NCBI GenBank assembly: GCA_964637135.1 | Contig: CAZWTX010000002.1 | Location: 62,001-126,000 of the forward strand | Length of the DNA stretch: 64,000 bases | Source of the DNA: an uncultured Methanospirillum sp. | Lineage (GTDB): Archaea > Halobacteriota > Methanomicrobia > Methanomicrobiales > Methanospirillaceae | Direction: 5' to 3' | Notes under the pieces: model-generated | The model's database searches: none | Seen by the model: only the letters and a program-made list of their open reading frames with translations | Told to the model about the DNA's origin: nothing | Part shown: piece by piece, positions 1 to 64,000 of the stretch | Numbering within the stretch: the stretch's first letter is position 1 | Layout: every line of letters starts with the position of its first letter | Translations under genes and position numbers: made by a program

Positions 1-254
1 GAGATCTGCGCGATTCCCATCCGCTCCTTCAGATCGATGATCGTGGTGATCTCTCCCCTGAGATCAATGATCCCCCGGATATACGTGGCACTGCCGGGAA
101 GTGGCGTTATCCGGGTATATTCAACGATCTCTTTGACATCAAAGAGGTTGATTGCAAATTGTTCCGTTCCAAGGATGAACTCAACCACCTGGATCTCCTC
201 ACCGGTTGACGAAGATTCCAATGCCGGTTTCTGGAGAGACACTGCCTCTGCCAT
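1..254 (-). CDS. cheW: Chemotaxis coupling protein CheW (3' end runs off the window)
   Basis: Manual translation from ATG at 254: MAEAVSLQKPALESSSTGEEIQVVEFILGTEQFAINLFDVKEIVEYTRITPLPGSATYIRGIIDLRGEITTIIDL, with the CheW 'P....YIRGIIDLRGEI..IIDL' signature. Directly downstream of an MCP. Not in the ORF track. Confidence 0.92.
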   Translation of the reverse strand, partial: MAEAVSLQKPALESSSTGEEIQVVEFILGTEQFAINLFDVKEIVEYTRITPLPGSATYIRGIIDLRGEITTIIDLKERMGIAQI

Positions 255-261
255 CTGCTCA

Positions 262-3084
262 TCACACCCTGAACTTCGCCATTTCTGCCGAGATATTGTC
301 GATAACTTTCACCACGCCGTTCATGATCCGCCCGATCTCATCAATCGAGGCACTTGCCTCTTCTGTGGCCGCAGCAGCATCCCCTGCTTCGTGCGACGTG
401 TTCTGCACGAGGCCGGCAACCTCATGGATACTTGCCGTCACCTCTTCTACCGATGCAGCCTGCTCTTCCGAAGCAGAAGCAACCTCGACGGTATCCTGGT
501 TGATCACTTCTATCGTTGTTGCAATCTGGCCGAACGCGGTCAGGGTCTGTTCAAGAGCCGAACTGCCGGTTTGGACGGCACCGGTTGATTTCCCCATTGC
601 TTCTGTCGCCTGTTTCGCTTTATTCTGGAGTGTTGCTATCATATCCTCAATGTTTTCTGCCGATGTTCGCGAGTCCTGGGCCAGCGACTTGACTTCCGCA
701 GCCACAACCGCAAACCCCCGTCCCGCTTCTCCTGCCCGTGCGGCTTCAATGGCAGCATTAAGGGCGAGGAGATTGGTCTGGCTTGCAATATCTGAAATAA
801 GCCGGAAAATCTTGCCGATCTCACTCATCTGTTCGTTGATCCCGGTTACAATCGCATCAACCTCACTCGTTGAAACCCGGATCTCCCCCATTGCCTTCTC
901 TGACTGTCTGGCAAGCCCGATGCCATCCTTTGCAAGGGTATTTGCCTCGTTTGAAGCAATTGAAACCGATTCGGCCTTGCGCGAGACCGCTCCCACGGTC
1001 TGGTTCAGATCCTCCATCGCCTTGAGAACCTGGGCAATTCCATCCCCTCCAAGCTCGGCATTCTGGCTCACTTTCCCGGCATTCGCTGCGATCTGATGAG
1101 CTCCGGCGAGAACTTCCTCAACGCTGGCATTTGCTTCTTCAGCACTGGAAGCAAGATCAGCAACACTCTGTGTAATCAGGGAGATCGCTTCTGATACGCG
1201 GACTCCAATATCATTCAGGGCTTCTGCGAACGGGATCCAGTCTCCTTTGACCGGGATGGCAGGATCAAACCGGGTGGTGAAGGTGTAATTCGCATAATCC
1301 TTCGCTATTTTCATGGATTCGGTGATTGGGCCGTTTATCGAATCGAGGGTCTGATTCATCCCTTCAATGACTGTCCGGTAATCTCCCCTGTGAACGGAGG
1401 GATCTGACCGGTATCCCAGTTCTCCGGCAATAGCTGCTTTCGCAATCGCCTGGGAATCATTCACCAGCCGTTGAATCGCTGCCCGGGCAGTATCGACTGC
1501 CTCGGCAATCTTCACGAACTGTTCCCTGGCCGATGTCGAGTGTTCATCGGCATCTAGGATCGTGGTCGCAGACGAGGTATCCCCGGCAGCCAGGGAACTG
1601 ATACTTTTTTCGACCTGGTCAACAGACTTTCCAAGGTAGGAGACCATCGACTGGATCGCTGTCATATCTGAGAAGATCTCAAGAAACCGGGTGATGGTCC
1701 CTTTCTTATCAAGGATGGGAATATAAACATACTCCAGATGCCTGATACCTGCAGGGGTATCTGCAATGACTCGCCCATTAACTGGTTTTTTACTCTTCAG
1801 GGCATCACTTACTGTCTGGCCATGCCGTTCAAGAACCTTCAAATCAGTCAGTTTCATCCGGATTCCTTCTTCGTGCGAATATCCAAGGATGTTGCTGAAA
1901 GCAGGATTTACATCGGTGATCTGAAGATCCGGATTCATCGTAAGGATTGCATGGGGGTTCTCCCTGATGAACGTCTCGATCTCTTCCACATACGCTACCT
2001 GGTCGCTCATATCAACGTACATCGCTACCAGGCTGATGACAACCCCGTTCGCATTCTGCACCGGGATATAGGTGAAATCAAGTACCCTTACAGCCCACCC
2101 GAAGTCAACGACGAGCCGGCCTTTGGCGGTTTCTTTCGAGGCGAGGATATCTGCAAGTGGTTTTCCATCTCGTTCCAGGATATTAAACTCTTTCAGACTC
2201 ATATTGAGAAGTTTTTCTTTAGGAATACGTGAGAGAGAAAGAAATGCCGGATTGACCGAGAGGATCTTCCCGGTTGGATCCATCGAAACAATTGAAGCCG
2301 GGTTCTCTGCAATTAAAGAATCGGTTTCACTGATCCGCTGGACAAGTTCAGTCTGATCTGCAAAAACATCGTAGATCCGGATAACATTTCCTTCAGCGTC
2401 GAAGACCGGTATATACGAGTACTCCATACTCTTGATTCCATTCGGAAAATCCACAATGATCTTTCCGGTCATGGTCTTTTTTGTCCGGATGGCATCATCC
2501 ACCGTGGGACCGGTTCGCCTGATGACTTTAAACTCGGTGAGTTGCCTTCCAATCCATTCATCGCGTGAATACCCGGACATGCTGGTGAAGGCCTGATTCA
2601 CATTAGCAATGGTGAAATCCGGGTTGAGATCCATGATAGCATAGGGGTTATTCTCAATGAGGGCTTCATTCTCCTCGACCCTGACCTGCCCGGTCATATC
2701 AGTGATTGTTGTCATCAGACAAGGGGATCCCTCGTATTGCAGGACTGACAGGGTCACCTTTGCCAGAAAGACATTCCCTGAAAGGGTAAGATGATCCCAG
2801 TAGAAGGTTGTCATACCCTCTTGCTGGGCTTTCCGGATGAGTTTATTTGTTTCAGCGGCAGTATCCTTCCCGTTCCGTTGACGGGCGGGTGAAAGGAGAG
2901 ATGGGGGTTTGCCAACGATCTCCGTCTTTTCTACTGCGCCAAATATCTGAAGGGTCTGTTTGTTACAATCGATGAATGTTCCATCCGGACCGATGATCAG
3001 GGTGGCCACCGGTACGGCATCAACGATTGCCTGAAGGGAAGGAGAATCAGTTGTTGTTATTACAGAATGGGATAATCCGGTCAT
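262..3084 (-). CDS. Cytoplasmic methyl-accepting chemotaxis protein with four tandem PAS domains
   Basis: MCP hairpin motif [37 protein letters not shown]. Repeated PAS starts ([67 protein letters not shown]). No obvious TM segment. Confidence 0.95.
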
Positions 3085-3455
3085 TGTTCACCATCATCAC
3101 CCCACTTCTCATAACAGTACAAGCGGAGTGGTTCTTCTTGGAGATGTTTTTATTCTATGCCATATATAAGGGAGGAGAATGGCGCCATCACAGAAAAAGG
3201 TATGAATTATGGGTTTTATCAACTCAATATGAGATAATTGAAACTCATCAATTAGTTAATTAGGCACCGTCAGACATCCAATGTCCGGGGAGTTTTCCCT
3301 GATTTTTGATGTATCTACGAAAAATAGAGAGAAAAAATAAACAATACAATTAGGAATCTCAATCCTTTTCACACCGATTCAGATAAAAAAGAACGATTAT
3401 CATAATTTTTTAATCTATGATCCCCCAGGTACAACATTCTTAACAAAAAACTGCC

Positions 3456-4448
3456 ATGCCCGACATTATAACGACCACCAGCCTGACACGGACGTTCGGA
3501 ACCCATACCGCAGTCGATCAGATCTCCCTCGGAATTCGGAGAGGAGAGGTATTCGGGCTGCTCGGACCGAACGGGGCGGGAAAGACCACTCTCCTCTCAA
3601 TGCTCTGCACGATCCTGAAACCTACCTCCGGGACAGCGACGATCAACGGGTATGACATCATCAGGGAACCGGCACGGGTAAGGAGATCGATCGGGATCGT
3701 CTTTCAGGATCCAAGTATCGATACCGACATGACGGCACGGGAGAACCTGCAGATGCATGCCGATCTCTACGGGGTACCGGTCCCGGAACAGGCTGAACGG
3801 ATTCGGGGGGTGCTGAACCTCGTTGGTCTTCTCGACAAGGCAGACGCGTTCATGTACACCTACTCGGGAGGGATGCGGCGACGACTCGAAATCGCCCGGG
3901 GACTTCTTCATTACCCGAAAGTTCTCTTTCTCGACGAACCGACGATCGGACTCGATCCCCGAAGCCGGGAGCATATCTGGGACTATATCAGGACACTCAG
4001 GACCCGCGAGGATATGACCGTCATTCTCACGACGCATTACATGGAGGAGGCTGACCGGCTCTGTGACCGGATCGCGATCATAGACACCGGGAGGATCGTG
4101 ATCCTCGATGAACCATCAGCCCTGAAAAGAGGAATTGGCGGGGACCGGATTGTCCTTAAAACAGATGAGCCGCAGCGGCTCCACGACCTATTAATGCAGG
4201 AGAAGATCTCATCTGAACTCCGGAGTGAGGAGAATGAAGTGCAGGCAACGGTTACCGGAGGGGAGCAGGTGATTCCCCGGATCATGGAATCTGCCGTGCG
4301 TGCCGGTCTTCGAATCACTTCAGTTGCCGTCATCCACCCGGACATGAACGATGTCTTCATTCACTACACGGGAAAGACCCTGGCAAACGGGGAGGTCAGG
4401 GAACGGACGGGCCGCGTTGCGATGATGAAACGAAGGAGGGGACGATGA
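3456..4448 (+). CDS. ABC-2/DrrA-family exporter ATP-binding subunit
   Basis: Walker A GPNGAGKTT, signature YSGGMRRRLEIARG, Walker B LFLDEPT, H-loop TTHYMEEA. Confidence 0.93.
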   Translation: MPDIITTTSLTRTFGTHTAVDQISLGIRRGEVFGLLGPNGAGKTTLLSMLCTILKPTSGTATINGYDIIREPARVRRSIGIVFQDPSIDTDMTARENLQMHADLYGVPVPEQAERIRGVLNLVGLLDKADAFMYTYSGGMRRRLEIARGLLHYPKVLFLDEPTIGLDPRSREHIWDYIRTLRTREDMTVILTTHYMEEADRLCDRIAIIDTGRIVILDEPSALKRGIGGDRIVLKTDEPQRLHDLLMQEKISSELRSEENEVQATVTGGEQVIPRIMESAVRAGLRITSVAVIHPDMNDVFIHYTGKTLANGEVRERTGRVAMMKRRRGR

Positions 4449-5200
4449 GTGAACTGCGTGGTATCTATACCCTCTGGCTCCGTGAGGTGAAGAAGTTCCT
4501 GCGGGAAAAACCCCGGCTGATCAACGCATTCTGCCAGCCATTGCTCTGGTTGTTCATCTTTGGAACAGGGATGCGGTTCTCTGCCGGAATGCCGGGGATT
4601 AATTACCAGGAGTTCATATTTCCCGGGCTCATCATCCAGGCGATGCTTTTTACCTCGATGTTCATGGGTGTCTCTGTCATCTGGGACCGGGAGTTCGGAT
4701 TTCTGAAGGAGATCCTCGTCTCCCCGATCTCCCGGCCGGCGGTCTTTCTTGGCAAGATGTTCGGGGTGAGTACCGATGTCATGCTCCAGGGGGTGATCAT
4801 TCTCCCGTTTGCTTTCCTGATCGGGACACCGATGAATCTGTTCATTGTCATCCAGGCTCTACCGATCATGCTTCTCGTCACCTTCGGCCTTGTCTGCATC
4901 GGGCTTACCTTTGCCAGCCTGATGAAGAGTTTCGAGGGATTCGGCCTTATCCAGACCTTTATTAACCTGCCGCTCTTCTTCCTCTCCGGTGCACTCTTCC
5001 CTCTTTCGAACGTCCCGGTCTGGCTGCAGTGGGCGAGTTATCTCAATCCCCTGACCTACGGGGTTGATGCCCTCCGGACCGTGATGATGGGGGAGTCATG
5101 GGTGCAACTCTTCCCGATGAGCCTGAACCTTTTGGTCCTTATCAGTTTTGACCTCGTGATGTTCATTATCGGGACTGCGGCATTCAGCCGGACGGAGTGA
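4445..5200 (+). CDS. ABC-2 type exporter permease (DrrB-like)
   Basis: Hydrophobic; WDREFGFLKEILVSP and FLSGALFP..NPLTYGVDALR motifs; ATGA overlap with the ATPase. Confidence 0.92.
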   Translation: MSELRGIYTLWLREVKKFLREKPRLINAFCQPLLWLFIFGTGMRFSAGMPGINYQEFIFPGLIIQAMLFTSMFMGVSVIWDREFGFLKEILVSPISRPAVFLGKMFGVSTDVMLQGVIILPFAFLIGTPMNLFIVIQALPIMLLVTFGLVCIGLTFASLMKSFEGFGLIQTFINLPLFFLSGALFPLSNVPVWLQWASYLNPLTYGVDALRTVMMGESWVQLFPMSLNLLVLISFDLVMFIIGTAAFSRTE

Positions 5201-5567
5201 TGAGTGAGAACGAATTATCATTTCTGCCTCTCCGGGAAGACAATAGAAAACGGGAATTCATGAAATACACATCGGAGAGGTCAGGATCAGGGGAGGAAAC
5301 CCCCCGGCACCCTGGTGGAGAAGAGATCCAGATTCCTCTTCATGGATATTCTCATGCCATCTCACCCATCCGCCGTATTATCATCCTGCAGATGCGGAAT
5401 TCGGGTAGTATGACCCGTCCAAGCAGTAGAACGGAATTTATAAAGAGCACCGACAGGTGCAGTCAGGATTCCCCGGTATGGGAATGAGAGACCTGCTCCC
5501 GGTCATCCCTGAGGGGGTTCATACCATACTTCGGGCATAAGACTGGCTGGCGCCGTGATAAAAAAGG

Positions 5568-5993
5568 TTATTCCGTTTTTTCCCGCCGGAAGGTATCAAT
5601 TGCCGCTGAAGCATCCTCACCGGTTTCCAGGTAAATGAACTCAAGGGTATCCGGATCAAGAATCTGTCCGATGATCAGCCCGTCATTATACTCGGAGATA
5701 TAGAGGGACTTCATATCCGATCCGATGACACCGGAGAAACCAATGATACCGTTCCTGTCAGGATCAGCGATATTGGTGAACTGAATCGTTCCGTTAAAAG
5801 CCCGATCCCGCTGGTCTGATACCGCGAGAACAAATTCCCAACTCGATGGTCCGTCAAATCCATCAACACGGTCATGACCTGTCGAGGTTCCGGTCCAGGT
5901 TCCTACCAGATCCAGTACTCCTGTTGTCTGACCGAACGTGATCGGTATGGTCATCATCAGGAGCAGTACTGCCAGAATGAAGATTCGATTCAT
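5568..5993 (-). CDS. Secreted hypothetical protein (about 141 aa, predicted beta-rich)
   Basis: Start taken at MNRIFILAVLLLMMTIPITFG (signal-peptide-like), followed by DLVGTWTG. Same strand and downstream of two binding-protein genes. Confidence 0.7.
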   Translation of the reverse strand: MNRIFILAVLLLMMTIPITFGQTTGVLDLVGTWTGTSTGHDRVDGFDGPSSWEFVLAVSDQRDRAFNGTIQFTNIADPDRNGIIGFSGVIGSDMKSLYISEYNDGLIIGQILDPDTLEFIYLETGEDASAAIDTFRREKTE

Positions 5994-6152
5994 AGGTATT
6001 GTGAGTGGTGAGATTGCCGGGGAAATATCTCTGTCGCCTTGGAGGAGCTGGCCTGAAAGATTCACCAGATCCCGATCTTCTCTCAAAAGAAAATGATTAT
6101 TATATCATGAAAAAGTCCCCGTGAAACCCATCTTCATGATAATATGATGAAA

Positions 6153-7259
6153 TCAGGTCAATATAGGATACAGGAAGAGATCCTGTGAGATATCCTCGTT
6201 CGAACCCATGAACTTGTCAATGTACTCCTGATGAATCGCCATTGGATCAAAGTCGGTAAAGAGGTCAGGATGGAAGACCGGGGCAAGATAAATGGCACCA
6301 AGCCAGGTATCGCCGGAGAGGACGCTCATCGGGAGCCCGTAAATCTTGTTGTTCTTCACCGCATCGACATTCTCAAATCCGGGGATCTCTTTCAGGGAGG
6401 CGATCTTCTTCTCCATCGTGGAGGGATCGGTGACACCATACCCGCTCTCATGGTCCATCTCTTCAAAGACGATGTAAGCCGGGTCGTCCTTGATGACCGC
6501 TTCGAGATCGATCTCTGCCCAGTCCTCGTTGAGCTCCGAATTCATGTCGGTGCTTCCGGCAAACCCGAGCACATAGTGGAACCGGTTCTTTGCGCCGGAA
6601 CCAAAGATGCTGTTGTCCTTCCACTTGTAGGTGTACAGAGCCAGCGGCTTTTCATCATCTGTAAGATTTGAAACCCGTTCGCTGATGATATCAAGGTAAT
6701 GTTTCTTCCAATCGGCAAATGCGTCGGCCTTCTCCCGTTCCCCGACAATAGATCCGAGAACGCGGGTATTCTCAATCGTCGGTTCGAATCCTTCTTCCGG
6801 GGTCGGGAAGAGCGAGATAGAGACAACCGTCAGACCGGCTGCTTCCATCTTTCCAAGCTCCTCACCCGGGTAACTCCCAACATCAAAGACAACATCAGGA
6901 TTCAATTCCAGGATTTGTTCGATATCCAGTTCATCTCTCGTTCCGATGATCGTCTTCTGATCAATGCTTGGAAAGAGCACTTTTTCTTTTGCCGTATCAG
7001 TATCGATACCGACGATATTATCATACAGGCCCATCGCCTGGAGGGCGGAGGTCATCTGCTGGTGGGCATCGATGACGACAATGCGTTCTACCGGCTGCTT
7101 GATCGTAACCTCACGGTCGGAAAAATCCATGATGGAGACTGAATCAGGCGATTCGCTCGTCACCGTCATGATAGGAGTTGCTGTTCCCATCGCTATGCAG
7201 AGCATGAGCAGGATAAGCATGGCACATCCAGTTCGGACACACGTAATAAAACGCATCAT
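6153..7259 (-). CDS. Class III (Fe-siderophore/cobalamin-type, helical backbone) ABC substrate-binding protein
   Basis: Signal peptide; REVTIKQPVERIVV, DIEQILELNPDVV, DAVKNNKIY and YLAPVFHPDLF motifs. Confidence 0.9.
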   Translation of the reverse strand: MMRFITCVRTGCAMLILLMLCIAMGTATPIMTVTSESPDSVSIMDFSDREVTIKQPVERIVVIDAHQQMTSALQAMGLYDNIVGIDTDTAKEKVLFPSIDQKTIIGTRDELDIEQILELNPDVVFDVGSYPGEELGKMEAAGLTVVSISLFPTPEEGFEPTIENTRVLGSIVGEREKADAFADWKKHYLDIISERVSNLTDDEKPLALYTYKWKDNSIFGSGAKNRFHYVLGFAGSTDMNSELNEDWAEIDLEAVIKDDPAYIVFEEMDHESGYGVTDPSTMEKKIASLKEIPGFENVDAVKNNKIYGLPMSVLSGDTWLGAIYLAPVFHPDLFTDFDPMAIHQEYIDKFMGSNEDISQDLFLYPILT

Positions 7260-7566
7260 TAGATATCAACCATACGTATGATTAAATTTTTGAAATTTCA
7301 CATATCGTCCGAATAATTAATTTCGTTTTTTTCACAACCAACCATATAATAATACAGAATCTAATCTTCCAGCGTTTAATAGTTAAAAAAATTCACCCCT
7401 AATTTATATGCAGAATTATTAGAGACAAAGATTTAGTGCAATTCAGAGGGACCGCCTTCAACTCAACAGCCAGAAACTATCTAGCCCAGAAGGCTAATTA
7501 TATACAATTTCATAAAAATTTGTGCTAAAAATGAATTATGAATATCCGATCCAAACTCTACATGCA

Positions 7567-7600
7567 CCCAAGAGAAAAGGATCCCAAGAGAAAAGGATCC
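7567..7600. repeat. 16-bp tandem duplication (CCCAAGAGAAAAGGAT x2)
   Basis: Read directly: 7567-7582 and 7583-7598 are identical. Confidence 0.85.
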
Positions 7601-7625
7601 AAATTCGTTTAGAAAAAAGAGACCC

Positions 7626-8783
7626 TCATTGAGGGGGATACACAAAGATACCGTCCTTTTTTACATCAAAGTCAATTCCCAGGAATTTTTTCAGATACTC
7701 CTGGTGAATGGCATCGGGATTGAAATCTGCGAAGAGTTCGGGATGGATCAGGGGAGCAACATAGATCGTTCCAAGCCAGGTGTTTCCTGATAGCAGGCTT
7801 TTTGGAATACCATAAATCTGGTTCTTCTTCACGGCGTCGATGGTGTTAAAGCCGGGGATCTCTTTCATCCGTTCAATATCTCCGGCAATGATCGTTGGAT
7901 CGGTTACTCCATATCCAGAGGCATTGTAGTCGGTCTCATCGAAGATGATATACTCCGGGTTCTCCTTGATTGCAAACTCCGGATCTACGGTAATCCAGTT
8001 TCCATCCATCTGGTCGCCAAGATGGTTTGCTCCAACGAAATTAAGAACGTATGAAAACCGGTTATCCTTTCCGACGCTGTTGAGATTCACTGCATCCCAT
8101 TTGTAAATCAGCAGGGTTTTCGGTCGATCTTCGGCCGGAATTGAGGCAACGTTATTCTCTATCTCGTCAAGATATCCGGAGAGCCAGGAGACATATTCAC
8201 GACCCTTCTCCTTTGCACCCACCAGTGTCGCGATAACCTGGGCATTCTCAGTCGTTGGGTCAAACCCTTCAGCAGGCGTCGGCCATAACGAAGCGGTTAC
8301 AACGGTCAGGTGGGCATCTTCAAGTTTTTTAAGCAGTTCCTCATCGATATCTCCGGCGAGAACGAGATCAGGCTTCAGGCCGACAATCATCTCAATATCC
8401 GGTTCATCAGACGGACCGATCATCTCCTTCTTCCCGATATCCGGGAAGAGGATCTTCTCTTTAGCGGTCTCCTGGTCAATACCGATGATCTTGTCGTACT
8501 CGCCAAAAGCAGAGAGGGCATGGGTCATCTGCTGGTGGTTATCGAGGATGACAATCTTTCCGACTGGTTGGGCCACCGTAACTTCCCTTCCTTTAAGGTC
8601 GAGAACCGTTATTGCATCCGGATTTTCAGAGATAATTTTCATTACCGGAGCAGCCGATGTGGCTGTACACAGAAGGGCGAGAATACCGATGAGTATCAAT
8701 ATCCGGTATACCCCGCCGGTTTTCAAAAATTCAGCCCGAAATACAGAACGAGATGATTGCATATCAATATTATGATTCTTCAT
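7626..8783 (-). CDS. Class III ABC substrate-binding protein, tandem paralogue of 6153..7259
   Basis: REVTVAQPVGKIVI, DIEMIVGLKPDLV, DAVKKNQIY and HPELF motifs. True start may be downstream of the ORF start. Confidence 0.9.
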   Translation of the reverse strand: MKNHNIDMQSSRSVFRAEFLKTGGVYRILILIGILALLCTATSAAPVMKIISENPDAITVLDLKGREVTVAQPVGKIVILDNHQQMTHALSAFGEYDKIIGIDQETAKEKILFPDIGKKEMIGPSDEPDIEMIVGLKPDLVLAGDIDEELLKKLEDAHLTVVTASLWPTPAEGFDPTTENAQVIATLVGAKEKGREYVSWLSGYLDEIENNVASIPAEDRPKTLLIYKWDAVNLNSVGKDNRFSYVLNFVGANHLGDQMDGNWITVDPEFAIKENPEYIIFDETDYNASGYGVTDPTIIAGDIERMKEIPGFNTIDAVKKNQIYGIPKSLLSGNTWLGTIYVAPLIHPELFADFNPDAIHQEYLKKFLGIDFDVKKDGIFVYPPQ

Positions 8784-8850
8784 ATGTAAAATGAATTTTT
8801 ATTTTCTTGTAATAATTGGTATGATATAATTGGAGATCGTACCCTTATCT

Positions 8851-9597
8851 ATGCAAAATTCACCTGCTTATAACGATCAGAGATACAAAGATGAGATAGC
8901 AGATTACTGGAATGAACGAAGCGTAACCTTTGACGAAGAGATCGGACATGGTGGTGCAGACCGGGCGGAATGTCTTCTCTGGAAGCTCCATTTCAGGGAA
9001 ATTATTGGAGAAGAACCATTGAAGATCCTTGATGTCGGAACTGGAACCGGATTTATCGGTCTGCTCCTCGCAGAACTCGGACATGAGATTACCGGGATCG
9101 ATCTTGGTGAGAAGATGCTGGAAAAAGCCAGGGCAAAAGCCGAAAAAACGGATCTGTCTGCCACGTTTCTGATCGGTGATGCTGAACGCCCGGATTTTCC
9201 GGCCGATTCCTTTGATATTATCATCTGTCGCCATGTCTACTGGACCCTCCTCGAGCCGGAAAAAACCCTTCGTTCATGGAGAGAGATTCTTCGTTCTTCC
9301 GGACGGGTAGTACTAATTGATGGGAAGAAGAATCCTCCGACCGGGGATAAACCAAAGGTCTACACCAATGTTCATGGGGGGAAGGTCTATTCAGATGAAC
9401 TGGTGGAGAAGGTCCAGGGTGTGGATGTGACCATTGCAGAGATCAGCGAGAATCTTTCCCGTTCCGGTTTTATCAATATCCGGACCGTTTCACTCGATGA
9501 TATCGCGACGTATCATTCGGAGCAGACAAAGAAGAGATCCGGGGAGAAGAGTCAGGGCGGAGAAGTCAATGTGGTGATTGCCGAGGCAGGGAAATAA
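8851..9597 (+). CDS. Class I SAM-dependent methyltransferase (UbiE/Methyltransf_11-like)
   Basis: ILDVGTGTG motif I, GIDL..ML, SFDIIICRHVYWTL. Confidence 0.9.
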   Translation: MQNSPAYNDQRYKDEIADYWNERSVTFDEEIGHGGADRAECLLWKLHFREIIGEEPLKILDVGTGTGFIGLLLAELGHEITGIDLGEKMLEKARAKAEKTDLSATFLIGDAERPDFPADSFDIIICRHVYWTLLEPEKTLRSWREILRSSGRVVLIDGKKNPPTGDKPKVYTNVHGGKVYSDELVEKVQGVDVTIAEISENLSRSGFINIRTVSLDDIATYHSEQTKKRSGEKSQGGEVNVVIAEAGK

Positions 9598-9949
9598 TTC
9601 CGACGGTCTTTCGTAGTTACGGATCTTTTCACGGTTACCATAACGAAATCCTTCCTGATCTCATTTTCAACTTTTTTACCGGTATTTCTCTTAAAATCAG
9701 GTTTCGTTCTAACCTACGCGGTCATTTTATTCACTGAGATATATAGCATAATGCAATATATAAAAAATATGTTCCTTCAGTATTAATGGTCGAAAATCGC
9801 ATAAAACATCAATATAACCGGGATTCCCTGGAGAAACCGAGAATTACATAAACTACTAATTACCTGGTGACTCTCTCACCTTTCCATCATATACTGAGTA
9901 AGAAATCTCAACTTTTTTAATTCATGCTACCAATATCCAATCAGGTATT

Positions 9950-10876
9950 ATGCTCTCCATCTCTTCACTTCAGACCTCCTTTGCCTCACGAGACGGGGCG
10001 GTGAAAGCGGTTGATTCAGTCGATCTGACCCTGAAGTCCGGTGAAAAAATAGGCCTTATCGGCGAGACCGGATGCGGAAAAACGGTTCTTGGGATGTCGG
10101 TCGTACGACTCCTGCCTCCTTCGGCAACGACTACCGGGACGATCACCTACCAGGGCAGATCGCTCTTTGGGTACTCTGAAAAAGAGATGCAGAAGGTACG
10201 GGGATCAGAGATCTCATTCATCCTCCAGAATCCGACAACCTCGTTAAACCCGCTGATCCGGGTCGGAGACCAGGTTGCAGAACGCCTCCGGGAGTATCAG
10301 GGATATTCCGGCAGCAGGGCATACCGGGAGGCCATCCGACTGATGCGTTCAGTAAACTTTCCGGATGCAGAAAAGAGGGGGACGCAGTATCCGCACGAAC
10401 TCTCCGGCGGGATGAGACAGAAGGTGATGATCGCGATGGGGATTGCCGGGGATCCGTCGCTCATCATCGCCGATGAGCCGACAAAAGCCCTCGACAAACG
10501 TAACAAGGCGGAAATACTCGGTATCCTGAACACCATCGCGGGGGACCGGTCCATGATCATGATCACCCACGATCTGACCGCGGCCGGGGAGGTTTGTGAC
10601 CGGATTGCGGTCATGTACGCCGGAGAACTTGTCGAGGAAGGTCCGGCAGAAGAGGTTCTCACGAGCCCTTCCCACCCCTACACCCGGGCATTCATTGCAG
10701 CCCATCCGAAAAAAGGGTGCAGACCGATCCCGGGATCAAGTCCGTCGCTCATATCTCCACCCTCCGGATGCCGGTTCCATCCCCGCTGTCCGGATGCATC
10801 GCCTGAATGCAGTCATAAACATCCGTTCATGAATCCGGCCGGTGATGAGAGGAGTATCAGATGCCACTGCCATTAA
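9950..10876 (+). CDS. Nickel/peptide ABC importer ATPase (DppD/NikD-like) with C-terminal Cys-rich domain
   Basis: GETGCGKT, YPHELSGGMRQ, IIADEPT, HPYT, CRFHPRC. Confidence 0.92.
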   Translation: MLSISSLQTSFASRDGAVKAVDSVDLTLKSGEKIGLIGETGCGKTVLGMSVVRLLPPSATTTGTITYQGRSLFGYSEKEMQKVRGSEISFILQNPTTSLNPLIRVGDQVAERLREYQGYSGSRAYREAIRLMRSVNFPDAEKRGTQYPHELSGGMRQKVMIAMGIAGDPSLIIADEPTKALDKRNKAEILGILNTIAGDRSMIMITHDLTAAGEVCDRIAVMYAGELVEEGPAEEVLTSPSHPYTRAFIAAHPKKGCRPIPGSSPSLISPPSGCRFHPRCPDASPECSHKHPFMNPAGDERSIRCHCH

Positions 10877-11610
10877 TTGAAGTCCAGGATCTGACGAAAG
10901 AGTATTCGTCCGGGTTTATTTCGCAGGATATCCAAAAAGCGGTTGATGGTGTATCTTTCAGGATTTACCCCGGCGAGACGCTCGGTCTTATCGGGGAGTG
11001 TGGAAGCGGAAAGACAACAATCGGAAGGCTGATTCTCAGGTTAATAGAACCGACATCAGGCCGTATCTTCTTTGACGAAACCGAGATCACCCACCTGACC
11101 CGCAGACAGATGAAACCATTCCGGCAACGGATGCAGCCCATCTTTCAGGATCCAGAGAGTTCCTTAAATCCAAGAATGAAGGTCCGGGAGAGTATCGCAG
11201 AACCCTACCGGTTATGGACCGATCTCTCATCATCTGCCATTGCAGAGAAAATCAACGGACTTATCGAGATTGTCGGACTTAATCCCGAACTCTTAAACCG
11301 CTACCCGTATCAGATGAGCGGGGGTCAGAACCAGCGGGTGGTCCTGGCACGGATCCTTGCCCTTGAACCTGAGTTTCTCGTCGCCGATGAACCGACCGGG
11401 TCGCTTGATGTCTCGGTTCAGGCGCAGATGCTTGATATCCTGATGAGATGGAAGGAGAAACATTCCCTCACGATCCTGTTCATCTCTCATGACATCGATC
11501 TCATTCAGGCATTCAGCAACCGGGCGATTGAACTTGAATCGGGAAGAATTGTCCGGGAACACTCCAGTATGTACAGCCAGTTGACACCGGGTAATCCAGT
11601 AATGACCTGA
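10861..11610 (+). CDS. Nickel/peptide ABC importer ATPase (DppF/NikE-like)
   Basis: GECGSGKTT, FQDPESSLNPR, YPYQMSGGQNQR, VADEPT. Confidence 0.92.
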   Translation: MPLPLIEVQDLTKEYSSGFISQDIQKAVDGVSFRIYPGETLGLIGECGSGKTTIGRLILRLIEPTSGRIFFDETEITHLTRRQMKPFRQRMQPIFQDPESSLNPRMKVRESIAEPYRLWTDLSSSAIAEKINGLIEIVGLNPELLNRYPYQMSGGQNQRVVLARILALEPEFLVADEPTGSLDVSVQAQMLDILMRWKEKHSLTILFISHDIDLIQAFSNRAIELESGRIVREHSSMYSQLTPGNPVMT

Positions 11611-11734
11611 TCGGGAAGCCTTTTTTTCGAGTTTGAGATGCTGTTTGAACAATTTATAATATGATTAATTTTTTTTCATCATGTTGTGTGAATTAAATGA
11701 GTATTATTAATACCAAATCTGTAGAATTTCTACT

Positions 11735-12499
11735 ATGTCTCATGGCACCTATGATCTGAAAGAAGCTCTTCGGATCGAATGGGATGGTTCTTCCGGCGGG
11801 TATGATGCCCAGCATTCACATGGTATTCAGACGCAGGAAGAACGGCAGGCATGGATCGATCTCTTCAGATCCATCACCCCTGCAGGTTCCCTGGACATAC
11901 TTGATGTCGGATGCGGGACCGGGGAGATCAGTATGGTTCTTGGGGAAATGGGTCACCGGGTAACCGGGATCGATCTCTCTAAAGGGATGCTCGACAAAGC
12001 CAGGAAAAAAGCGGGCCTGACTGATTACCGGGTTGGTTTTTTCACCGGGGATGCAGAAGCCCTGACGTTTGCTGATAACTCCTTTGACCTCGTGGTCAAC
12101 CGTCATCTCCTCTGGACGCTTCCAAGTCCTGATGCTGCTCTTAAAGAATGGAGCCGGGTTCTTCGGCCGGGAGGAAGCGTTGCCATCATCGACGGCCTGT
12201 GGAGAGATGATTCCTTCTCTGAAAAATGCCGCAGGTTTACAGGAAATCTTGGGGTCCTGCTTACTGAGCGCAAAAATCAGTTTGGAGAGTATTACTCCCC
12301 GGAGATGATCCATGCCCTTCCCCATCCGTACGGGATGACGGCGGATGTTGCTCTTGGTTATGTGAAAGATGCCGGATTTGTATCCCCGGGCATTCATCCC
12401 ATGACCACAATCATGGCAATTCAACAGAAACACATGCCCCTTTCCCGCCGGATATCATTTCATAAAACGTATTTTCTGATTACCGGAAGGAAACCGTAG
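11735..12499 (+). CDS. Class I SAM-dependent methyltransferase
   Basis: ILDVGCGTG, SFDLVVNRHLLWTLP, EWSRVLRPGG. Confidence 0.92.
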   Translation: MSHGTYDLKEALRIEWDGSSGGYDAQHSHGIQTQEERQAWIDLFRSITPAGSLDILDVGCGTGEISMVLGEMGHRVTGIDLSKGMLDKARKKAGLTDYRVGFFTGDAEALTFADNSFDLVVNRHLLWTLPSPDAALKEWSRVLRPGGSVAIIDGLWRDDSFSEKCRRFTGNLGVLLTERKNQFGEYYSPEMIHALPHPYGMTADVALGYVKDAGFVSPGIHPMTTIMAIQQKHMPLSRRISFHKTYFLITGRKP

Positions 12500-12525
12500 G
12501 TTACGAACAAAAAGGAAACACAGAT

Positions 12526-14127
12526 ATGAACAGCAATAGGATGAAATTCTTTATTTCCCTGGCTATCATACTCCTGATCTTCGGAGCGACCGGAACAGTC
12601 AGTGCTGCTGGCGGAAAGACACTCGCAATTGCCATTGGAACAGAACCGAGCGATCTCAATCCGATCACCAGCTCGGGACACGGGGATTATTTTGACCTCA
12701 TTAAGACCTACAGCGGTCTTATCAAGTCAGATGACAATCTCGAAACAGCACCTGACCTGGCAACATCATGGGAACAGCCTGATGAAGGAACCTTTATTTT
12801 CCATCTTCGTGACGGGGTGAAATGGCATGACGGAGAACCATTCACATCTGATGATGTCAAGTTCACGTATGACCTGATACGAAACGGAAATTATGTCTCG
12901 CTCTTCCCCCTCTCATCAGATTACTACGATGTCACAAGCATCGAGACCCCTGATAAGAACACGGTAAAATTTACGGTAAAAAACCCAATCGCACCATTCT
13001 TCGAGAGATTTGCCCTTCCGATCCTTCCAAAGCATCTTCTTGAGGGGCAGGATCTGACTACCTCGGATTACTGGCAGCATCCGGTCGGGACCGGCCCGTA
13101 TGTCTTTGATCACTGGAACAAGGGTGAAGAACTCGTGTTCACTGCGAACAAGAACTACTATGACGGAGTCCCAAAGATTGAAACCCTCAAGTTTATCATG
13201 GTGCCTGACGAGAGTGCCCGGATAAACCTCCTCAAGACCGGCGAAGTTCAGGCGATCAAAGTCGGACCAAAGAATGTTGCTTCGCTCAAGAATGAACCGG
13301 GAATACAGGTTATCTCCCATCCATCGGCGAACTGGTACTCGATTAACATGCCGTATGTCCTGCCCCAGTTCAAGGACAAGGCAGTTCACCAGGCCATTGC
13401 TCTTGCCATCGACCGGAAAGGTATTCTCGACACGATCTTTGCCGGTCAGGGCCTGATCGCCTACGGTCCGTTCAGCCCGGAGAACTGGGTATACAACTCT
13501 GCCATTGAGTATACCCAGGATCCGGAAAAGGCAAAGAAGATCCTTGACGATGCCGGGTGGAAAGTTGGAGCAGACGGAGTGCGGGAAAAAGATGGTGTAA
13601 AGCTCGAGTTCGACCTCCTCTATGTCGCCTCGAACCCGGAACGGAAAGACATTGCCATCGCGGTTGCTTCAGACCTTGATAAGATCGGGATCAAGGCAAA
13701 CCCGGTCGCAAAAGCCAACTGGGACGAGATGACGTACCAGTTGTTCCGGACAAACGCCGTGGTCATGGCCCAGGGATCCCCGTTCGATCCCGATGATTCG
13801 AATTACCGGCTGTACCATTCCAAGTATGTCACTTCTGACCGGTGGGACAACCCGATGCAGTACGTAAATCCCGAGGTAGACAAACTCCTCGACGAGGGCC
13901 GGACCACCTGGGACAGGAACGAGAGAAAAGGCATCTACCAGCAGTTCCAGAAGATTATCACCGATGACCAGCCGGCCGCTCCGATCATCTTCGGGAATTA
14001 TGTGTATGCCGTCAATGACAAGGTCACCGGAACGGTTCCCCGGAACGGTCCGCATGGCGGAGGGAACACCGGATCTATCATGGGCGATCTCTGGTGGAAT
14101 GTCGAGAAATGGGATCTTGCCGGGTGA
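12526..14127 (+). CDS. Family 5 (NikA/DppA/OppA-like) substrate-binding protein
   Basis: Signal peptide; PDLATSWE, FHLRDGVKWHDGEPFTSDDVKFT, PVGTGPY. Confidence 0.93.
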   Translation: MNSNRMKFFISLAIILLIFGATGTVSAAGGKTLAIAIGTEPSDLNPITSSGHGDYFDLIKTYSGLIKSDDNLETAPDLATSWEQPDEGTFIFHLRDGVKWHDGEPFTSDDVKFTYDLIRNGNYVSLFPLSSDYYDVTSIETPDKNTVKFTVKNPIAPFFERFALPILPKHLLEGQDLTTSDYWQHPVGTGPYVFDHWNKGEELVFTANKNYYDGVPKIETLKFIMVPDESARINLLKTGEVQAIKVGPKNVASLKNEPGIQVISHPSANWYSINMPYVLPQFKDKAVHQAIALAIDRKGILDTIFAGQGLIAYGPFSPENWVYNSAIEYTQDPEKAKKILDDAGWKVGADGVREKDGVKLEFDLLYVASNPERKDIAIAVASDLDKIGIKANPVAKANWDEMTYQLFRTNAVVMAQGSPFDPDDSNYRLYHSKYVTSDRWDNPMQYVNPEVDKLLDEGRTTWDRNERKGIYQQFQKIITDDQPAAPIIFGNYVYAVNDKVTGTVPRNGPHGGGNTGSIMGDLWWNVEKWDLAG

Positions 14128-14133
14128 TCTCTG

Positions 14134-15120
14134 GTGGATCACAGTCTCCTCCGGTATACCGGCCGGAGAGTCCTTCAGATTCCACCACTCCTGGTCGGAA
14201 TCACGATCCTCTCTTTTTTCATCTTCTATCTCTCTCCGATTGATCCGGTCATTGCCTATCTCGGACTTCCCACGGTCCAGAAGATGCCGGTCGAAGATGT
14301 AGAAAAGATCAAAGAACAACTCGGCCTGAACCAGCCGATCTATATCAGGTATGGCATCTGGCTCTCCCAGATCTCGACCGGCGATCTCGGATTTTCTCAT
14401 ATCCAGCACAGGCCGGTACTTCAGGTGATATTGGAGAAATTTCCGGCAACACTCCTTCTAACGATTCCTGCGTACGGGATGGCAATGATCCTCGCGGTCT
14501 TCTTCTCCCTTGCTGCTGCGGCACGTGAGGGATCCCGGTTTGATCGTTCCATGACCGGCATCAGTTATATCATGTATGCAACTCCTTCCTTCCTTGTTGC
14601 CCTCCTTCTGATGCTTGTCTTTGCGGTCTGGCTGGGCTGGCTTCCGGCATCGCGAATGGCTTCGGTGACCGAACCCGGAACGCTTCTTGGCGTGATCGTG
14701 GACCATATCAGGCATCTCATTCTCCCGGCAACCGCCCTCGCGGTTAGTCATTTCGCGGTGTTTTACGGTTTTCTCCGGTCCAGCCTCTCGGAATCGATGA
14801 GAGAGGATTACATCACCACGGCCCGGGCGAAAGGTCTTGATGAACGAACGATCCTGAACCGGCATGCATTCCGAAATTCGCTTCTTCCATTCATTACCCA
14901 GATCGGTCTTGCGATCCCCTACTTTATCGCCGGAAGCGTGGTCATCGAGACGATCTTTGCCTGGCCAGGGATCGGACGGCTCACCTTTGAGGCAGCAATC
15001 CGTTCTGATTACATGCTGCTCATGGGGCTGACCTTCTTTACGAGTCTCATCGTCATCCTGGGAAACCTGCTTGCAGACATCGCCTATGCAATCGTTGATC
15101 CGAGAGTCAGATATGAGTGA
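14134..15120 (+). CDS. Nickel/peptide ABC permease (DppB/NikB-like)
   Basis: EAA loop DYITTARAKGL, IETIFAWPGIG, ADIAYAIVDPRVR. Confidence 0.92.
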   Translation: MDHSLLRYTGRRVLQIPPLLVGITILSFFIFYLSPIDPVIAYLGLPTVQKMPVEDVEKIKEQLGLNQPIYIRYGIWLSQISTGDLGFSHIQHRPVLQVILEKFPATLLLTIPAYGMAMILAVFFSLAAAAREGSRFDRSMTGISYIMYATPSFLVALLLMLVFAVWLGWLPASRMASVTEPGTLLGVIVDHIRHLILPATALAVSHFAVFYGFLRSSLSESMREDYITTARAKGLDERTILNRHAFRNSLLPFITQIGLAIPYFIAGSVVIETIFAWPGIGRLTFEAAIRSDYMLLMGLTFFTSLIVILGNLLADIAYAIVDPRVRYE

Positions 15121-15958
15121 AAATATCAAATTTCTGGGAGGTTTTTATCCGAAATCACCGGGATTGATACTTCTCTGTTGTATCTGTCTCATCGCAGTAT
15201 TTGCCCCGGTGATGACACCCCATGATCCGGTGAAGGCAGATCTCTCCGAATCTGAGCAGCCCCCGTCAATCAACCACTTTTTCGGAACCGATACGCTGGG
15301 ACGCGATGTGTTTACCCGGACTCTGTATGGAACCCGAATCTCGCTTCTCGTCGGGATCTGTGCTGCGATTGTCGCCGTTGGCCTGGGTGCCTGTATCGGG
15401 ATCTCGGCCGGGTATTTCGGAAGAATCGTCGATAGCATCCTGATGCGGATCGTCGATACTATCTACTCACCGCCCGAGACGATCCTGATCATCGTCCTCG
15501 TGATGATGTTTCCACGAAGTGTTATGAGTATTATTGTTGTAATCGGGCTGACGCACTGGATGAGCACGGCTCGGATGATCAGAAGCGATACGCTCTCCCT
15601 CCGGGAACGACCGTTTGTCGAGGCTGCAGTTGCCCTCGGTGCCGGAGATCCGTACATTCTTCGCCGGCATATCTTTCCGAATCTTCTGCATGTGATTATC
15701 ATCTCGGTCACCCTGATGACCGCTCATGCGATCCTCACCGAATCGTTTCTCAGTTTTCTCGGGCTCGGAATTCCTCCCCATATCGCAAGTTGGGGTAACA
15801 TGCTCAATGAGGCTCAGCGGGATATCATGCGGGGCATCTGGTGGACCACGCTGTTTCCGGGGATCATGATTGTACTGACCGTCCTTTCCATATACCTTGT
15901 CGGCGACGAACTCAAGGAGTGGCTGGTGCCAAAGCGTGAGATGAGAAGCGAGATGTAA
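15113..15958 (+). CDS. Nickel/peptide ABC permease (DppC/NikC-like)
   Basis: HFFGTDTLGRDV, FVEAAVALGA, ESFLSFLGLG. Start taken at ATG 15113. Confidence 0.92.
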   Translation: MSENIKFLGGFYPKSPGLILLCCICLIAVFAPVMTPHDPVKADLSESEQPPSINHFFGTDTLGRDVFTRTLYGTRISLLVGICAAIVAVGLGACIGISAGYFGRIVDSILMRIVDTIYSPPETILIIVLVMMFPRSVMSIIVVIGLTHWMSTARMIRSDTLSLRERPFVEAAVALGAGDPYILRRHIFPNLLHVIIISVTLMTAHAILTESFLSFLGLGIPPHIASWGNMLNEAQRDIMRGIWWTTLFPGIMIVLTVLSIYLVGDELKEWLVPKREMRSEM

Positions 15959-16134
15959 GGAAAAAACTTATTAAAGGATATTGATTTTCATCCGAAGAAA
16001 AAAAAAACCGGGAAAACCATCGGACATGAGGTCCCTCCAATAAGGATCTGCCAGTGAGGAGACTGTTATCTCCGGGAGGGTTCGTCAAGTTAATATATAT
16101 CGGTCTATTATCGGGGCATCCTCACGAAGAAACC

Positions 16135-17337
16135 TTATTTTTCATCATTTTCCAAAATTCCATTTTTCATTCCCTCCGGGTACCGGATAAATAACGCCAG
16201 AATCGGGCAAAGGATTGTCGGAATAACGAGAAGGAACATGGCATCGGGAAGCGAACCCATTTGATCAGCAGCCCACCCAATGAGGGCCGTTCCAATCCCA
16301 CCGACACCCATGCAGAGCCCGAGCGTGAGACCGGAGGCAAACCCGACACTTCCGGGAAGAAGTTCCTGGGTCATGGTCACCGAGGTGACATAGCAGAAAC
16401 AGGCAAAGAACGAGTACATGAATATCCCGAGGTACATCAGCCACCCCGTGGTGAGGAAGATCATACAGAAGAACGGAACCGCACAGGCAAATCCGAATAC
16501 CAGGGTATTCTTTCGGCCAAACCGGTCACAGAGGTACCCCCCGGCGATCTGACCGCCGACCCCGACAAAGAGCATCACCGTGACGATCAGGGAGGTGGTC
16601 ATGGTATCCATGCCATGCTGGCCGAGTATCAGGAGCGCCGGCAGGTAGGTGATAATACCGACATACCCCCAGGCACGGAGTGAACAGAGCGTGACCACGA
16701 TTCCAGCCGGAACCCACCAGTATTTCTTCCTCTCCACGTTCGGTTCGGGATTTCTTCGGGTGAACGTCAGTTCATCGGTATTCCGGTATTTTTTTCCGAT
16801 GTAATAGATCCAGGCCGCACCGAGAATGCCGGGTATCACCAGCCAGGCAATGCTGGAAAGACCGTAAAAGGTGATCAGGACACCGGCGATGAACGGCCCG
16901 ATCGAATAACTGATACTGCCACTCGTGGTGAAGAGTGAGTTGTAGACACCCCTTTTATACGGGGGACTGGACCGGAACACCATGTCCATGGCGGCAGGAT
17001 GGAACAGGGCACTTCCAATAGCTGCAATCGAGACGAATATGAGCATCAGGTAATAATTCCCGGTCAGAACAACCAGGGAGATCCCCAGGCATGAACAGAG
17101 GACACAAAGCGGGATACTCGCTTTCCACCCGGTCCGATCACTATACAATCCGGCAACCGGCTGGATCATCGAAGACGTCACGTTGAACACTGACACGATG
17201 ATTCCTGCCAGGAAGAAAGATAGGCCGAGATCAGTAATAAGAACGGGAAGAATGATGGGGAGGATGGGAGTATACAAATCCACGAGGAAATGCCCCCCTA
17301 TCGACGCACTTAACTTTTGTCTGATATCTGTATCCAT
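16135..17337 (-). CDS. MFS transporter (Fsr-like)
   Basis: About 12 TM; GHFLVDLY, QPVAGLYSDR, ALFHPAA and GGYLCDRFGRK motifs. Confidence 0.88.
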   Translation of the reverse strand: MDTDIRQKLSASIGGHFLVDLYTPILPIILPVLITDLGLSFFLAGIIVSVFNVTSSMIQPVAGLYSDRTGWKASIPLCVLCSCLGISLVVLTGNYYLMLIFVSIAAIGSALFHPAAMDMVFRSSPPYKRGVYNSLFTTSGSISYSIGPFIAGVLITFYGLSSIAWLVIPGILGAAWIYYIGKKYRNTDELTFTRRNPEPNVERKKYWWVPAGIVVTLCSLRAWGYVGIITYLPALLILGQHGMDTMTTSLIVTVMLFVGVGGQIAGGYLCDRFGRKNTLVFGFACAVPFFCMIFLTTGWLMYLGIFMYSFFACFCYVTSVTMTQELLPGSVGFASGLTLGLCMGVGGIGTALIGWAADQMGSLPDAMFLLVIPTILCPILALFIRYPEGMKNGILENDEK

Positions 17338-17446
17338 GAAAAAACCAGCTTGGTCAGGTGATCAGAAATTCTGGAGAAATGATTAGATTTTCATGCTTAT
17401 TAGAACTGATATCAGCAGGGAGAGGAATTTCTGGGAAAAGACATCC

Positions 17447-19177
17447 CTAGATCTCCTGTGCCGCAATAAGCGATGCATACACACCATTCAATGGGAGTAA
17501 TTCCTCATGTCGTCCGGATTCGACGATCTGTCCTTCCCGGAGGACAAGTATCCGGTCGGCATGGATGATCGTGGAAAGCCGGTGGGCGATGATAAGTACG
17601 GTCCGGCCGGAGCTGAGTTCTTTCAGGGCTTCCCGGATCTCAAGTTCGGTACAGGTATCAAGCGCCGAGGTCGCTTCGTCAAGGATCAGGATCGGAGCAT
17701 TCTTGAGTACTGCCCGTGCGATCGCGATCCGCTGGCGTTCCCCGCCGGAGAGCCGGACACCACGCTCCCCGACAAGCGTCTCATATCCCCTTGGCAGAGA
17801 GGAGACAAACCCATGAATCCGTGCGATTTTGGCAGCGGTTTCTACTTCCTCATCGGTTGCATCTGCACGGCCAAGCCGGATATTCTCCCGGATTGAGGTG
17901 TTGAGGAGGAAGATATCCTGGGTCACCATCGCCACGGTATCACGGAGCCGGGAGAGGGGAAGGGTCCGGATATCATGACCTCCGATCCTGATACTGCCCG
18001 ATTCAGGATCCCAGAATCGCATGATCAGGTGGGATATTGTCGTCTTCCCTGCTCCGGTCATACCGACAATTGCCACCGTCTTCCCAACCGGAACGGTAAA
18101 CGAGACGTTTTCCAGCACCAGGGGTTCGGCAGGTCCGTACCGGAAGGAGACATCATCAACCGATATTTCCGGAGCGATGGTAGCCGGATTCTCAGGAGAC
18201 GACGGTTCCTGCACCGTCGGGATAAGATCCATCAGGTCATACAGACGTTTTGCCCCAGCAAAGGTGAGGCTGAACTGTTTCGAGATCTCCACGATGTTTG
18301 CCATCGAACTGAATCCGGCAGAGACGAAGAGAACGACGATCGGAAGCCGCAGGGGATCGATAGCCCCGGTCGCGGCGAAAAGTGACGAGACGGCCAGCAT
18401 CAGGATGACCCCCCCTGACAGGATCAGGATAAATGCTGCAGTGATGGTTCCGTTCTTGTGAACATAGACCCCGTACTCATCCTGGTACTGATTGTTCAGG
18501 TCCATGACCTGGTCGAACCGGGATTTTGATCGGGAGAAGGCAAGAATCTCCCGGATACCCTGAACACTGTCTATCAGGAAGGCATTGATCTCTCCGAGCA
18601 GTTCACGGAGTTTCTCGCCCTGTTCCTCGTTAAGAGAGAGGGCCAGCCGGGGGAGGAAGGCTATCAGGAGGGAGAGCAGGGCATATCCTCCGGCAATTAC
18701 GGGGTGAATGGTGAGGAGAGAGATAAAGACAAGGATCGGGATGACGATCGCGGTCACGAGCGGGGCGATGGTGTGGGCAAAGAAGAGTTCCAGCGTCTCA
18801 ACATTATTTCCCGCTACCGAAACGATATCCCCGGTCCGCCGCTGCATCAGGGCTGCCGGAGCAAGCGGTTCGATGGTCCGGTAAAACTGGTCACGAAGAT
18901 CGGCAAGTAACCGGTATGCACCGACATGGCAGAGATATGGACTGAGATAGCCGAAAATTCCCCGGCATACGGCGAGTACAAGAATGAACAGTCCGATCGG
19001 TATCAACTGATCAGCCGGCTCGCCTGTCCGTGCCATACGGAGGAGATCCACTCCGAGGAGGCCGATCCCGAGGGTTACCACGTACTTGAAGATCTCGGCA
19101 AGAACCCCGACGGATAATATCGGAACCTGGGGACGAAGCACTGAAAAAAGCCGAATCCAGGCACGGTCACCGTTCAT
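17447..19177 (-). CDS. Fused TMD-NBD ABC half-transporter (CydC/YbtQ/IrtB-like)
   Basis: N-terminal TMs; GMTGAGKTT, LSGGERQR, ILILDEATS. Coupled to the upstream half-transporter. Confidence 0.88.
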   Translation of the reverse strand: MNGDRAWIRLFSVLRPQVPILSVGVLAEIFKYVVTLGIGLLGVDLLRMARTGEPADQLIPIGLFILVLAVCRGIFGYLSPYLCHVGAYRLLADLRDQFYRTIEPLAPAALMQRRTGDIVSVAGNNVETLELFFAHTIAPLVTAIVIPILVFISLLTIHPVIAGGYALLSLLIAFLPRLALSLNEEQGEKLRELLGEINAFLIDSVQGIREILAFSRSKSRFDQVMDLNNQYQDEYGVYVHKNGTITAAFILILSGGVILMLAVSSLFAATGAIDPLRLPIVVLFVSAGFSSMANIVEISKQFSLTFAGAKRLYDLMDLIPTVQEPSSPENPATIAPEISVDDVSFRYGPAEPLVLENVSFTVPVGKTVAIVGMTGAGKTTISHLIMRFWDPESGSIRIGGHDIRTLPLSRLRDTVAMVTQDIFLLNTSIRENIRLGRADATDEEVETAAKIARIHGFVSSLPRGYETLVGERGVRLSGGERQRIAIARAVLKNAPILILDEATSALDTCTELEIREALKELSSGRTVLIIAHRLSTIIHADRILVLREGQIVESGRHEELLPLNGVYASLIAAQEI

Positions 19178-21009
19178 ATAATCCCTCCGGACGATCCGGT
19201 ATATCCGACTCCGCCAGCCAGGGCCTGTGCCCTGACGAGGGAGGCATATCTTCCATTTTCTGCCATCAGTTCGTCGTGGGTTCCTGACTCGACGATCGAG
19301 CCCTCTTCCATTACGAGGATCCGGGTTGCATCCCGGATCGTCGAGAGCCGGTGGGCGATGACAAGGACCGTTCGTCCGGTGAGGAGCTTTTTCAGAGCGA
19401 TTCGGATGTGTTTTTCACTCTCGGCATCGACACTCGCGGTTGGTTCGTCAAGGATTAGGATCGGGGCATTCTTGAGTACTGCCCGTGCGATCGCTATCCG
19501 CTGGCGTTCTCCCCCGGAGAGTCGGAGACCCCGCTCCCCGGCCATGGTATCAAGTCCGTCAGGGAGCGATTCGATGAATGCATCCAGCCGGGAGATCTCA
19601 AGGGCAGTCCGGATCTCTTCCTCTGATGCATCCGGGGATCCAAAGAGGAGATTATTCCGGATGGTATCGTAGAAGAGGTACGTATCCTGGGATACGAGCG
19701 AGAGCTGTTGCCTCAGCAGGTCAAGCGGGATATCACGGATGGGATACCCGCTGACCAGGATGGTCCCGCTGTCAGGATCGTAGTACCGGAAGAGAAGATC
19801 GACGACCGTGCTCTTTCCAACCCCTGAAGCCCCGACCAGGGCAACCATCTCTCCTTCCCCGACGGAAAACGAACAGTTTTTGAGGACCAGACGATCCTTC
19901 TCGTACGAGAAGGATACATCCGTGAACCGGAGGGACCGGATGAGCGGCAGGTTGATCTGTGCCGGTCTTTCCGGATCGGCGATAGAGGGAACCGTTCCGA
20001 TCAGTGACAGAAGGGCGTTTATGGTGCTCTTTGCATTCACACTGTTGTGATAATACTGGCCGAGATGGATGACATGCTCATAAAAGATCGGACCGAGAAG
20101 CAGAACGAGCATCACCTGTCCGGTGCCAAGTTCTCCGGCACTCATCCGGATACAGACATACAGCATTGCCGCTCCGTACCCGAGATATGGGACCATATCA
20201 GCAGCGAAACTGACCAGCAGTCCGACACGGAGCCGCTGGATCCAGGTCTCGCTGAGCCGGTCTGCCCTGATCCGGATCTCGTCGGCCCGGGCACCATGCT
20301 GGTTGAAAAGTTTCAGGGTCGGCAGCCCCTGCAGGCTCTCTGAGTAATATGCACTCAGGCTCTTGTACTCCCGCCAGACATCCCCTCTTCCAGGCCCTCT
20401 CTTCCGGTTTGAGATCATGATCATGATCGGCACGAGGGGAACAAACGCAAGGAGAATGATCGCAGTCACCGGATCGACGAGGACGGCAAATCCGATGAAG
20501 AGGGCTGCCGGAATAATCATGCAGAGGAGGATATACGGGATGTAGTATGCCACGTACTGCTCGAGCTGTTCGGTACCGTCAACAAAAGTTGCGGCAAGTG
20601 AACCAGAGTCGTTCCGGTCGGTGTAGCCAGGACCGAGCCGGAGGATATGTTCGTACATCCTGGACCGAATCGCCCGTTTCATCACTCCGGCGGTCGCATG
20701 GGCAGATCGTTCCCTGAATACCTCTGTCCCGATCCGAAGGGCAAGCATGGCCACCATCCCGAGAACAGCCGGCATCATGGCTTCAGGAGTTTTCCCGTCA
20801 ATAAGTCCTGATACGAAGGAACTGACACAGAAGAGGAGCAGGATAGATGCCGCCGAACTGATGAGGGCGGCAGAGAACGTCCGGGCCACGTTTCTCCCAA
20901 GGCCAGGTATCAGTCTAATCAGCCGAAGATCGATACAGAGCGAGATAATCCGGTGCAGGAATGAACCCGTCTCTCCGGATTGATCTTCCGGTGCTTCTGC
21001 ATGTGCCAT
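19174..21009 (-). CDS. Fused TMD-NBD ABC half-transporter (CydD/YbtP-like)
   Basis: HILRLGPGY..SGSLA..VDGTEQLEQY; GASGVGKST, LSGGERQR, LDEPTA. Confidence 0.88.
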   Translation of the reverse strand: MAHAEAPEDQSGETGSFLHRIISLCIDLRLIRLIPGLGRNVARTFSAALISSAASILLLFCVSSFVSGLIDGKTPEAMMPAVLGMVAMLALRIGTEVFRERSAHATAGVMKRAIRSRMYEHILRLGPGYTDRNDSGSLAATFVDGTEQLEQYVAYYIPYILLCMIIPAALFIGFAVLVDPVTAIILLAFVPLVPIMIMISNRKRGPGRGDVWREYKSLSAYYSESLQGLPTLKLFNQHGARADEIRIRADRLSETWIQRLRVGLLVSFAADMVPYLGYGAAMLYVCIRMSAGELGTGQVMLVLLLGPIFYEHVIHLGQYYHNSVNAKSTINALLSLIGTVPSIADPERPAQINLPLIRSLRFTDVSFSYEKDRLVLKNCSFSVGEGEMVALVGASGVGKSTVVDLLFRYYDPDSGTILVSGYPIRDIPLDLLRQQLSLVSQDTYLFYDTIRNNLLFGSPDASEEEIRTALEISRLDAFIESLPDGLDTMAGERGLRLSGGERQRIAIARAVLKNAPILILDEPTASVDAESEKHIRIALKKLLTGRTVLVIAHRLSTIRDATRILVMEEGSIVESGTHDELMAENGRYASLVRAQALAGGVGYTGSSGGII

Positions 21010-21834
21010 TCAGGCAGGGATCTCCTTCAATCCTTCGACGGCCTGCACCGGTGTGAATGTCTCCGTCTTCACCGGGCTGACCGGAACCACGTGCGGTTTT
21101 CCAAGCACCGTTATCACCACGGCGGTAACGCCATAGACCTCCTCGATCATCTCCGGCGTATAGAGTTCATCTGCCTTCCCGGCCGAGAATATCCGTCCGT
21201 CCCGGAGCATCACCATCGAATCGGTGTACCGGGCGCCGAGGTTCAGATCATGCAGGGCAATGATCGCCGACATCTGCCGCTCCTTCACGAGATTGTTCAC
21301 GATCTCGAGCACCTCGAGCTGATGCCTGATATCGAGAGCCGAGGTTGGTTCATCAAGGAGGAGGACCTCCGGCTCCTGGCATATCGCCCGTGCCAGAAGG
21401 ACCATCTGTTTCTGCCCGCCGGAAAGGCTGGCAAAATCCCGCATCGCCATATCGCCTATCCCGAGCCGATCCAGGGTATCGGCTACCTTGTCGATATCCT
21501 CGTCACGAATCCGCCAGGCGGAATGCGGCCGTCGTCCCATCAGCACCGTCTCAAAGACGGTCGAATCCATCGCACTGGTCCCCTGCTGGGGAACTAGTCC
21601 GATCGTCTTTGCCCGTTCGACCTGGTCCATCTTCAGGATCTCCTTGCCGTCAAGGAGAATAGAACCTTTCGGCTTGAGGATGGCATCGATACACTTGATG
21701 AGTGTGCTCTTTCCTGACCCGTTCGGCCCGATGAGTCCGGTCATCTCTCCCGGACCGATACAGAAGGTTACATCATGCAGGATGTCTGCTCCGGGATAAC
21801 TGAAGCAGACGCGGTTAAGATCAACATTTACCAT
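21010..21834 (-). CDS. Iron-chelate/cobalamin ABC ATPase (FecE/BtuD-like)
   Basis: GPNGSGKST, LSGGQKQ, LLDEPTSALD.RHQLE, LHDLNL. Confidence 0.93.
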   Translation of the reverse strand: MVNVDLNRVCFSYPGADILHDVTFCIGPGEMTGLIGPNGSGKSTLIKCIDAILKPKGSILLDGKEILKMDQVERAKTIGLVPQQGTSAMDSTVFETVLMGRRPHSAWRIRDEDIDKVADTLDRLGIGDMAMRDFASLSGGQKQMVLLARAICQEPEVLLLDEPTSALDIRHQLEVLEIVNNLVKERQMSAIIALHDLNLGARYTDSMVMLRDGRIFSAGKADELYTPEMIEEVYGVTAVVITVLGKPHVVPVSPVKTETFTPVQAVEGLKEIPA

Positions 21835-22916
21835 AATTCTTTCCTCTTTCGCATAAACAGAAACATAAAAAAGGGAACTCCAACAAAAGCGGTCATGATC
21901 CCGACCGGAAGGATCATCGGGGCAAGGATTGTCCGGGCAACCGTGTCGGCACCGAGCAGGAGGATCCCACCGACGAGTGCCGATCCGGGAATCACATACC
22001 GGTTGTCTCCCCCGATGATCATCCGGGTGATATGGGGGGAGACAAGGCCGATGAATCCGATGATCCCGCAGAACGCGGTGACCGATGCCGTAAGCAGCGC
22101 TCCGAAGACGAGTGTTCGCATCCTGACCCGTTCCACATTGATCCCAAGACTGTGGGCGGTTTCATCACCGGCCCCGATGATCGTGATCTCGGAGGCTTTC
22201 AGGATGAGATACGGGATCGAGATGACTGCAATGGTAAAAACGATAAAAATCGTCTCCCAGCTGGCTACCGAGACGCTGCCCATCATCCAGAAGACGACGG
22301 CCTGGACCTGTTCGGCAGTCCCGAGGTACTGGGTGAAGGAGGTGACGGCATCAAGGAGAAACATGATAGCGATCCCGGCGAGGATGATCGCTTCGGGGGT
22401 CATCCCCTTGCTCTTTGCGATGGTGTAGATGACCATCGTTGCAACAAAGGCACTGATGAAGGCGTTGAGCACGACACTGTACGATCCGAAGAACTTGACT
22501 CCCCCGATGATTGCAAGCGAGGCACCCATCGCGGCAGCCGAGGAGATGCCAAGCGTGAACGGTTCTGCCAGGGGGTTGCGGAGCACGCCCTGCATGATTG
22601 CCCCCGCAACACCGAGGCTTGCGCCGCAGACGACGGCCATCGCAATCCGGGGAAGCCGGATCTCCCAGATGATCGTACTCACCACCGATTCAGGGAGATT
22701 AAGGCCAGGAAAGATTCCGGCGAGGATAGTCATGTATACCTCGCTCAGGGTGAGATCGTACGAGCCGAACGAGGCGGCGATACCAACCAGAAGAAGAATG
22801 CCGGCAGAGACAGAGGCTAAGAACAGGATCTTTTTTGAGTGATAATGGCGGTAGGCCGTCTGGATCGTCTGCTGATGGTGATCTGACGGATTCCCTGTGT
22901 TTGTATGCAGACTCAT
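21828..22916 (-). CDS. Iron-chelate ABC permease (FecCD/BtuC family)
   Basis: IRLPRI, QGVLRNPLAEPFTLGISSAA, GIIGFIGLVSPHI. Confidence 0.94.
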   Translation of the reverse strand: MSLHTNTGNPSDHHQQTIQTAYRHYHSKKILFLASVSAGILLLVGIAASFGSYDLTLSEVYMTILAGIFPGLNLPESVVSTIIWEIRLPRIAMAVVCGASLGVAGAIMQGVLRNPLAEPFTLGISSAAAMGASLAIIGGVKFFGSYSVVLNAFISAFVATMVIYTIAKSKGMTPEAIILAGIAIMFLLDAVTSFTQYLGTAEQVQAVVFWMMGSVSVASWETIFIVFTIAVISIPYLILKASEITIIGAGDETAHSLGINVERVRMRTLVFGALLTASVTAFCGIIGFIGLVSPHITRMIIGGDNRYVIPGSALVGGILLLGADTVARTILAPMILPVGIMTAFVGVPFFMFLFMRKRKELW

Positions 22917-23075
22917 GAACGTGTGTGACCTCCACAGCCACAGACCCGGCTGCCGGATAATGAGTATCTAGTATTATTGTGAGCCGGGCGGTTATTACGA
23001 TTTTGAATCGGGTGTGATCAAATATCCTCTTATCTGAAAAAAATCAAATAATCGTCTGCTACGTGGTGTATTCTT

Positions 23076-24335
23076 ATGAACCGGTATTTGATGAACAGCA
23101 GGGTTCTCATCACCCTTCTGGCCATGAGCTGCCTTTGTGCAGGTGTTTCTGCATCAGGAATGGAGTTTACTCTCTATATCTTCGGTAATGCAAACGGTGA
23201 CATGAACATCGATCAGCAGGATATCGCTCTGATCGAACAGATCGCTACCGGTAAAGCAGATCCGACAACGCTTGCCGATGCAAATCAGGATGGGAAGGTT
23301 GACAGTAAGGATGTCGACCAGGTAAAGGCGATAATGGATGGTTCGGCAACTGTAATAATCGTCCAGGACGCGTATGGAAACCCGGTCACAGTGAAGACTC
23401 CGGTCGAGCGGATTGTGACGCTGGACCAAATGATCGCAGAGAATGCCCAGGTCATCGGAGTAGGTGATAAAATCGTTGGTATTGACGAAAATACGGCATC
23501 ACGGACGACTACCCTCCCGGAGATCAGTACAGTGACCAACATCGGCTCATCTGATGAGCCTGACCTTGAGGCAATCGTCGCGTTAAAACCTGGCCTCGTC
23601 TGTGGTATCCAGTGGTTTGACGAAGAACTGATGAGCAAAATGAAAGCAGCGGGTCTGACGCCGCTTGCCATGATCTACCATGGTGACATCCAGAACAGTC
23701 TCGGGTACTCGAAGATGCTCGGATACCTGACTGGATCTCCGGATTCAGCAATGAAATACATCGACTGGATGAGCGGAAATCTTGGTGGCATTCATGACAC
23801 GCTCTCCGGGCTTTCAGACTCCGAGCGTGCCCGTGCCATGTACCTGTATCCACGAAAGGGAGCCCTTGGGAGTGGCGGGAGCGAATGTCCGACTATCAGG
23901 ACACTTGAATTCCTCGGGGCAAACACCCTGACAGACAGAGCTGCGAATACGGAAAACGGGTACTTCGAGATCGATCCCGAAGAGATCATCAAGAAGAATC
24001 CGGATTACATCGTGATGGAGGATTTCGATACTGCCCTCGGGTATGGAAAGACCGACAAGGCAGCAGCCCAGGAAGAACTTGACAAGGTCAAGGCAAAGAC
24101 CGGCTTTGACAAGATAAACGCGGTAAAGAATGATGATGTGTATCTTCTTGATGTGAATATCGTTTCACACAGCAACTGTCTCGGTGGCATTTACATGGCA
24201 AAGGCCATCTATCCGGAGAAACTTGCAGATGTGGATCCCTATGCCATTCATCAGGAGTACGTAGACAGGTTCCTCGGCCTGAAGGACTTCGACGTGAAGA
24301 CAGATGGCATCTTCATCTATCCTGAAGTTGCCTGA
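23076..24335 (+). CDS. Class III substrate-binding protein with N-terminal dockerin-like (duplicated EF-hand) module
   Basis: GNANGDMNIDQQDI...ADANQDGKVDSKDV, then PVERIV, DLEAIVALKPGLV, AVKNDDVY, MAKAIYPE. Confidence 0.88.
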   Translation: MNRYLMNSRVLITLLAMSCLCAGVSASGMEFTLYIFGNANGDMNIDQQDIALIEQIATGKADPTTLADANQDGKVDSKDVDQVKAIMDGSATVIIVQDAYGNPVTVKTPVERIVTLDQMIAENAQVIGVGDKIVGIDENTASRTTTLPEISTVTNIGSSDEPDLEAIVALKPGLVCGIQWFDEELMSKMKAAGLTPLAMIYHGDIQNSLGYSKMLGYLTGSPDSAMKYIDWMSGNLGGIHDTLSGLSDSERARAMYLYPRKGALGSGGSECPTIRTLEFLGANTLTDRAANTENGYFEIDPEEIIKKNPDYIVMEDFDTALGYGKTDKAAAQEELDKVKAKTGFDKINAVKNDDVYLLDVNIVSHSNCLGGIYMAKAIYPEKLADVDPYAIHQEYVDRFLGLKDFDVKTDGIFIYPEVA

Positions 24336-24340
24336 CCTCC

Positions 24341-24358
24341 TATTTTTTTCTCTTTTTC
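24341..24358 (+). terminator. Archaeal oligo-T terminator candidate
   Basis: TATTTTTTTCTCTTTTTC just after the stop at 24335, ahead of a convergent gene. Confidence 0.5.
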
Positions 24359-24545
24359 TGTGATAACGGGGATCGCCAGGGATCCCGGTATTATCAGGCA
24401 ATAATGATACCCGGGCAGTGATCTTACGGTCGGATCCTAAAAGGTGCCAGTTCTGCCTGATCCCGGTTGCTTATGATGCCAATGAGGAGGCATGATCAGG
24501 GTTTCGGGTACCGCCACGGTTGTGGAGAGAGGATATCCTGTCCTC

Positions 24546-25598
24546 TTATCCTTCCCCGGGCAGCAGGCAGGCATTCAGCCGCCGGGTCAGGCCGGGAATA
24601 TCCAGTTCACCGTTCATCCCGATCAGGACAAGGTGGGAACAGGGTTCTGTACCTTCCCAGGAACTGCCCCGTGTTATCGAGAAACGGCGGCCAACGACCT
24701 GTATTATTGCAGGTCTCCCCGGCATTTCATCCAGTTGAACAAATCCCTTTGCCCGGAGGATACCTGCCGGGGTGCTCCTGAGGAGGGAACTGAGACACGT
24801 GAGGCTGACCGGCTGCCGGCCAGACCAGTTCATCACCGAGAAGGGGAGATTACCGGCATGGATGTGTGGTTCCCCGTGGTCATGCTCATCAGCATGGTGA
24901 TGGCTCCCGGGGAGGAGATCATCCTCCGGGCGATCCTGTCCAAAGAACAGGTCAACCGGGATTCCTGCCTGAACCGTTTCCAGAACAGGGATTCCGGCAG
25001 GAATCCAGTCGTTCCGGATCTGTCCGATCTCCTTCCCGGTGACGAGGTCGGTCTTGTTGAGGAGGATGAGATCTGCTGCCCGGATCTGTTTTCTGACAAG
25101 GTGACTCATCAGCCAGGGAACCCGGGTGATCTCCGCTGTATCAACCAGACAGATCACTCCCGATACCCGGGAGATCTTCTTCAACTGCGGGGTTGCCATG
25201 ACCTCGAGGATACCGGCCGGGTCAGATACGCCCGATGCCTCGATGATCAGGGCATCCAGTCCGGGATTCTGAAGGATCATCATCTCCACCGCCGATGAAA
25301 GTCTCCCCCGGAGCGAACAGCAGACACAGCCGTTCTCCAATGCAATGATATCCGGGCCGGTCTTTTCTATCAGCCGATCATCAACCGGCACGGATCCAAA
25401 ATCATTCACGATCACCCCGGCACGGATGCGGCTCTCTGACCGGAGAACCTCATTTACGAGAGTAGTCTTCCCTGAACCGAGAAACCCGGTGATGATGGAG
25501 ACGGGTATCCTCCCCTTCCTTACAGGAATCGCGGTGTCGCGGCTCTCTCCCGGGTTGATCCGGTCCCGGAGCGAATCCAGAAACCCGGGCAGGTTCAT
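24546..25598 (-). CDS. COG0523/CobW-family G3E GTPase metallochaperone
   Basis: ITGFLGSGKTT, NDFG, NGCVCC, IEASG, NKTD, His-rich HHHADEHDHGEPHIH and C-terminal RAKGF...LVLIG. Confidence 0.93.
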   Translation of the reverse strand: MNLPGFLDSLRDRINPGESRDTAIPVRKGRIPVSIITGFLGSGKTTLVNEVLRSESRIRAGVIVNDFGSVPVDDRLIEKTGPDIIALENGCVCCSLRGRLSSAVEMMILQNPGLDALIIEASGVSDPAGILEVMATPQLKKISRVSGVICLVDTAEITRVPWLMSHLVRKQIRAADLILLNKTDLVTGKEIGQIRNDWIPAGIPVLETVQAGIPVDLFFGQDRPEDDLLPGSHHHADEHDHGEPHIHAGNLPFSVMNWSGRQPVSLTCLSSLLRSTPAGILRAKGFVQLDEMPGRPAIIQVVGRRFSITRGSSWEGTEPCSHLVLIGMNGELDIPGLTRRLNACLLPGEG

Positions 25599-26046
25599 CG
25601 CTCATCCCCTGTTCTGCCGGAAGCGTGATTGTCCCTGCTTTTTTGCAGGAAACCGGAAAACTGCCAGTATCTCTGCATATAAGGAGACTGAAAAGCTGGT
25701 CGAAGAGATGATAGTTCCATGGTTTCCCTTCACTGATTCAGGATGAATACCGGTCCGGAGCCAAAAGCCTGCAGAGAAGTTACCCTTCATCTTATTTAGA
25801 CAACCTCTCCGGTTCATCGCCGGACACTGCCTCCCGGTCTGTTCCCGGAGAGGAATAAACCATGCTGCGGGAGAGTGTGCCGGAAGGAACTGGCAGGATC
25901 TTCCGGTTGCCATCATGAAAGGTCCTCATGGACCGCAGGATCTAAACCTCATATCGGGAGTACTGTTTTAAAACCGGAGCCATTCACCCGCCACGTCACC
26001 GATCGATTCAAAATACTAAACTGGCATAAGGGGTAAACGGTTTGCA

Positions 26047-26898
26047 ATGATCTACTTTACCGAACACGATATCGACCGGTTAATCGAGGATGATGTTCCG
26101 GCAGGCGACATGACCACGATCCTCCTGGATCTCTCCGGGAAGAAGGGATCCATCACGCTGAAAGCCAGGGACGAGATGATCGCCTGTTGCACGGAGGAGG
26201 CCGGACGGATGTACACAAAAGCCGGACTCCGGGTTGTACAGTTCGTTCCATCCGGAACCCGGCTCTCTCCGGGCGATACCCTGATCCAGGCGAGCGGTGA
26301 TGCAGCCGCCATCCACCTGATCTGGCGGACCGGGGCAGCCATGATCGAATTCGCTTCCGGCATTGCAGGCCGGACCCGGCAGCTGGTCGACGCTGCCCGG
26401 GCAGCAAATCCTTCCATTTCGGTCGCCGGAACCCGGAAACACCCCCCTTTTGTTAAGAAACTGGCGCTCAAGGCACTGTACGCAGGAGGGGGAGTGGCAC
26501 ACCGGACCGGCCTTTCAGATACAATACTCATCTTCCGCGAACACCTCGAATTCTCCGGCGGATACGAGGCAGTACCGGCAATCGTGCAGTCTGTCAGGCA
26601 GAAACAGAAAGAACGGATGATCGTCGTTGAGGCACATTCCCGGGAAGAAGCACTCATCATCACCAAATCCGGGGCCGGGGCCGTTCAGATGGATAAAATT
26701 CCTCCCGACCAGTTTTCCGCGATCGCACAAGAGTGCCGTGCCATTAACAAAGATATCTGCGTGATTGCCGCCGGCGGGGTTAACGGGAGCAACGGTGCCG
26801 CGTATGCCCGGGCAGGGGCCGATGTGCTGGTCACCTCCTGGATGTATTTTGCACCGCCGGCTGACATCAAGGCAGAGATCGTACCTGATACTACATAA
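26047..26898 (+). CDS. modD: ModD protein (NadC/QPRTase-like family)
   Basis: LIEDDVPAGDMTT, CCTEEA, AGTRKHPP, HRTGLSDTILIF, AAGGVN, GADVLVTS. Confidence 0.85.
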   Translation: MIYFTEHDIDRLIEDDVPAGDMTTILLDLSGKKGSITLKARDEMIACCTEEAGRMYTKAGLRVVQFVPSGTRLSPGDTLIQASGDAAAIHLIWRTGAAMIEFASGIAGRTRQLVDAARAANPSISVAGTRKHPPFVKKLALKALYAGGGVAHRTGLSDTILIFREHLEFSGGYEAVPAIVQSVRQKQKERMIVVEAHSREEALIITKSGAGAVQMDKIPPDQFSAIAQECRAINKDICVIAAGGVNGSNGAAYARAGADVLVTSWMYFAPPADIKAEIVPDTT

Positions 26899-27229
26899 CC
26901 ACGGGATCCCCGGCAGGGTATCAGCACGGCGTTCCTGCCGGATTTCCGGTTTCACTCTCCGGATTATCGGGTCACACATCCAGGAACCGATCCACCGGGG
27001 ACCGGGCGGAAGATAGCCCGGGGAGAATTATCCTCTCTCCGAATCCGGGAATCCTCTTCCGGTCAAACTCCGGTCACCGATAATCTCACTAATCCCCTTT
27101 TTTGAAGGGATGTCCCGGTGATGAGACTTCCAGGGAGAGGGAGAACTCCTCACCCCAGGCATCAGATCCCTTTATCCGGCCGGTTCGGGCCGGGAGGGCT
27201 ATTCACCGGCAGACACGTTCATTACCGAA

Positions 27230-27979
27230 TCACAGGGTAATTTTCCTGAAGAGAAACGCCCCGGTGACGGCCATGATCACTGCAAACCCGCCAAGAACGA
27301 GGAAACAGAGAAGCGGGCTGACCTGGCTGACACCGGTCAGACCGTAGCGGATTCCCTCGACCCCGTACGTGAGGGGATCTGCCATGGTTACCGGGGAGAG
27401 CCATGCGGGGAGGGAGCTGATCGGGAACAATGCCCCGGAGAGGCCGAATATCGGGAATACAACGAAGTTCATGATCAGCTGAAACCCGGTCATGTCCTCC
27501 ATTCTCGAAGCGATTGCAATACCAAACGCGGTAAACGAGATCCCGATGAGCACCATGAACATGAGGGCAACCAGGAACCCGGCGATACTCTCCACCTTCA
27601 GCCCCAGGAAGAGCGATATGACAAGGATCATGATCCCCTGTATGACCGCAGTCGTGGCTCCGCCAAGTGTCTGCCCGAGCATGATCTCCATCCGGGTAAC
27701 CGGTGCGACGAGCGTCTCTTTTAAAAAACCAAACTGTTTGTCCCAGATGATCTGGATCCCGGAGAAGACAGAGGTGAAGAGGACGCTCATCGCCACCATG
27801 CCGGGGATGAGAAACTGGATGTAATTCTCCCCGAGCCCCGGGATAGTGACAACCGAGTTCAGTCCGAACCCGAGAAAGAGCAGAAAGAACAGGGGCATGC
27901 TGATACTTCCGATGATCCGGCTCTTTGACCTGATGTACCGCATCATGCTTCTGAGCCAGATGGTGTAAATAATATCCAT
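27230..27979 (-). CDS. ABC-2 type exporter permease
   Basis: WDKQFGFLKETLVAP, LSGALFP, DPLTYGVEGIR. Confidence 0.92.
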   Translation of the reverse strand: MDIIYTIWLRSMMRYIRSKSRIIGSISMPLFFLLFLGFGLNSVVTIPGLGENYIQFLIPGMVAMSVLFTSVFSGIQIIWDKQFGFLKETLVAPVTRMEIMLGQTLGGATTAVIQGIMILVISLFLGLKVESIAGFLVALMFMVLIGISFTAFGIAIASRMEDMTGFQLIMNFVVFPIFGLSGALFPISSLPAWLSPVTMADPLTYGVEGIRYGLTGVSQVSPLLCFLVLGGFAVIMAVTGAFLFRKITL

Positions 27980-27980
27980 G

Positions 27981-28967
27981 TCAGTGCCTCCTCATCATGC
28001 GGTGCATCCGCATCATCTCTTTCCCGTCGATCTCCTGTTCCCGGATGGTTTTCCCGGTACATGAGAGGAATACATCTTCCAACGTTGGTTTATGGATAGA
28101 AACAGCGGTTATCTCTACCGTCTCCCGGGTGAGACGGGCAATAATTTCGCTGATATGAAGCTCAGCCTGCTGCAGATGTATCCGCACTTCGCCGGCTTGC
28201 TGCTCGAGTTTGAGAATCCAGGGTTCGGAAAGAAACGAGGCGACGGTTTCGGGATCCGGGGTGGTAATCGTGATGATATCGCCACCGATTCCGTTTTTCA
28301 GGTTCTGCGGGGTATCAAGAGCAATAATGGTTCCATGATCGATGATAGCGATCCTATCGCAGAGCCGGTCTGCCTCTTCCATGTAATGGGTGGTCAGAAT
28401 GATGGTGATGTTTTTTTCCCTGCTTAATGTAGCAATGTACTGCCAGAGATGATTCCTGGTCTGGGGATCAAGACCAAGGGTCGGTTCGTCGAGAAACAGG
28501 ACCGACGGGTGATGAAGGAGGCCCCGTGCAATCTCAAGCCGCCGCCTCATTCCTCCGGAGAACGTCTTTACCAGGTCATCTTTCCGTTCATGCAGTTCAA
28601 CCAGCAGCAAAAGCTCTTCGATTCGCCGTTTTCGCGTTTCTGGGGGGATCCGATAGAGTCTTCCGTGAAAATCCATGTTTTCCCGGGCAGTGAGTTCCTC
28701 ATCCAGGCTCTGGTCCTGGAACACGATCCCGATTGCTTTTCGAACTTCGTCTTCTTCCCGTTCAATATCCTTGCCCATAACCGTCCCAGTTCCGGATGTC
28801 GGTTTCTGCATGGTTGCGAGCATGGAGAGCGTTGTGGTCTTTCCAGCCCCGTTCGGGCCAAGAAGACCGAATATCTCTCCCTGGCGGATATCAAAGGTGA
28901 TATGGTTTACGGCAACGAGGTCGCCGAATGATTTGGTCAGGTCTTTCACCTGAATTGCTGTTTCCAT
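27981..28967 (-). CDS. ABC-2/DrrA-family exporter ATP-binding subunit
   Basis: GPNGAGKTT, FSGGMRRRLEIARG, LFLDEPT. Confidence 0.93.
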   Translation of the reverse strand: METAIQVKDLTKSFGDLVAVNHITFDIRQGEIFGLLGPNGAGKTTTLSMLATMQKPTSGTGTVMGKDIEREEDEVRKAIGIVFQDQSLDEELTARENMDFHGRLYRIPPETRKRRIEELLLLVELHERKDDLVKTFSGGMRRRLEIARGLLHHPSVLFLDEPTLGLDPQTRNHLWQYIATLSREKNITIILTTHYMEEADRLCDRIAIIDHGTIIALDTPQNLKNGIGGDIITITTPDPETVASFLSEPWILKLEQQAGEVRIHLQQAELHISEIIARLTRETVEITAVSIHKPTLEDVFLSCTGKTIREQEIDGKEMMRMHRMMRRH

Positions 28968-29056
28968 CGTGTTGTTTCCGATTGTATTGAGGGAGATTAT
29001 TCATAACCGGTGGATCCGGCAATATATGCCAGGATGGAGCCGGTCATTGGTCACTC

Positions 29057-29536
29057 TTACTCCTGTGGATCCGTGGGATGAACGGTCTCATGAATCCGGG
29101 TCATCTTCTCCCTGATGGCCTCAATCATCCTGATATAAGGTGTTATTTTTTCAGTCGGGAGATCTTCGAGGTACGAGAGGTTGTTGTCAATATCAGTCAG
29201 GATACCCTCAACCGTCTCGGGTTTCCCTGATACGCCGGTTCGAAACATGGTTATCTCCTCTAATCCGGTATCTGTCAGTTCATATCTCCGGTCGTCTCTT
29301 TTTACGATCAGTTTTTCTTCAACGGCTTTACTGAGCAGCGGATACATGGAACCCGGGGATGGTCGCCAGTGACCATGACTCATGAGGTCAATGGCATCCA
29401 TGAGCTCTGCTCCGTTCTTCGGACCTTCACTAAGGACATACAGGACCAGGATTTTCAGGCCCCCATATCCTCTTGAACGAATAATCCGGTGAAATTTTCC
29501 CATGAATGACCTCATGGGATCGCGGTTATCTCTCAT
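29057..29536 (-). CDS. PadR-family transcriptional regulator
   Basis: GGLKILVLYVLSEGPKNGAELM...WRPSPGSMYPLL...YELTDTG. Start taken at ATG 29536. Confidence 0.9.
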   Translation of the reverse strand: MRDNRDPMRSFMGKFHRIIRSRGYGGLKILVLYVLSEGPKNGAELMDAIDLMSHGHWRPSPGSMYPLLSKAVEEKLIVKRDDRRYELTDTGLEEITMFRTGVSGKPETVEGILTDIDNNLSYLEDLPTEKITPYIRMIEAIREKMTRIHETVHPTDPQE

Positions 29537-29546
29537 CGAATCACCC

Positions 29547-29582
29547 CGATATCGAGTAATCGATATCGACAATACGATATTT
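29547..29582. promoter_or_regulatory. Three CGATATCG boxes at 14-bp period between the padR TATA box and start codon (probable operator)
   Basis: CGATATCG at 29547 and 29561, CGATATTT at 29575. TATA-like element at about 29594-29601. Confidence 0.65.
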
Positions 29583-29633
29583 GAATCCGTGGGTTATATA
29601 CATTCCCAGGAACGCTGTTCAAAAAAGAGGAGA

Positions 29634-31001
29634 TCAGGCGTACTTCATGAGCCGCCCGATATAATACCTGACCCAGAGGTACCCGGTTATACCCCCGAGT
29701 ATATCGCCGATCACGATTCCCCACCAGACCCCGTGTTCTCCAAACCCAAGCACAACGGCGAGGATATACGCAGCCGATGCCATGAAGACGATCTCCCTGA
29801 AGATGTTGAGGATGAGCGAAGACATTCCCCTTCCCGTTCCCTGGAAGATCGAGGACGACATGATTCCCGGGGAGACAAAGGGATAAAAAAAGCACATGGT
29901 CGCAAGGAACGCAGCGATCGAAGGTGCGAGATGGGCACCGTCGGCTGAATACGTGAAGATGAACGCCATCTGATGCGAAAACAGGAATGTCAGAACGGCA
30001 ATCGCGGATGCAATGACCATGCCCAGAAGAACCGAAAAGTTGTGGATGATCGGGAACTTTTCATAATGCCGGCCACCGTATGCAGCCCCGGTCACTGCCA
30101 CCACCGATGTCGCGATCGCGACCAGCGGAATGATTGCAAACATGACAACCCGCCATCCTGCGGTGTATACGGCAACAGCATCCGTATCTGCAACCATGAC
30201 AAGGATCGAGTTGATAAAGATGGCAAGGACTGCCATGAGGAAGAATTCACAACTTGCCGGAAGGCCGATGGCAAGGATGTCCCTGACATTGCGGTAATCA
30301 GAGAGATCAACATCCCTGGAAAGGGTGACATAGGTGTCTTTCCTGACAAAGAACCAGTACACCTGGACGAGGATCACCAGGATCAGGGATACGATCATCC
30401 CCCATGCTGCACCGGCAATTCCCCAGCCAAACGTGTAGATAAAGATCGGATCAAGGATGATATTCAGGATGGATGATGCTCCCATCACGTACATCGTCCG
30501 CTTCGTATCCCCTTCCCCCCGGAGAATGGCATACGCCATGTGGGTGAGGAGGATCAGAATGGTACCGGCAAAGATGATGTTTCCATATTCCACTGCCAGG
30601 TCTGCGGTCTCCCCGGCACCGAACAGAAGCATGAGCGGTTTGCTGGTGGCGATCAATACCAGGGAGATGATGATGGAAATGCCGATGCTTACCAGGGCTG
30701 CCTGAACCGCGGCGGTATTGGCCCCCCTGGTATCGCCGGCACCGATCCTCCGGGAAACAACAGATGTTACCCCGGCACCAAGCCCGTTTGCAAGTCCGAT
30801 GAGGATCATGAAGAGGGGGGTGATAAATCCCACCGCTGCAAGGGCATCTGACCCGAGACCTGCCACCCATATGGCATTAACGAGGTTATACGTGGACATC
30901 AGGAGCATGGCCACGATCATCGGAACGGAGAGTTTGATTATGGCGGTTTTCGGATCGCCTTTCAGGAGGGTGACACCGATGGTATCTGGTTGCGAATTCA
31001 T
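29634..31001 (-). CDS. MATE-family efflux transporter
   Basis: LSVPMIVAMLL..YNLV, ILRGEGDTK, NIILDPIFI..GIAGAAW, FQGTGRG. Confidence 0.93.
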   Translation of the reverse strand: MNSQPDTIGVTLLKGDPKTAIIKLSVPMIVAMLLMSTYNLVNAIWVAGLGSDALAAVGFITPLFMILIGLANGLGAGVTSVVSRRIGAGDTRGANTAAVQAALVSIGISIIISLVLIATSKPLMLLFGAGETADLAVEYGNIIFAGTILILLTHMAYAILRGEGDTKRTMYVMGASSILNIILDPIFIYTFGWGIAGAAWGMIVSLILVILVQVYWFFVRKDTYVTLSRDVDLSDYRNVRDILAIGLPASCEFFLMAVLAIFINSILVMVADTDAVAVYTAGWRVVMFAIIPLVAIATSVVAVTGAAYGGRHYEKFPIIHNFSVLLGMVIASAIAVLTFLFSHQMAFIFTYSADGAHLAPSIAAFLATMCFFYPFVSPGIMSSSIFQGTGRGMSSLILNIFREIVFMASAAYILAVVLGFGEHGVWWGIVIGDILGGITGYLWVRYYIGRLMKYA

Positions 31002-31736
31002 TTTTTTTGAAGAGTGTATCGTTCTTGTTGTTTTCTGCCCTATGAGACGTTTTCCGGAAAAACCAGAACCAGCCGGATACGGCCGCTCCCACCGGGGAAC
31101 TCAGAATGGTCAGGTAATGCAGGGAGAGAGCGCGTCAATGATGCTCCTGACTGAAACGGTGTTCTTCGTTCCAGTACAGGCATGACATCCGGCAGATCAG
31201 GGAATCAGTTCATGCCCGGCGGGTCCATCTCCGATCAAACCCAATATTTGCGGGATATCCACCAGGACCGGGACCCTGCCGAACTACCAGGGCATCCCGG
31301 TCAGCCGGGGATTTCCGCTGACCAGTGCCGGAGAAGCACCGGACATCCATCAGGATCTCTCTCCTCCCTATTGAGGTTGGCATTTGATGAGTTAAATCCT
31401 CTGTGGTTTTAAAAATAAAAAAAGAAGTCAATTCGGGGGTTTTATCCCATCTCATATCCCCGGCAGACTCACCGGCATGAGTGATGCCGGGCCTTCATGA
31501 CCGGAATGAGGGACGTTCATCCCCGGCTCTCTGCCGTATCCCGGAAAACAGGGGTGATTCGATCCTGAACAGGGAATACCAGGATAAATATACGGCAACG
31601 ATGGTATTCAGCCGGTGGAGCGGGTATCACGCTGATAATCAGGGGAATATGCAGAATCCGGTGTCCTGCCAGCCGGCAGAGCAATTCCTGATACCTGCCC
31701 GCATCATCATTCGGGTATTTCCAACCCTCTCATCGC

Positions 31737-33605
31737 CTATCTGATCGGCTCATCAGGATCAGCATAGGGATCCGGAAGCGATCCATGGTTCAGTTCATCA
31801 TCAAACCGGTGGATCCGGGCGGGTTTCGGTCCCCGTGGATCAGTGGGGTGGTAGCCATCAGGGGTGAGTTGTTCCCCGATCTGCTGACGCCACATCGCAT
31901 AATATAATCCCTTGAGATCCAGGAGGGTGTCATGCGTTCCAGTCTCGATGATCCTGCCCTTTTCCAGCACGTATATGACATCTGCATGAAGGATCGTCGA
32001 CAGCCGGTGAGCGATCAGGATCGTGATCTGGTCCTCGCTCATGGAGATCTCCCTGATAGTGTTCGAAATCTCTTCTTCAGTCAGGGAATCAAGAGCAGAG
32101 GTCGCCTCGTCAAAGATCAGGAGGCGGGGATGACGAAGCAATGCCCGTGCAATGGAAATCCGTTGCCGTTCCCCCCCGGAAAGGTTCATTCCTCCTTCCC
32201 CGATAAAGGAATCAATTCCCCAGGAAGAGCGGTTCAGGATCTCATCACAGGACGCCTTATGCAGGACATCACGCATCTCTTCATCGGTGGCATCTGCCTT
32301 GACAAACAGGAGGTTTTCCCGGATTGTCCCCGAGAAGAGCTGGGGATCCTGGGACACCAGCCCGATCTGCCTGCGGATGGGATTATACGAGATTACCGAT
32401 GACGACTGGCCGTTAAAGAAGATCTCACCGCTGATCGGGATGTACAACCCGACCAGGAGTTTCATGAGGGTGGATTTGCCAGAACCGGTCGGACCGACAA
32501 ATGCGATCGTTTCACCGGTCTGTACATGGAACGAGATCCCGTCTATGGCATTATACCTGGCATTCTTATGGTGAAAGACAACGTCCACGAACCGGATGTC
32601 TTTCAGTTCATGGATCTCCACCGGATTGTCCGGCCGCTGTTCTACCGGTTTCTGCATCAGCTGGTCAAAATGGTTAACCGAGGAGTATACCTCCCGGTAA
32701 TTCACGATGATCGAACCGATGTCCTGGAGGGGGACAAAGATGATCGTGGTGATGAACTGCATCGAGACGAGTTCCCCGGTGGTAAGGATCTTCCGGAAAA
32801 TCAACCAGAGGAGGATGAAAAGGATTGACTGCTGCAGGATACATAACGTCGTTCCCTGGAGAAATGTCAGGGACCTGACCCGTCTGACTTTCATCATCTC
32901 AAGATTGAATATCTTCAGATTCTGTTCACGAAGTCGTCCGATTTCAGGAAATGTCAGACCGAGACTCTTCACAATCTCGATGTTCCTGAGTGATTCCGTG
33001 ATAACCCCGGCCATTTTGTAGGTCTCACGGTTGATGGACCGTTGCGTCGTCTTGATGGTATGACTTAAAAAACCGGTGAGGGATCCAAGAACCAGGATGC
33101 CGATCAGGAATACCGGTATGAGCATCCAACTCTTGGTGATGGAATACCCGATGAGAAAACAGATCCCGATAATACTGGAGAACAGAACGTTGATGAACGA
33201 GTTCATGAACGTCTGGGTATCGCTGCGGACCTTCATGAGGATCGATAACGTCTCCCCGCTTCGCTGGTTCTCAAATTCATTGAATTCCAGCCGAAGGGTC
33301 TGTTTCAGGCCCTCATTGAAGAGATACATCCCAAAACGCTGCACTGCAAGTCGTGAAAAGAATTCCTGAAATGATTTCGCGGCTTTCGCGGCCAGGGCAA
33401 TGCAGACGGCAACACCAAGCCAGAAGAGTACGCCAGAGACCAGTTCCTGTTCTGAGGTGGTCACCGGGTTGATCGCATAATTATCAATTATTCTTCCAAA
33501 GATGAGCGGATCAAGCAGATTCAGCAACTGGCTGATACCTGCCAGTCCGAGGGCGATCACGATGAGCCATTTTTGCGGTTTGAGATACTTCCAGAGGATC
33601 TTCAT
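31737..33605 (-). CDS. ABC exporter, fused TMD-NBD (MsbA/Atm1-like)
   Basis: GPTGSGKST, LSGGERQR, IFDEATS. Start taken at MKILWKYL (33605). Confidence 0.9.
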   Translation of the reverse strand: MKILWKYLKPQKWLIVIALGLAGISQLLNLLDPLIFGRIIDNYAINPVTTSEQELVSGVLFWLGVAVCIALAAKAAKSFQEFFSRLAVQRFGMYLFNEGLKQTLRLEFNEFENQRSGETLSILMKVRSDTQTFMNSFINVLFSSIIGICFLIGYSITKSWMLIPVFLIGILVLGSLTGFLSHTIKTTQRSINRETYKMAGVITESLRNIEIVKSLGLTFPEIGRLREQNLKIFNLEMMKVRRVRSLTFLQGTTLCILQQSILFILLWLIFRKILTTGELVSMQFITTIIFVPLQDIGSIIVNYREVYSSVNHFDQLMQKPVEQRPDNPVEIHELKDIRFVDVVFHHKNARYNAIDGISFHVQTGETIAFVGPTGSGKSTLMKLLVGLYIPISGEIFFNGQSSSVISYNPIRRQIGLVSQDPQLFSGTIRENLLFVKADATDEEMRDVLHKASCDEILNRSSWGIDSFIGEGGMNLSGGERQRISIARALLRHPRLLIFDEATSALDSLTEEEISNTIREISMSEDQITILIAHRLSTILHADVIYVLEKGRIIETGTHDTLLDLKGLYYAMWRQQIGEQLTPDGYHPTDPRGPKPARIHRFDDELNHGSLPDPYADPDEPIR

Positions 33606-34220
33606 GGGATGTGCCCAGTACATACGGATGCTGGCCAGGCAAGGAGGAATCTTTCAGGTCCCGGCATCCGCCTCGATGAAGAGGAATTGTCGGTTTCAGT
33701 GACAAGAAGATGAACGGGTACTCTGAAAGTATTTCCGATCCATTCATCAGGAGACAATGTTTCCCGAGGATACCGGGAGTGGTTCTCTCATCCGGTACCC
33801 GGGTTTCTCCATTGATACATATCTATCCTGACCGGGTACTGTGATCCCGGCAATACCGGACAGGTGCCAGGAAAAACGATATGCCAGGAAGGGATTGTAT
33901 TTCTCTCAGGCTGGAAAGCCTCCTGGTGCGGGCAGAAGAATGAATGAGAATCAATCCTGGAATAATTCCGGGAGATATTCCATCGCCTTCAAAGAGAGGA
34001 AGATTTGGCCTGATTGTGCCCGTATATCTCCGGGGTTTTTTTAGAGTAATCAGATCGCCAGTTATTAGAGAGATCATCCCATCCCAAGTAGGATCATCGT
34101 ACCAGCGATCACCAGGACATGATCAGGGTACGGAGAAGTACATTTAGGCACAGCAATGGTACCCGTGAAAAAAGTGGCTAATTAATATTGATTTACATCA
34201 AACGGTTGTAAAGTTTGATT

Positions 34221-35303
34221 ATGAAAAGACCGAATAGCCCCCTCAATACCGGGATCAGGATCCTTTTCCTGGTTCTGATCGCTGCCACCCTCTGCATGAT
34301 ACCGGTGTTTGCCGATGGAGACACCACCGGGCAGGTACGGACGATCACCGACATGGACGACCGGATGGTTACGGTCCCATCACCAATTTCAAGCGTGGTC
34401 ATCACCTGTTGCGGGGGAGCAGCACATGAACTGGCAGCCCTCGGGGTCAGCGACCGGGTCGTCGCCCAGCCGACCCAGTGTACCTCTGAACGCCTGTATA
34501 CCGTCGTCCCCGAATACCGGAGTGACACCGATGTGGGTTCCTTCGATGCCGTAAACGTAGAAGAGATCCTCAAACTCAACCCGGATATCGTGATCGGGAG
34601 TTATTATGCAGAGAAAGGAAACTCCCTGATCGAAGAGACCGGGATCCCCGTTGTCAGGGTACTCACCGGGCGTGCCGGGGTGGAGCGGTTGAAAGAGGAG
34701 TTCCGGATGCTTGGGACGGTTTTCGGAAAAGAAGAACGTGCAGAACGACTGATTGCATACTGGGACAAGACTCTCTCGGAGATCGAATCACGGGTCGCCG
34801 ATATTCCGGAAGAAGAGCGAAAGAGAGTCTACTACATGAGCAGCAAACCGCTCCAGACCGAGGGACATGGTGCCTGGGGTGATGACATGATCCGTGCCGC
34901 CGGCGGAGTAAATGTTGCAGGCGGGATCGAACAGGAGGTTATCAGGGGGGGATACCAGATCTCCACCGAGGATCTCGTCAAGTGGGATCCCGAGGTCATC
35001 TATGTCCAGTCAAACATGAAGGATTATTCAAGTCCGGCCGGGTCATTTGTCACTGATCCCCAGTATGCAACGATCCAGGCAGTACAGGATAACGCAGTCT
35101 ATCCCTGCCCGGTCGGAACCTTCTGGTGGGATCGCCCGGCCCCGGAGAGCCCGCTCGGAATCCTCTGGCTGGCACAGAAGCTCTACCCTGACCGGTTTTC
35201 AGACATAGACCTCGTAGAAGAGACAAAATCATTCTTCCACGAGTTTTATTCCTATGATCTCACGGATGACGAGGTAGCAGGTATCCTGAGCCCCCCGGTA
35301 TGA
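34221..35303 (+). CDS. Class III substrate-binding protein
   Basis: Signal peptide; TITDMDDRMVTVP, NVEEILKLNPDIV, AVQDNAVY, WWDRPAPE..GILWLAQKLYPDRF. Confidence 0.9.
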   Translation: MKRPNSPLNTGIRILFLVLIAATLCMIPVFADGDTTGQVRTITDMDDRMVTVPSPISSVVITCCGGAAHELAALGVSDRVVAQPTQCTSERLYTVVPEYRSDTDVGSFDAVNVEEILKLNPDIVIGSYYAEKGNSLIEETGIPVVRVLTGRAGVERLKEEFRMLGTVFGKEERAERLIAYWDKTLSEIESRVADIPEEERKRVYYMSSKPLQTEGHGAWGDDMIRAAGGVNVAGGIEQEVIRGGYQISTEDLVKWDPEVIYVQSNMKDYSSPAGSFVTDPQYATIQAVQDNAVYPCPVGTFWWDRPAPESPLGILWLAQKLYPDRFSDIDLVEETKSFFHEFYSYDLTDDEVAGILSPPV

Positions 35304-35364
35304 TATCTCCGGGAATATAGTCTGTACCGCCACTGGAAATTATGGACCATTTCAGGAAAAACGA

Positions 35365-36219
35365 ATGAAAAGAGAAGAAAACGTAACTTGCTGGGTGGAC
35401 TGCTGGAATTCATCATTAAATGAGTCAGACACGACTACGGACGAGATGCAGGCAGCACGGTGGAATACCCGGGCCGACCAGTTTGGAAAAGACCTGGATG
35501 ATGTGAGAAAACAGCAAAAAACTGCCGATTTCTTTGACCTGATGGACGAGGCCGGATTCAGCCCCAAGGGGGCACGGGTTCTGGATATCGGATGCGGGTA
35601 TGGATCGCTCTCCATTCCCCTTGCACAGGCAGGTGCGGCGGTGACATCGCTTGACATCTCTTCAGGAATGCTTCATCGCGTGAAAGAGACGGCAGAACGT
35701 GAGCGTCTGAATATCACCCCGCTGGAATGTTCCTGGTGGTCGGCAGATATCGATCACCTCGGATTTCGAAATGCCTTTGATCTCGTTGTTGCATCGATGA
35801 CCCCGGCCATCCGGGATGTGGAAACGTTCGACCGGATGATGGCCTGCTCACGAAAATTTTGTTATTACAGTAATTTCCTCAGGAAAGATTCGGGAAAGAT
35901 CCCTGCTGATATCCACACCCGGGTTCCGGGACTGACGCCGAAAAGACCGATATTTGCAGGGGGATTTCTCTATCCGTTTATGTACCTCTATACAAGAGGA
36001 TTTTGTCCGGTTATCCGGTTTACTCATAAGTCAGAGCATTATACACAGGACTGGGCAGAGGCGGCAGCCGGTGCAATCGACTACTTCCAGTTCGAAGGTG
36101 ACCTTCCGGACGAGACCCGGGAGAAGATCCGTGAGTATTTTAAGAGTATTGCAGTGAATGGCAGGTACATCTCGACATCGGAGAAGTATACCGGAATGAT
36201 GGCCTGGCAGGTGGAGTGA
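35365..36219 (+). CDS. Class I SAM-dependent methyltransferase
   Basis: WNTRADQF, VLDIGCGYG, LDISSGML, FDLVVASM. Confidence 0.9.
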   Translation: MKREENVTCWVDCWNSSLNESDTTTDEMQAARWNTRADQFGKDLDDVRKQQKTADFFDLMDEAGFSPKGARVLDIGCGYGSLSIPLAQAGAAVTSLDISSGMLHRVKETAERERLNITPLECSWWSADIDHLGFRNAFDLVVASMTPAIRDVETFDRMMACSRKFCYYSNFLRKDSGKIPADIHTRVPGLTPKRPIFAGGFLYPFMYLYTRGFCPVIRFTHKSEHYTQDWAEAAAGAIDYFQFEGDLPDETREKIREYFKSIAVNGRYISTSEKYTGMMAWQVE

Positions 36220-36567
36220 TCTGACAGTGAATGAACGCTGACAGGTTAATGAGTACCACCGGTCGGAGTTATTATTACATCCTGCCCGGAGAGATTCTCC
36301 GGAGGCCTGGTGAGTTAGGAATTTAATACAAAGATAAAAATGAACCTATTTTTGTGACTCGGCTGCTTGAGACATCATTTCGATGATCCTGGGACTGAGA
36401 TTGCATCCAGGAGGTCCTGTTACTCTATCATCAGGGGTAGCACAATATCCTGACATCATCTCCTAATATGATTTAATTAGGAAAACCAATCCCTCCAGTA
36501 ACACGGATCATACATTATTGAGAAAAGATCACAACTCCTTTTAATTCATATCACACATTCTGTTGCT

Positions 36568-38148
36568 GTGATGTATGTGCCGAGAAGGTATTCCGCGATT
36601 GTGTGTGTATTCCTGGTTCTGCTTCTTGCAGTAACCTGCTGCTCGGGAGCCGAGGAAAAGGTTCTCCGGATTGCAACCCTGAATGATGTGAAATCTCCAT
36701 CGTTTGTCGGAGATTACACGACCGGGCTATTCAACCATGTCTCAAACCCACCTCTCATGCAAATGGACAGCGAGGGACGGATCGTCGGGCTGCTTGCCGA
36801 TTCATACGAGGTCTCGGATGATAATACCCGGTGGACCTTCACTCTTCGTCCTGAACAATACTGGAGTGACGGCACGCCGGTCACCGGCGAGGATGTCGCG
36901 TACTCCATCACCATGTACGGGACAAGTGTGCCCAATGCCGGGTGGATCGGCGAGACCCTGACAGACACTGCCGTTGATGGCAACAAGGTCACCTTTACCT
37001 TTAACAAGCCCTATACCAACCTCGGCCTTGAGTTCACCTCGTACCCCATTCTCCCGAAGCATGTCTGGGAGAAGATTGAGGATCCCCTTAATTACACGAG
37101 TGAAGGACCATACGTCGGATGTGGTCCGTTCTATATGGATAAAATCGACATCAATGCCGGAAAAATCATCTTCAAAAAGAATCCGGAATGGAAGGGAGAG
37201 GCCCCGTACTATGATACGGTAGAGGTCAGCTGGTTCAAGAATGCAGATGCCGCCGCAAAGGCTCTTGAAAGCGGGGCAATGGATACCTACTGGAAATATG
37301 CCTCTGCATACCCGTATGCTGCCATTGATTCCCTTCAGGCAACCGGGAAGTTCGACCTCCTTGAGACACCGACCAGTGGAATGACCTTCATCGGTTTCAA
37401 CCTCCAGCATGAACTGGTCAGTGATCCGTCTTTCCGGGAAGCAATGGCGGCCGCTATCAATTACCCGGAACTCGTTGAGATCTCAACGCTTGGACATGGA
37501 ACGGTCCCGAACCGGGGATTCGTCCCACCGGCCATGGATGGGTATACCGCTACCGAACCGATGACCTATGACGTGGCAGGAGCAAAGAAGATCCTCGCCG
37601 ATGCCGGGTACAAGGATTCTGACGGAAACGGCATCGTCGAAGGCAGTGACGGGAAGGATATCATCCTCGATCTCCTGATCAGGAGCAGTTTCGACCGTGA
37701 AGCAGAACTGATCCAGGAATACCTCACCGATGCCGGTATCGGGGTCGATATCCGGTCAGTCGAGGACAACACCTGGTTCGAACTCAAGGATAACCTTGAT
37801 TATGACATTACTCTTACCCGTACCACTCCCTGGGGAATGCTGATGCATGCCGGATGGGCGACCGGATACTTTGACAGCCGGAGAACCGGGCAGGGGGTTC
37901 TGCATACCGTGGACGATCCTGACTTTCTTGCCCTTTGCGACAACATCCTTTCAACCACCAGCCACGCAGAACTGAAAAGATATGCTGAGGACGTCCAGGA
38001 ATATTATGCCGAGAACCTTCCTGGAATCCCGCTCTACTGGAAGAACGATGTAACGCCATACAACAAGGATATTACCGGCTGGTACAACAACCCGCTCTAC
38101 GGAATCATGAACGAGTACACGTTTACCGGTGTGAAACCGGTGGCCTGA
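36568..38148 (+). CDS. Family 5 substrate-binding protein
   Basis: Signal peptide; WTFTLR...WSDGTPVTGEDV, VGCGPF, FREAMAAAIN. Confidence 0.92.
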   Translation: MMYVPRRYSAIVCVFLVLLLAVTCCSGAEEKVLRIATLNDVKSPSFVGDYTTGLFNHVSNPPLMQMDSEGRIVGLLADSYEVSDDNTRWTFTLRPEQYWSDGTPVTGEDVAYSITMYGTSVPNAGWIGETLTDTAVDGNKVTFTFNKPYTNLGLEFTSYPILPKHVWEKIEDPLNYTSEGPYVGCGPFYMDKIDINAGKIIFKKNPEWKGEAPYYDTVEVSWFKNADAAAKALESGAMDTYWKYASAYPYAAIDSLQATGKFDLLETPTSGMTFIGFNLQHELVSDPSFREAMAAAINYPELVEISTLGHGTVPNRGFVPPAMDGYTATEPMTYDVAGAKKILADAGYKDSDGNGIVEGSDGKDIILDLLIRSSFDREAELIQEYLTDAGIGVDIRSVEDNTWFELKDNLDYDITLTRTTPWGMLMHAGWATGYFDSRRTGQGVLHTVDDPDFLALCDNILSTTSHAELKRYAEDVQEYYAENLPGIPLYWKNDVTPYNKDITGWYNNPLYGIMNEYTFTGVKPVA

Positions 38149-38195
38149 ACCATTTCCATCTTATTTTTCTCAATTAAGTACCATCACTTAGGAGA

Positions 38196-39167
38196 ATGTC
38201 CGATCAGACAGCCCTCCCGGAATGGATCCTCCGGAAGATGGCCAGGTACCTGATCTCTGCAGTACTGGTCCTTCTCATCGTATTCCTCGTACCCCGCCTG
38301 ATGCCCGGTGATCCGGTCAGGAACCTGGTCGGCGAGGATATCTGGCTCTCCCCGGAGACGATTGAGCGGATCAGAGAGGAGATGGGACTGGATATCCCCC
38401 TCCATGAGCAGTTTTTAAGGTTTCTCGGGGAGATTGCCAATGGCTACCTCGGATACTCCTACCAACTCCATGCCCCGGTCGCTGAGATCCTGATCGGACG
38501 GATCCCCTGGACACTCCTCCTCGTCGGAACAGCAATCATAGCAGGGGCCGGGATCGGGATCCCTGCAGGGGCCCTGACCGGATGGGAGAATGACCATCCC
38601 TGGGCACGATTCCTGACCGCAACCGCACTTCTCATCTCGGCAGTTCCGCCATATCTTCTCGGACTTGCAGCTCTTGCACTGTTCTCATTTCATCTTCGGC
38701 TCTTTCCCTTCAAAGGACTCTATGACACGCCCGATCCCCTGAGTATTCTCTATCATCTCTCCCTCCCGGTCCTGGTGCTCACGATCTTCTATGCATCCCG
38801 GAACCTCCTGATCATGCGGGGATCGGTGATCAGCGAGATGGGAATGCTCTACCCACAGGCAGCACGCTCTCTCGGGATTCCCGGGAAACGGATCCTCTGG
38901 CATCATGTTACAAAAAACGCAACCCTCCCGGTACTCACTCTGATCGCCCTCGACTTTGGATTCCTCTTCTCCGGGGCACTTTTTATCGAGATCATCTTCT
39001 CACTCCAGGGAATGGGAAGCCTGATCTATGATGCAATTCTCCTGAAGGATATCCCTATCCTTACCGGATCCTTCCTGGTGATCTCTGCCTTTGTAATTCT
39101 GGCTAATTTCAGCGTTGACATCCTCTCTGCAGTCATCGATCCCCGGGTACGGATGGGGGGACGATGA
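38196..39167 (+). CDS. Nickel/peptide ABC permease (DppB-like)
   Basis: RLMPGDP, GLDIPL, IEIIFSLQGMG, IDPRVR. Confidence 0.9.
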   Translation: MSDQTALPEWILRKMARYLISAVLVLLIVFLVPRLMPGDPVRNLVGEDIWLSPETIERIREEMGLDIPLHEQFLRFLGEIANGYLGYSYQLHAPVAEILIGRIPWTLLLVGTAIIAGAGIGIPAGALTGWENDHPWARFLTATALLISAVPPYLLGLAALALFSFHLRLFPFKGLYDTPDPLSILYHLSLPVLVLTIFYASRNLLIMRGSVISEMGMLYPQAARSLGIPGKRILWHHVTKNATLPVLTLIALDFGFLFSGALFIEIIFSLQGMGSLIYDAILLKDIPILTGSFLVISAFVILANFSVDILSAVIDPRVRMGGR

Positions 39168-40012
39168 ACGGAGGAGTGATGCCGGTACGGGGGAATCATA
39201 CCGGATTCATACAACCTGGGGTGATTGCAGCCATCGCAGTACTTCTCTGCTTCATGCTCTGGGCCCTCTTCCCCCAGGCATTCATCCCGGCAGAGGCAGA
39301 GAAACGGTTCAGGCCTTACCTCGATCCCTCGGCAGAGCATCTGCTCGGGACCGACGATATCGGGCATGATATCCTGGCCCTCCTCATCTCCTCGGCACGG
39401 GTTTCGCTTACGGTTGCGGTTGCCGCCGGAGGTCTTTCGATCTTGATCGGGCTCGTGGTCGGGATTATCGCCGGGTACTATGGTGGAATCGTGGATGATA
39501 TCCTGATGGGAACAACTGATCTCATCCTGATCATCCCGAAGATCCCCGTGATCATTCTCCTTGCTGCGATGACCCGCCCCGACCTCCTCCTCCTCATCCT
39601 TGTGCTTGGATTTCTCTCCTGGGAGACGACCGCCCGGGTGATCCGGGCCCGGGTCATGCAGGTCAGATCTGCAGGATATATTCTCTCAGCCCGCTGCCTC
39701 GGGTTCTCCCCGGCCTGGATAATGACCCGGGATCTCCTGCCAGTGATCTACCCGGTCATGCTCCCGAAGCTGATGCTCGTGGTGGCAGGGGCCCTGATAT
39801 CAGAGGCATCTCTTTCGTTTCTCGGGCTTTCGGACCCGACGATGAACAGCTGGGGAAAAATGGTCGCAGATGCCTTCTCTCACGGGGGGTTCATCAGGGG
39901 AATGTGGTGGTGGTATACACCGCCGGCCATCTGCATGGTACTGATGATCCTCGCCTGTGTCCGGCTCGGGAGGATATGGGAACACAGTGGTATGGAGACG
40001 GCATTCGAATGA
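39164..40012 (+). CDS. Nickel/peptide ABC permease (DppC-like)
   Basis: HLLGTDDIGHD, EASLSFLGL, SWGKM. Confidence 0.9.
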   Translation: MNGGVMPVRGNHTGFIQPGVIAAIAVLLCFMLWALFPQAFIPAEAEKRFRPYLDPSAEHLLGTDDIGHDILALLISSARVSLTVAVAAGGLSILIGLVVGIIAGYYGGIVDDILMGTTDLILIIPKIPVIILLAAMTRPDLLLLILVLGFLSWETTARVIRARVMQVRSAGYILSARCLGFSPAWIMTRDLLPVIYPVMLPKLMLVVAGALISEASLSFLGLSDPTMNSWGKMVADAFSHGGFIRGMWWWYTPPAICMVLMILACVRLGRIWEHSGMETAFE

Positions 40013-40950
40013 CCGGAGATCCTCTGCTCCGGGTATCAGATCTCATAGTCTCGTTTCGGTCTGCAGAAGGGGAGATACCAGCCGTTACCTCTTTTTCAGG
40101 AGAACTCTTACCCGGGGAAGTGGTAGCCATTGTCGGGGAGTCGGGATGTGGAAAATCGGTCACTGCTCATGCGATCATACAGATTCTCCCCCCGTCTGCG
40201 GTCATATCAGGTGAGGTATACCTTTCAGGAAAGGCGATTCATTCCCTCCCCGAAACAATTCTTGAGGAGATTAGGGGCAGGGAGATCGTAATACTCTTCC
40301 AGAACCCGGACAGGGCCTTAAACCCCCTCTACAGGATTGGACGGCAGGTACTTGAACCCGTACGGGCCCATCGCGGGAAATGGGACAAAATAGACCGTAA
40401 CCATGCCCTTTCCTGTCTCCGTGAATCAGGATGTGATGATCCGAGGGATATCTTCCGGAAATACCCCTGCCAGTGTTCGGGCGGGATGAACCAGCGGGCC
40501 CTCCTCGCCGTGACCACCGCTCTCTCACCGCGGGTGTTCATTGCCGATGAACCCACGAAAGGACTTGACAAGGATAAAGTTGCCGGAGTTGCAGCATTCC
40601 TGCTCAGTCTCCGGTCACAGGACCGGGGGATCCTGCTCATCACCCATGACCTCATGCTTGCAGAAGCGGTATCCGACAGGATTTTCGTGATGTACGCCGG
40701 AGAAGTGGTGGAATCGGGAGCTACGGGGGAAGTGATTGCATCTCCCTGCCATCCATATACCCGGGGGCTTCTGAAAAGCCTCCCGGAGAGCGGATTTGTG
40801 CCGATCCCGGGAATGAGCCCGGCTTTTTCAAACCTTCCCCCCGGATGCCGGTTTGCTCCACGATGTCCGGATGCCGGAGAAGAGTGTCACCGTGATCATC
40901 CGTCACTAATAAGGTGTAATGGGCGGGAGGTACGATGTCTCCGGCCCTGA
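40009..40950 (+). CDS. Nickel/peptide ABC ATPase (DppD-like)
   Basis: GESGCGKS, SGGMNQR, IADEPTKGLD, HPYT, CRFAPRC. Start taken at ATG 40009. Confidence 0.9.
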   Translation: MTGDPLLRVSDLIVSFRSAEGEIPAVTSFSGELLPGEVVAIVGESGCGKSVTAHAIIQILPPSAVISGEVYLSGKAIHSLPETILEEIRGREIVILFQNPDRALNPLYRIGRQVLEPVRAHRGKWDKIDRNHALSCLRESGCDDPRDIFRKYPCQCSGGMNQRALLAVTTALSPRVFIADEPTKGLDKDKVAGVAAFLLSLRSQDRGILLITHDLMLAEAVSDRIFVMYAGEVVESGATGEVIASPCHPYTRGLLKSLPESGFVPIPGMSPAFSNLPPGCRFAPRCPDAGEECHRDHPSLIRCNGREVRCLRP

Positions 40951-41675
40951 TCGAACTTTACAATATCTCCCACTCCTACCGGAACGGACCGCTCGGCAGC
41001 CGGCAAATGGTTTTAAAGCACTGCACCCTCTCGATCGGGGAAGAAGAGTCGGTCGGGCTGATGGGTCCCTCCGGATCCGGGAAAAGCACCCTAGCCCGTA
41101 TCCTTGCCGGTCTCGAACGACCTGAACAGGGTTCGATCAGGTTCCGTGGGCAGGATATTGACCGCCTGGACAGAATCGGAAGACGGGAATTTCGCCGTTC
41201 TGTCCAGATGCTCTTCCAGGATCCAGGCGGTTGTTTCCACCCGGCCCGACGGATGGGAGACTCGATTCGTCATGTTCTCGATCTCCACGGGTACCCGGCA
41301 AACGGGCAGGATAAGCAGATATTTGAGGTGATATCCCGGGTCGGACTGACACCGGATATCCTCTCCCGCTATCCAGATCAGGTTTCAGGGGGGCAGGCAC
41401 AACGTCTTGCTCTTGCCAGGATCCTCCTTGTCCGGCCCAGGCTGATCATCCTTGACGAACCAACCTCCGGACTCGATCTCTCCGTGCAGGCACAGATCCT
41501 GCACCTCCTCCGGGAGGTTGGGGAGAGGGAGAAAACTGCCTTCCTCCTGATCTCACATCATCCGGAGGTGATCAGGTTCATGACCAGCCGTTCATGGGTG
41601 ATCCGGGACAGTGAACTGCGTTCCACAGGGATGAATACCGGTTCTGCAGGGAAGGGAACACCGGGTCTGGTCTGA
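40935..41675 (+). CDS. Nickel/peptide ABC ATPase (NikE/DppF-like)
   Basis: GPSGSGKST, SGGQAQR, ILDEPTSGLD. Confidence 0.9.
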   Translation: MSPALIELYNISHSYRNGPLGSRQMVLKHCTLSIGEEESVGLMGPSGSGKSTLARILAGLERPEQGSIRFRGQDIDRLDRIGRREFRRSVQMLFQDPGGCFHPARRMGDSIRHVLDLHGYPANGQDKQIFEVISRVGLTPDILSRYPDQVSGGQAQRLALARILLVRPRLIILDEPTSGLDLSVQAQILHLLREVGEREKTAFLLISHHPEVIRFMTSRSWVIRDSELRSTGMNTGSAGKGTPGLV

Positions 41676-42749
41676 TGACCTGTTTTTCCGTCTCCGGCTC
41701 AGGACAAGGTACATCGCGAGATCACAGACAGGGGTCAGGTCAATAATCCGGTCCGAGTCCATCCCAGCCGAACGGATATATCCTTCCAGTTCTGGAATGG
41801 TCAGGTGCCGTTGTTCTCCCCGCATCTCGGCTGCAATAGCAAAAGAAGTCGTGATGAGCGGCCCGGTAAAGAAATCGTCCAGGAAAAAACCACACCGTGC
41901 ATAAAGACCCCCCTCGTTCAGGGCTGCTCCAATGGTACGGATCACCCGGGAATCGGTTTCAGGATCGAGATCCGGCGGGCATATCTGGAGGATAACATCA
42001 TATCCGCCGCCGATACACCCTTTGATATAATCGCCCCCGATACAGATAACCTGACTCTCAACACCGCGACTGCAGACATGCTCCCAGGCAACCGGCACGA
42101 CTTCGGGCCGGTCATAGATAATGACCTGTAGATCAGGGTTCATCTCAGCACAGGCTATCCCGATCAGTCCGTGTCCTCCCCCGAGATCCAGCAGTCTTTT
42201 TGCAGAGGAAAAAACCGGATCCCTGTTCAGGATCTCGACGATTCCCTGCAGTCTCCCAAGCAGCGCCTGGCTGCCCATCCTCCGGATTTCCGCGATGGTC
42301 AGGTGAGGTGAGTACGCAGAGTGAGATGAATCCAAACCGGGGGGGTTTTCTTTTCTCAGATACCGGACAAGATCAGCCCACTGGTGCCGCTGTAAAACCT
42401 CGCAGTCGAGCCACCGGGCATACAACGGGGAGGTGCGATCCAGAAAGGGAACAAGGTCACTCCGTACCTGGTACCTTCCGTTGTGATGAGTGAGGATTCC
42501 CCCGCTGACCAGCATTCCAAGAAGGAGGCGGAGACGATCCGGATCCATTCGGGAAGGGAGACATATATCTTCAAGGGTCCCGGGGATGAGAAGAGCGGAG
42601 AGGATCCCCTCTTCATGGGCAGTCAGGAAGACTGACCCGAGCTGATAGCCAAGCGTGATTGATCGGAGAAACCCGGACTGTTCCTTCACCGGCGGGATAC
42701 TATCCACCAGTCTGACATTCCTGGGAAGAGATGCGATATCAGGAGCCAT
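41592..42749 (-). CDS. O-methyltransferase (Methyltransf_2 type, N-terminal dimerisation/wHTH domain)
   Basis: LLDLGGGHG, IYDRPEV, GGDY, YDVI. Start taken at MAPDIAS (42749) behind a GGAGAGG RBS. Confidence 0.82.
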   Translation of the reverse strand: MAPDIASLPRNVRLVDSIPPVKEQSGFLRSITLGYQLGSVFLTAHEEGILSALLIPGTLEDICLPSRMDPDRLRLLLGMLVSGGILTHHNGRYQVRSDLVPFLDRTSPLYARWLDCEVLQRHQWADLVRYLRKENPPGLDSSHSAYSPHLTIAEIRRMGSQALLGRLQGIVEILNRDPVFSSAKRLLDLGGGHGLIGIACAEMNPDLQVIIYDRPEVVPVAWEHVCSRGVESQVICIGGDYIKGCIGGGYDVILQICPPDLDPETDSRVIRTIGAALNEGGLYARCGFFLDDFFTGPLITTSFAIAAEMRGEQRHLTIPELEGYIRSAGMDSDRIIDLTPVCDLAMYLVLSRRRKNRSSDQTRCSLPCRTGIHPCGTQFTVPDHP

Positions 42750-43572
42750 GCACCCTCTCCCGGTAATCATGCCCCATTGCCGGAACGATGATGTTTCTTC
42801 TCCGGTACGGGACGAGATCCACGTGGATCCCGTATGCTTCGTGGATCCTCTCGGGGGTCATTACCTCATCAGGTTGCCCTACTGAGATGATATTGCCGTT
42901 ATTACGGGTATCATCTCCCCGTTTTCGCATCAGGACTATCTGGTCTGAATAAAGGTAGGCATGATTGGGATCATGCAGGGTCATGATCACCGTGATCCGT
43001 TCAGTGGTAGCAAACCCTGCTATCGTCTCGAGAACCTGGACCTGGTTTTTCAGATCAAGAGAGGAGGTTGGTTCATCAAGAAGCAGGACCGAGGGATCCT
43101 GGCAGAGAGCCCGGGCGATCATGACCATCTGTCTCTCGCCGCCTGATAACCGAGTCCAGATGTTATCCGCGAGATCTCCGATTCCAAGCCGGTGGAGACA
43201 TTCACGGGCAATTGCCATGTCATCTGCTTTTGGCTGCTCCCACGGCTGAAGATAGGGCATTCTTCCGCAGAGAACCATATCAAGTACAGAAAATGGAAAA
43301 GAGCCTGGCGAGGACTGGGGGACATATCCGAGCACACGGGCGATATCAGCAGGGGATGAGTCAGGAACCGATATCCCCGCACAGGCAATAGTCCCTTCAC
43401 GGGGTTTCAGATGGCCGGAGATCAACCTGAGCAGGGTGGTTTTTCCGCATCCGTTCGGACCGGCAAGGGTGGTAACCGTTCCGGGAGTGGCATGGAGTGT
43501 GATCTTCTCCAGGATGGAAGCCTCGGGGTACCGGAACGAGACATCGGAGACATCAATACGGCTGTTAGGCAT
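42739..43572 (-). CDS. Iron-chelate ABC ATPase (FecE-like)
   Basis: Own ATG at 43572 (MPNSRIDV) overlapping the permease stop (TGATG); GPNGCGKTT, LSGGERQ, LDEPTSSLD, LHDPNHA. Confidence 0.9.
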   Translation of the reverse strand: MPNSRIDVSDVSFRYPEASILEKITLHATPGTVTTLAGPNGCGKTTLLRLISGHLKPREGTIACAGISVPDSSPADIARVLGYVPQSSPGSFPFSVLDMVLCGRMPYLQPWEQPKADDMAIARECLHRLGIGDLADNIWTRLSGGERQMVMIARALCQDPSVLLLDEPTSSLDLKNQVQVLETIAGFATTERITVIMTLHDPNHAYLYSDQIVLMRKRGDDTRNNGNIISVGQPDEVMTPERIHEAYGIHVDLVPYRRRNIIVPAMGHDYRERVHGS

Positions 43573-44649
43573 CAGTTCCACCCCCCTGACCGGGAACGGC
43601 GGAGCAGGTATAGGAAAAAGGGCGCTCCGATGAGGGTAGTGATGATTCNNNNNNNNNNTGATTCCGATCGGGATCTCGTATGTGAACAGGGATCGTGCCA
43701 GGTCATCGATCATAACGAGAAACGCTGCACCAAGGGTGATACTTGCCGGAATAAGGTACCGGTGATCCGGTCCGATGATCATCCTGACGATATGCGGAAC
43801 GATAAGCCCGACAAGGCCGATAACCCCGGCCATGGAAACGGCAGCTGAGGTTGCCAGCGTTCCTGATACGATGAAGAGGAGTTTATACCGCTCAGGGTGA
43901 AGACCGACTGCCCGTGCTTCCTCTTCGCTCATGGAAAGGGCATTCAGCCGCCATCGGAAGAGGTAGATTACGATGATACCTGCAATGACCGGCAGGGTGA
44001 CAAGGTGGACTTTCGACCAGCACGCCGTGTTCAGGCTTCCCATCATCCAGAATATGAGACTTTGCAGGGCTTTTGAATCGATTGCAAACTGGATAAGGGC
44101 TAGAAGAGAAGAGAATATCGCCGACGTCATTACCCCGGCGAGGACAAGGCTGACAACACAGGTCTCCCCGTTTGTCCGGGCCATGCTCCATGCAAACAGG
44201 AGTGCCAGGAGACTGAAGCTAAAGGCAACCGGTGCGGTCGGAAGGGAGGGGAAGACACAGATCGAGAGGGCAGCACCGAACGCTGCTCCCGAGGCAAGCC
44301 CGAGGATATCAGGACTAACGAGGGGATTTCTAAAAACTCCCTGGAATGCTGCCCCCGATACAGATAAGGCAGCACCGACAAGCATGGCCATGATGATCCG
44401 GGGAAGACGCATGTCGAAAAGAACAGACGAATAGATCGACGGATAACCGGTAGGAGAGCCACTCATGGAATAGAGTAGGATATCAATAATGGCATCCGGG
44501 GAGAGCCGGCTGTAGGTTCCCATGAAGAGGGAGATGATAAAAGCCGGAACCGGGAGAAGGAGAAGGATCACATAAAAGAGTCGCTGCCGGGGGATAGAAC
44601 GAATCCGTGTTAAAAAAGAAGTGTTGTTTGCTGGTTCAGTCATGTTCAT
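43572..44649 (-). CDS. Iron-chelate ABC permease (FecCD family); spans a 10-N assembly gap
   Basis: MRLPRI, FQGVFRNPLVSPDILG, GLIVPHI. Merging the overlapping gap ends gives IPIGIITTLIGAPFFLYLLRRSRSGGWN* ending at 43572. Confidence 0.88.
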
Positions 44650-45689
44650 GCCGGAGCATATCCGGGATAATGCACGTGGTAGATATCTGAAAAGAATGAA
44701 TCAACCGTTGCATTGAGATCTACATCCTGGTACATGTCAGGATACAGGTTCTTTGCCATTTCTGTCAGTGCCAGCGGAAGACGCGGCGAGTGGAAATCAT
44801 AGACAAAGGGATCGGTCACCTCGTACACCCGCTTGTTCTTTACGGCTTTGAGATCCTTCCAGGCTGCAAAATCCCCCTCTCCGCTCATCACATCAGCAGG
44901 ATCGATCTTCTCGTTATACCACATGTAGATGACATCGGGATCGAGTTCTGATATCGTCTCGATATTCAGGACCGGGTGTTCTATCCACTTGTCGCTGATT
45001 TCAGTGTCTTTCAGGACATTCACCCCGCCTGACATCGTGATCAGATCGTTGGCCGTGCTCTGGAGACCGGCAGTTCCGTAGACATCTCCCCACATCCACA
45101 GGACACGTGGCCGGCTTTCCGGGCTCACCGTTGCCGTCTTCTGATCGACCCGGTCAATGTACTGGTTCATGGTATCAACCACGTCCCTGCCGGCCTGTTC
45201 ATTCCCGAGCATGGTTGCAAAGGTAAGCGGTTGTTTCTTCATATCTTCGAGGCTGTCAATGAATACCCCGTACACGGGAACACCGAGTGTCTCCTCTATC
45301 GCCTTGGTGTTGTCATCGCTCCAGTCAGCTGACCAGAGGAAAACAACCTGGGGATCAGCTTCCGAAAGGGACTCAAGATCCACCTGGCCGTTCTCGGATG
45401 AGACGACCTTCATCGTGTCATAGGCCGGATCGATTGCCCGGAAGAACGGTGCTTTTTCTTCCTCCTTCCAGACGGTTCCCCGCCCAACGATCTTCCCGGC
45501 ACCACCGACGGCATACATCGTGTTCATGGCATTTTCCACGAGAAATACGGAACGTTCCAGGGGTGAGGGAACCTCGATTGCCTTCCCCCGGTCGTCTATT
45601 ACGGTAATGGTCTCAGCCGATACGGCACATCCTGCCAGGCAGAACCCGATAATGAGAATGAAAATCGGCACCCTGTTGAATACACACAT
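44646..45689 (-). CDS. Class III substrate-binding protein
   Basis: Signal peptide; TVIDDRGKAIEVP, AVKNKRVY, MAKNLYPD. Confidence 0.9.
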   Translation of the reverse strand: MCVFNRVPIFILIIGFCLAGCAVSAETITVIDDRGKAIEVPSPLERSVFLVENAMNTMYAVGGAGKIVGRGTVWKEEEKAPFFRAIDPAYDTMKVVSSENGQVDLESLSEADPQVVFLWSADWSDDNTKAIEETLGVPVYGVFIDSLEDMKKQPLTFATMLGNEQAGRDVVDTMNQYIDRVDQKTATVSPESRPRVLWMWGDVYGTAGLQSTANDLITMSGGVNVLKDTEISDKWIEHPVLNIETISELDPDVIYMWYNEKIDPADVMSGEGDFAAWKDLKAVKNKRVYEVTDPFVYDFHSPRLPLALTEMAKNLYPDMYQDVDLNATVDSFFSDIYHVHYPGYAPA

Positions 45690-45877
45690 GGATATTCGTG
45701 TTACGTGATAGTATAAAACAAATTTTATTCCTAAAAATTGAGCAAAAAATAAGAAATTTATCCTTTGGTTATTAAAATCGGATAAAATGTGTGATTGATC
45801 GTTCTGTATTCAGGATGTAAGAGGATCGAAAATCTCCCGAAAAGACAAAAAATCGCGATCCAGAGAAAGCCCTGGAC

Positions 45878-47395
45878 CTATACCAACGAAATCGCCGATT
45901 CAACTCCGGATGAAATCTTCTTCACGATTCCCGGGATCGTGGAGGTGATAATCGCCGTATCTGAAGCCTTCCCTGCCTTCCGATCGTCGGAATCCCCGGG
46001 AATGAGATCTGCCTTCAGGACCGGCCGCAGGTTCTCGACCGTCATCTTCTCCACCCAGGGATCGGCATCGGTGATGATGATCTCATCCACGAACCGGTCG
46101 AGTTCCTGTGCCAGTGCCCAGGAGACAAACCGTCCGCCAAGAAGAGCAACACTATCACCGATACCTCCGCCGGCAGCCATCGACCCGATATCAGAAACCG
46201 TATATCGCACCATCGTCCGTTCAAACAAAGGTGTCGAGCAGAGGCAGACCCAGTGGGCATCTCCAAGGGTCGTTCCCCCGGTTTTTTTCGGATAGACCCT
46301 GTCCGGCCCGACTACCTTCACGGCACATGCCAATGCCTCAAGTTCTCCTTTCTGGATTGGAGCCCGGGTCCATCGCCCGTAAATTTCCTCCCTGATGATC
46401 TGAAGAATGCGGGGCAGTCCGAAATTTCCCCTCCTGGCCGTTCCGGGTGCATATCCACACATGTACCCATGGTGATTCCTCGGAAATCCGGTGATGATCG
46501 CGTTCAGGCCAGCCTGAAGACCTATCCGGCATTCATCCTCGTATGCCCCGTTGGTGGCGACCACTTTTCCAGGAGCAAGGATTCGGCCAATTGCCACCGC
46601 CCGGGCGAATGCATCTAGACGGTCCGGGGCTGAATTAAACGGTCCCCCTTCGATCACGAATACATCCGCACCCATCTCAAGACCTGCAGAGAACCCGGCA
46701 ATAAGATCTTCATACCCGTCACCGACGAACAAAATCGCTTCGACACCTTTTCCATGTTTCCTCGCAAGATCAGCAACCTCGCGGGCTTCATCCAGCGGGG
46801 CGGCGTGGCCCTCGGCTCCCTGGACACAGGTGAGATTCACGGCCACCGAGGAGGAGATCTTTATCCATTCCTCGCGGTCGGCAAGTCCGTCCCTCTCCTT
46901 GTCCATCAGGCGGGAATGGATCCGATCACGGGGACACCCGTCAAACGGTGGACCTTCGTTATAACACTGGCCAGGACACCCGATGATCTCCTTCGGGAGA
47001 CGCATCGGGCCATTTCTTCCGAAATGATCAAGATCGAGAGGAACTTCCGTGATCTCCCTGACCTTCCGCATGAGGTCAATCCCCCGCATTCCATGGGCCT
47101 CGGCGATATCGGCAAAGGCATACGCACATACGTGAATAGATGCCCCGATCGCGTCAGAGAGAAGACAATTCCCGAGGATATCCACCATATCAAGATCAGA
47201 TGCACAGGTTCCTGAGAAGATTTCCGTGAGATCGCATCCCATCGGGAACCGTTTGAACATCCTTCCAAGGCCGATTACCTGTGCCCGGTTCAGTTCTGAT
47301 ACCGCATCGATGATCTCCAGGGGATCTTTTTTTCTCCGGGTTATCTCCCATGCTGCATCCGGATCATGAATTGCTCTGTTTATTAAACCCTGCAT
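45878..47395 (-). CDS. hcgG: FeGP cofactor biosynthesis protein HcgG
   Basis: FPMGCDLTE, IHVCAYA, LDLDHFG, CPGQCY..GPPFDGCPRDRIHSRL, TGFPRNHHGYMCGY; located in the hcg/hmd cluster. Confidence 0.92.
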   Translation of the reverse strand: MQGLINRAIHDPDAAWEITRRKKDPLEIIDAVSELNRAQVIGLGRMFKRFPMGCDLTEIFSGTCASDLDMVDILGNCLLSDAIGASIHVCAYAFADIAEAHGMRGIDLMRKVREITEVPLDLDHFGRNGPMRLPKEIIGCPGQCYNEGPPFDGCPRDRIHSRLMDKERDGLADREEWIKISSSVAVNLTCVQGAEGHAAPLDEAREVADLARKHGKGVEAILFVGDGYEDLIAGFSAGLEMGADVFVIEGGPFNSAPDRLDAFARAVAIGRILAPGKVVATNGAYEDECRIGLQAGLNAIITGFPRNHHGYMCGYAPGTARRGNFGLPRILQIIREEIYGRWTRAPIQKGELEALACAVKVVGPDRVYPKKTGGTTLGDAHWVCLCSTPLFERTMVRYTVSDIGSMAAGGGIGDSVALLGGRFVSWALAQELDRFVDEIIITDADPWVEKMTVENLRPVLKADLIPGDSDDRKAGKASDTAIITSTIPGIVKKISSGVESAISLV

Positions 47396-47439
47396 GATGG
47401 CTTCACCTCGGATATTCACCTACAGAAGGAAGAAGTACC

Positions 47440-47481
47440 GTATTACGTATTTGAAATAGGTATTATTTCATAATACGTAAT
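47440..47481. promoter_or_regulatory. 17-bp inverted repeat with one bulge, overlapping a GTATTAC-N13-GTATTAT box upstream of hcgG
   Basis: ATTACGTATTTGAAATA-ggtat-TATTTCA(T)AATACGTAAT at 47442-47481, read directly. Confidence 0.65.
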
Positions 47482-47503
47482 TGAACCTACAATATGTATC
47501 TTC

Positions 47504-48079
47504 CTATACAACAGAATCCGGACCGGATGGATAAACCGCCAGATCATCCGGAGGAATAATTATCTCACTCCCCCGGGGAGCGGGGTCATATACACCCGTT
47601 ATCAATTCTTCAAAGAGAAACAGGGCTTTATATAATCCTGCACGTTTCCGATCCAGGATCTTACGGGGAGAAGCGGAACGAAGATCTGCATAGACACCCG
47701 AGGATGTGACGAGGGTGAGAACCTCACCGGATATCGCAATACCCCCCCCTCCTATCCCGGCCGTTGTCCCGATGCCGATATCAGCGTTTGCCATTCGACG
47801 AACCGCATCTGCCATCAGGATCGCCATCTGGCGGTCACCCTCCTGGTCATATACCTTGATTCCGGAGAGGATTTCCACGGGTCGGGGGGGATCGAAGGAG
47901 AGAATGGCTCTGATCCCTGAAAGGGTGGGAATGAACAGCGCTGCATCAACGATCAGGGGATATCCTTCCTGATGAATCCGGAAGGGATATTCATGCGGAT
48001 ATCCCCGGGAAAAGGCATGCAGTTCATACCCGACCATCCCGTGGGTGAAACATTCGGCAGTGGCTACCCGGATTGTCAT
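47504..48079 (-). CDS. hcgF: FeGP cofactor biosynthesis protein HcgF (UPF0254)
   Basis: VATAECFTHG, FIPTLSG, IKVYDQEGD, ADIGIGTTAGIGGG. Confidence 0.92.
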   Translation of the reverse strand: MTIRVATAECFTHGMVGYELHAFSRGYPHEYPFRIHQEGYPLIVDAALFIPTLSGIRAILSFDPPRPVEILSGIKVYDQEGDRQMAILMADAVRRMANADIGIGTTAGIGGGGIAISGEVLTLVTSSGVYADLRSASPRKILDRKRAGLYKALFLFEELITGVYDPAPRGSEIIIPPDDLAVYPSGPDSVV

Positions 48080-48729
48080 TTTCTATTCGCAAGGAGTCGG
48101 AGTGCTTCTGCAGCGATCTTCCGGGAGACCTGTTCTATGATTGCAGGGGTCACCGGTTCCCAGTCACGGATCAGTTTTCCGGTTCCGACCAGGAGATGGT
48201 CGCGGATTCCATGATCACGAAGGGCACTCACGATCGGGTTTTCCGGGTCAGCCTCCCCGATCCCGACGGCAGTGACCGGTTCGTCTCCTACCCCGAACAC
48301 ACCCATGGTACTGATGGTCTTCGCTCCGGACGCCTGTGCATACCTGATGATCCCCGCTGTTACTGGGAGGGTATCCCCCCCGGCTATCATGATGCAGACA
48401 ACATCGCCGGTTATGAGATCAAGATTGAATGGAGAGATATTGATAGGGATACCGATAATCTCCCGGGAGAAACCTGGTCCGGAGAGGTTCTCAAAAAATT
48501 TCACCTTGAAATCTCCGACTGAACCACCCATCATCCGGAAGACATGATCATCAGCCGAGATCTTCTGCCCGTCTATAGCGGTTATTCTCTTCGGGCCACC
48601 CCGGTGAACCTGCATCAATTGCAGAGCAGTCCGAAAACCAAGTCGGCCGAGTCCGACCAGAGTTATCTCCCCATGGGGAATCTTCATCTTCTCGAGATCT
48701 ACAACAGATATATCATCCATTTCTTCCAT
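48076..48729 (-). CDS. hcgE: FeGP cofactor biosynthesis protein HcgE (ThiF/E1-like adenylyltransferase)
   Basis: PHGEITLVGLGRLG, HRGGP, DGQKISADD, IAGGDT, ISTMGVFG. Start taken at MEEMDD (48729). Confidence 0.92.
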   Translation of the reverse strand: MEEMDDISVVDLEKMKIPHGEITLVGLGRLGFRTALQLMQVHRGGPKRITAIDGQKISADDHVFRMMGGSVGDFKVKFFENLSGPGFSREIIGIPINISPFNLDLITGDVVCIMIAGGDTLPVTAGIIRYAQASGAKTISTMGVFGVGDEPVTAVGIGEADPENPIVSALRDHGIRDHLLVGTGKLIRDWEPVTPAIIEQVSRKIAAEALRLLANRK

Positions 48730-48988
48730 TGCTTCACACTCTTTTATCGCAGCCGTAATAGAATGAATTTGTATTACATTAATTAACATAGGTATTAACA
48801 TTCGTGGATGTGGCGAATGCATTTTTCAGAATATTTTTTATTAAAAATTGTAAAACCATGGAAATTGAAGAAATCAGGATAGAGGGTCGGCCTCTCCAGG
48901 GTATTGAACTTATTGGGATATATTAGCAAAATTTCATACTTTAAAGTTAAGTTTAATTATTATCGCATCTCTTGTACGTCCAGAGATT

Positions 48989-49591
48989 ATGAAACCAGTT
49001 ATTGCAGCCCTACTGGGAAGTCCGCTCCAGGACGGCAACACAGCCCAGGTATTGCATCATGCGATTGCCGGTGCAACTGAATCCGGATGCGAGGTCAGGA
49101 GGATTGATATCTTCTCCCTTGAGATCATCCCGTGCCGGGAATTCAATCTCTGTAGGAATCATCCGGCCTGCATGATTGAGGACGATGTCAGTGCCCTGTA
49201 CCCTTTTTTCCAGGAGATAGACGGACTCATCATGGCCACCCCGGTTATGACGATGGGTGTTCCGGGGGCATTCAAATCGTTCATGGACCGGTTCCAGGTT
49301 TTTTATTGTGCCAAGTACGAGAGAAAAGAACGGATGGTTTCGAAAGAGAAGCGGATGCATCGCCGGACTCTTCTCATCTCACTGTCAGGAATGAACCTTC
49401 CGGATAATTTCATCGGGCTCAGGCAGACCGCCGACGCATTCTGCGATATCATCGATGCTCCAATCACAGGGGAACTATATATTCAGGATATGGACTCAAA
49501 ACGTGCCATCAGCCGCTTCCCGGATATTCTTGAAGAGGCACGCAGAAAGGGGAGAGAACTCGGTGAGGAAATTCTCACCAGGATCTCCTGA
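48989..49591 (+). CDS. Iron-sulfur flavoprotein (Isf)/NADPH-dependent FMN reductase family protein
   Basis: LLGSP..DGNT, PCREFNLCRNHPAC..EDD, IMATPV, FKSFMDR. Confidence 0.85.
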   Translation: MKPVIAALLGSPLQDGNTAQVLHHAIAGATESGCEVRRIDIFSLEIIPCREFNLCRNHPACMIEDDVSALYPFFQEIDGLIMATPVMTMGVPGAFKSFMDRFQVFYCAKYERKERMVSKEKRMHRRTLLISLSGMNLPDNFIGLRQTADAFCDIIDAPITGELYIQDMDSKRAISRFPDILEEARRKGRELGEEILTRIS

Positions 49592-49631
49592 ACAGGAAAG
49601 ATCGGAGAGCGTCTGTTGCTACAACCGGAAT

Positions 49632-50396
49632 TTACCTCGGAATGGAATGATTCATTCTTTGGGAAGGAAGAAGAGAGGAGGATTCATTCCAGGGAACACC
49701 GGGATCATATACCCGGACTGATATTCCAAGGGATTCAAGAAGATCTTTCAGTGTATACAGGCCCGGGAGTTCGGTTGCATGGTGGGTGGCATCGATAACC
49801 GGAAAGCGAAGCATTTTTGCAAGGATCGCACCCGGATGGGTCAGATCCCCGGAGAGAAGAAGATCTGCCTCCCGTGAACGGGCCAACCGGATGTACCCCG
49901 TATTGAGTCCGAATCCGGATACCAGGGCAATTTTTCGGAGAACACGGTCCCGTTCACCCATCACCGTCCGGCAACCTGAAATCCGAAGAACCCGCTGCAC
50001 TTCGGTAACAAACCTTCCCATGGTCACCGGTCCGGATGCAGGTTCGCACATCCTGCCAATACCGGAATCCTCGTCAAGGACACCAGAAGGGATAAGACTA
50101 AGCCGTTCTGCAAGGGCATCGCACGCACCTCCCGGAACGATGTCCCAATTCGAATGGATGACGAATGACGGGATTACCGGCGGTTCGAGAGGGGGATGAT
50201 GGAGTACGAGGAGATCATACGCATGATAATTGATCCCGGAGACCGGCGGCGGGAGGTAATCGAGGAGCATAAGAACGGAATTAACCTGTAGTACGGCAGG
50301 ATCCGCTTTTCCGAGGTACCCGACCAGATCATTCGGTACTGCCAGCCCGGGAGGAACCCGCTCGTCGATGAGACGAAAGAGCGAGGAAGCCTGCAT
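49632..50396 (-). CDS. hcgD: FeGP cofactor biosynthesis protein HcgD (Nif3-like dinuclear metal protein)
   Basis: LHHPP, IHSNWD, VSGFGL, SGDLTH, DATHHATE. Confidence 0.92.
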   Translation of the reverse strand: MQASSLFRLIDERVPPGLAVPNDLVGYLGKADPAVLQVNSVLMLLDYLPPPVSGINYHAYDLLVLHHPPLEPPVIPSFVIHSNWDIVPGGACDALAERLSLIPSGVLDEDSGIGRMCEPASGPVTMGRFVTEVQRVLRISGCRTVMGERDRVLRKIALVSGFGLNTGYIRLARSREADLLLSGDLTHPGAILAKMLRFPVIDATHHATELPGLYTLKDLLESLGISVRVYDPGVPWNESSSLLPSQRMNHSIPR

Positions 50397-50397
50397 C

Positions 50398-51189
50398 TTA
50401 TCCCTCTCCGGGATTCCGGACTACTGAGAGGAGAGAATCAAGGTTCCTTCCGATAACCTCATCCGGATCCACCGGACAGAGGGATGAGACAATGAGTGCG
50501 GGGCGATCGAGCAGGGTAAAAAACCGGGTGGGATCCCGCTCCTGGAAAAGAATCCGCTCGAAAAAATCCAGGGACGCAGAACAGTACAGAACCCCTTCCC
50601 GCCCGAGTACGTCGCTCATCGATCGCCTGATGATCTCAATAGTAAGCGTCATTGTTCCGGAGGTCTTTGCAATGAGGCCGGTAGAAAACAGTACACCCCT
50701 ATCTGGAGCATTGAATTTTTCAGCCAGCCTGATGCACTGGCTTTTGTTTCTGATACATGCATCACTTCCGTCCGAACAGGGATCCTCAACGATGAATGAA
50801 CGGGCAGAGAACCGTTCCAGAAATGCTGCAGATATTCCCCCAAGTCCGGTCGTCTCGACGATACAATCCCATGTGCCGGTTAGTTCCTCTGGGTGGGTGG
50901 TGAATCCCGCTCCGGAAGGAACAAGGGACTGTACCTGCGGATGAATGTCGTGGATGAGTACTTCAGATCCCGGCAGCAGGAACCGGGCTACCGCAGCACC
51001 GGTCAGGTAGGATCCGAAGATCAGTGTCCGGCGGGGAAATAGTCCCCGCGTATCCAGCCAGGCGGATACCGCCTCCCCTTTTTTCTGACCAACCAGGGTC
51101 AGGATATCATATATCGTGTACTGTGAGAAGGTGGTCTGAACCGTCCGGGTGATCCCCCATTCCTGCCGGAGACCGGAAGAAACTTCCAT
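50398..51189 (-). CDS. hcgC: FeGP cofactor biosynthesis methyltransferase HcgC
   Basis: WGITRTVQT, GSYLTG, DIHP, TTGLGG, VEDP, KTSGTMTLT. Confidence 0.92.
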   Translation of the reverse strand: MEVSSGLRQEWGITRTVQTTFSQYTIYDILTLVGQKKGEAVSAWLDTRGLFPRRTLIFGSYLTGAAVARFLLPGSEVLIHDIHPQVQSLVPSGAGFTTHPEELTGTWDCIVETTGLGGISAAFLERFSARSFIVEDPCSDGSDACIRNKSQCIRLAEKFNAPDRGVLFSTGLIAKTSGTMTLTIEIIRRSMSDVLGREGVLYCSASLDFFERILFQERDPTRFFTLLDRPALIVSSLCPVDPDEVIGRNLDSLLSVVRNPGEG

Positions 51190-51671
51190 TACCGGATCCC
51201 TCCGGTAAACCCGACTCTCACCAGGGCCTCCCGCATTTCGTCACGGACGGCATCAGAAACCTCCTTCCCATGAAGACAGTTTGCCGGGGAAAGCGCAGCG
51301 GAGAGGATCCTCCCTTTTGCATCAAGAATGACGAGCATCGATCCCGAACCGGGAACACCGAGCCGTCCCCGGGCAATGACAAGATCAGAAGGAGAGAGAT
51401 CAAGAGCCATACAGGCCTTTGTCACCGCAGGCATACGGCTGAGATCGGCACAGGCGGTGGGGAGCAGCAGATGTGTTGCAGCAGGCAGGCCGAACTCGGC
51501 CAGTACCTCGTTGATGGCCAGCACTTTCCGATCGTTCCAGTTCGGAACGACAATTCGTTTTGTATTACGGATATACGCCCGTATCTCTGCAAGTTCTGCA
51601 GGCGTATCCCCTTTGCGGGTTCCTTCGACTGATTGATGATATGCTTGATAGATGGATTCTTCCAGGGTAAT
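51189..51671 (-). CDS. hcgB: FeGP cofactor guanylyltransferase HcgB (about 160 aa, apparent ATT start)
   Basis: The ORF-track 111-aa ORF extends in frame upstream: (I)TLEESIYQAYHQSVEGTRKGDTPAEL...KVLAINEVL...ADLSRMPAVTKA..DLVIARGRLGVPGSGS...SAALSP. Confidence 0.88.
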   Translation of the reverse strand: MTLEESIYQAYHQSVEGTRKGDTPAELAEIRAYIRNTKRIVVPNWNDRKVLAINEVLAEFGLPAATHLLLPTACADLSRMPAVTKACMALDLSPSDLVIARGRLGVPGSGSMLVILDAKGRILSAALSPANCLHGKEVSDAVRDEMREALVRVGFTGGIR

Positions 51672-51695
51672 GGTATCACCTCACGGGCGGTCTGC

Positions 51696-51720
51696 CCTTC
51701 TGATCCCGGTGATCAGAAGG
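51696..51720. other. Perfect 10-bp hairpin between hcgA and hcgB
   Basis: CCTTCTGATC-ccggt-GATCAGAAGG. Confidence 0.7.
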
Positions 51721-51739
51721 ATAACCTGCCTGGTATCGG

Positions 51740-52834
51740 TTAATCGGTGAACAGTTCCGAACCCGGGCGAAGGCCGGGAACCGGTATGGCGGGTTTGAGA
51801 CGCCTGGTCAGAAACGGCCGGTCTGACCCCGGCAGCTCCCTGAACTCTGATACCAGCCCCATCTCTTTGATTGCACCAAGAACTCCCCGGAGCGTCCCGT
51901 ATACCGGCGATCCAACCCCTTTGATCTGCAGGGGGTAGGAATCGGGGATGACCGTTGCAAGGTTGTCTGCTCCGGCTGCCAGGGAGAATTTCACATTATC
52001 CGGACCGATAGTCGGTGTCGGAACGGTGATGCGGATTTCAGGATAGAGAATCCGGGTAATGGCAATGGTCTTCATCTGTTCGAGGATGGAGCAGGCGGGA
52101 TGGTTTTCCATCGGTGTTCCCAGGTACGGATTAAAACCCATGATTGGGATCTCACCGAGTGTGGAAAAGGAACGGAGGAACTGGAGATGACGGATACGAT
52201 CGAGGGAGGATTCTCCAACACCGATAAGGAGCCCGGAAGATAATTCAATCCCTTTTGAGGAGATAAGTTCACAGGTGGCAATCCTCTGCCTGAGCGTCTC
52301 ACCCGGTTTCAGGTACGAGAAGAGGGATTCGTTGGTTGTCTCAAGATTACAGCAAACGGTTTCTGTATCGACCGCTGCGATCTCGTCCAGGGTATCTGCC
52401 GTGATATCGGTGCCGACATTGATGATCAATTCCAGGGAGGTATTCTCTTTCACGATGCGTGCAGCAGTAACAGCGTGGGTACCCTGGTGGCCGTGTGCGC
52501 CGGAACAGCTGACCCGGGGAATCCCGGATTGTTCGATTATCCGGGCAGCCTGCACTATTTCCTCCCCAGTTTTATAAAAAGGGGAGTAATACCCGTTCTC
52601 CGAGGTCCCTGCAGCAAATCCACAATATTTACATTTCGGAGTGACGGCACACTGGTTCGTGATATGGATTGTTGATGTGAGTTTGATGTGGGGATGGTAC
52701 TGATTCCTGATATCACAAGCGGTCTCTACCAGGGAGACCAGTTCATCCTGACCGGTTATACCAAAGAGTTCAAGAAGATCGTGCCGGTCAGGCGGAGAAC
52801 CGGATTGGATTTTGCGTATAATTTTTTGTATCAT
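51740..52834 (-). CDS. hcgA: Radical SAM enzyme HcgA (HmdB)
   Basis: Atypical CX5CX2C motif (CAVTPKCKYC) characteristic of HcgA; RVSCSGAHG, CCNLET, GADNLATV. Confidence 0.93.
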   Translation of the reverse strand: MIQKIIRKIQSGSPPDRHDLLELFGITGQDELVSLVETACDIRNQYHPHIKLTSTIHITNQCAVTPKCKYCGFAAGTSENGYYSPFYKTGEEIVQAARIIEQSGIPRVSCSGAHGHQGTHAVTAARIVKENTSLELIINVGTDITADTLDEIAAVDTETVCCNLETTNESLFSYLKPGETLRQRIATCELISSKGIELSSGLLIGVGESSLDRIRHLQFLRSFSTLGEIPIMGFNPYLGTPMENHPACSILEQMKTIAITRILYPEIRITVPTPTIGPDNVKFSLAAGADNLATVIPDSYPLQIKGVGSPVYGTLRGVLGAIKEMGLVSEFRELPGSDRPFLTRRLKPAIPVPGLRPGSELFTD

Positions 52835-53029
52835 AGTGTCACCAATTTTTACAAAATTTAAATTTATCCATATTTCGTATTATCTTAAAAATATTTCTAA
52901 ACCCTCGTTTTTCTAATTATCGAGGGGAACACCCACCTATAAAAATGATCCATAAACGCATTTTTTTCATTTTTGGTTGGTTAAAAGCAGATTCAGATCA
53001 GAAGAGATATATCAATCTGGGACAATTCA

Positions 53030-53057
53030 TTGTTACTACTCTTATCATTGGTAACAC
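53030..53057. promoter_or_regulatory. NikR-like operator upstream of hmd
   Basis: TTGTTAC-N14-GTAACAC, followed by a second palindrome CACATATT-gg-AATATGTG (53055-53072). Confidence 0.6.
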
Positions 53058-53106
53058 ATATTGGAATATGTGCATGATCGGGTAGACAACCTATTGGAAT
53101 GTCATT

Positions 53107-54165
53107 ATGAAAGTTGCAATACTCGGCGCAGGATGTTACAGGACACATGCTGCTGCCGGAATCACAAACTTTGCACGGGCTTGTGCAGTTGCTGAGAAAG
53201 TAAAAAAACCAGAGATCTCGATGACCCATTCAACCATGATTATGGGAGCCGAACTGAAGGAACTGGCAGGGATCAAGGATATTACGATATCTGACCCGAT
53301 ATTTGACAATCAGTTCACCGTAATCGACGACTTTGCCTATGAGGATGTGATGAAAGCTCATAAGGCAGGCCAGCCGGAGAGCATTATGCCCAAGATCCGT
53401 GAGAAGGTAAAAGCGGTTGCAAAAGACCTCCCAAAACCACCAAAGGGAGCCATACATTTCACTCACCCGGAGAAACTCGGATTCAAGATTACCACAGATG
53501 ACAAGGAAGCAGTTGCCGATGCAGACTGGATCATCACCTGGCTTCCGAAAGGTGATATGCAGAAGGGAATCATCGAGAAATTTGCAGGAAATATCAAGGA
53601 AGGGGCGATCATCACCCATGCCTGTACGATTCCCACAACAAAGTTCTACGGGATCTTTGAAGAACTCAACCTGATCAATTCGAAGAAGGTCCAAGTCTCG
53701 TCGTACCATCCGGGAGCTGTTCCGGAGATGAAAGGCCAGGCATTCATCTCGGAAGGCTACGCCTCTGAGGCGACTATTAACAAGCTCTTTGAGATGGGAA
53801 CCACCGCACGGGGCGAGGCATTCAAACTGCCGGCAGAACTTCTCGGACCGGTATGTGATATGTGTGCCGCCCTGACGGCAATCACCTATGCCGGCCTGCT
53901 TACCTACCGGGATTCAGTCATGAATGTACTCGGTGCCCCGGCCGGGTTCACCCAGATGATGGCCAGGGAATCCCTCGAACAGGTCAATGCGCTCATGAAC
54001 AAGGTCGGGATCAAGAACCTGGAAGAACACCTGGATCCGGGAGTATTCCTCGGAACAGCTGACTCCATGAATTTCGGAGCCGTCGGAGAAGTCCTGCCGA
54101 CTGTTCTCGAGGTACTGGGTAAGCGGAAGGGAAAATCCTGTACACCTGACGGCATGTGTAAATAA
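53107..54165 (+). CDS. hmd: [Fe]-hydrogenase, H2-forming methylene-H4MPT dehydrogenase
   Basis: MKVAILGAGCYRTHAAAGITNFARA, TWLPKG, Fe-ligand region THACTIPT, SYHPGAVPEMKGQ, GPVCDMC, GTADSMNFG. Confidence 0.97.
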   Translation: MKVAILGAGCYRTHAAAGITNFARACAVAEKVKKPEISMTHSTMIMGAELKELAGIKDITISDPIFDNQFTVIDDFAYEDVMKAHKAGQPESIMPKIREKVKAVAKDLPKPPKGAIHFTHPEKLGFKITTDDKEAVADADWIITWLPKGDMQKGIIEKFAGNIKEGAIITHACTIPTTKFYGIFEELNLINSKKVQVSSYHPGAVPEMKGQAFISEGYASEATINKLFEMGTTARGEAFKLPAELLGPVCDMCAALTAITYAGLLTYRDSVMNVLGAPAGFTQMMARESLEQVNALMNKVGIKNLEEHLDPGVFLGTADSMNFGAVGEVLPTVLEVLGKRKGKSCTPDGMCK

Positions 54166-54361
54166 TCACCACATCCCGGAGCAGATGGCTGGGTCATTTC
54201 GAGATGAACAGATATCGGCATCTCCCGGACCGACCGGCCTGACCAAATCATGCACTTCCATATGCCACCCGGGATCCATTCCCGATCCCGGGAAGAAACT
54301 CCGGACAGGGGATATCGGCCCGTGATCATCCCCTTTCCCCGGTTCAATCCTGAGAGAACTG

Positions 54362-54919
54362 ATGAAACCGGATGAGCACGGTTGGATACCGGGCCCTGAG
54401 ATCGTGATCGCCGGCTGTGGGAACCCGGTTTTTGCCGATGACGGATTCGGACCTGCAGTTATCAGGGTGTTATCATTTCTTGTTCTTCCGCAAACCGTCA
54501 AGCCGATTGATGCAGGTATCTGCGGGCCTGATTTGATCTTTCCCTTTCTCGATCCGGCGATAACCAGAACCCTCATCATCATTGATACATTAGATTCCAG
54601 ATCGGTTCCTGGTACGGTGATCCTGCTGCAGCCGGAAACGCTCAGGGAGACTGCCCTTACAGATGCCATTCCGGGAGGAATTGCCAGTTCAATCCAATCC
54701 CTGCCACCAGGAATCACCACCTATCTGATCGGATGCCAACCGGGAGAAATATCCTATCCGTTCATGCGGATCGGCCTTTCTGATCCGGTCAGGATGGCAA
54801 TTCCCCGTACAGTGGAGATGGTGATGGATATCCTTGCAGAATGCACCGGGGATATACAGGAGATTGTCTGCCCGGGTGTCCCGCGTTATAAATCATTAGG
54901 ATCCGGTATATCCGGATAG
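54362..54919 (+). CDS. Hydrogenase maturation protease family protein, FrhD-like (divergent)
   Basis: IAGCGNPVFADDGFGP, IDAG, IIIDT, PGTV, LIGCQP, IGLSDPV. Confidence 0.82.
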   Translation: MKPDEHGWIPGPEIVIAGCGNPVFADDGFGPAVIRVLSFLVLPQTVKPIDAGICGPDLIFPFLDPAITRTLIIIDTLDSRSVPGTVILLQPETLRETALTDAIPGGIASSIQSLPPGITTYLIGCQPGEISYPFMRIGLSDPVRMAIPRTVEMVMDILAECTGDIQEIVCPGVPRYKSLGSGISG

Positions 54920-55448
54920 AAAATCCGACAATCAGGCCGAAAAAGGTACCTTTTTTCTCATCCGGGACAGAGAGGTTTTCTAACTCCCCGTCTGTCCCAG
55001 TATTAAAACCGAAGAAGACCGGGAAGATCATACAACTCACGGGTTTTGGTCATGATCTCAATACCTTCATATAGGATACCAACATCCATACGGGGATTCC
55101 GGACACCCGATATACATATGAAACGACAAGAGTTGAGCAGATGGCGGGGGATACCTGAACCGAATGAAGCCTACCCAACAGGGTAGCAGGCACCTCCGCC
55201 ATGTGAAAAGTGCTCACAGAATCACATGATATGATCCTGAATCACGATTTACCATGGAAGTTACCATGAATGATAACCCCATGAGGAGTGCATATGATAG
55301 TACATATGCAGTTATATATTTATCACACTAAATCATAATAAGTTTCCTATCTCTCATACGATAGTCGCCCTGACACGGATACTCCTAATATACTGATTTT
55401 TTCACTCATCACCCATAACGGGCGATAATCTTACCACGATCTACTGAA

Positions 55449-55475
55449 GTATTACTAAAATAAAAAAAGTAATAA
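55449..55475. promoter_or_regulatory. NikR-like palindrome
   Basis: GTATTAC-N13-GTAATAA. Confidence 0.55.
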
Positions 55476-56081
55476 CCTATATCTCCTCTAAGAGTACACG
55501 TACCAGTAACAGGAGAACACCTTGATGAGCAGGTGATCACTGTTACACACATACCAGTCAGAGAGGATACATCAGGTCACACTCATGGAACAGTTGGTTT
55601 CATCCGGTTAATTCCGGCCAGAGGGACATCAGCCGGAGGTACCTGCTGTTCGTGGGAGCATCAGACACAACCAGTCACGTTTCAAAATGCCTTCACCATG
55701 CCTGATCTGCCGATCCCTATGAGGGTCTCATTCGGTAACGGTATAGAGGGAGATGTGGCAGAAACCTGGTTCGTCGACATGACTCCGGCTCATCCGAGGA
55801 GATCCTGAAGGAAATTCTCACAGTACCACGAACGAGGACAAGAGCGTTCGCCGGGTTCAGAAGGAGAAGGTTTCCTTCCCTTCTGCACTCAACAGTTCAG
55901 GACTATCTCTTCTCACAGAAATCCCGGAAGGGATTCTTCATCAATGGTTATCACCACCGTTGGGGATGATATCAGATTAACCACGGTATGACAATCAGCA
56001 GTCACAGACGGATGGTGTCGTGATGATACCTGCCTGCATGAGAGATATTTAGAATACATTTTAAGATAAAATGGTTATTTT

Positions 56082-56108
56082 TTATTACGAATTTTAATAT
56101 CGTGATAA
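56082..56108. promoter_or_regulatory. NikR-like palindrome upstream of the mcrD paralogue
   Basis: TTATTAC-N13-GTGATAA. Confidence 0.5.
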
Positions 56109-56189
56109 CTTTTTTACCATGGAAGTTATATGATACCATACCGGAAGATCCCATCCCCGGGGATCACCGGAGAAAAAAGGAGTTACGCA

Positions 56190-56675
56190 ATGGAGCCCGA
56201 ATCATACCCCCAATGCCGGATTGTCCCTATCCGGATGCTTCAGTCAGATACTGCCGAGAAATTTCTTGACGGAATTGCCTGCATTCCAGGAATCCGAAGA
56301 ATGCTTGTGCATGGACCAGGGTATCTTGACAAGGTTCCCTGCAGGCCACGCGATCTCTGCGAGATAGGAATCCCGGCCTATAAAGAAGTGAAAATATCGG
56401 AGCAGCCGATCAGGATGTATGTCCTGATGGGTGATGTGATCATCGAGGCATTTGATGAAAAAGTGTTTGATACGGTTGCCGATTACTGTACCGAATTCTT
56501 CGATGACTTTTCATTCCAGATCCTGGTGGGAACATTCCTGAAAACTGAACCATCCCTCGCTGATTACCTCATCGAGAAGAAGCAGGAACCAGAACTGGTC
56601 GGGATGTCTGATTACCACCAGGGAGTGTATCCCACGGTGATAAGGCAGGATATTCCGGAGATCTGCAACACCTGA
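56190..56675 (+). CDS. mcrD: Methyl-coenzyme M reductase operon protein D paralogue (stand-alone, divergent)
   Basis: YPQCRIVP.RML...TAEKFL..I..IPGIRRM..HGP, GDVIIE, GTFLKTEPSLADY and GMSD match the McrD pattern. AGGAG RBS before ATG 56190. Confidence 0.82.
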   Translation: MEPESYPQCRIVPIRMLQSDTAEKFLDGIACIPGIRRMLVHGPGYLDKVPCRPRDLCEIGIPAYKEVKISEQPIRMYVLMGDVIIEAFDEKVFDTVADYCTEFFDDFSFQILVGTFLKTEPSLADYLIEKKQEPELVGMSDYHQGVYPTVIRQDIPEICNT

Positions 56676-56940
56676 TCATCTCTTTTTTCAAGGTATACGG
56701 TTGATGGTCCCGGGCCTTATAAAGCAGGGCAGGGGATGTTTTCCGTTGAGGTTCTCCCTGACACCAGTACTCCGAATCTTTATCCGGATGAGGCAGATTC
56801 ACGGATCATTCCCCAGGTATTCGGAATACAATCCTTTCCATCCGTCTGTGCCAGAGGATCGTAAAAACCGGGATATCCCGGAATTGTACCGGTCGGCACC
56901 GGAATTCCAGTATGCATTAACGTGTTCTTTCAGGGCCATA

Positions 56941-57750
56941 TCAGTTCATCTCCCCGGCCGGCTTTTTTCCAGACACGATGCAGTACGGAACATCATATGA
57001 CAGTCTGTTGATCCTGGGCATATACCGTCGCTGAATCTCCTGGATGTGAATCAGATCCTCATGCGAGAGACTGACAAACCCATTCCGCGTAAGACAGGAT
57101 CCTATCTGATCCATCGTCGGCCCTGAATAGTACGGAAGTGCCTTCTTAAGATCGTCATCATAAAATTTCGACTTCTGTCTTCCTTTCTCGGTCAGGAACG
57201 TGTACGCACCACTGATCCATCGCCCAATCTGTTGCCTGATACCTGAATGATACCAGTTCCCGTCGATAACCAGAAGTGTTCCGTCAGGTTTCAGGACCCG
57301 TTTCCATTCCTGGATCGCTTTGTCCGGATGGGGAAGGGTCCAGAAGAGATGACGGTTGAGGATCACATCCATGGAACTGTCAGGCCATGAGAGCGATTCC
57401 GCATCCCCCATCTCGAACTGGATAGAATAATCCAGGGATAATGCCTTGTTCCTCGCTTTAGCCAGCATCTGTTCGGAGAGATCCACCCCGGTCACCTGAT
57501 GGCCCATTCCGGCAAGAAGGATACTCATCTCCCCGGTACCACAGCCGACATCGAGGATCCGCATCGAATCTCCGGGGATCTTCTGCCTGAGAAGATCAAT
57601 CCATGCCTCTTTCTCTTCATCGGTCTGGATCCCATGGGCATGATGGGTATCATACTGCTGCGAGGAGACATCCCATCTCTTCCGGATCTTCTCCTTGATC
57701 TCTGCATCCATGACAGAACCCGGCCCGTCTCCCGGCATGGTTTCAGCCAT
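56941..57750 (-). CDS. Class I SAM-dependent methyltransferase (paralogue of 11735..12499)
   Basis: WDVSSQQYDTHHAHG, ILDVGCGTG, NRHLFWTLP, EWKRVLKP. Confidence 0.92.
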   Translation of the reverse strand: MAETMPGDGPGSVMDAEIKEKIRKRWDVSSQQYDTHHAHGIQTDEEKEAWIDLLRQKIPGDSMRILDVGCGTGEMSILLAGMGHQVTGVDLSEQMLAKARNKALSLDYSIQFEMGDAESLSWPDSSMDVILNRHLFWTLPHPDKAIQEWKRVLKPDGTLLVIDGNWYHSGIRQQIGRWISGAYTFLTEKGRQKSKFYDDDLKKALPYYSGPTMDQIGSCLTRNGFVSLSHEDLIHIQEIQRRYMPRINRLSYDVPYCIVSGKKPAGEMN

Positions 57751-57751
57751 G

Positions 57752-58624
57752 TTATTCTGCCTCCCACATTCCAGGCTGTCTTACCGAAGGATCCCACCAG
57801 ACCACCGCAGTCTTATACGTTCTCATAATCCGCCTGCCTTCGGGGAGATCCATCGCGGTTTTATCGAGATGTCGCCTGATCTTCTCTTCTACCTCCGGAG
57901 TGAATTCCATATAGATCGAGTAAAAAACCCGGTACATGGTCATCAGGCGGTCGATAGACCGGACACTTGACGACGAGATGATCTCGACATGGGGAATACG
58001 GCCATTCTGGTAGAGAATGTTGTAGATATACGGGTACTCGGGGTACTGGGGATATGGCGTATCACCCATGATGCTCTGCCATAGCATTAGTTCCTCACCG
58101 CCGGCGGATCCAAATCCGGCAGCAATACAGCAATGGCCCCGGGATACCTCCTCCATCCTCCGGACCTGGTTCATGATATCGCGAAACATCCAGATCACCG
58201 TGGAGGTGATAACCAGATCAAAAGAGCGGGAGTGCTTTTTGGTATCAACATCCTGCCAGATTGCAGGGATAATGGTGTAGTTTGTAACTCCGGCCTCGGC
58301 AGCATTCTCATGGATTCTGGCAATCATTCCTTCCGCAGGTTCGATTGCCGTATATTGTTCTGCATAGGGAGCGATAGGAATCACAAAGGTTCCCGGACCG
58401 GACCCGATCTCGGCAACCGCCCCGTTCTGCCGGAGAATCTTCCGGCGGAGCAGGAGATCAGCAACTTTACGTCCGAACTCATATTCGTTCGACCGACGCG
58501 CTTCAGAGTAATCCTCCGAGCGCTCTGTCCAGTCATCGACCTGGTAATCACGCTGCATAGTCCGGGACCGGGCATCATAGAGCTCTTCCCATACCTGTTC
58601 CCAGTCGATGACAGACCCGCTCAT
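57752..58624 (-). CDS. Class I SAM-dependent methyltransferase
   Basis: DWEQVW..DDWTERSEDY, AEIGSGPG, IEPAEGM, FDLV. Confidence 0.88.
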   Translation of the reverse strand: MSGSVIDWEQVWEELYDARSRTMQRDYQVDDWTERSEDYSEARRSNEYEFGRKVADLLLRRKILRQNGAVAEIGSGPGTFVIPIAPYAEQYTAIEPAEGMIARIHENAAEAGVTNYTIIPAIWQDVDTKKHSRSFDLVITSTVIWMFRDIMNQVRRMEEVSRGHCCIAAGFGSAGGEELMLWQSIMGDTPYPQYPEYPYIYNILYQNGRIPHVEIISSSSVRSIDRLMTMYRVFYSIYMEFTPEVEEKIRRHLDKTAMDLPEGRRIMRTYKTAVVWWDPSVRQPGMWEAE

Positions 58625-59442
58625 GACCCCACCTTCCACCACATCAGTCCCATCAGTCCTGAACCAGAATACATGTCGTCCACCAGCCGGGAGAGAACAT
58701 ATTCGCTGATGATCGAACGGTCCTCTTCAGTAACCGGATGGTACTTCTGGACTACCAGTTCCATAGCGGTGAGAATGGATTCTTTCGATCTTCTGGTGGT
58801 GTACGGGATAACTTCAACATTCGGGGGCATATCATGCTGGTTGAAGAGGTTGAAAAGCGTGTGAAACTGGTCAAACTCCGGTTCGGAAACACCGAGGCGG
58901 GAATAGAGATCGACCGTATCTGCATCGGAGCCAAACCCGCCGGCGATAACACAACAACCACGGGAGGCCTGGTGCATCCGTTTCACCTGCTGTAATATAT
59001 CCGGAAAATGCCAGAGCGAGTGGCAACAGAGAACCAGATCATATCTTTTTTCGTATCCGGAAATGTCGATGTTCTGCCAGGTACTCTGGATGGAGGTAAT
59101 ATTCATCAGGTTTTCATTCCGGGCATTTCTTTCCAGCTCCTGGATCATCTGGAACGCCGGTTCAATGGCAGTCACCTGCCGGGCAGACCGGGCAAACGGA
59201 ATGGTCAAGGCCCCGGGTCCGGAACCGATGTCAAGAACTTGGGAATCAGGTGAGAATATTCCCTGCTTGTGGCAGAATGAACATATCTTCTCGCCGTGTT
59301 CAAACCGGCTGTTTCGGACCATGTCGGTATAGTCTGCAGCCCGCTTCTCCCAGTAATCCACTGATGTCCGGGTAGCCATCTCGCGGATTGAATTCTCCCA
59401 GAGATTATCCCACCGGATTGTTTCTGTCCTGTTCATGATCAT
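58621..59442 (-). CDS. Class I SAM-dependent methyltransferase
   Basis: YWEKRAADY, VLDIGSGPG, IEPAFQM, YDLV. Confidence 0.9.
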   Translation of the reverse strand: MIMNRTETIRWDNLWENSIREMATRTSVDYWEKRAADYTDMVRNSRFEHGEKICSFCHKQGIFSPDSQVLDIGSGPGALTIPFARSARQVTAIEPAFQMIQELERNARNENLMNITSIQSTWQNIDISGYEKRYDLVLCCHSLWHFPDILQQVKRMHQASRGCCVIAGGFGSDADTVDLYSRLGVSEPEFDQFHTLFNLFNQHDMPPNVEVIPYTTRRSKESILTAMELVVQKYHPVTEEDRSIISEYVLSRLVDDMYSGSGLMGLMWWKVGS

Positions 59443-59553
59443 ACATCCAAGCTCCCAAACGATTCTGTATACATCGGAAAAGATACAAATCTCAGATTGA
59501 ATGAGAGCACATAATAATAATTTTCTTACATTAGTACCACTAATAGTTCACGA

Positions 59554-60507
59554 ATGAACCCTGTGATCGAGATATCTGATCTGACCGTAACGTTTAATGG
59601 GTCTGCATACCGGCTGACTGCACTGGACGACGTGCATCTCTCCATCCGGTCAGGAGAGACCGTTGCAATTATCGGTGAAAGCGGAAGCGGAAAATCAGTT
59701 CTTGGCCTCTCGATCCTCGGTCTTCTTCCCGATTCTGCTGAAGTCAGCGGAACGATCAGGTATGAAGGAATGAATCTTGTTACCGCCACATATCATGAGC
59801 TGGAACGGATACGGGGAGGAGCGATGGCCTGGATACCTCAGAATCCAAAAACGGGATTCAATCCATCGATGAAGATGTGGAAACAGATAACTGAACCACA
59901 GGTGATTCATACTTCCCGGTCCTGGTCATCTGCCCGGCAGCAGGCGAAAAAGCTCCTGGAACAATTCCGTATTTTGCCCGCAGAAGAGTGGGCTGAGGCA
60001 TATCCGATCACATATAGCGGGGGAATGCTTCAACGTGCCATGGTGGCCATGGGAATATCTGCCGATCCACGGATCATTATTGCAGACGAACCCACGAAAG
60101 GCATTGATCAGATCAATAAGACTGATGTCACGGAAATTTTTGCCGGACTAAAAGAAAAGGAGATTACCCAGATTCTCATCACTCATGATCTGGATTTTGC
60201 TGCCGCACTCGCCGATCGCATCGTGGTAATCTATTGCGGCGAGATCGTAGAAATAGCAGGGAGAGAACAGTTTTTTTCATCTCCCCGGCATCCGTATTCA
60301 CGTGCACTACTCAAATCGCTTCCCCAGAACGGCCTCACGCCGATTCCAGGTTCATCCCCACCGCTTCATATCGCGTTTACCGGATGCCGGTACAGGGACA
60401 GATGTGAAGTGTGCCGTGAAGAATGCAGCGTGAAGATCCCGTTTATGTCTGTTGGTAATGATTATGTCAGATGTATCTCCTACGATAATCGGATCCGGGA
60501 TCAGTAA
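59554..60507 (+). CDS. Nickel/peptide ABC ATPase (DppD/NikD-like)
   Basis: GESGSGKS, YSGGMLQR, IADEPTKG, HPYS, CRYRDRC. Confidence 0.92.
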   Translation: MNPVIEISDLTVTFNGSAYRLTALDDVHLSIRSGETVAIIGESGSGKSVLGLSILGLLPDSAEVSGTIRYEGMNLVTATYHELERIRGGAMAWIPQNPKTGFNPSMKMWKQITEPQVIHTSRSWSSARQQAKKLLEQFRILPAEEWAEAYPITYSGGMLQRAMVAMGISADPRIIIADEPTKGIDQINKTDVTEIFAGLKEKEITQILITHDLDFAAALADRIVVIYCGEIVEIAGREQFFSSPRHPYSRALLKSLPQNGLTPIPGSSPPLHIAFTGCRYRDRCEVCREECSVKIPFMSVGNDYVRCISYDNRIRDQ

Positions 60508-61384
60508 GATCTACGAATCGGGTTTTCTCTCCAAAACCCGGACTTCTGCTCTGGTTAATGTTGATATTGCCATCCATCCGGGTGAGACATATGCGCTGGT
60601 CGGTGAAAGTGGAAGTGGAAAATCCACTCTGGGTCGCATTCTGCTGATGCTCATTCCCCCGTCTGAAGGATCGGTGACCTATCACGGAGAAAAAATTACC
60701 GGGAGAAATGATAAGGGTTTCTCGTTAATCCGGCGTAAACTGCAGATAATTCCACAACATCCGGAGGATGCACTGAATCCGAGATGGAAACTCAGTCGGT
60801 CAGTTCTGGAACCGTATGAAATTCACCCGGATCTGAACGGGAATACTCCCCGGAATGAAATCATACGGGACCTTCTCAAACAAACCGGGCTGAATGTCGA
60901 GTATGTAAACCGGTACCCACATCAGCTCTCCGGCGGAGAACTCCAGCGTGCCGTTATTGCCAGGACTATCGCCCTCAACCCTGACTTCATTGTTTGTGAT
61001 GAACCAACGTCGATGCTTGATGTTTCTGTCCAGGCATCCATTATTCATCTTCTCCAGGAGATCCAGCAAAAAACCCGGGTGGCCCTGTTATTCATAACCC
61101 ATGATATCAAACTTGCCAGAGTAATCGGAGACCGGATCGGGGTTATGTTCAGGGGACAGATCGTAGAAGAAGGAACCGAGATCCTTCTCCATCCACTCCA
61201 TCCATATACCCGGTTCCTGTCCGGAACGGGGAGAAATACTTTGATTTTCGATTCTCTTTCACCAGAAGGCTGCCCGTTCCGGAAGATATGTCCGGCAGCA
61301 GACCAGGTCTGCCTGACAGAGCCCTCCCTGGTTGTATCTGATAGAAGATCAGTCCGTTGCCATAACCCACAGAACCTCCATTAA
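60464..61384 (+). CDS. Nickel/peptide ABC ATPase (DppF/NikE-like)
   Basis: GESGSGKST, YPHQLSGGELQR, CDEPTSMLD, CPFRKIC. Confidence 0.92.
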   Translation: MSDVSPTIIGSGISKIYESGFLSKTRTSALVNVDIAIHPGETYALVGESGSGKSTLGRILLMLIPPSEGSVTYHGEKITGRNDKGFSLIRRKLQIIPQHPEDALNPRWKLSRSVLEPYEIHPDLNGNTPRNEIIRDLLKQTGLNVEYVNRYPHQLSGGELQRAVIARTIALNPDFIVCDEPTSMLDVSVQASIIHLLQEIQQKTRVALLFITHDIKLARVIGDRIGVMFRGQIVEEGTEILLHPLHPYTRFLSGTGRNTLIFDSLSPEGCPFRKICPAADQVCLTEPSLVVSDRRSVRCHNPQNLH

Positions 61385-61441
61385 AATAACACAAATTTGA
61401 ATAAAATATCATTATGTAATAAATATATACAACAGATCCAT

Positions 61442-62977
61442 ATGGAAAGATGGAAACTCGTTCTCACATACGTAGTCATCGCGGTATTACTGGTATCCTG
61501 CATGGCGACTGCCGATGATTCGACTTCAGTGCTCATCATTGCCGGTCCGTGGGATGGGCAGTCGGATCCTCATGTGTCAGGGTACTCCCTGCAACGCCTC
61601 GGGGTAACAGAGACCCTTGTAGATGTTGACCAGTCAGCAGCCCTTGCACCCGGTCTTGCTACGTCATGGGAAGTGTCTGGCGATCAACTGGTCTGGACCT
61701 TCCACTTGAGAGACAGCGTGTCATTCCATGATAAAACCCCTCTCACCGCTCAGGCGATGAAAAAATCTCTTGATGACTCATTGACAAAATCCAAGACTTT
61801 TGCAAAAGTGCCAATCAAGGAGATTTCTGCAGTCGATGACAAGACCCTTGAGATCTCCCTAACAAAACCGTTCCCTTCACTTCCTGCGTACATGGCCAAG
61901 GGTGAGAGTGCTGCCCTCTCTGAGGCGTGCATCGATCAGGGAGATATCACAAAGCCTATCGGAACCGGTCCGTTCATCTTCGAATCATTCTCTCCGAAAG
62001 AAGAGATGATTATCATGAAAAATCCTGACTACTGGGGAAAGAAAGCATCTATAAACGAAGTTGATTACAAGGTGGTTCCGGAAGCTGCAACCCGTTCATT
62101 GCTCCTTGAGAGTGGCGATGTCGATATCATCCAGATCGTTCCAGCCGATATCGCTAAATCGTTTGCATCCAAATCCGGTTTCACAGTAAATTCGCAACCG
62201 ATTTCCCGTGTCAGGGCAATGTTCTATAACTGTGAAAGCGGCCCGTTTGCAGATCAGAAAGTCAGACAGGCGATGAACTATGCTATAGACCGGCAGGCAA
62301 TTGTCGATTATATTTTAGAAGGGGTCGGATCTCCAGCCGCCAGTCTCTTCCCACCTGAGTTTTTCTGGGCTGATAAGAGTATACAGCCGTTTGCATACGA
62401 TCCAGAAAAGGCAAAGACCATGCTTGCCGAAGCAGGGTGGAAAGATTCCAACAACGACGGAGTTCTTGATAAGGACGGAGAGAAGTTGTCAATAACCCTG
62501 GTAACGTATCCCGAACGTGCTGAATTACCTCCAATCGCTGAGGTCATCCAGGATCAGTTGAAGGAAATTGGTATTGAAGTCGAAATTAAGAGTCTTGATA
62601 ATGATTCATCGATTGCCCTTCGAAACAAGGGAGATTTCGACATCTACCTCATGGGAAGAGGACTGCTTTTTACCCCTGATCCTGACGAGGTTATGATGAC
62701 TGATTACCATTCTTCCGGGACATCAGGAGATGGTTCCGGAGCATACCGGTGGTCAAATGCCCGGGTGGATGAATTGATAGAACAGGCCAGGGCGGTAAAC
62801 GATCCGGATGCACGAAAGATACTCTATGATGAAGCCCAGCAGATTATCGTAGATGAGGCACCGGTATCATTCCTGAATTATTATGTAAACCAGGATATTA
62901 CCTCGAGCAACGTGAACGGATACCGGATGCATCCGACCGAGATGTCCTATCACCTGGAGGATGTAACCCTCAGTTAA
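61442..62977 (+). CDS. Family 5 substrate-binding protein (NikA/CntA-like)
   Basis: Signal peptide from MERWKL; ETLV, PGLATSWE, FHLRDSVSFHD, PIGTGPF, VRQAMNYAIDR. Confidence 0.92.
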   Translation: MERWKLVLTYVVIAVLLVSCMATADDSTSVLIIAGPWDGQSDPHVSGYSLQRLGVTETLVDVDQSAALAPGLATSWEVSGDQLVWTFHLRDSVSFHDKTPLTAQAMKKSLDDSLTKSKTFAKVPIKEISAVDDKTLEISLTKPFPSLPAYMAKGESAALSEACIDQGDITKPIGTGPFIFESFSPKEEMIIMKNPDYWGKKASINEVDYKVVPEAATRSLLLESGDVDIIQIVPADIAKSFASKSGFTVNSQPISRVRAMFYNCESGPFADQKVRQAMNYAIDRQAIVDYILEGVGSPAASLFPPEFFWADKSIQPFAYDPEKAKTMLAEAGWKDSNNDGVLDKDGEKLSITLVTYPERAELPPIAEVIQDQLKEIGIEVEIKSLDNDSSIALRNKGDFDIYLMGRGLLFTPDPDEVMMTDYHSSGTSGDGSGAYRWSNARVDELIEQARAVNDPDARKILYDEAQQIIVDEAPVSFLNYYVNQDITSSNVNGYRMHPTEMSYHLEDVTLS

Positions 62978-62998
62978 CCCCCTTTTTTGGTATCGATA

Positions 62999-63943
62999 AT
63001 GCGTAACTTTATTCTCATTCGTCTTCTCCAGACCATCCCGGTTCTCCTTGGGATCACCTTCATTGCCTTCTTTCTCCTGTATCTTTCTCCGGGAGATCCT
63101 GCAGAAATAACTCTACGTGCATTGATGAACACGGATAACCCCCCTGATGAGGCCGTTGCTGAACTTCAAAAAGAGATGAACCTCGACAAACCCTGGTACA
63201 TCCAGTACACATCATGGCTCTCACGGGTGATGACCGGTGACCTGGGGTATTCATACCAGACACGGAGAAGTACGGTTGATGAGATTAAACGGGCATTTCC
63301 GGTAACATTTCTGTTATCGACGATTACATTACTTATTTCATGCATTATCGCCATCCCCATCGGTATCCTGGCAGGGATCAGGCAGAATGGGATAATCGAT
63401 CACTTTTCACGTGCACTATCCATCCTGGGTCTCTCAATCCCGGATTTTTTTCTCGGGATCCTGGGCATTCTCATCTTCTCGATTTATCTGAAAATCTTGC
63501 CGGTAGCAGGGTATAAGGGGCCTGAATACCTGATCCTTCCTGCGTTTGCCCTTTCAGCCGGACTCTTTGCGATCACCATGAGGCTCATGCGGACAAGTAT
63601 GGCCGAGGTATTAGAGGAGGAATACATTCGTACGGCGGTTTCAAAAGGCCTTGACAGACCCTCTATCATCAGGAGGCATGCGATAAAAAATGCCATCGTC
63701 CCGGTAATTACCTACATCGGGACCCAGTATGGCTGGCTGTTTGGGGGAACGATGATCATCGAATCACTATTTGCCATTCCCGGAATGGGCAGGCTCTTTG
63801 TGGATGCAGCCTCTACCCGTGACATCATGGTGATGCAGGGCTGCGTTCTAGTATTTGCTATTGTATTTGTGATCATAAATCTCGGTATCGATATCTCGTA
63901 TTACATCCTCGATCCACGGATCCGGGAGGAAAATGAAAACTGA
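62999..63943 (+). CDS. Nickel/peptide ABC permease (NikB/DppB-like)
   Basis: LSPGDPAE, GDLGYSY, EYIRTAVSKGL, IESLFAIPGMG, LDPRIR. Confidence 0.92.
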   Translation: MRNFILIRLLQTIPVLLGITFIAFFLLYLSPGDPAEITLRALMNTDNPPDEAVAELQKEMNLDKPWYIQYTSWLSRVMTGDLGYSYQTRRSTVDEIKRAFPVTFLLSTITLLISCIIAIPIGILAGIRQNGIIDHFSRALSILGLSIPDFFLGILGILIFSIYLKILPVAGYKGPEYLILPAFALSAGLFAITMRLMRTSMAEVLEEEYIRTAVSKGLDRPSIIRRHAIKNAIVPVITYIGTQYGWLFGGTMIIESLFAIPGMGRLFVDAASTRDIMVMQGCVLVFAIVFVIINLGIDISYYILDPRIREENEN

Positions 63944-64000
63944 TCATAACCTGACCGGTCTTGTGGACTGGTGGGCAGAGACGGTCCCCCGTGTGAGACA
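63933..64000 (+). CDS. 5' fragment of next gene, probably the NikC/DppC permease
   Basis: GGAGG RBS and ATG overlapping the upstream stop (MKTDHNLTGLVDWW...). Identity inferred from operon order only. Confidence 0.5.
   Translation, partial: MKTDHNLTGLVDWWAETVPRVR

Follow-up and report, generated by a model that had tools for sequence, protein, structure and literature searches.

The locus described here bears on the reason for which methanogens carry two MCRs and on the way in which Ni limitation turns hmd on. Under Ni limitation, Hmd/Mtd replaces Frh in Methanothermobacter marburgensis (PMC3087415, PMC12350162); Hmd, HcgG, transporters, CobN1 and NikR1 increase and the Mcr:Mrt ratio shifts (PMC12350162). 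The accessible parts of these two papers give the physiology but no operator, and describe only hcg as clustered with hmd. The same kinds of genes are clustered in the window (the whole 64,000-nucleotide stretch analysed), and the original prediction read 5568..64000 as a single Ni-starvation programme. We asked what the actual unit is. The conserved core consists of hmd, hcgA-G, an FrhD paralogue and a second mcrB(D)GA operon that lacks mcrC, and the unit is likely this core, Ni-repressed, inside a broader metal-uptake neighbourhood. From sequence evidence, the hmd-hcgA-G-FrhD-paralogue block, linked to the mcrC-less MCR, is probably repressed by Ni-bound NikR, which would spare Ni for MCR. 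Unlike what is described for M. marburgensis, hmd-hcg here is linked to a His-less FrhD paralogue, a remodelled McrD and a second MCR operon, with candidate operators. No description of the combined system was found in the literature searched, largely the main texts of open-access papers.

Every gene listed for 5568..64000 is present, by profile matches and, for hcgE, by a PDB match; among them are three family-5 ABC importers, five class III binding proteins, seven methyltransferases, COG0523, ModD (above its cut-off) and the FrhD-like and McrD-like genes. The genes in and around the core are as follows (G numbers denote genomes, G000 being the one analysed; C2 is the contig of the window).

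45878..47419, minus strand, hcgG; TIGR03958 above cut-off
47504..48079, minus strand, hcgF; PF06787
48076..48822, minus strand, hcgE; without a Pfam match, PDB HcgE 3WV7 at E 4.9e-87
48989..49591, plus strand, FMN reductase/flavodoxin-like gene within the hcg cluster; also found there in G024, G193 and G213
49632..50396, minus strand, hcgD (NIF3 family); PF01784 and synteny, TIGR00486 below cut-off
50398..51189, minus strand, hcgC; PF06690
51189..51671, minus strand, hcgB; PF11576 positions 1-153
51740..52834, minus strand, hcgA (core), radical SAM enzyme with CX5CX2C; TIGR03957 above cut-off
53107..54165, plus strand, hmd (core), [Fe]-hydrogenase; TIGR01723, 591.8 bits against a cut-off of 341.45
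54362..54919, plus strand, FrhD paralogue (core), DAIPGG in place of the DAHS histidine; without a box of its own
56190..56675, plus strand, McrD paralogue of a subfamily confined to the genus; YGPARG and DYAKYG motifs absent
G000:C2:135413-139728, minus strand, second mcrBDGA operon, some 9 kb beyond the window

The [Fe]-hydrogenase system is thus represented by an Hmd over the equivalog cut-off, seven of seven hcg genes and an HcgA with the CX5CX2C motif given in PMC3087415. The hcgB frame is open beyond the called GTG and likely starts at an ATT behind a GAGGTGA ribosome site, and the true start of hcgE probably lies about 30 codons in from the called one. Mtd, the predicted partner of Hmd, is encoded in the genome, in two pieces at the ends of contigs C26 and C54, and lies outside the locus. 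The locus also carries a 1.8-kb duplication at 98.5% identity and a split hydrolase gene.

To judge which genes belong with hmd, we compared 274 genomes of the order, 11 of which have hmd; the linkage counts refer to these genomes, a contig search with Hmd having given only four close loci. In eight of the eleven, an mcrB(D)GA operon lies 1.7-22 kb from hmd, across four genera and two families, and three of the linked operons lack mcrD as well. The FrhD paralogue is likewise linked to hmd in 8/11 genomes, which bears out the predicted tie between them. The McrD-like gene is present, as predicted; it is less of an orphan than was thought, lying about 17 kb from the full mcrBDGA operon just beyond the window. 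This operon, the most conserved partner of hmd, was invisible to a reading of the window; DUF4198, ChlI and CobN also lie beyond the window end. Four well-assembled hmd genomes (G024, G054, G149 and G193) carry a separate mcrBDCGA elsewhere and so show an MCR II-like arrangement. MCR II (mrtBDGA) of Methanobacteriales and Methanococcales is, as here, a second isoenzyme operon without mcrC.

The second McrA has 568 aa, keeps the active-site motifs and is 73-84% identical to canonical McrA of its own order; the second MCR is therefore likely a within-order paralogue. In trees built without Methanobacteriales Mrt sequences, the second-type MCRs formed one clade in a set of 31 sequences (UFBoot 96), with the second copy G040b outside it; with 51 sequences the clade held for McrB and was lost for McrA and the concatenation. 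Among these groupings, we regard only the clade of family f1 as firm. The canonical mcr operon is missing from the G000 assembly. We do not accept a true absence of Frh and canonical MCR, because frh falls where the syntenic contigs C29, C85 and C49 end and because mtd itself is split across contig ends. A comparison of a relative's canonical mcr operon with four runs showed several mixed strains, without an assignment.

We then examined the upstream regions of the locus for NikR-type boxes. The published operator, GTGTTAC-N13/14-GTAACAC, is a deltaproteobacterial consensus (PMC545781), and the present host is archaeal. The boxes found are listed here.

47439..47467, NikR-type box before hcgG; profile
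48770..48799, NikR-type box before hcgE / FMN reductase; profile
53030..53057, NikR-type box between hcgA and hmd; 13/14 to the published consensus
55448..55476, NikR-type box before a 91-codon ORF; highest profile score in the genome
56081..56109, NikR-type box before the mcrD-like gene; profile
59513..59541, weaker box between methyltransferases and importer 3; position conserved in three relatives

A candidate operator, an inverted repeat of 27-28 bp, is thus present before hmd/hcg. At no more than one mismatch to the published consensus, the site between hcgA and hmd is the sole one in 2.8 Mb, and six control spacers of the same consensus gave no site; at three mismatches, the number of sites in the window is not above chance (2 vs 0.66 and 2 vs 0.74 expected). 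A relaxed pattern, chosen after the window sites were known, matched with at most one mismatch in 24/98 upstream regions of the relatives' cluster homologues compared to 2/176 for other genes, and at hmd in 5/5 relatives of family f1. With a profile trained on sites of the relatives, picked with that same pattern, 6 of the 20 highest-scoring sites in G000 fell within 4% of the genome, compared to 0/23 for control spacers. At the hmd promoters of five f4/f6 genomes, the best sites had two mismatches (p 0.15-0.31). The box did not emerge from a de novo search for exact palindromes, a sigma-70 and terminator scan stayed at chance level, and no homologue of the 91-codon ORF was found in the fetched loci. 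Collectively, the boxes before hmd/hcgA, hcgE, hcgG and the mcrD-like gene support part of the predicted Ni-starvation programme.

An intact nikR is present in the genome (PF08753 at C9:70858), with RHH and Ni-binding domains; the His/His/His/Cys read from its product are, going by residue roles, presumably the Ni ligands. Among the relatives, G024, G193, G213, G239 and G210 have nikR next to the core or the second mcr, three have it beside the hmd cluster itself, and CbiM/NikM-type transporters flank the core or second mcr in G024, G210 and G138. The deltaproteobacterial NikR regulon shares the operator shape and spacing and includes predicted repression of a Ni-free hydrogenase (hydAB2) and of nikMNQO (PMC545781). 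In contrast to that regulon, the host here is archaeal, the half-sites are A/T-shifted, and the candidate targets include FeGP cofactor genes and possibly the Ni enzyme MCR. NikR activation of frh was also considered and set aside, since a consistent box was absent, with 2/22 frhA promoters scoring at least 13.

Whether Ni control extends to the second MCR is where the main rival explanation enters. Boxes occur inconsistently at second-mcr promoters: scores of at least 12 were found at 6/15 of them (three being training sites) compared to 6/18 canonical mcr promoters, and at one of 20 promoters added to the set. Second-type McrB occurs in 64/274 genomes, mostly without hmd; in family f1 it is found in 6/6 hmd genomes compared to 10/147 others, kin that are not independent. 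G075 and G083 have hmd and lack both the second MCR and the FrhD paralogue. Hmd has a low affinity for H2. Hmd and the mcrC-less MCR may have been kept together for fast growth at high H2, as Hmd and MCR II in Methanobacteriales, in which case Ni control would reach hmd-hcg and importers only. The operon gene set, MCR II-like and without mcrC, fits this explanation, as do two papers, in which MCR II dominates at high H2/CO2 (PMC12900384) and Mrt drops under H2+CO2 limitation (PMC12350162). Second-type MCR is moreover common without hmd or Ni genes in families f3 and f5, where no Ni-gene homologues were found around it in the 11 loci examined. However, in f1 the hmd-less second operons often adjoin nikR, NikM-type or FrhD-paralogue genes (G239, G210, G184, G185 and G206), and in G000, G007, G017 and G024 mcrB is preceded by a box at a similar position. 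We consider the high-H2 explanation rather unlikely.

The two paralogues differ from their namesakes at defined positions. The FrhD-like protein scores 115.7 bits, below the FrhD equivalog cut-off of 134.95, lacks the metal-ligand His and is encoded outside the frhADGB operon. At its position the His of DAHS is missing in 8/8 hmd-linked copies (DAxPGG or DHxPGG), whereas it is present in 5/5 frh-operon FrhD copies and in the 22/22 next-best matches; in two paralogues a His stands one residue before that position, and a copy next to an hmd-less second mcr retains the His. The protein does belong to the HycI/HybD fold family, with the fold (HybD: VIA Z 17.5, rmsd 2.8, 153 aligned), the N-terminal GxGN...DDG motif and both acidic motifs of the FrhD/HybD/HycI endopeptidases. 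Unlike these, it has the DAHS His replaced, forms its own tree group and is located outside the frh operon. The McrD-like protein scores 82.8 bits against the McrD equivalog cut-off of 100, lacks the conserved loop motifs and is encoded outside an mcr operon. Its PF02505 match spans nearly the whole domain, as in McrD (PMC10288656). In contrast to McrD, the subfamily has neither loop motif: YGP[AS][RK]G or DYx[KR]YG was found in 0/41 members, compared to 32/33 and 33/33 operon McrDs, respectively, and near-invariant His41 and Cys100 are carried instead. The gene also occurs in a complete genome with one mcr and no hmd (G001). A Cys-rich metal loop, invariant in five sequences, was rejected as it is absent from many of the 41.

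Across genera, both paralogues retain full-length reading frames and a large number of invariant residues. This bears on a further explanation, in which the linkage arose because genes were gained and lost together at a plastic locus where accessory genes accumulate, and both paralogues are decaying passengers. Consistent with it are the patchy distribution of hmd (11/274), the duplication and split gene mentioned above, and G013, in which a transposase-truncated hcgC and hcgDEFG are retained inside the importer cluster. The intact paralogues argue against decay, however, the hmd-mcr linkage outlasts rearrangement in four genera, and the boxes are conserved. Such an origin is very improbable.

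The remaining genes of the locus are mainly importers and methyltransferases.

6153..9597, two class III binding proteins and a methyltransferase; without a significant box
9950..15958, plus strand, family-5 importer 1 and a methyltransferase; weak box at 11700
17447..24335, FecCD/FecE permease, exporter-type ABC pair and divergent class III binding protein; weak shared box near 22991
24546..26898, COG0523 GTPase and ModD; outside the conserved unit, without a box
34215..36219, plus strand, class III binding protein and methyltransferase; without a box
36568..41675, plus strand, family-5 importer 2; 12/14 to the published consensus at 36417, not significant by profile
41592..45689, minus strand, class III binding protein, fused FecCD-ATPase and O-methyltransferase; without a significant box
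56941..59442, minus strand, three class I methyltransferases; travel with importers in the genus
59554..64000, plus strand, family-5 (Nik/Dpp) importer 3; extends beyond the window, where it includes a second binding protein

These genes are clustered beyond chance, because the family-5 binding proteins of the 2.8-Mb genome lie, four of four, inside 54 kb of C2. The predicted clustering therefore stands, over about 113 kb (C2 ~40-153 kb) rather than 58 kb and past both window ends. No binding protein reached a curated NikA cut-off (top scores of 301 and 264 bits, against cut-offs of 600 and 393, respectively). The nearest structures of the importer 1 binding protein (12526-14127) are NikZ, with PDB 8EFZ and 4OET as top matches. 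It retains an equivalent of Arg344 and one prong histidine of NikZ/NikA; unlike in these, the second prong His is Pro and the score falls below the NikA cut-offs. Its His26-like residue is unconserved in orthologues, and His52 was rejected as a conserved ligand. The binding proteins of importers 2 and 3 have no prong, the class III proteins show only distant likeness to iron, siderophore and corrinoid binders, and no evidence of Ni handling was found for the methyltransferases, which had been put forward as Ni scavengers.

If the whole 58-113 kb were one Ni-starvation programme, as originally proposed, it would take in all importers, methyltransferases, COG0523 and ModD. In G024 the same importer mass surrounds hmd with many boxes, some of them upstream of two binding proteins whose His-His prong is complete, and the hcg relic in the importer cluster of G013 together with nikR inside that of G022 suggests an old association within the genus. 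Three importer promoters, however, have weaker boxes, and significant boxes are absent at importer 2, four class III units, COG0523/ModD and the exporters, and from 15/23 intergenic regions of the window in all. The importers had been expected to stay linked to hmd in related genomes, which fails for part of the proposed programme. No family-5 binding protein lies near hmd in 6/8 relatives with at least 40 kb of context, and the importer/methyltransferase mass persists in hmd-less complete genomes of the genus while most other genera have no such mass near hmd. In two complete genomes (G022 and G024), the COG0523 orthologues are 0.7 and 2 Mb away from the cluster, and the clusters fetched from five relatives showed no ModD. 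A single programme is thus improbable, and we infer that the remaining importers, methyltransferases, COG0523, ModD and exporters form a genus-level metal/cofactor-uptake neighbourhood.

Returning to the Ni-repressed core, Ni shortage would direct H2 oxidation through Hmd and keep scarce Ni for MCR. We are most confident that the boxes may act as NikR operators repressing hmd, hcg and the mcrD-like gene. With less confidence, importers 1 and 3 and one FecCD unit could be under the same control and import Ni or Ni complexes, and, with less again, the second MCR could be a low-Ni isoenzyme. Our confidence is lowest that the FrhD paralogue might be a non-cutting binder of the FrhA precursor, slowing Ni-hydrogenase maturation, and the McrD paralogue an altered F430-loading chaperone. 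A full Ni triage in some Methanomicrobiales, in which NikR derepresses a low-Ni MCR and Hmd, a catalytically dead FrhD paralogue keeps the [NiFe]-hydrogenase precursor unprocessed and the remodelled McrD speeds F430 loading, is possible but doubtful; if true, Ni would be actively shifted from hydrogenase to MCR, the sole Ni enzyme without a substitute. Natural habitats are often nanomolar in Ni (PMC12350162), so a Ni-specific MCR would bear on methane flux and on trace-metal dosing of digesters, and, if real, on mcrA surveys in which two operons are taken for two taxa. The locus offers a candidate operator, a candidate MCR isoenzyme for low Ni and two paralogues that have lost defined residues. 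Rfam and tRNA scans of the window were empty. Positions 44001-64000 showed no conflicting joint and were covered nearly completely, at 99% identity or more, in the metagenomes of four other studies.

The original prediction assigned window positions 5568-64000 to a single nickel-starvation programme. Its gene list was borne out by Pfam and NCBIfam scans (61 window ORFs), with hcgE also backed by a match to PDB 3WV7. The window corresponds to positions 62001-126000 of contig C2, and the same kinds of gene extend on both sides of it, over ~40-153 kb of C2; an mcrBDGA operon, DUF4198, ChlI and CobN follow past the window end. All four family-5 (Nik/Dpp) binding proteins of the genome lie within 54 kb of C2. 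Window positions 44001-64000 had near-complete coverage at ≥99% identity in four other studies, with no conflicting joints. The expected start of hcgB (51669-51680) contains no ATG, GTG or TTG, with an ATT following a GAGGTGA ribosome site; a contig from another study is identical here letter for letter. The predicted programme begins with a gene (5568-6086) whose product is a secreted member of an unnamed protein family of methanogens; it has two paralogues elsewhere in the genome, and nothing linking it to the module was found.

The hmd gene was detected in 11 of the 274 Methanomicrobiales genomes, and eight of these have an mcrC-less mcr operon at a distance of 1.7-22 kb from hmd. The G018 contig was too short to judge this linkage, an mcrC-less operon being present elsewhere in that genome, and no such operon was found within 75 and 40 kb of context in G075 and G083, respectively. 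Since G024, G054, G149 and G193 each also carry an ordinary mcrBDCGA operon far away, the operon linked to hmd encodes a second isoenzyme. For its McrA, five of the active-site motifs tested were kept in 31/31 sequences and a sixth in 30/31, so the second MCR is still a nickel enzyme. The main rival explanation reads the linkage as a high-H2 pairing of Hmd with the second MCR. The assembly under study contains neither mcrBDCGA nor frhADGB. The position expected for frh falls in a gap where contigs end, and mtd is split across contig ends, so assembly loss is likely, and for mcr presumed. Divergent from the second mcrB, an alpha/beta-hydrolase gene (C2:140440-141509; L002:16440-17509) appears split over two frames; it is intact in genus homologues with strong NikR-type boxes, including where hmd is absent.

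An FrhD-like gene adjoins hmd-hcg in 8/11 hmd genomes, and these eight copies were the top eight matches in the order to a profile built from the same eight. The modelled protein has the HybD fold (pLDDT 74.5; Z 17.5). The DAHS His is missing at its position in all eight hmd-linked copies (six have none, two have a His one residue earlier) and is kept in all five frh-operon copies and the next 22 matches. This residue is presumably the metal ligand His93 of HybD, the alignment to 1CFZ being uncertain by one residue. In G193, an HmdII-like paralogue is inserted within the hcg cluster (L035:16992-18017), and hmd is followed by a CooC-like ATPase whose start is rich in His.

The McrD-like protein was detected in the genus under study (g1) only (six of 274 genomes in the order search, plus G017; 41 database clusters). 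Two McrD motifs are kept in 0/41 McrD-like proteins vs 32 and 33 of 33 operon McrDs. Judged by position, the first falls within the loop that wedges into MCR (PMC10288656); the same paper notes that part of this loop is missing from many McrDs. In the complete genome G001 the McrD paralogue is present, with neither hmd nor a second MCR. The strongest box lies in the 1.2 kb interval between the frhD-like and mcrD-like genes, where the analysis found no conserved ORF. A 16-base repeat (55245-55265 and 56110-56130) precedes a 25-codon ORF and mcrD-like, respectively.

Boxes, that is, candidate NikR-type inverted-repeat operators, were searched with the published deltaproteobacterial consensus (PMC545781). 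It had one single-mismatch match in the whole genome, at 53030-53057 in the hcgA-hmd interval. Two of nine two-mismatch sites were intergenic, ahead of importer 2 and of a class III/FecCD operon on contig C13, and the window count of three-mismatch sites was not above chance. A relaxed pattern, picked after viewing the window sites and then applied to relatives, occurred with ≤1 mismatch upstream of cluster homologues in 24/98 regions (with divergent pairs counted twice) vs 2/176 others; at hmd it was significant in 5/5 relatives of family f1 and not significant in five f4/f6 genomes. A profile of 24 relatives' sites gave 20 genomic sites scoring ≥13, six in the region and one within a NikM-type operon on C11, vs 23 and none in the region for control spacers. 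When 23 intergenic regions of the window were tested by shuffling, uncorrected p was ≤0.007 for five (hcgG, hcgE/FMN reductase, hcgA/hmd, 55448 and mcrD-like) and ~0.02 for three importer promoters, with no significant box in the other 15. By eye, the hmd, mcrD-like and second mcrB boxes lie directly downstream of TATA-like sequences, which would suit repression; box evidence at the second mcr promoter is mixed. In genus g6 (L201-L203, L205, L206, G193, G213), the promoter of the second mcrB has conserved half-sites that lie downstream of the TATA box in everted order, with ~14 bases between them, resembling the reversed NikR sites of PMC545781; g6 also has divergent NikR paralogues. In 22/22 genomes examined (L095, L096, L221-L240), the frhA leader shares a palindrome, CGTAC...GTACG, and other blocks that look paired; these may represent a regulator site or a structured RNA.

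We propose that, when nickel is plentiful, Ni-NikR would hold off a core of hmd, hcgA-G, the FrhD paralogue and the second mcr operon. When nickel is scarce, Hmd and the FeGP pathway, together with Mtd, would take over from Frh, and some importers would be switched on. No nickel-free substitute for MCR is known, so the co-induced MCR isoenzyme, extra McrD and non-cutting FrhD may steer nickel to MCR, as we infer from linkage and residue loss. The low-nickel physiology and operator type are already known. Hmd with Mtd replaces Frh at low nickel in M. marburgensis (PMC3087415 and PMC12350162), where nickel limitation lowers Mcr to ~10% and Mrt to ~50% (PMC12350162), so that an isoenzyme shift has a precedent. 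No description of one physical module combining a second MCR, His-less FrhD and remodelled McrD was found in the literature searched, which included few subscription papers.

Of the importers, also placed in the programme by the original prediction, family-5 binding proteins turned up close to hmd in G024 (four) and G083 (one), with none found in G054, G075, G148, G149, G193 or G213. Methyltransferases near hmd number 12 in G024 and ≤1 elsewhere. The same importer/methyltransferase cluster occurs in the complete hmd-less genomes G013 and G022, and includes nikR in G022. The G013 cluster holds a transposase, a 5'-truncated hcgC and hcgDEFG, which suggests that an older joint locus has lost its hmd. 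COG0523 orthologues were detected in 3/24 congeners; in the two with complete genomes they lie a long way from the cluster. No ModD was seen in the fetched clusters of five relatives. The importer 1 binding protein is nearest in structure to NikZ, and of the ligands described for it (bioRxiv 10.1101/2022.10.03.510666) has the chelator Arg and one prong histidine out of two; importer 3 matches nickel and peptide binders mixed, and its box lies 59-62 bases ahead of the start in G000 (the genome under study), G011, G013 and G022. No boxes accompany the PadR, MATE and ABC exporter genes that break up the importer region (27230-33623). A FecCD-FecE pair is duplicated (window 21009-22832 and C2:54958-56781; 1825 bp, 98.5% identity).

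Second-type McrB was found in 64/274 genomes at a threshold too strict to pick up the known copies of G054 and G149. In f1 it occurs in 6/6 hmd genomes vs 10/147 others. Two of these ten, both on broken contigs, have hcgG adjoining; among the other eight loci, two lie beside nikR genes and three beside an FrhD paralogue. No homologue of the nickel-related reference genes was found at 11 second-type loci of f3/f5. As judged from sequence, the f1 second types firmly form one clade; for all second types taken together, monophyly is not secure. In G040, the McrA sequences of the two mcr operons (L100/L101) group together and the McrB sequences apart, suggesting gene conversion.

Follow-up and report, generated by a model that had tools for sequence, protein, structure and literature searches.

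In staphylococci, the methyltransferase Spm (SAUSA300_1977) methylates pyochelin and abolishes its siderophore activity; according to the available part of the report, its gene lies directly downstream of fhuD1 and is repressed by Fur (PMC10592502). The prrA-modD-yc73-fepC cluster of extraintestinal and O157/O145 Escherichia coli has been described as 'possibly mediating iron uptake', and the accessible part of that paper assigns no function to its methyltransferase (PMC12928451). Opine-metallophore (Cnt) systems include those for staphylopine, pseudopaline, yersinopine and bacillopaline, and nicotianamine synthase (NAS) is also found in archaea (PMC7438024, from the sections available). Operators of NikR are 27–28-bp inverted repeats of the form GTGTTAC-N13/14-GTAACAC or GTATGAT-N13/14-ATCATAC (PMC545781). 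This report examines a 64-kb stretch of DNA (64,000 nucleotides; 'the window') from an uncultured Methanospirillum sp. Its central observations are that methyltransferase genes adjoin importer genes far more often than expected by chance, and that methyltransferase type tracks binding-protein type.

Genomic setting

The window is enclosed in a metal-uptake island of about 113 kb in the genome of a Methanospirillum-like methanogen. This island holds all family A methyltransferase paralogues (9/9) and all Nik/Opp binding proteins (4/4) of the genome, together with hmd-hcg, the mcr genes, an extra mcrD-like gene adjoining a chain of three methyltransferases (families B, B and A), cobN with ChlI/VWA partners, and numerous class III binding proteins. 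The features of the window are listed by position from its first letter; genes are named below by their lower coordinate.

6153..8783 (−): two class III (Peripla_BP_2) binding proteins, island-specific group
7276..7303: NikR-like site, upstream of binding protein 6153-7259
8851-9597 (+): family A methyltransferase of a divergent long-branch subclade, upstream of oppD
9780..9807: NikR-like site, upstream of oppD 9950
9950..11610 (+): OppD/OppF-type ATPases (Pfam)
11686..11713: NikR-like palindrome (7-14-7), top score of the island, 21 bases 5' of 11735
11735-12499 (+): family A methyltransferase, followed directly by the NikZ-like binding protein
12526..15958 (+): NikZ-like family 5 binding protein and two permeases
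16135-17337 (convergent): MFS gene, absent from the conserved cassette
17447..24335: heterodimeric ABC pair (which we take to be YbtPQ/CydDC-like), FecE and FecCD (−); class III binding protein (+)
22971..22998: NikR-like site between the divergent fecCD and binding-protein genes
24546..26898: CobW-family GTPase (−) and ModD (+), the latter exceeding the TIGR01334 cut-off
34215..35303 (+): MolA-like class III binding protein
35365-36219 (+): family B methyltransferase, immediately 3' of the MolA-like binding protein
36477..36504: NikR-like site, upstream of binding protein 36568
36568..41675 (+): second Nik/Opp-type importer operon
41592-42770 (−): family C methyltransferase (Methyltransf_2), last gene of a binding protein-FecCD-FecE operon
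42739..45689 (−): binding protein, FecCD and FecE
45878..54165: hcg cofactor genes (−) and hmd (+), encoding the nickel-free [Fe]-hydrogenase
53030..53057: NikR-like palindrome, upstream of hmd
56082..56108: weaker NikR-like site, upstream of the mcrD-like gene
56941-57750 (−): family A methyltransferase, last of the B-B-A chain divergent from the Nik/Opp operon
57752-58642 (−): family B methyltransferase, second in this chain
58621-59442 (−): family B methyltransferase, divergent from oppD over 111 bp
59554..63943 (+): third Nik/Opp-type importer operon

FecCD and FecE of 42739..45689 form a single ORF across a 10-N assembly gap (43649-43658). Past the window's end, the third Nik/Opp-type operon runs on with oppC, a fourth binding protein and a further family A gene.

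Three families of predicted methyltransferases

The original prediction recognised seven SAM methyltransferases in three subfamilies, and all seven are indeed open reading frames with Pfam matches to the class I (GxGxG) fold. The AlphaFold model of 11735 (pLDDT 91.9) has UbiG as its best structural match (Z 22.1, rmsd 2.5, 189 aligned). By sequence, the seven are class I (Rossmann-fold) enzymes, with methyl transfer itself predicted. Fold and PDB searches return generic class I matches alone (14–27% identity), and none of carboxyl-, N-, O- and S-methyltransferases leads the others. The UbiE/MenG, BioC, UbiG, Tam, ChlM, ArsM and CpaM equivalogs were rejected, with best scores of 45–80 bits against NCBIfam cut-offs of 103–575, and 57752 and 41592 have no NCBIfam equivalog match at E<=1e-8. 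An Spm/TcmP-like (LCM) identity was likewise set aside, as none of the seven matches PF04072 at E<=1e-5 (another gene of the genome does, L009:11588-12556), and so was a NAS/CntL identity, PF03059 being without a match in the seven. When closeness to the thiol/heterocycle-detoxifying class (GtmA/TmtA, Rv0560c) is set against that to other class I enzymes, Rv0560c (Z 20.5) and TmtA (Z 18.9) fall, relative to the 11735 model, amid a continuum of unrelated enzymes. The methyltransferases carry no signal or membrane segments.

The family A motifs occur as quoted in the original prediction (IGHG, QHSHG and HHAHG; RHVYWTL, RHLLWTL and RHLFWTL). The W..R(A/S)..(Y/F) element assigned to family B is present but not specific to it: profile alignment places the same element in family A, so that an N-terminal W..(S/A)..(Y/F) segment is common to both, and finds the SAM core alone in common between A and B. 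The proposal that His pairs of family A bind metal fares less well. Among 79 diverse family A proteins, His29 is kept in 58 and His124 in 57, only 27 have two loop His, and the putative metal-holding His is missing in about a quarter; the loop of 8851 has a single His and no pair. Trp127 and Thr128 are invariant (79/79).

Coupling to importers

Each of the seven genes had been placed next to or within a metal-import module. Five adjoin an importer gene directly, but 57752 and 56941 are second and third in the chain divergent from oppD, with 56941 lying 3.6 kb from the binding protein. Gene 8851 is divergent from the class III binding protein 7626-8783(−), not in line with it. 11735 does sit between the ATPases and the binding protein, but it has its own 124-bp AT-rich leader; this contains the highest-scoring NikR-like palindrome of the island, so that 11735 is probably the first gene of a unit transcribed together with the binding protein. 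The place of the O-methyltransferase 41592 at the end of a FecCD/E operon is borne out.

Across the genome, 8/9 family A, 4/8 family B (7/8 within 3 kb) and 2/3 family C genes have a binding-protein or permease gene no more than 1.5 kb away, against 3/22 other class I methyltransferases and 57/2376 other genes. Homologues elsewhere are also strongly enriched beside metal importers, in both archaea and bacteria, as the original prediction required. With the best match per genome and 1.5-kb flanks, a binding protein or permease accompanies family A in 28/48 other archaeal genomes (12/25 and 16/23 in two sets; 16/25 and 23/23 if ABC ATPases are included), family B in 14/29 and family C in 10/14; 15/29 family B loci have no importer within 1.5 kb. 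A Halobaculum match also stands without an importer.

Family A was found in 59/251 genomes searched, and its pairing with importers recurs in gut Lachnospiraceae and alphaproteobacteria. Three importer architectures are coupled to a methyltransferase, which may lie within the operon between binding protein and permease; the gene order around the ATPases is variable. Most of 20 wide archaeal loci combine the methyltransferase with five Nik/Opp genes, and a minimal unit of methyltransferase, binding protein, FecCD and ATPase occurs in 7/8 annotated plasmid regions examined, two of which are one locus in two strains. These minimal units carry no synthase and no exporter. In Blautia, a Nik importer and cbiMQ are neighbours of an AstE/AspA deacylase that lies between two family A domains; such fusion or adjacency to amide/ester hydrolases fits ligand breakdown. 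Six orphan family A genes form one clade (100/98), and 3/5 of their genomes lack a family 5 binding protein, which indicates that family A can persist without that importer. Elsewhere, one family A gene lies near cobN (G230) and another directly before nifH/nifDK-like genes (G045).

Binding proteins and their partners

Class III neighbours of family A score as the island-specific group in 15/17 rows, and those of families B and C, which pair mainly with MolA-like binders, score as the MolA-like group, also in 15/17. The original treatment of the seven enzymes as one system thus gives way, since A and B pair with different classes of binding protein and have the SAM core as their common part. 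Across 37 methyltransferase/binding-protein pairs the two partners co-diverge (Spearman 0.43, 0/2000 permutations), a pattern also expected from inheritance or transfer of cassettes as blocks, the kin not being independent.

The family 5 binding proteins of most archaeal family A cassettes are closest to nickel or small-ligand binders. The closest solved relatives of 12526 are CjNikZ and CcNikZ-II (PDB 4OET, 8EFZ; E 2e-77, 9e-69). It lacks the C-terminal double His that marks NikZ-type HH-prong proteins: GPHG replaces GHHG, with Pro at the first of the two His positions and the second His kept. Judged from the sequence, an outside ligand would thereby fill a larger share of the nickel sphere. 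The MolA-like protein 34215 matches HI1472 (3PSA) with E 1.6e-32, over its C-terminal half only, and Helicobacter nickel binders with E 6e-14. Neighbours of the MolA-like group include ModD, FmdE, DUF364 and MoeA.

NikR-like sites

A nickel signal, in the form of NikR-like sites and the NikZ-like binding protein, is new to the picture. The genome has one nikR. With an untrained matrix built from the literature only, 9/44 island leaders carry a NikR-like site as against 51/1008 others, with at most 4 in 30 shuffles; the same matrix gives a second candidate site for binding protein 36568, at 36417. In other genomes, 11/31 cassette leaders have such a site compared with 11/105 other leaders. The island leaders thus fit the NikR operator pattern, and the sites are likely to be bound by NikR. 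The threshold is also passed by 3/12 B/C-associated leaders outside the island, so the split between nickel and molybdenum/tungsten is not clean.

Possible roles

With gene coupling, cassette anatomy, the match of methyltransferase to binding-protein type and the palindromes as direct observations, and Spm as an analogue, there is roughly an even chance that the enzymes methylate the organic ligand of an imported metal complex in the cytoplasm, weakening its grip on the metal and leaving a harmless chelator. Under nickel shortage, each binding protein would capture Ni(II) on a different environmental chelator; the paired enzyme would then use SAM to methylate a carboxylate, amine or thiol with which that chelator binds the metal, and the nine divergent paralogues would cover several chelators not made by the cell. 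Families B and C probably have the same role for MolA-like (molybdate/tungstate-type) or other importers. The 'disarming' of imported chelators proposed in the original prediction is retained as the best reading, with a published analogue from another methyltransferase family and with the chelator as putative substrate. Pyochelin methylation in S. aureus is, in the part of the report available, independent of the neighbouring Fhu importer (PMC10592502), which counts against this reading.

The enzymes could instead make or tailor the cell's own chelator, either an N-methylated nicotianamine-type or amino-acid nickelophore or the product of a non-methyl SAM reaction, which the importer would retrieve. 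In the accessible text of one paper, methyltransferases of opine-zincophore clusters are named as candidates for a tailoring role (PMC7438024). Family A occurs in 12/20 NAS-positive genomes and adjoins NAS genes in 3/20 NAS regions, where tailoring is favoured: it is co-oriented with and directly upstream of tandem NAS genes in nickel ECF loci of two genomes (G245, G348), and a third genome (G248) has it in the vicinity of four NAS genes. These copies belong to one 12-member clade (98/98) that lacks the loop His and includes 0/9 of the Methanospirillum paralogues, so that the tailoring of a nicotianamine-type chelator by its own producer suits only a different subclade of family A. The original prediction recognised no NRPS, NIS or NAS gene in the sequence; NAS is without a match in the whole genome (97.7% complete), and NRPS and NIS without a Pfam match within the window and flanking loci. 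A scan of genes from the window and its flanks gave no CntM. Synthesis of a SAM-derived chelator by the seven enzymes is thus unsupported in this genome. No NAS match was found in 46/58 family A-positive genomes, the four- and six-gene cassettes contain no synthase or exporter, and an MFS gene is near few family A loci (16135 in the window, L100, L116, L249). Home synthesis is accordingly unlikely here. It is less probable still that the enzymes act on the transporter, by methylating a subunit or as SAM-binding receivers that take the complex from the ATPase at the membrane. An insert helix is present in 74/79 family A proteins (median hydrophobic moment 0.48, net charge +2), the methyltransferase gene is often directly 3' of the ATPase gene, and an ABC-ATPase-family B fusion exists (L067); but this fusion is single, as a search for longer family B proteins gave two that both lack an ATPase domain, the genes around the ATPases are variably arranged, and the type of methyltransferase goes with that of the external binding protein, which lies beyond the reach of such an enzyme.

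ChlM carboxyl-methylates beside a chelatase, and imported F430, corrinoid or heme might be carboxyl-methylated in the same way before a CobN-like protein removes or exchanges the metal. The island's cobN and partners, mcrD-like and mcr genes and many class III binders would suit this salvage, as would the cobN and nifH/nifDK-like neighbours noted above and a cobalamin riboswitch in S. meliloti; CobN1 is up under nickel limitation in Methanothermobacter, according to the part of that study available (PMC12350162). However, the nickel/small-ligand-like family 5 binders of most archaeal cassettes, the frequency of family A in aerobic alphaproteobacteria without F430, the ChlM score far under its cut-off and the position of cobN and mcrD outside the conserved cassette make it a very poor prospect. 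Least credible of all is that the genes are passengers under common regulation, acting on a substrate of housekeeping or general detoxification and having the promoter alone in common with metal importers. The orphan clade persisting without Nik/Opp importers, the half of family B loci located elsewhere and the Halobaculum match agree with it; the recurrence of coupling with three architectures in archaea, Lachnospiraceae and alphaproteobacteria, the intra-operonic positions and the restricted occurrence of family A, unlike that of a housekeeping gene, do not.

A wider scheme can be offered tentatively, at somewhat longer odds than ligand methylation after import. Family A would be an undescribed, cross-domain group of 'metallophore-stripping' methyltransferases, the sixth subunit of Ni/Co chelate importers; methanogens would steal nickelophores, of the nicotianamine type and others, from their neighbours, every type of binder having a methyltransferase to match, and the NikR-controlled island would couple nine strippers to nickel-free Hmd and to mcr.

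Comparison with known systems

Cnt systems resemble this locus in using Opp- or FecCD-type importers for a metal–ligand complex, and some of their clusters have extra methyltransferases whose role is not assigned in the text available. The locus was rejected as a Cnt opine-metallophore system, with no CntL/NAS in the genome, no CntM in the scanned genes and no conserved exporter. C. jejuni NikZ and CcNikZ-II share with 12526 the equivalents of His26 and His481; the part of the CcNikZ-II paper available makes no mention of a methyltransferase (bioRxiv 10.1101/2022.10.03.510666).

Family B is, by sequence comparison, the methyltransferase family of the E. coli prrA-modD-yc73-fepC cluster (259 aligned columns, probability 99.8, E 1e-29), in which the order is binding protein, permease, ATPase, methyltransferase, modD and TonB receptor, the methyltransferase being yc73 by position. 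A modD gene is also present in the window, but not adjacent to a family B gene. For family A, the S. meliloti pSymB operon, presumably the CbtJKL cobalt importer by its position, has a cobalamin riboswitch, binding protein, FecCD permease and ATPase, with the methyltransferase three bases after the latter; this copy terminates the operon and is intact in strain LMB1. It differs in having cobalt and a riboswitch in place of nickel and NikR.

Spm differs in being TcmP-like, while the seven are without an LCM/TcmP Pfam match, and in concerning iron, as against the nickel signals of family A and the MolA-like binders of families B and C. From what is available of its description, the likeness lies in the arrangement: a methyltransferase encoded with a metal-chelate binding protein and under a metal repressor, represented here by the predicted NikR-like sites.

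The methyltransferases and their active site

All seven ORFs predicted to encode SAM methyltransferases, named here by their start positions in the window, are class I enzymes by Pfam: three in family A (8851, 11735, 56941), three in family B (35365, 57752, 58621) and one in family C (41592). The motifs quoted for them are found in their sequences; none reaches a curated NCBIfam cut-off. The seven are predicted to be cytoplasmic, because crude hydropathy shows neither a signal nor a membrane segment, in contrast to the binding proteins. HcgC (window 50398–51189, minus strand), whose role in the synthesis of the FeGP cofactor is known, is an eighth SAM methyltransferase there and had not been counted.

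The view of the three subfamilies as one system has to be abandoned. In a profile alignment, families A and B can be aligned solely across a 134-column SAM core, and they differ in their class III (Peripla_BP_2) binding-protein neighbours. The N-terminal Trp segment described for family B is present but not B-specific; W..(S/A)..(Y/F) is the same element in both families. Paired histidines do not mark family A either, as two loop His occur in 27 of 79 diverse members. Every member of this set has Trp127 and Thr128, and nearly every member has Trp16, Trp40 and Arg/Lys123; His29 and His124 are found in 58 and 57 members, respectively. In a closer set, His29 is kept in 104/108. One loop His may contact substrate or metal in the main family A clades.

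The predicted model of 11735 is confident (pLDDT 91.9). Sequence and fold searches returned no characterised close relative, only generic class I enzymes, in lists where absence does not exclude a family. Residues 161–178 of 11735 form a basic amphipathic insert helix, present in 74/79 family A proteins and missing from 8851; it is a possible membrane anchor.

The metal-uptake island

The closest named homologues of 11735 are from Methanospirillum (64–65% identity), and the window contains hmd, hcg genes, frhD and an mcrD-like gene, from which we infer a Methanospirillum-like hydrogenotrophic host. The window spans positions 62001–126000 of its contig (C2). All nine family A paralogues of the genome lie on this contig, at 40–129 kb, within a metal-uptake island (about 40–153 kb) that exceeds the window. 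Every one of the genome's four family 5 binding proteins is encoded there, along with numerous class III binding proteins and FecCD permeases, two heterodimeric ABC pairs, cobW, modD, hmd–hcg, DUF4198, mcrA/mcrD/mcrB and cobN with ChlI/VWA partners.

Features of the island (L003 and L004 are flanks of the window on C2)
Window 56130–56675, plus strand: stand-alone mcrD paralogue; weak NikR-like site
L003:10413–14728: mcrA, mcrD and mcrB; NikR-like site upstream of mcrB at C2:139818
L003:18819–L004:7502 (C2 143.8–152.5 kb): island end; cobN, ChlI-like and VWA genes, an ABC-2 pair plus a class III binding protein

A block of ABC pair, fecE and fecCD occurs twice, at window 17447–22916 and in a flank (L002:7261–12913); the FecCD proteins match with E 3e-211 and the Pfam scores of the two 274-aa ATPases are identical. 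In the flank copy, a family A gene separates fecCD from the binding protein. At window 43649–43658, a 10-N run turns fecCD and fecE into one 636-aa ORF (42739–44649), a fusion that is probably an assembly artefact.

Families B and C have eight and three paralogues in the genome. Outside the island, most of them have a class III binding protein as neighbour, with FmdE, DUF364 or MoeA close by; one family C gene sits within a formylmethanofuran dehydrogenase cluster. A further cluster outside the island (L009:5430–12556) combines a binding protein with two methyltransferases, MoeA, TetR and a methyltransferase of the LCM/TcmP type, to which the staphylococcal pyochelin methyltransferase Spm belongs. 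At L005:3228–11490, a binding protein, a radical SAM enzyme, a family B gene, an APH phosphotransferase, a second methyltransferase, DUF364 and FmdE together resemble an import-and-modify cluster.

Coupling to importers

In this genome, a binding-protein or permease gene lies within 1.5 kb of 8/9 family A, 4/8 family B and 2/3 family C genes, against 3/22 other class I methyltransferases and 57/2376 other genes. The enrichment near metal importers that the original prediction proposed as a check is present and recurs in other genomes. Family A occurs in at least 26/151 genomes of the class and at least 59/251 of a phylum sample, family B in at least 84/201 and family C in at least 14/151, all lower bounds with 10–17 candidates scored per genome. 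In each genome annotated, the locus of the best match was taken together with 1.5 kb on either side.

Importer genes within the flanks (binding protein or permease; then counting ABC ATPases too)
Family A, all 25 positive genomes of the class survey: 12/25; 16/25
Family A, 23 new genomes of 58 from the phylum sample: 16/23; 23/23
Family B, 29 of 83 genomes: 14/29; 14/29
Family C, 14 loci in 13 genomes: 10/14; 12/14

Among 20 wider loci, a six-gene cassette of methyltransferase, binding protein, two permeases and two ATPases recurs, often with the methyltransferase between binding protein and permease. Six of the orphan family A genes form one clade (100/98). Of five genomes with such orphans that were tested, three lack a family 5 binding protein, which speaks against a strict coupling. 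A contig scan of genomes with one protein as query gave just one locus, a distant one that carries no importer genes. The coupling of methyltransferase and importer is real, and extends beyond what was originally seen.

Some loci carry other partners. At L104:8868–13249 and L060:2–2280, genes resembling nifH and nifDK come immediately after family A, and nikR is convergent in one genome (G045); the arrangement can be read as a putative importer-linked nitrogenase-like reductase. At L067:1495–3141, a FecE-type ABC ATPase is fused to a family B methyltransferase; two other proteins (P0241, P0242) join family B to a second methyltransferase domain, one being annotated as arsenite methyltransferase.

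Enzyme and binding protein also vary together. In 37 adjacent pairs (one binding protein being common to two rows), the distances among methyltransferases correlate with those among their family 5 binding proteins (Spearman coefficient 0.43, reached in 0/2000 permutations), and nearest neighbours are concordant in 28/37. Paralogous cassettes within a genome sort by type. By score, class III neighbours of family A fall in the island-specific group in 15/17 rows, and those of B and C in the MolA-like group in 15/17, a few loci being counted twice. This co-variation shows a lasting partnership, not chemistry, since inheritance as a block could produce it alone.

Bacterial homologues

Longer family A homologues are mainly a Blautia fusion of methyltransferase, AstE/AspA deacylase and methyltransferase. 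Nik/Opp genes lie within 3 kb in 61/80 metagenome loci, which at 82–100% identity represent about one event. In those loci that were scanned, cbiMQ comes after the Nik/Opp genes; DJ-1/PfpI is inserted in some.

Example of a Blautia locus
L117:8001–17699: methyltransferase–deacylase–methyltransferase fusion, LysR, Nik/Opp importer, then cbiMQ

Plasmid records gave 158 matches. Of eight regions examined, seven hold a synthase-free unit of methyltransferase, binding protein, FecCD and ATPase; the eighth, from Halobaculum, is without it. One S. meliloti family A copy, frameshifted in ABS7 and intact in LMB1, is the last gene of a cobalamin-riboswitch operon, which we take to be the cobalt importer cbtJKL. 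Family B has a full-length match to the methyltransferase in an E. coli cluster of importer, methyltransferase, modD and TonB receptor, which has been published under the name prrA-modD-yc73-fepC and described as "possibly mediating iron uptake" (PMC12928451).

Which metal

A literature-only matrix was derived from two published NikR half-sites (PMC545781). With it, 9/44 island leaders exceed the 95th percentile of 1008 other leaders; at most 4 passed in 30 local shuffles. The best predicted sites of the island precede hmd (53030) and 11735 (11686). In other genomes, 11/31 cassette leaders versus 11/105 other leaders score at least 9 with an island-trained matrix, which is partly circular through seeds taken in part from the island, as is the external matrix, whose sites were chosen with the trained one. 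A cbiM leader ranks among the top non-cassette sites; in three further genomes, near-perfect GTATTA-N16-TAATAC palindromes lie upstream of family A genes. Unseeded exact-match palindrome counting in island leaders gave no clear signal, and allowing one mismatch merely ranked TATTA-N16 and ATAAC-N15 among AT-rich dyads; the motif claim thus rests on the literature matrix and the other genomes. Between hcgF and hcgG, a NikR-like site (window 47440–47466) falls inside a long inverted repeat, where a hairpin is also possible.

This genome has one nikR; in others, nikR adjoins A, B and C loci. The binding protein 12526, directly downstream of 11735, is nearest to NikZ proteins and keeps two of three nickel-binding His. 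Hmd goes up under nickel limitation in Methanothermobacter. The same is reported for transporters, CobN1 and NikR1 (PMC12350162).

The MolA-like binding proteins next to B and C, with ModD, FmdE and DUF364, suggest Mo/W as a candidate metal of these importers, but 3/12 B/C-associated leaders outside the island also pass the NikR-like threshold. Upstream of MolA-like binding proteins, no dyad was convincingly shared, and a riboswitch scan of the window, L002 and L003 gave no match at the gathering threshold.

Proposed function

Methylation of the imported ligand is favoured, at about even chances, because the minimal units consist of importer and enzyme, free of synthase and exporter, with hydrolases as the other recurring partners. 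Tailoring of a home-made chelator is unlikely. Methyltransferases of opine-zincophore clusters have been proposed as tailoring enzymes (PMC7438024), and family A adjoins nicotianamine synthase (NAS) in 3/20 NAS regions (17 genomes). However, these three proteins fall in one clade (98/98) that lacks members from this genome, which itself has no NAS match, as do 46/58 family A genomes. NAS matches occur in 20/251 genomes, in many cases as tandems within nickel ECF loci; such tandems are seen in cbiM/cbiQ loci of methanogen-related genomes (L227–L236, L245–L246), with nikR in two. Action on the transporter itself is decidedly improbable. The cobN cluster at the island end has a possible role in removing metal from tetrapyrroles; tetrapyrrole salvage by the methyltransferases is very improbable, and that they are mere passengers is hardly credible.

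Two general questions are how methanogens acquire nickel under sulfidic conditions and by what means a cell of any kind frees Ni(II) or Co(II) from an imported redox-inert chelate; reduction, the usual release route for iron, is unavailable for such chelates. SAM-dependent stripping, if true, would be a general answer, and one readily checked, as every enzyme has a partner binding protein expected to disclose the ligand. Stripping would further explain otherwise anonymous genes of well-studied loci, namely the yc73-type gene of E. coli, the final gene of the S. meliloti riboswitch operon and the Blautia deacylase fusion, and would bear on trace-metal dosing in biogas reactors. With NikR-like sites near mcr genes of the island, possible nickel control of an mcr operon is a point of interest. 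A literature search, with most subscription journals outside its reach, found neither a published function for family A or B nor a published link of either to NikR.

According to PMC10592502, spm lies downstream of fhuD1 and is Fur-repressed, and methylation inactivates pyochelin without requiring the Fhu importer. Although of a different family, Spm would be the closest functional analogue of the methyltransferases, by likeness in action.

Follow-up and report, generated by a model that had tools for sequence, protein, structure and literature searches.

Genes for the [Fe]-hydrogenase Hmd and for the FeGP cofactor lie on an island in a 64,000-nucleotide stretch of an uncultured Methanospirillum genome (hereafter the window), in which similar inverted repeats recur upstream of several genes. 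Are these repeats operators and, if so, is their regulator NikR? Physiological work established long ago that hmd of methanogens is under nickel control. To judge from the sequences compared here, it is likely that the five strong sites (at 47440, 48771, 53030, 55449 and 56082), probably together with those at 22971 and 9924, are operators of a single NikR that would repress the hmd-hcg cluster and its neighbours when nickel is plentiful.

Genes and candidate sites of the island

Few Methanomicrobiales genomes carry hmd (11 of 401); where it occurs, it is accompanied by hcg genes, a second MCR operon and additional copies of nikR. The genes of the island and its candidate sites are collected in Table 1. 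No family matched hcgE, whose name rests on its position and on an E1-like N-terminus. The stand-alone McrD paralogue shares 32-35% identity with the McrD encoded in the nearby operon. Both Nik/Dpp-type operons have a presumed substrate only. The island also carries FecCD/BtuCD-type transporters, modD and cobW, and a DUF4198 gene comes in addition to what the initial annotation had listed, as do the site at 22971 and a second mcrBDGA operon.

Table 1. Genes and candidate sites, in window positions; ranks refer to the 308 intergenic matches of the genome-wide scan.
Feature	Position	Strand	Remarks
hmd, [Fe]-hydrogenase	53107..54165	+	TIGR01723, 591.8 bits (cut-off 341)
hcgA, B, C, D, E, F, G (FeGP cofactor genes)	45878..52834	-	TIGR03957 (hcgA), TIGR03958 (hcgG), Nif3-like (hcgD), Pfam (HcgB, HcgC, HcgF)
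Flavoprotein gene interrupting the hcg genes	48989-49591	+	
FrhD-like hydrogenase maturation protease gene	54362..54919	+	also in the cluster of most relatives
Stand-alone mcrD paralogue	56130..56675	+	PF02505
Nik/Dpp-type ABC operon 1 with methyltransferase gene	9950..15958	+	below curated nickel-transporter cut-offs
Nik/Dpp-type ABC operon 2	36568..41675	+	below curated nickel-transporter cut-offs
Candidate operator before hmd, TTGTTAC-N14-GTAACAC	53030..53057	+	rank 9; also upstream of divergent hcgA
Candidate operator before hcgG, GTATTAC-N13-GTATTAT	47440..47466	-	rank 2 (rank 1 with symmetric matrix)
Candidate operator before hcgE-hcgF, GTATTAC-N14-GTATTAA	48771..48798	-	rank 3; divergent flavoprotein gene on opposite side
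Three-half-site array (55428, 55449, 55469)	55428..55475	+	55449 pair rank 1; 55428 pair 14.6 bits
Candidate operator before mcrD paralogue, TTATTAC-N13-GTGATAA	56082..56108	+	rank 10
GTATTAT-N14-TTATTAC plus weak third half	22971..23018		13.5 bits; rank 5 with symmetric matrix
Possible operator before Nik/Dpp-type operon 1	9924..9951	+	rank 51; directly after TATA-like box, right half overlaps ATG
Weak half-sites before methyltransferase gene	11686..11727	+	conserved register 11686-11713, not 11701
Half-site pair straddling TATA box of Nik/Dpp-type operon 2	36528..36554	+	background-level score in own genome
CTGTTAC-N13-GTAGCAC	36417..36443	+	fits delta-type consensus; background score

Strength and conservation of the motif

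The initial annotation had proposed nine NikR-like sites of the form RTRTTAC-N13/14-GTAAYAY, all of which are present with the sequences and spacers described, at one to three mismatches from this consensus. Such sites are enriched over a shuffled background: in the 34 intergenic regions of the window, none of 200 shuffles reached the observed counts at up to one (3 sites; shuffle mean 0.03), two (8; 0.62) or three mismatches (21; 7.5). This test is circular, because the consensus was derived from the same sites. Further backgrounds were dinucleotide shuffles and decoy spacers. Thirty orthologous promoters from eight relatives, which are not independent of one another, contained eight sites with at most one mismatch (shuffle mean 0.12; 0 of 300 shuffles reached eight), with a spacer peak at 13 and 14. 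A de novo search of 36 promoters of relatives, with the window left out, returned (A/G/T)TATTAC with the best likelihood at spacers 13 and 14, and an untied model recovered the same inverted repeat from 18 of these 36. The motif is a pair of near-palindromic 7-bp half-sites (GTAWTAC-like) spaced 20-21 bp apart, is conserved before orthologous genes and often forms arrays of three; by spacer peak and de novo recovery its half-sites lie about two helical turns apart and span 27-28 bp, as in a NikR operator. The signal is weak in families f4 and f6, with one site of at most one mismatch in 13 promoters (equalled in 15 of 300 shuffles) and no peak at 13/14; the hmd promoters of f4 favour an 11-bp spacer.

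When the genome was scanned with a matrix learned only from relatives (9-bit threshold), the five strong sites all fell within the first ten ranks, but 9924 was intermediate, 11701 ranked 108 and both 36417 and 36548 scored below 9 bits. With a symmetric matrix and decoy spacers, about 18-24 matches as good as any of the last three would be expected in the window, and about two as good as 9924. A genome-wide regulon was rejected: outside C2:40-153 kb, matches at spacers 13/14 were about as frequent as those at decoy spacers, with hardly any surplus outside contig C2, and single matches before a copy of fwdA (C4:43630) and nikO (C11:20674) are therefore not claimed.

The hmd site recurs in the relatives G264 (no mismatch), G261 and G285 (one each), and in the window a third and weaker half-site, at 53009, coincides in part with the probable TATA box (53007-53014). 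Sites before hcgG, where the window's own lies 45 bp from the start codon, are also found in G243, G081 and G054, and those before hcgE in G264, G081 and G243. A perfect site precedes the mcrD paralogue orthologue of G264. No inverted site in the genome scores better than the 55449 pair; a comparison with proteins 50-160 residues long gave no homologue for the ORF behind it (55533-55808), which also hit no family and matched nothing in the loci of relatives that were compared. Two sites, 22971 and 55428, had been overlooked in the initial annotation, and the former lies between a divergent FecCD/BtuC-type permease gene and a binding protein gene.

The sites assigned to the transporter operons had been overcalled, three of the four being at background level or misregistered by matrix scores and orthologue alignments. 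In these alignments, orthologues show nothing that corresponds to the region of 36417. For 11701 the half-site that is conserved reads TTAATAC (11707-11713), in register with 11686, and the G264 orthologue of this methyltransferase gene is preceded by a site with one mismatch. At 36548 the left half-site is conserved, most orthologues having a GTAACAC/GTAATAC-like half at the aligned place. Its partner, however, is found 20 bp upstream on the other side of the TATA box, and the right half drawn previously is the start-codon region. Orthologues of the 9924 region keep a half-site after an ATTC-like flank. From 17 promoters of transporter orthologues, a de novo search recovered no more than an AT-rich signal with weak spacing. 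The sites at 9924, 36548 and 53030 do begin with AATTCAT and the TTTTAATT TATA-like box is as described, but AATTCAT was rejected as a separate element: it is not kept in hmd orthologues and consists of a TATA tail or an ATTC flank followed by the first letters of a half-site, with the ATTC flank seen at transporter and nikM promoters in orthologue alignments.

NikR and alternative explanations

As supposed for a regulator acting in trans, the window contains no nikR, and a single gene was found on another contig (C9:70645-71100). It encodes a full-length protein with both ribbon-helix-helix (PF01402) and nickel-binding (NikR_C, PF08753) domains, the only NikR-like match in the genome. Aligned to solved NikR chains, it keeps the His/His/His/Cys set of the E. 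coli protein, which we take to be the nickel ligands. Its beta-strand reads R-I-G-V-S (R-V-T-I-T in E. coli NikR) and R-I-G-[VI]-S in all 12 Methanomicrobiales NikR sequences extracted, which places it by R-x-G-x-S in the delta-type (Arg-Gly-Ser) class. Autoregulation was rejected, as no site occurs within 250 bp before this nikR. In the relatives G264, G081, G243, G261, G119, G252 and G274, additional copies of nikR adjoin either the cluster or the second mcr operon.

Among nikM promoters, 18 of 23 carry an exact GTAAYAY 35-62 bp upstream (shuffle mean 0.4), in most cases followed after 20-21 bp by another half that starts with GT, in a mostly tandem or everted rather than inverted arrangement; the window genome's own nikM promoter has one good half-site only. 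The promoters of feoAB, a second feoB, znuA, cbiM and modA1 had no site (at least four mismatches), and modA2 had a weak match (11.7 bits, three mismatches). The agreement of motif and spacing with the delta-proteobacterial consensus, the full-length NikR encoded elsewhere, the nikM half-site, the extra nikR genes beside the cluster in relatives and the near absence of the motif from other metal-uptake promoters all support the assignment to NikR that had been made from the candidate sites.

For the sites at 11701, 36417 and 36548 as drawn, chance in AT-rich promoters or a side effect of TATA/BRE composition would be explanation enough, and matches with three mismatches do occur at every spacer. 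As an account of the hmd, hcg and mcrD sites chance is scarcely credible, given that it is rejected there by dinucleotide shuffles, by decoy spacers and by the motif's de novo recovery from relatives, and the conservation of the five core sites refutes it for those five. It is also improbable, if less so, that the motif is real but bound by another regulator, such as a DtxR/IdeR, ModE-like or unknown ribbon-helix-helix protein sensing iron, molybdenum, H2 or redox. The genome does have DtxR-like genes, the transporters, modD and cobW lie in the island, Hmd needs iron, and a NikR paralogue without nickel ligands adjoins the cluster in G081 and G243. Yet the motif is missing at the uptake promoters for Fe, Zn and Co and at one of the two for Mo/W, nikM promoters keep a half-site, the motif's sequence and spacing are the known NikR signal, and only one NikR-like match exists in the genome.

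NikR might instead bind but activate some targets when nickel is present, which could cover mcrD and the second MCR operon, as these need nickel F430. NikR of H. pylori, for one, activates urease. Consistent with this, the site before the second mcrB in the window's own genome (promoter at C2:139818) and in G264 ends just upstream of a TATA-like box (placed by eye), where archaeal activators also bind. But the hmd site covers the predicted start site, in genus g4 the half-sites before mcrB lie on either side of the TATA box, and Hmd and HcgG rise under low nickel in M. marburgensis (PMC12350162), so that activation seems unlikely.

Under repression by NikR, a Ni(II)-loaded tetramer would, as NikR biology suggests, use its two ribbon-helix-helix dimers to contact half-sites that are separated by two helical turns. 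By eye, the sites cover or directly follow TATA-like boxes and predicted start sites, so binding would block TBP, TFB or RNA polymerase. Under nickel starvation NikR would release the sites, and Hmd and the FeGP cofactor would be made in place of the nickel enzyme Frh, along with importers and the extra McrD.

Known nickel responses and the second MCR operon

The Arg-Gly-Ser strand is reportedly shared by NikR of Geobacter uraniireducens, which Benanti and Chivers (2010) reportedly found to bind repeated sites cooperatively; binding was shown there, whereas ours is a sequence prediction. The motif itself has already been published for bacteria. Rodionov et al. (2004, PMC545781) give GTGTTAC-N13/14-GTAACAC, also in everted form, as the predicted delta-proteobacterial NikR consensus, with nikM and, in D. 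desulfuricans, the predicted nickel-free hydrogenase hydAB2 as targets. The two systems share the half-site frame GT-N3-AC, a spacer of 13 or 14, everted variants and, as putative targets, nikM and a nickel-free hydrogenase, but here the host is archaeal, the halves are AT-richer (GTATTAC), the predicted targets are Hmd, hcg and the mcrD paralogue, and half-sites are often grouped in threes around a TATA box. The E. coli operator (PMC7055735) is likewise a 28-bp bipartite site mediating Ni-dependent repression of nickel import, with a different half-site (GTATGA-N16-TCATAC).

In Methanothermobacter marburgensis, nickel regulation of hmd, mtd and frh has been described (PMC3087415), and transporters, CobN1 and a NikR also rise under nickel limitation (PMC12350162). 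Hmd, HcgG, transporters, a CobN-like protein and a NikR are targets in common with those proposed here, although that organism belongs to another order of methanogens and the accessible text names NikR homologues without giving an operator. According to a 2025 paper, whose accessible part names no operator, the nickel-limited route is of importance in nature. Our analysis would extend the nickel response to Methanomicrobiales, and it supplies exact candidate sites, a candidate protein and point mutations for testing. A search of the literature outside most subscription papers and supplements found no methanogen NikR operator and no link between NikR and MCR.

Such a link is possible, if somewhat doubtful: NikR may control Hmd, its cofactor, the second mcrBDGA operon (without mcrC) and the spare McrD as a nickel-famine island of Methanomicrobiales, so that nickel would switch MCR isoenzymes transcriptionally. 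If true, nickel supply would decide between forms of the enzyme that lies behind most biological methane. Sites of this kind occur in promoters of the second mcrBDGA operon in 9 of 16 genomes, with a pooled spacing profile lacking a sharp 13/14 peak. In the window's own genome, which is not closed, mcrBDCGA and frhA appear to be absent. PDB scores did not establish the island McrA as an orthologue of Methanobacteriales MrtA, at 846/839 bits to solved MCR II chains against 840/837 for the main McrA of G264. Island operons have the order BDGA or BGA without mcrC, which matches the arrangement of MCR isoenzyme II (mrtBDGA) beside the main mcrBDCGA, and mcrA is present in two copies in all four complete hmd-positive genomes checked and in one copy in the hmd-negative G237.

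An inverted repeat in the promoters of the hmd island

The initial annotation had listed nine sites resembling RTRTTAC-N13/14-GTAAYAY, two 7-bp half-sites with a 13- or 14-bp spacer, and all nine were found as written, with one to three mismatches to that consensus. With up to two mismatches allowed, the intergenic DNA of the window held four matches each at spacers 13 and 14, whereas the 16 other spacers had 0-2 apiece; no 13/14 peak was found in the remaining genome outside the window. The window's 34 intergenic regions contained 3, 8 and 21 sites at up to 1, 2 and 3 mismatches (shuffle means 0.03, 0.62 and 7.5). Because this shuffle test is circular, relatives were used as an independent test.

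The [Fe]-hydrogenase gene hmd is present in 11 of 401 genomes of the Methanomicrobiales, including the one under study. Our footprint set was drawn from eight relatives and comprised 30 promoters, belonging to orthologues of hmd, hcg, frhD, mcrD and transporter genes; it was chosen after a first look at sites in relatives and omits promoters shared by divergent genes as well as G081 and G079, which are near-duplicates. These promoters held 2, 8 and 16 consensus sites at 0, up to 1 and up to 2 mismatches (shuffle means 0.00, 0.12 and 1.24), and none of 300 shuffles attained any of the three counts. Most of the signal is supplied by the host family, which has 7 of the 8 sites in its 17 promoters; families f4 and f6 (13 promoters) gave a weak signal and no 13/14 peak, and the f4 hmd promoters preferred an 11-bp spacer. 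In the f4 hmd promoters L009, L010 and L011, ATATTAC-N11-ATAATAA units stand in tandem, repeating every 31 bp, in place of the 13/14 spacing.

A de novo symmetric search of 36 relatives' promoters recovered the annotated motif as (A/G/T)TATTAC, with a log-likelihood of 95.6 for spacers 13 and 14 together versus 39-73 for single spacers; the solutions at spacers 12 and 16 are this motif seen in a shifted frame. An untied model of 18 family promoters yielded an identical inverted repeat. Orthologous sites occur before hmd in G264 (perfect), G261 and G285, hcgE in G264, G081 and G243, hcgG in G081, G243 and G054, and mcrD in G264 (perfect).

Not all nine sites fared equally. In a genome-wide scan with the de novo matrix, the five on the hmd-hcg-mcrD side were among the top 10 of 308 intergenic matches, whereas the four transporter-side sites ranked far lower or fell under threshold. 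The matrix reached at least 15 bits in five window matches, versus 0.25 per decoy spacer. A symmetric matrix, trained on sites selected by the annotated consensus, splits the sites the same way. In orthologue alignments the left half of 36548 is conserved, with its partner 20 bp upstream on the far side of the TATA box; the right half originally drawn coincides with the start codon and was rejected, as was the register drawn at 11701, the conserved register being at 11686. Site 36417 was not conserved in these alignments.

The half-site is nearly palindromic (GTAWTAC), so that inverted, tandem and everted pairs occur, as do arrays in which three half-sites repeat every 20-21 bp. The strongest site precedes a 91-codon orphan frame with His and Cys residues, for which a search found no homologue; an ATG at good ribosome-binding distance opens just three codons, overlapping the frame's GTG. 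High-scoring sites on contigs C4 and C11 are, as a class, not above the decoy rate. A perfect site, GTGTTAC-N14-GTAATAT, lies 57 bp ahead of a divergent P-II family gene found downstream of hmd, frhD and mcrD in G264. In G081, hcgG and a divergently oriented gene for an Hmd paralogue (27% identity to Hmd) share an operator.

Coordinates of sites and genes. Bare positions are those of the window; C2 (which holds the window, at 62001-126000), C4, C9 and C11 are contigs of the genome under study; L numbers are loci from that genome or from relatives; ranks are from the de novo matrix unless stated.
Feature	Location	Rank or remark
Transporter-side site	9924	51
Transporter-side site	11701	108
Transporter-side site	36417	under threshold
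Transporter-side site	36548	under threshold
hcgG site	47440	2
hcgE site	48771	3
hmd site	53030	9
Strongest site	55449	1
mcrD paralogue site	56082	10
Further site	22971	5 (symmetric matrix)
Array of three	55428-55475	
Orphan frame	55533-55808	
ABC ATPase genes	21010-21834; C2:54959-55783	
Transporter-rich stretch	C2:40000-153000	
DUF4198 gene	C2:134107-134832 (L159:8107-8832)	
Strong two-site array	C2:134882	before DUF4198 gene
mcrBDGA operon	C2:135413-139728	
Strong site	C2:140367	
nikR	C9:70645-71100	
High-scoring site	C4:43630	before extra fwdA/fmdA copy
High-scoring site	C11:20674	between nikN and nikO
P-II family gene, G264	L020:8035-8373	
DUF4198 gene, G264	L021:892-1824	
DUF4198 gene, G081	L024:740-1501	
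Hmd paralogue, G081	L025/L024, 26993-28018	stitched position
NikR paralogue, G243	L048:1489-2001	
NikR paralogue, G081	L050	

NikR as the candidate regulator

The core sites are, with good confidence, predicted NikR operators; the sequence, spacing, conservation, target set and presence of NikR are established. The regulator had been expected to act in trans, and the genome's sole NikR match indeed lies off the window's contig. It has RHH and NikR_C domains and aligns His and Cys with the same positions of the E. coli chain, which we take to be the nickel ligands. Its beta-strand reads R-I-G-V-S (R-I-G-[VI]-S in all 12 sequences extracted), presumably the Geobacter type. The window motif equals the delta-proteobacterial NikR consensus GTGTTAC-N13/14-GTAACAC, for which an everted site form and a nickel-free hydrogenase target have likewise been predicted (PMC545781). 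This nickel operator class is already published for bacteria; neither a methanogen NikR operator nor a NikR-MCR link was found in the openly accessible literature searched.

Of 25 nikM loci, two had too little upstream DNA; among the remaining 23 promoters, 18 carry an exact GTAAYAY 35-62 bp ahead of the gene (shuffle mean 0.4). The two-part model that fits best is GTAACAT-N13/14-GTACTAA. Weighing against the NikR assignment, the nikM promoter of the genome under study contains only a single good half-site. The promoters of feoAB, a second feoB, znuA, cbiM and modA1 held nothing better than four mismatches, and that of modA2 a single weak match. Additional nikR genes adjoin the cluster in G264, G081 and G243. 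In G243 and G081 a NikR paralogue adjoins frhD and the hcg cluster; it keeps the R-I-G-V-S DNA-binding strand, but the His and Cys residues that would bind nickel are gone. This protein might act as a nickel-blind competitor or subunit.

Nickel-loaded NikR would occupy two half-sites on the same helix face and block initiation, since the hmd site begins ~16 bp past a TATA-like box and other sites lie after or across one, these boxes being placed by eye. At low nickel, release of NikR would let Hmd with Mtd take over from Frh. In M. marburgensis, nickel limitation is reported to raise hmd transcription (PMC3087415) and the Hmd, HcgG, transporter, CobN1 and NikR1 proteins (PMC12350162).

The second MCR operon

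A second mcr operon, which in the genome under study is mcrBDGA without mcrC, is linked in the order hmd, hcg, mcr in G264, G285, G081, G243, G021, G051 and G079, with a frhD-like gene in each cluster except on the G285 contig. Two mcrA copies are present in each of four complete genomes with hmd, and a single one in G237, which lacks hmd. Among 115 other genomes of the family, 12 encode an McrA 83-93% identical to the island copy. These include every hmd carrier of the set (5 genomes); the other 7 lack hmd, and several of them have nikR, nikM or cobN-like genes beside the island-type mcrA. A published account notes that M. hungatei GP1 is alone among its relatives in having Hmd and two divergent mcrA, and in noting this draws no connection between the two traits (PMC11346949).

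In the genome under study, searches of the whole assembly gave no match for mcrC or frhA, and the island operon is the sole mcr operon assembled. Assembly gaps (116 contigs, 97.7% complete) probably explain the absence of the main mcr operon and frhA. True loss is possible, and G235, G274 and G135 likewise have second-type McrA only.

When mcr promoters were kept out of matrix training, 9 of the 16 promoters of second operons scored above shuffles at p<0.05 (G261 left out, its sequence being too short), versus 1 of 5 main mcr promoters. Fisher's p was 9e-6 for nine lineage representatives, an overstatement given that they are kin, versus 0.22 for the main promoters. Five second-operon promoters had been part of the training set of the de novo matrix, which gave 11 of 16 versus 0 of 5; with it, the proximal site in our genome did not reach significance (p=0.18), and there was no sharp spacing peak across second-operon promoters. 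Those of genus g4 keep the half-sites with variable spacers. At C2:140367 the strong site could instead serve a divergent hydrolase-like gene. We propose direct NikR control of the second MCR only tentatively. Under nickel limitation, M. marburgensis retains about 10% of its Mcr and about 50% of its Mrt (PMC12350162).

Gene content of the island

The window carries hmd (TIGR01723; product 86-87% identical to Methanospirillum Hmd records), hcgA-G, a frhD-like gene, a stand-alone mcrD paralogue, three Nik/Dpp-type ABC operons and many FecCD/BtuCD-type transporters and methyltransferases; start positions, from a custom hexamer model, are approximate. A family search with hcgE gave no family match, and we take its name from position and an E1-like N-terminus. 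The hmd cluster is embedded in a long stretch of binding-protein, permease and SAM methyltransferase genes, the last found repeatedly within transporter operons, perhaps serving a peptide ligand or a metallophore. Two ABC ATPase genes on this contig encode identical first 30 residues, which suggests recent duplication of a transporter block. Past the window, the contig carries the mcrBDGA operon and a DUF4198 gene. DUF4198 may have a link to nickel uptake; such genes lie in the cluster of three genomes (the one under study, G264 and G081), and strong sites precede those of the genome under study and G081.
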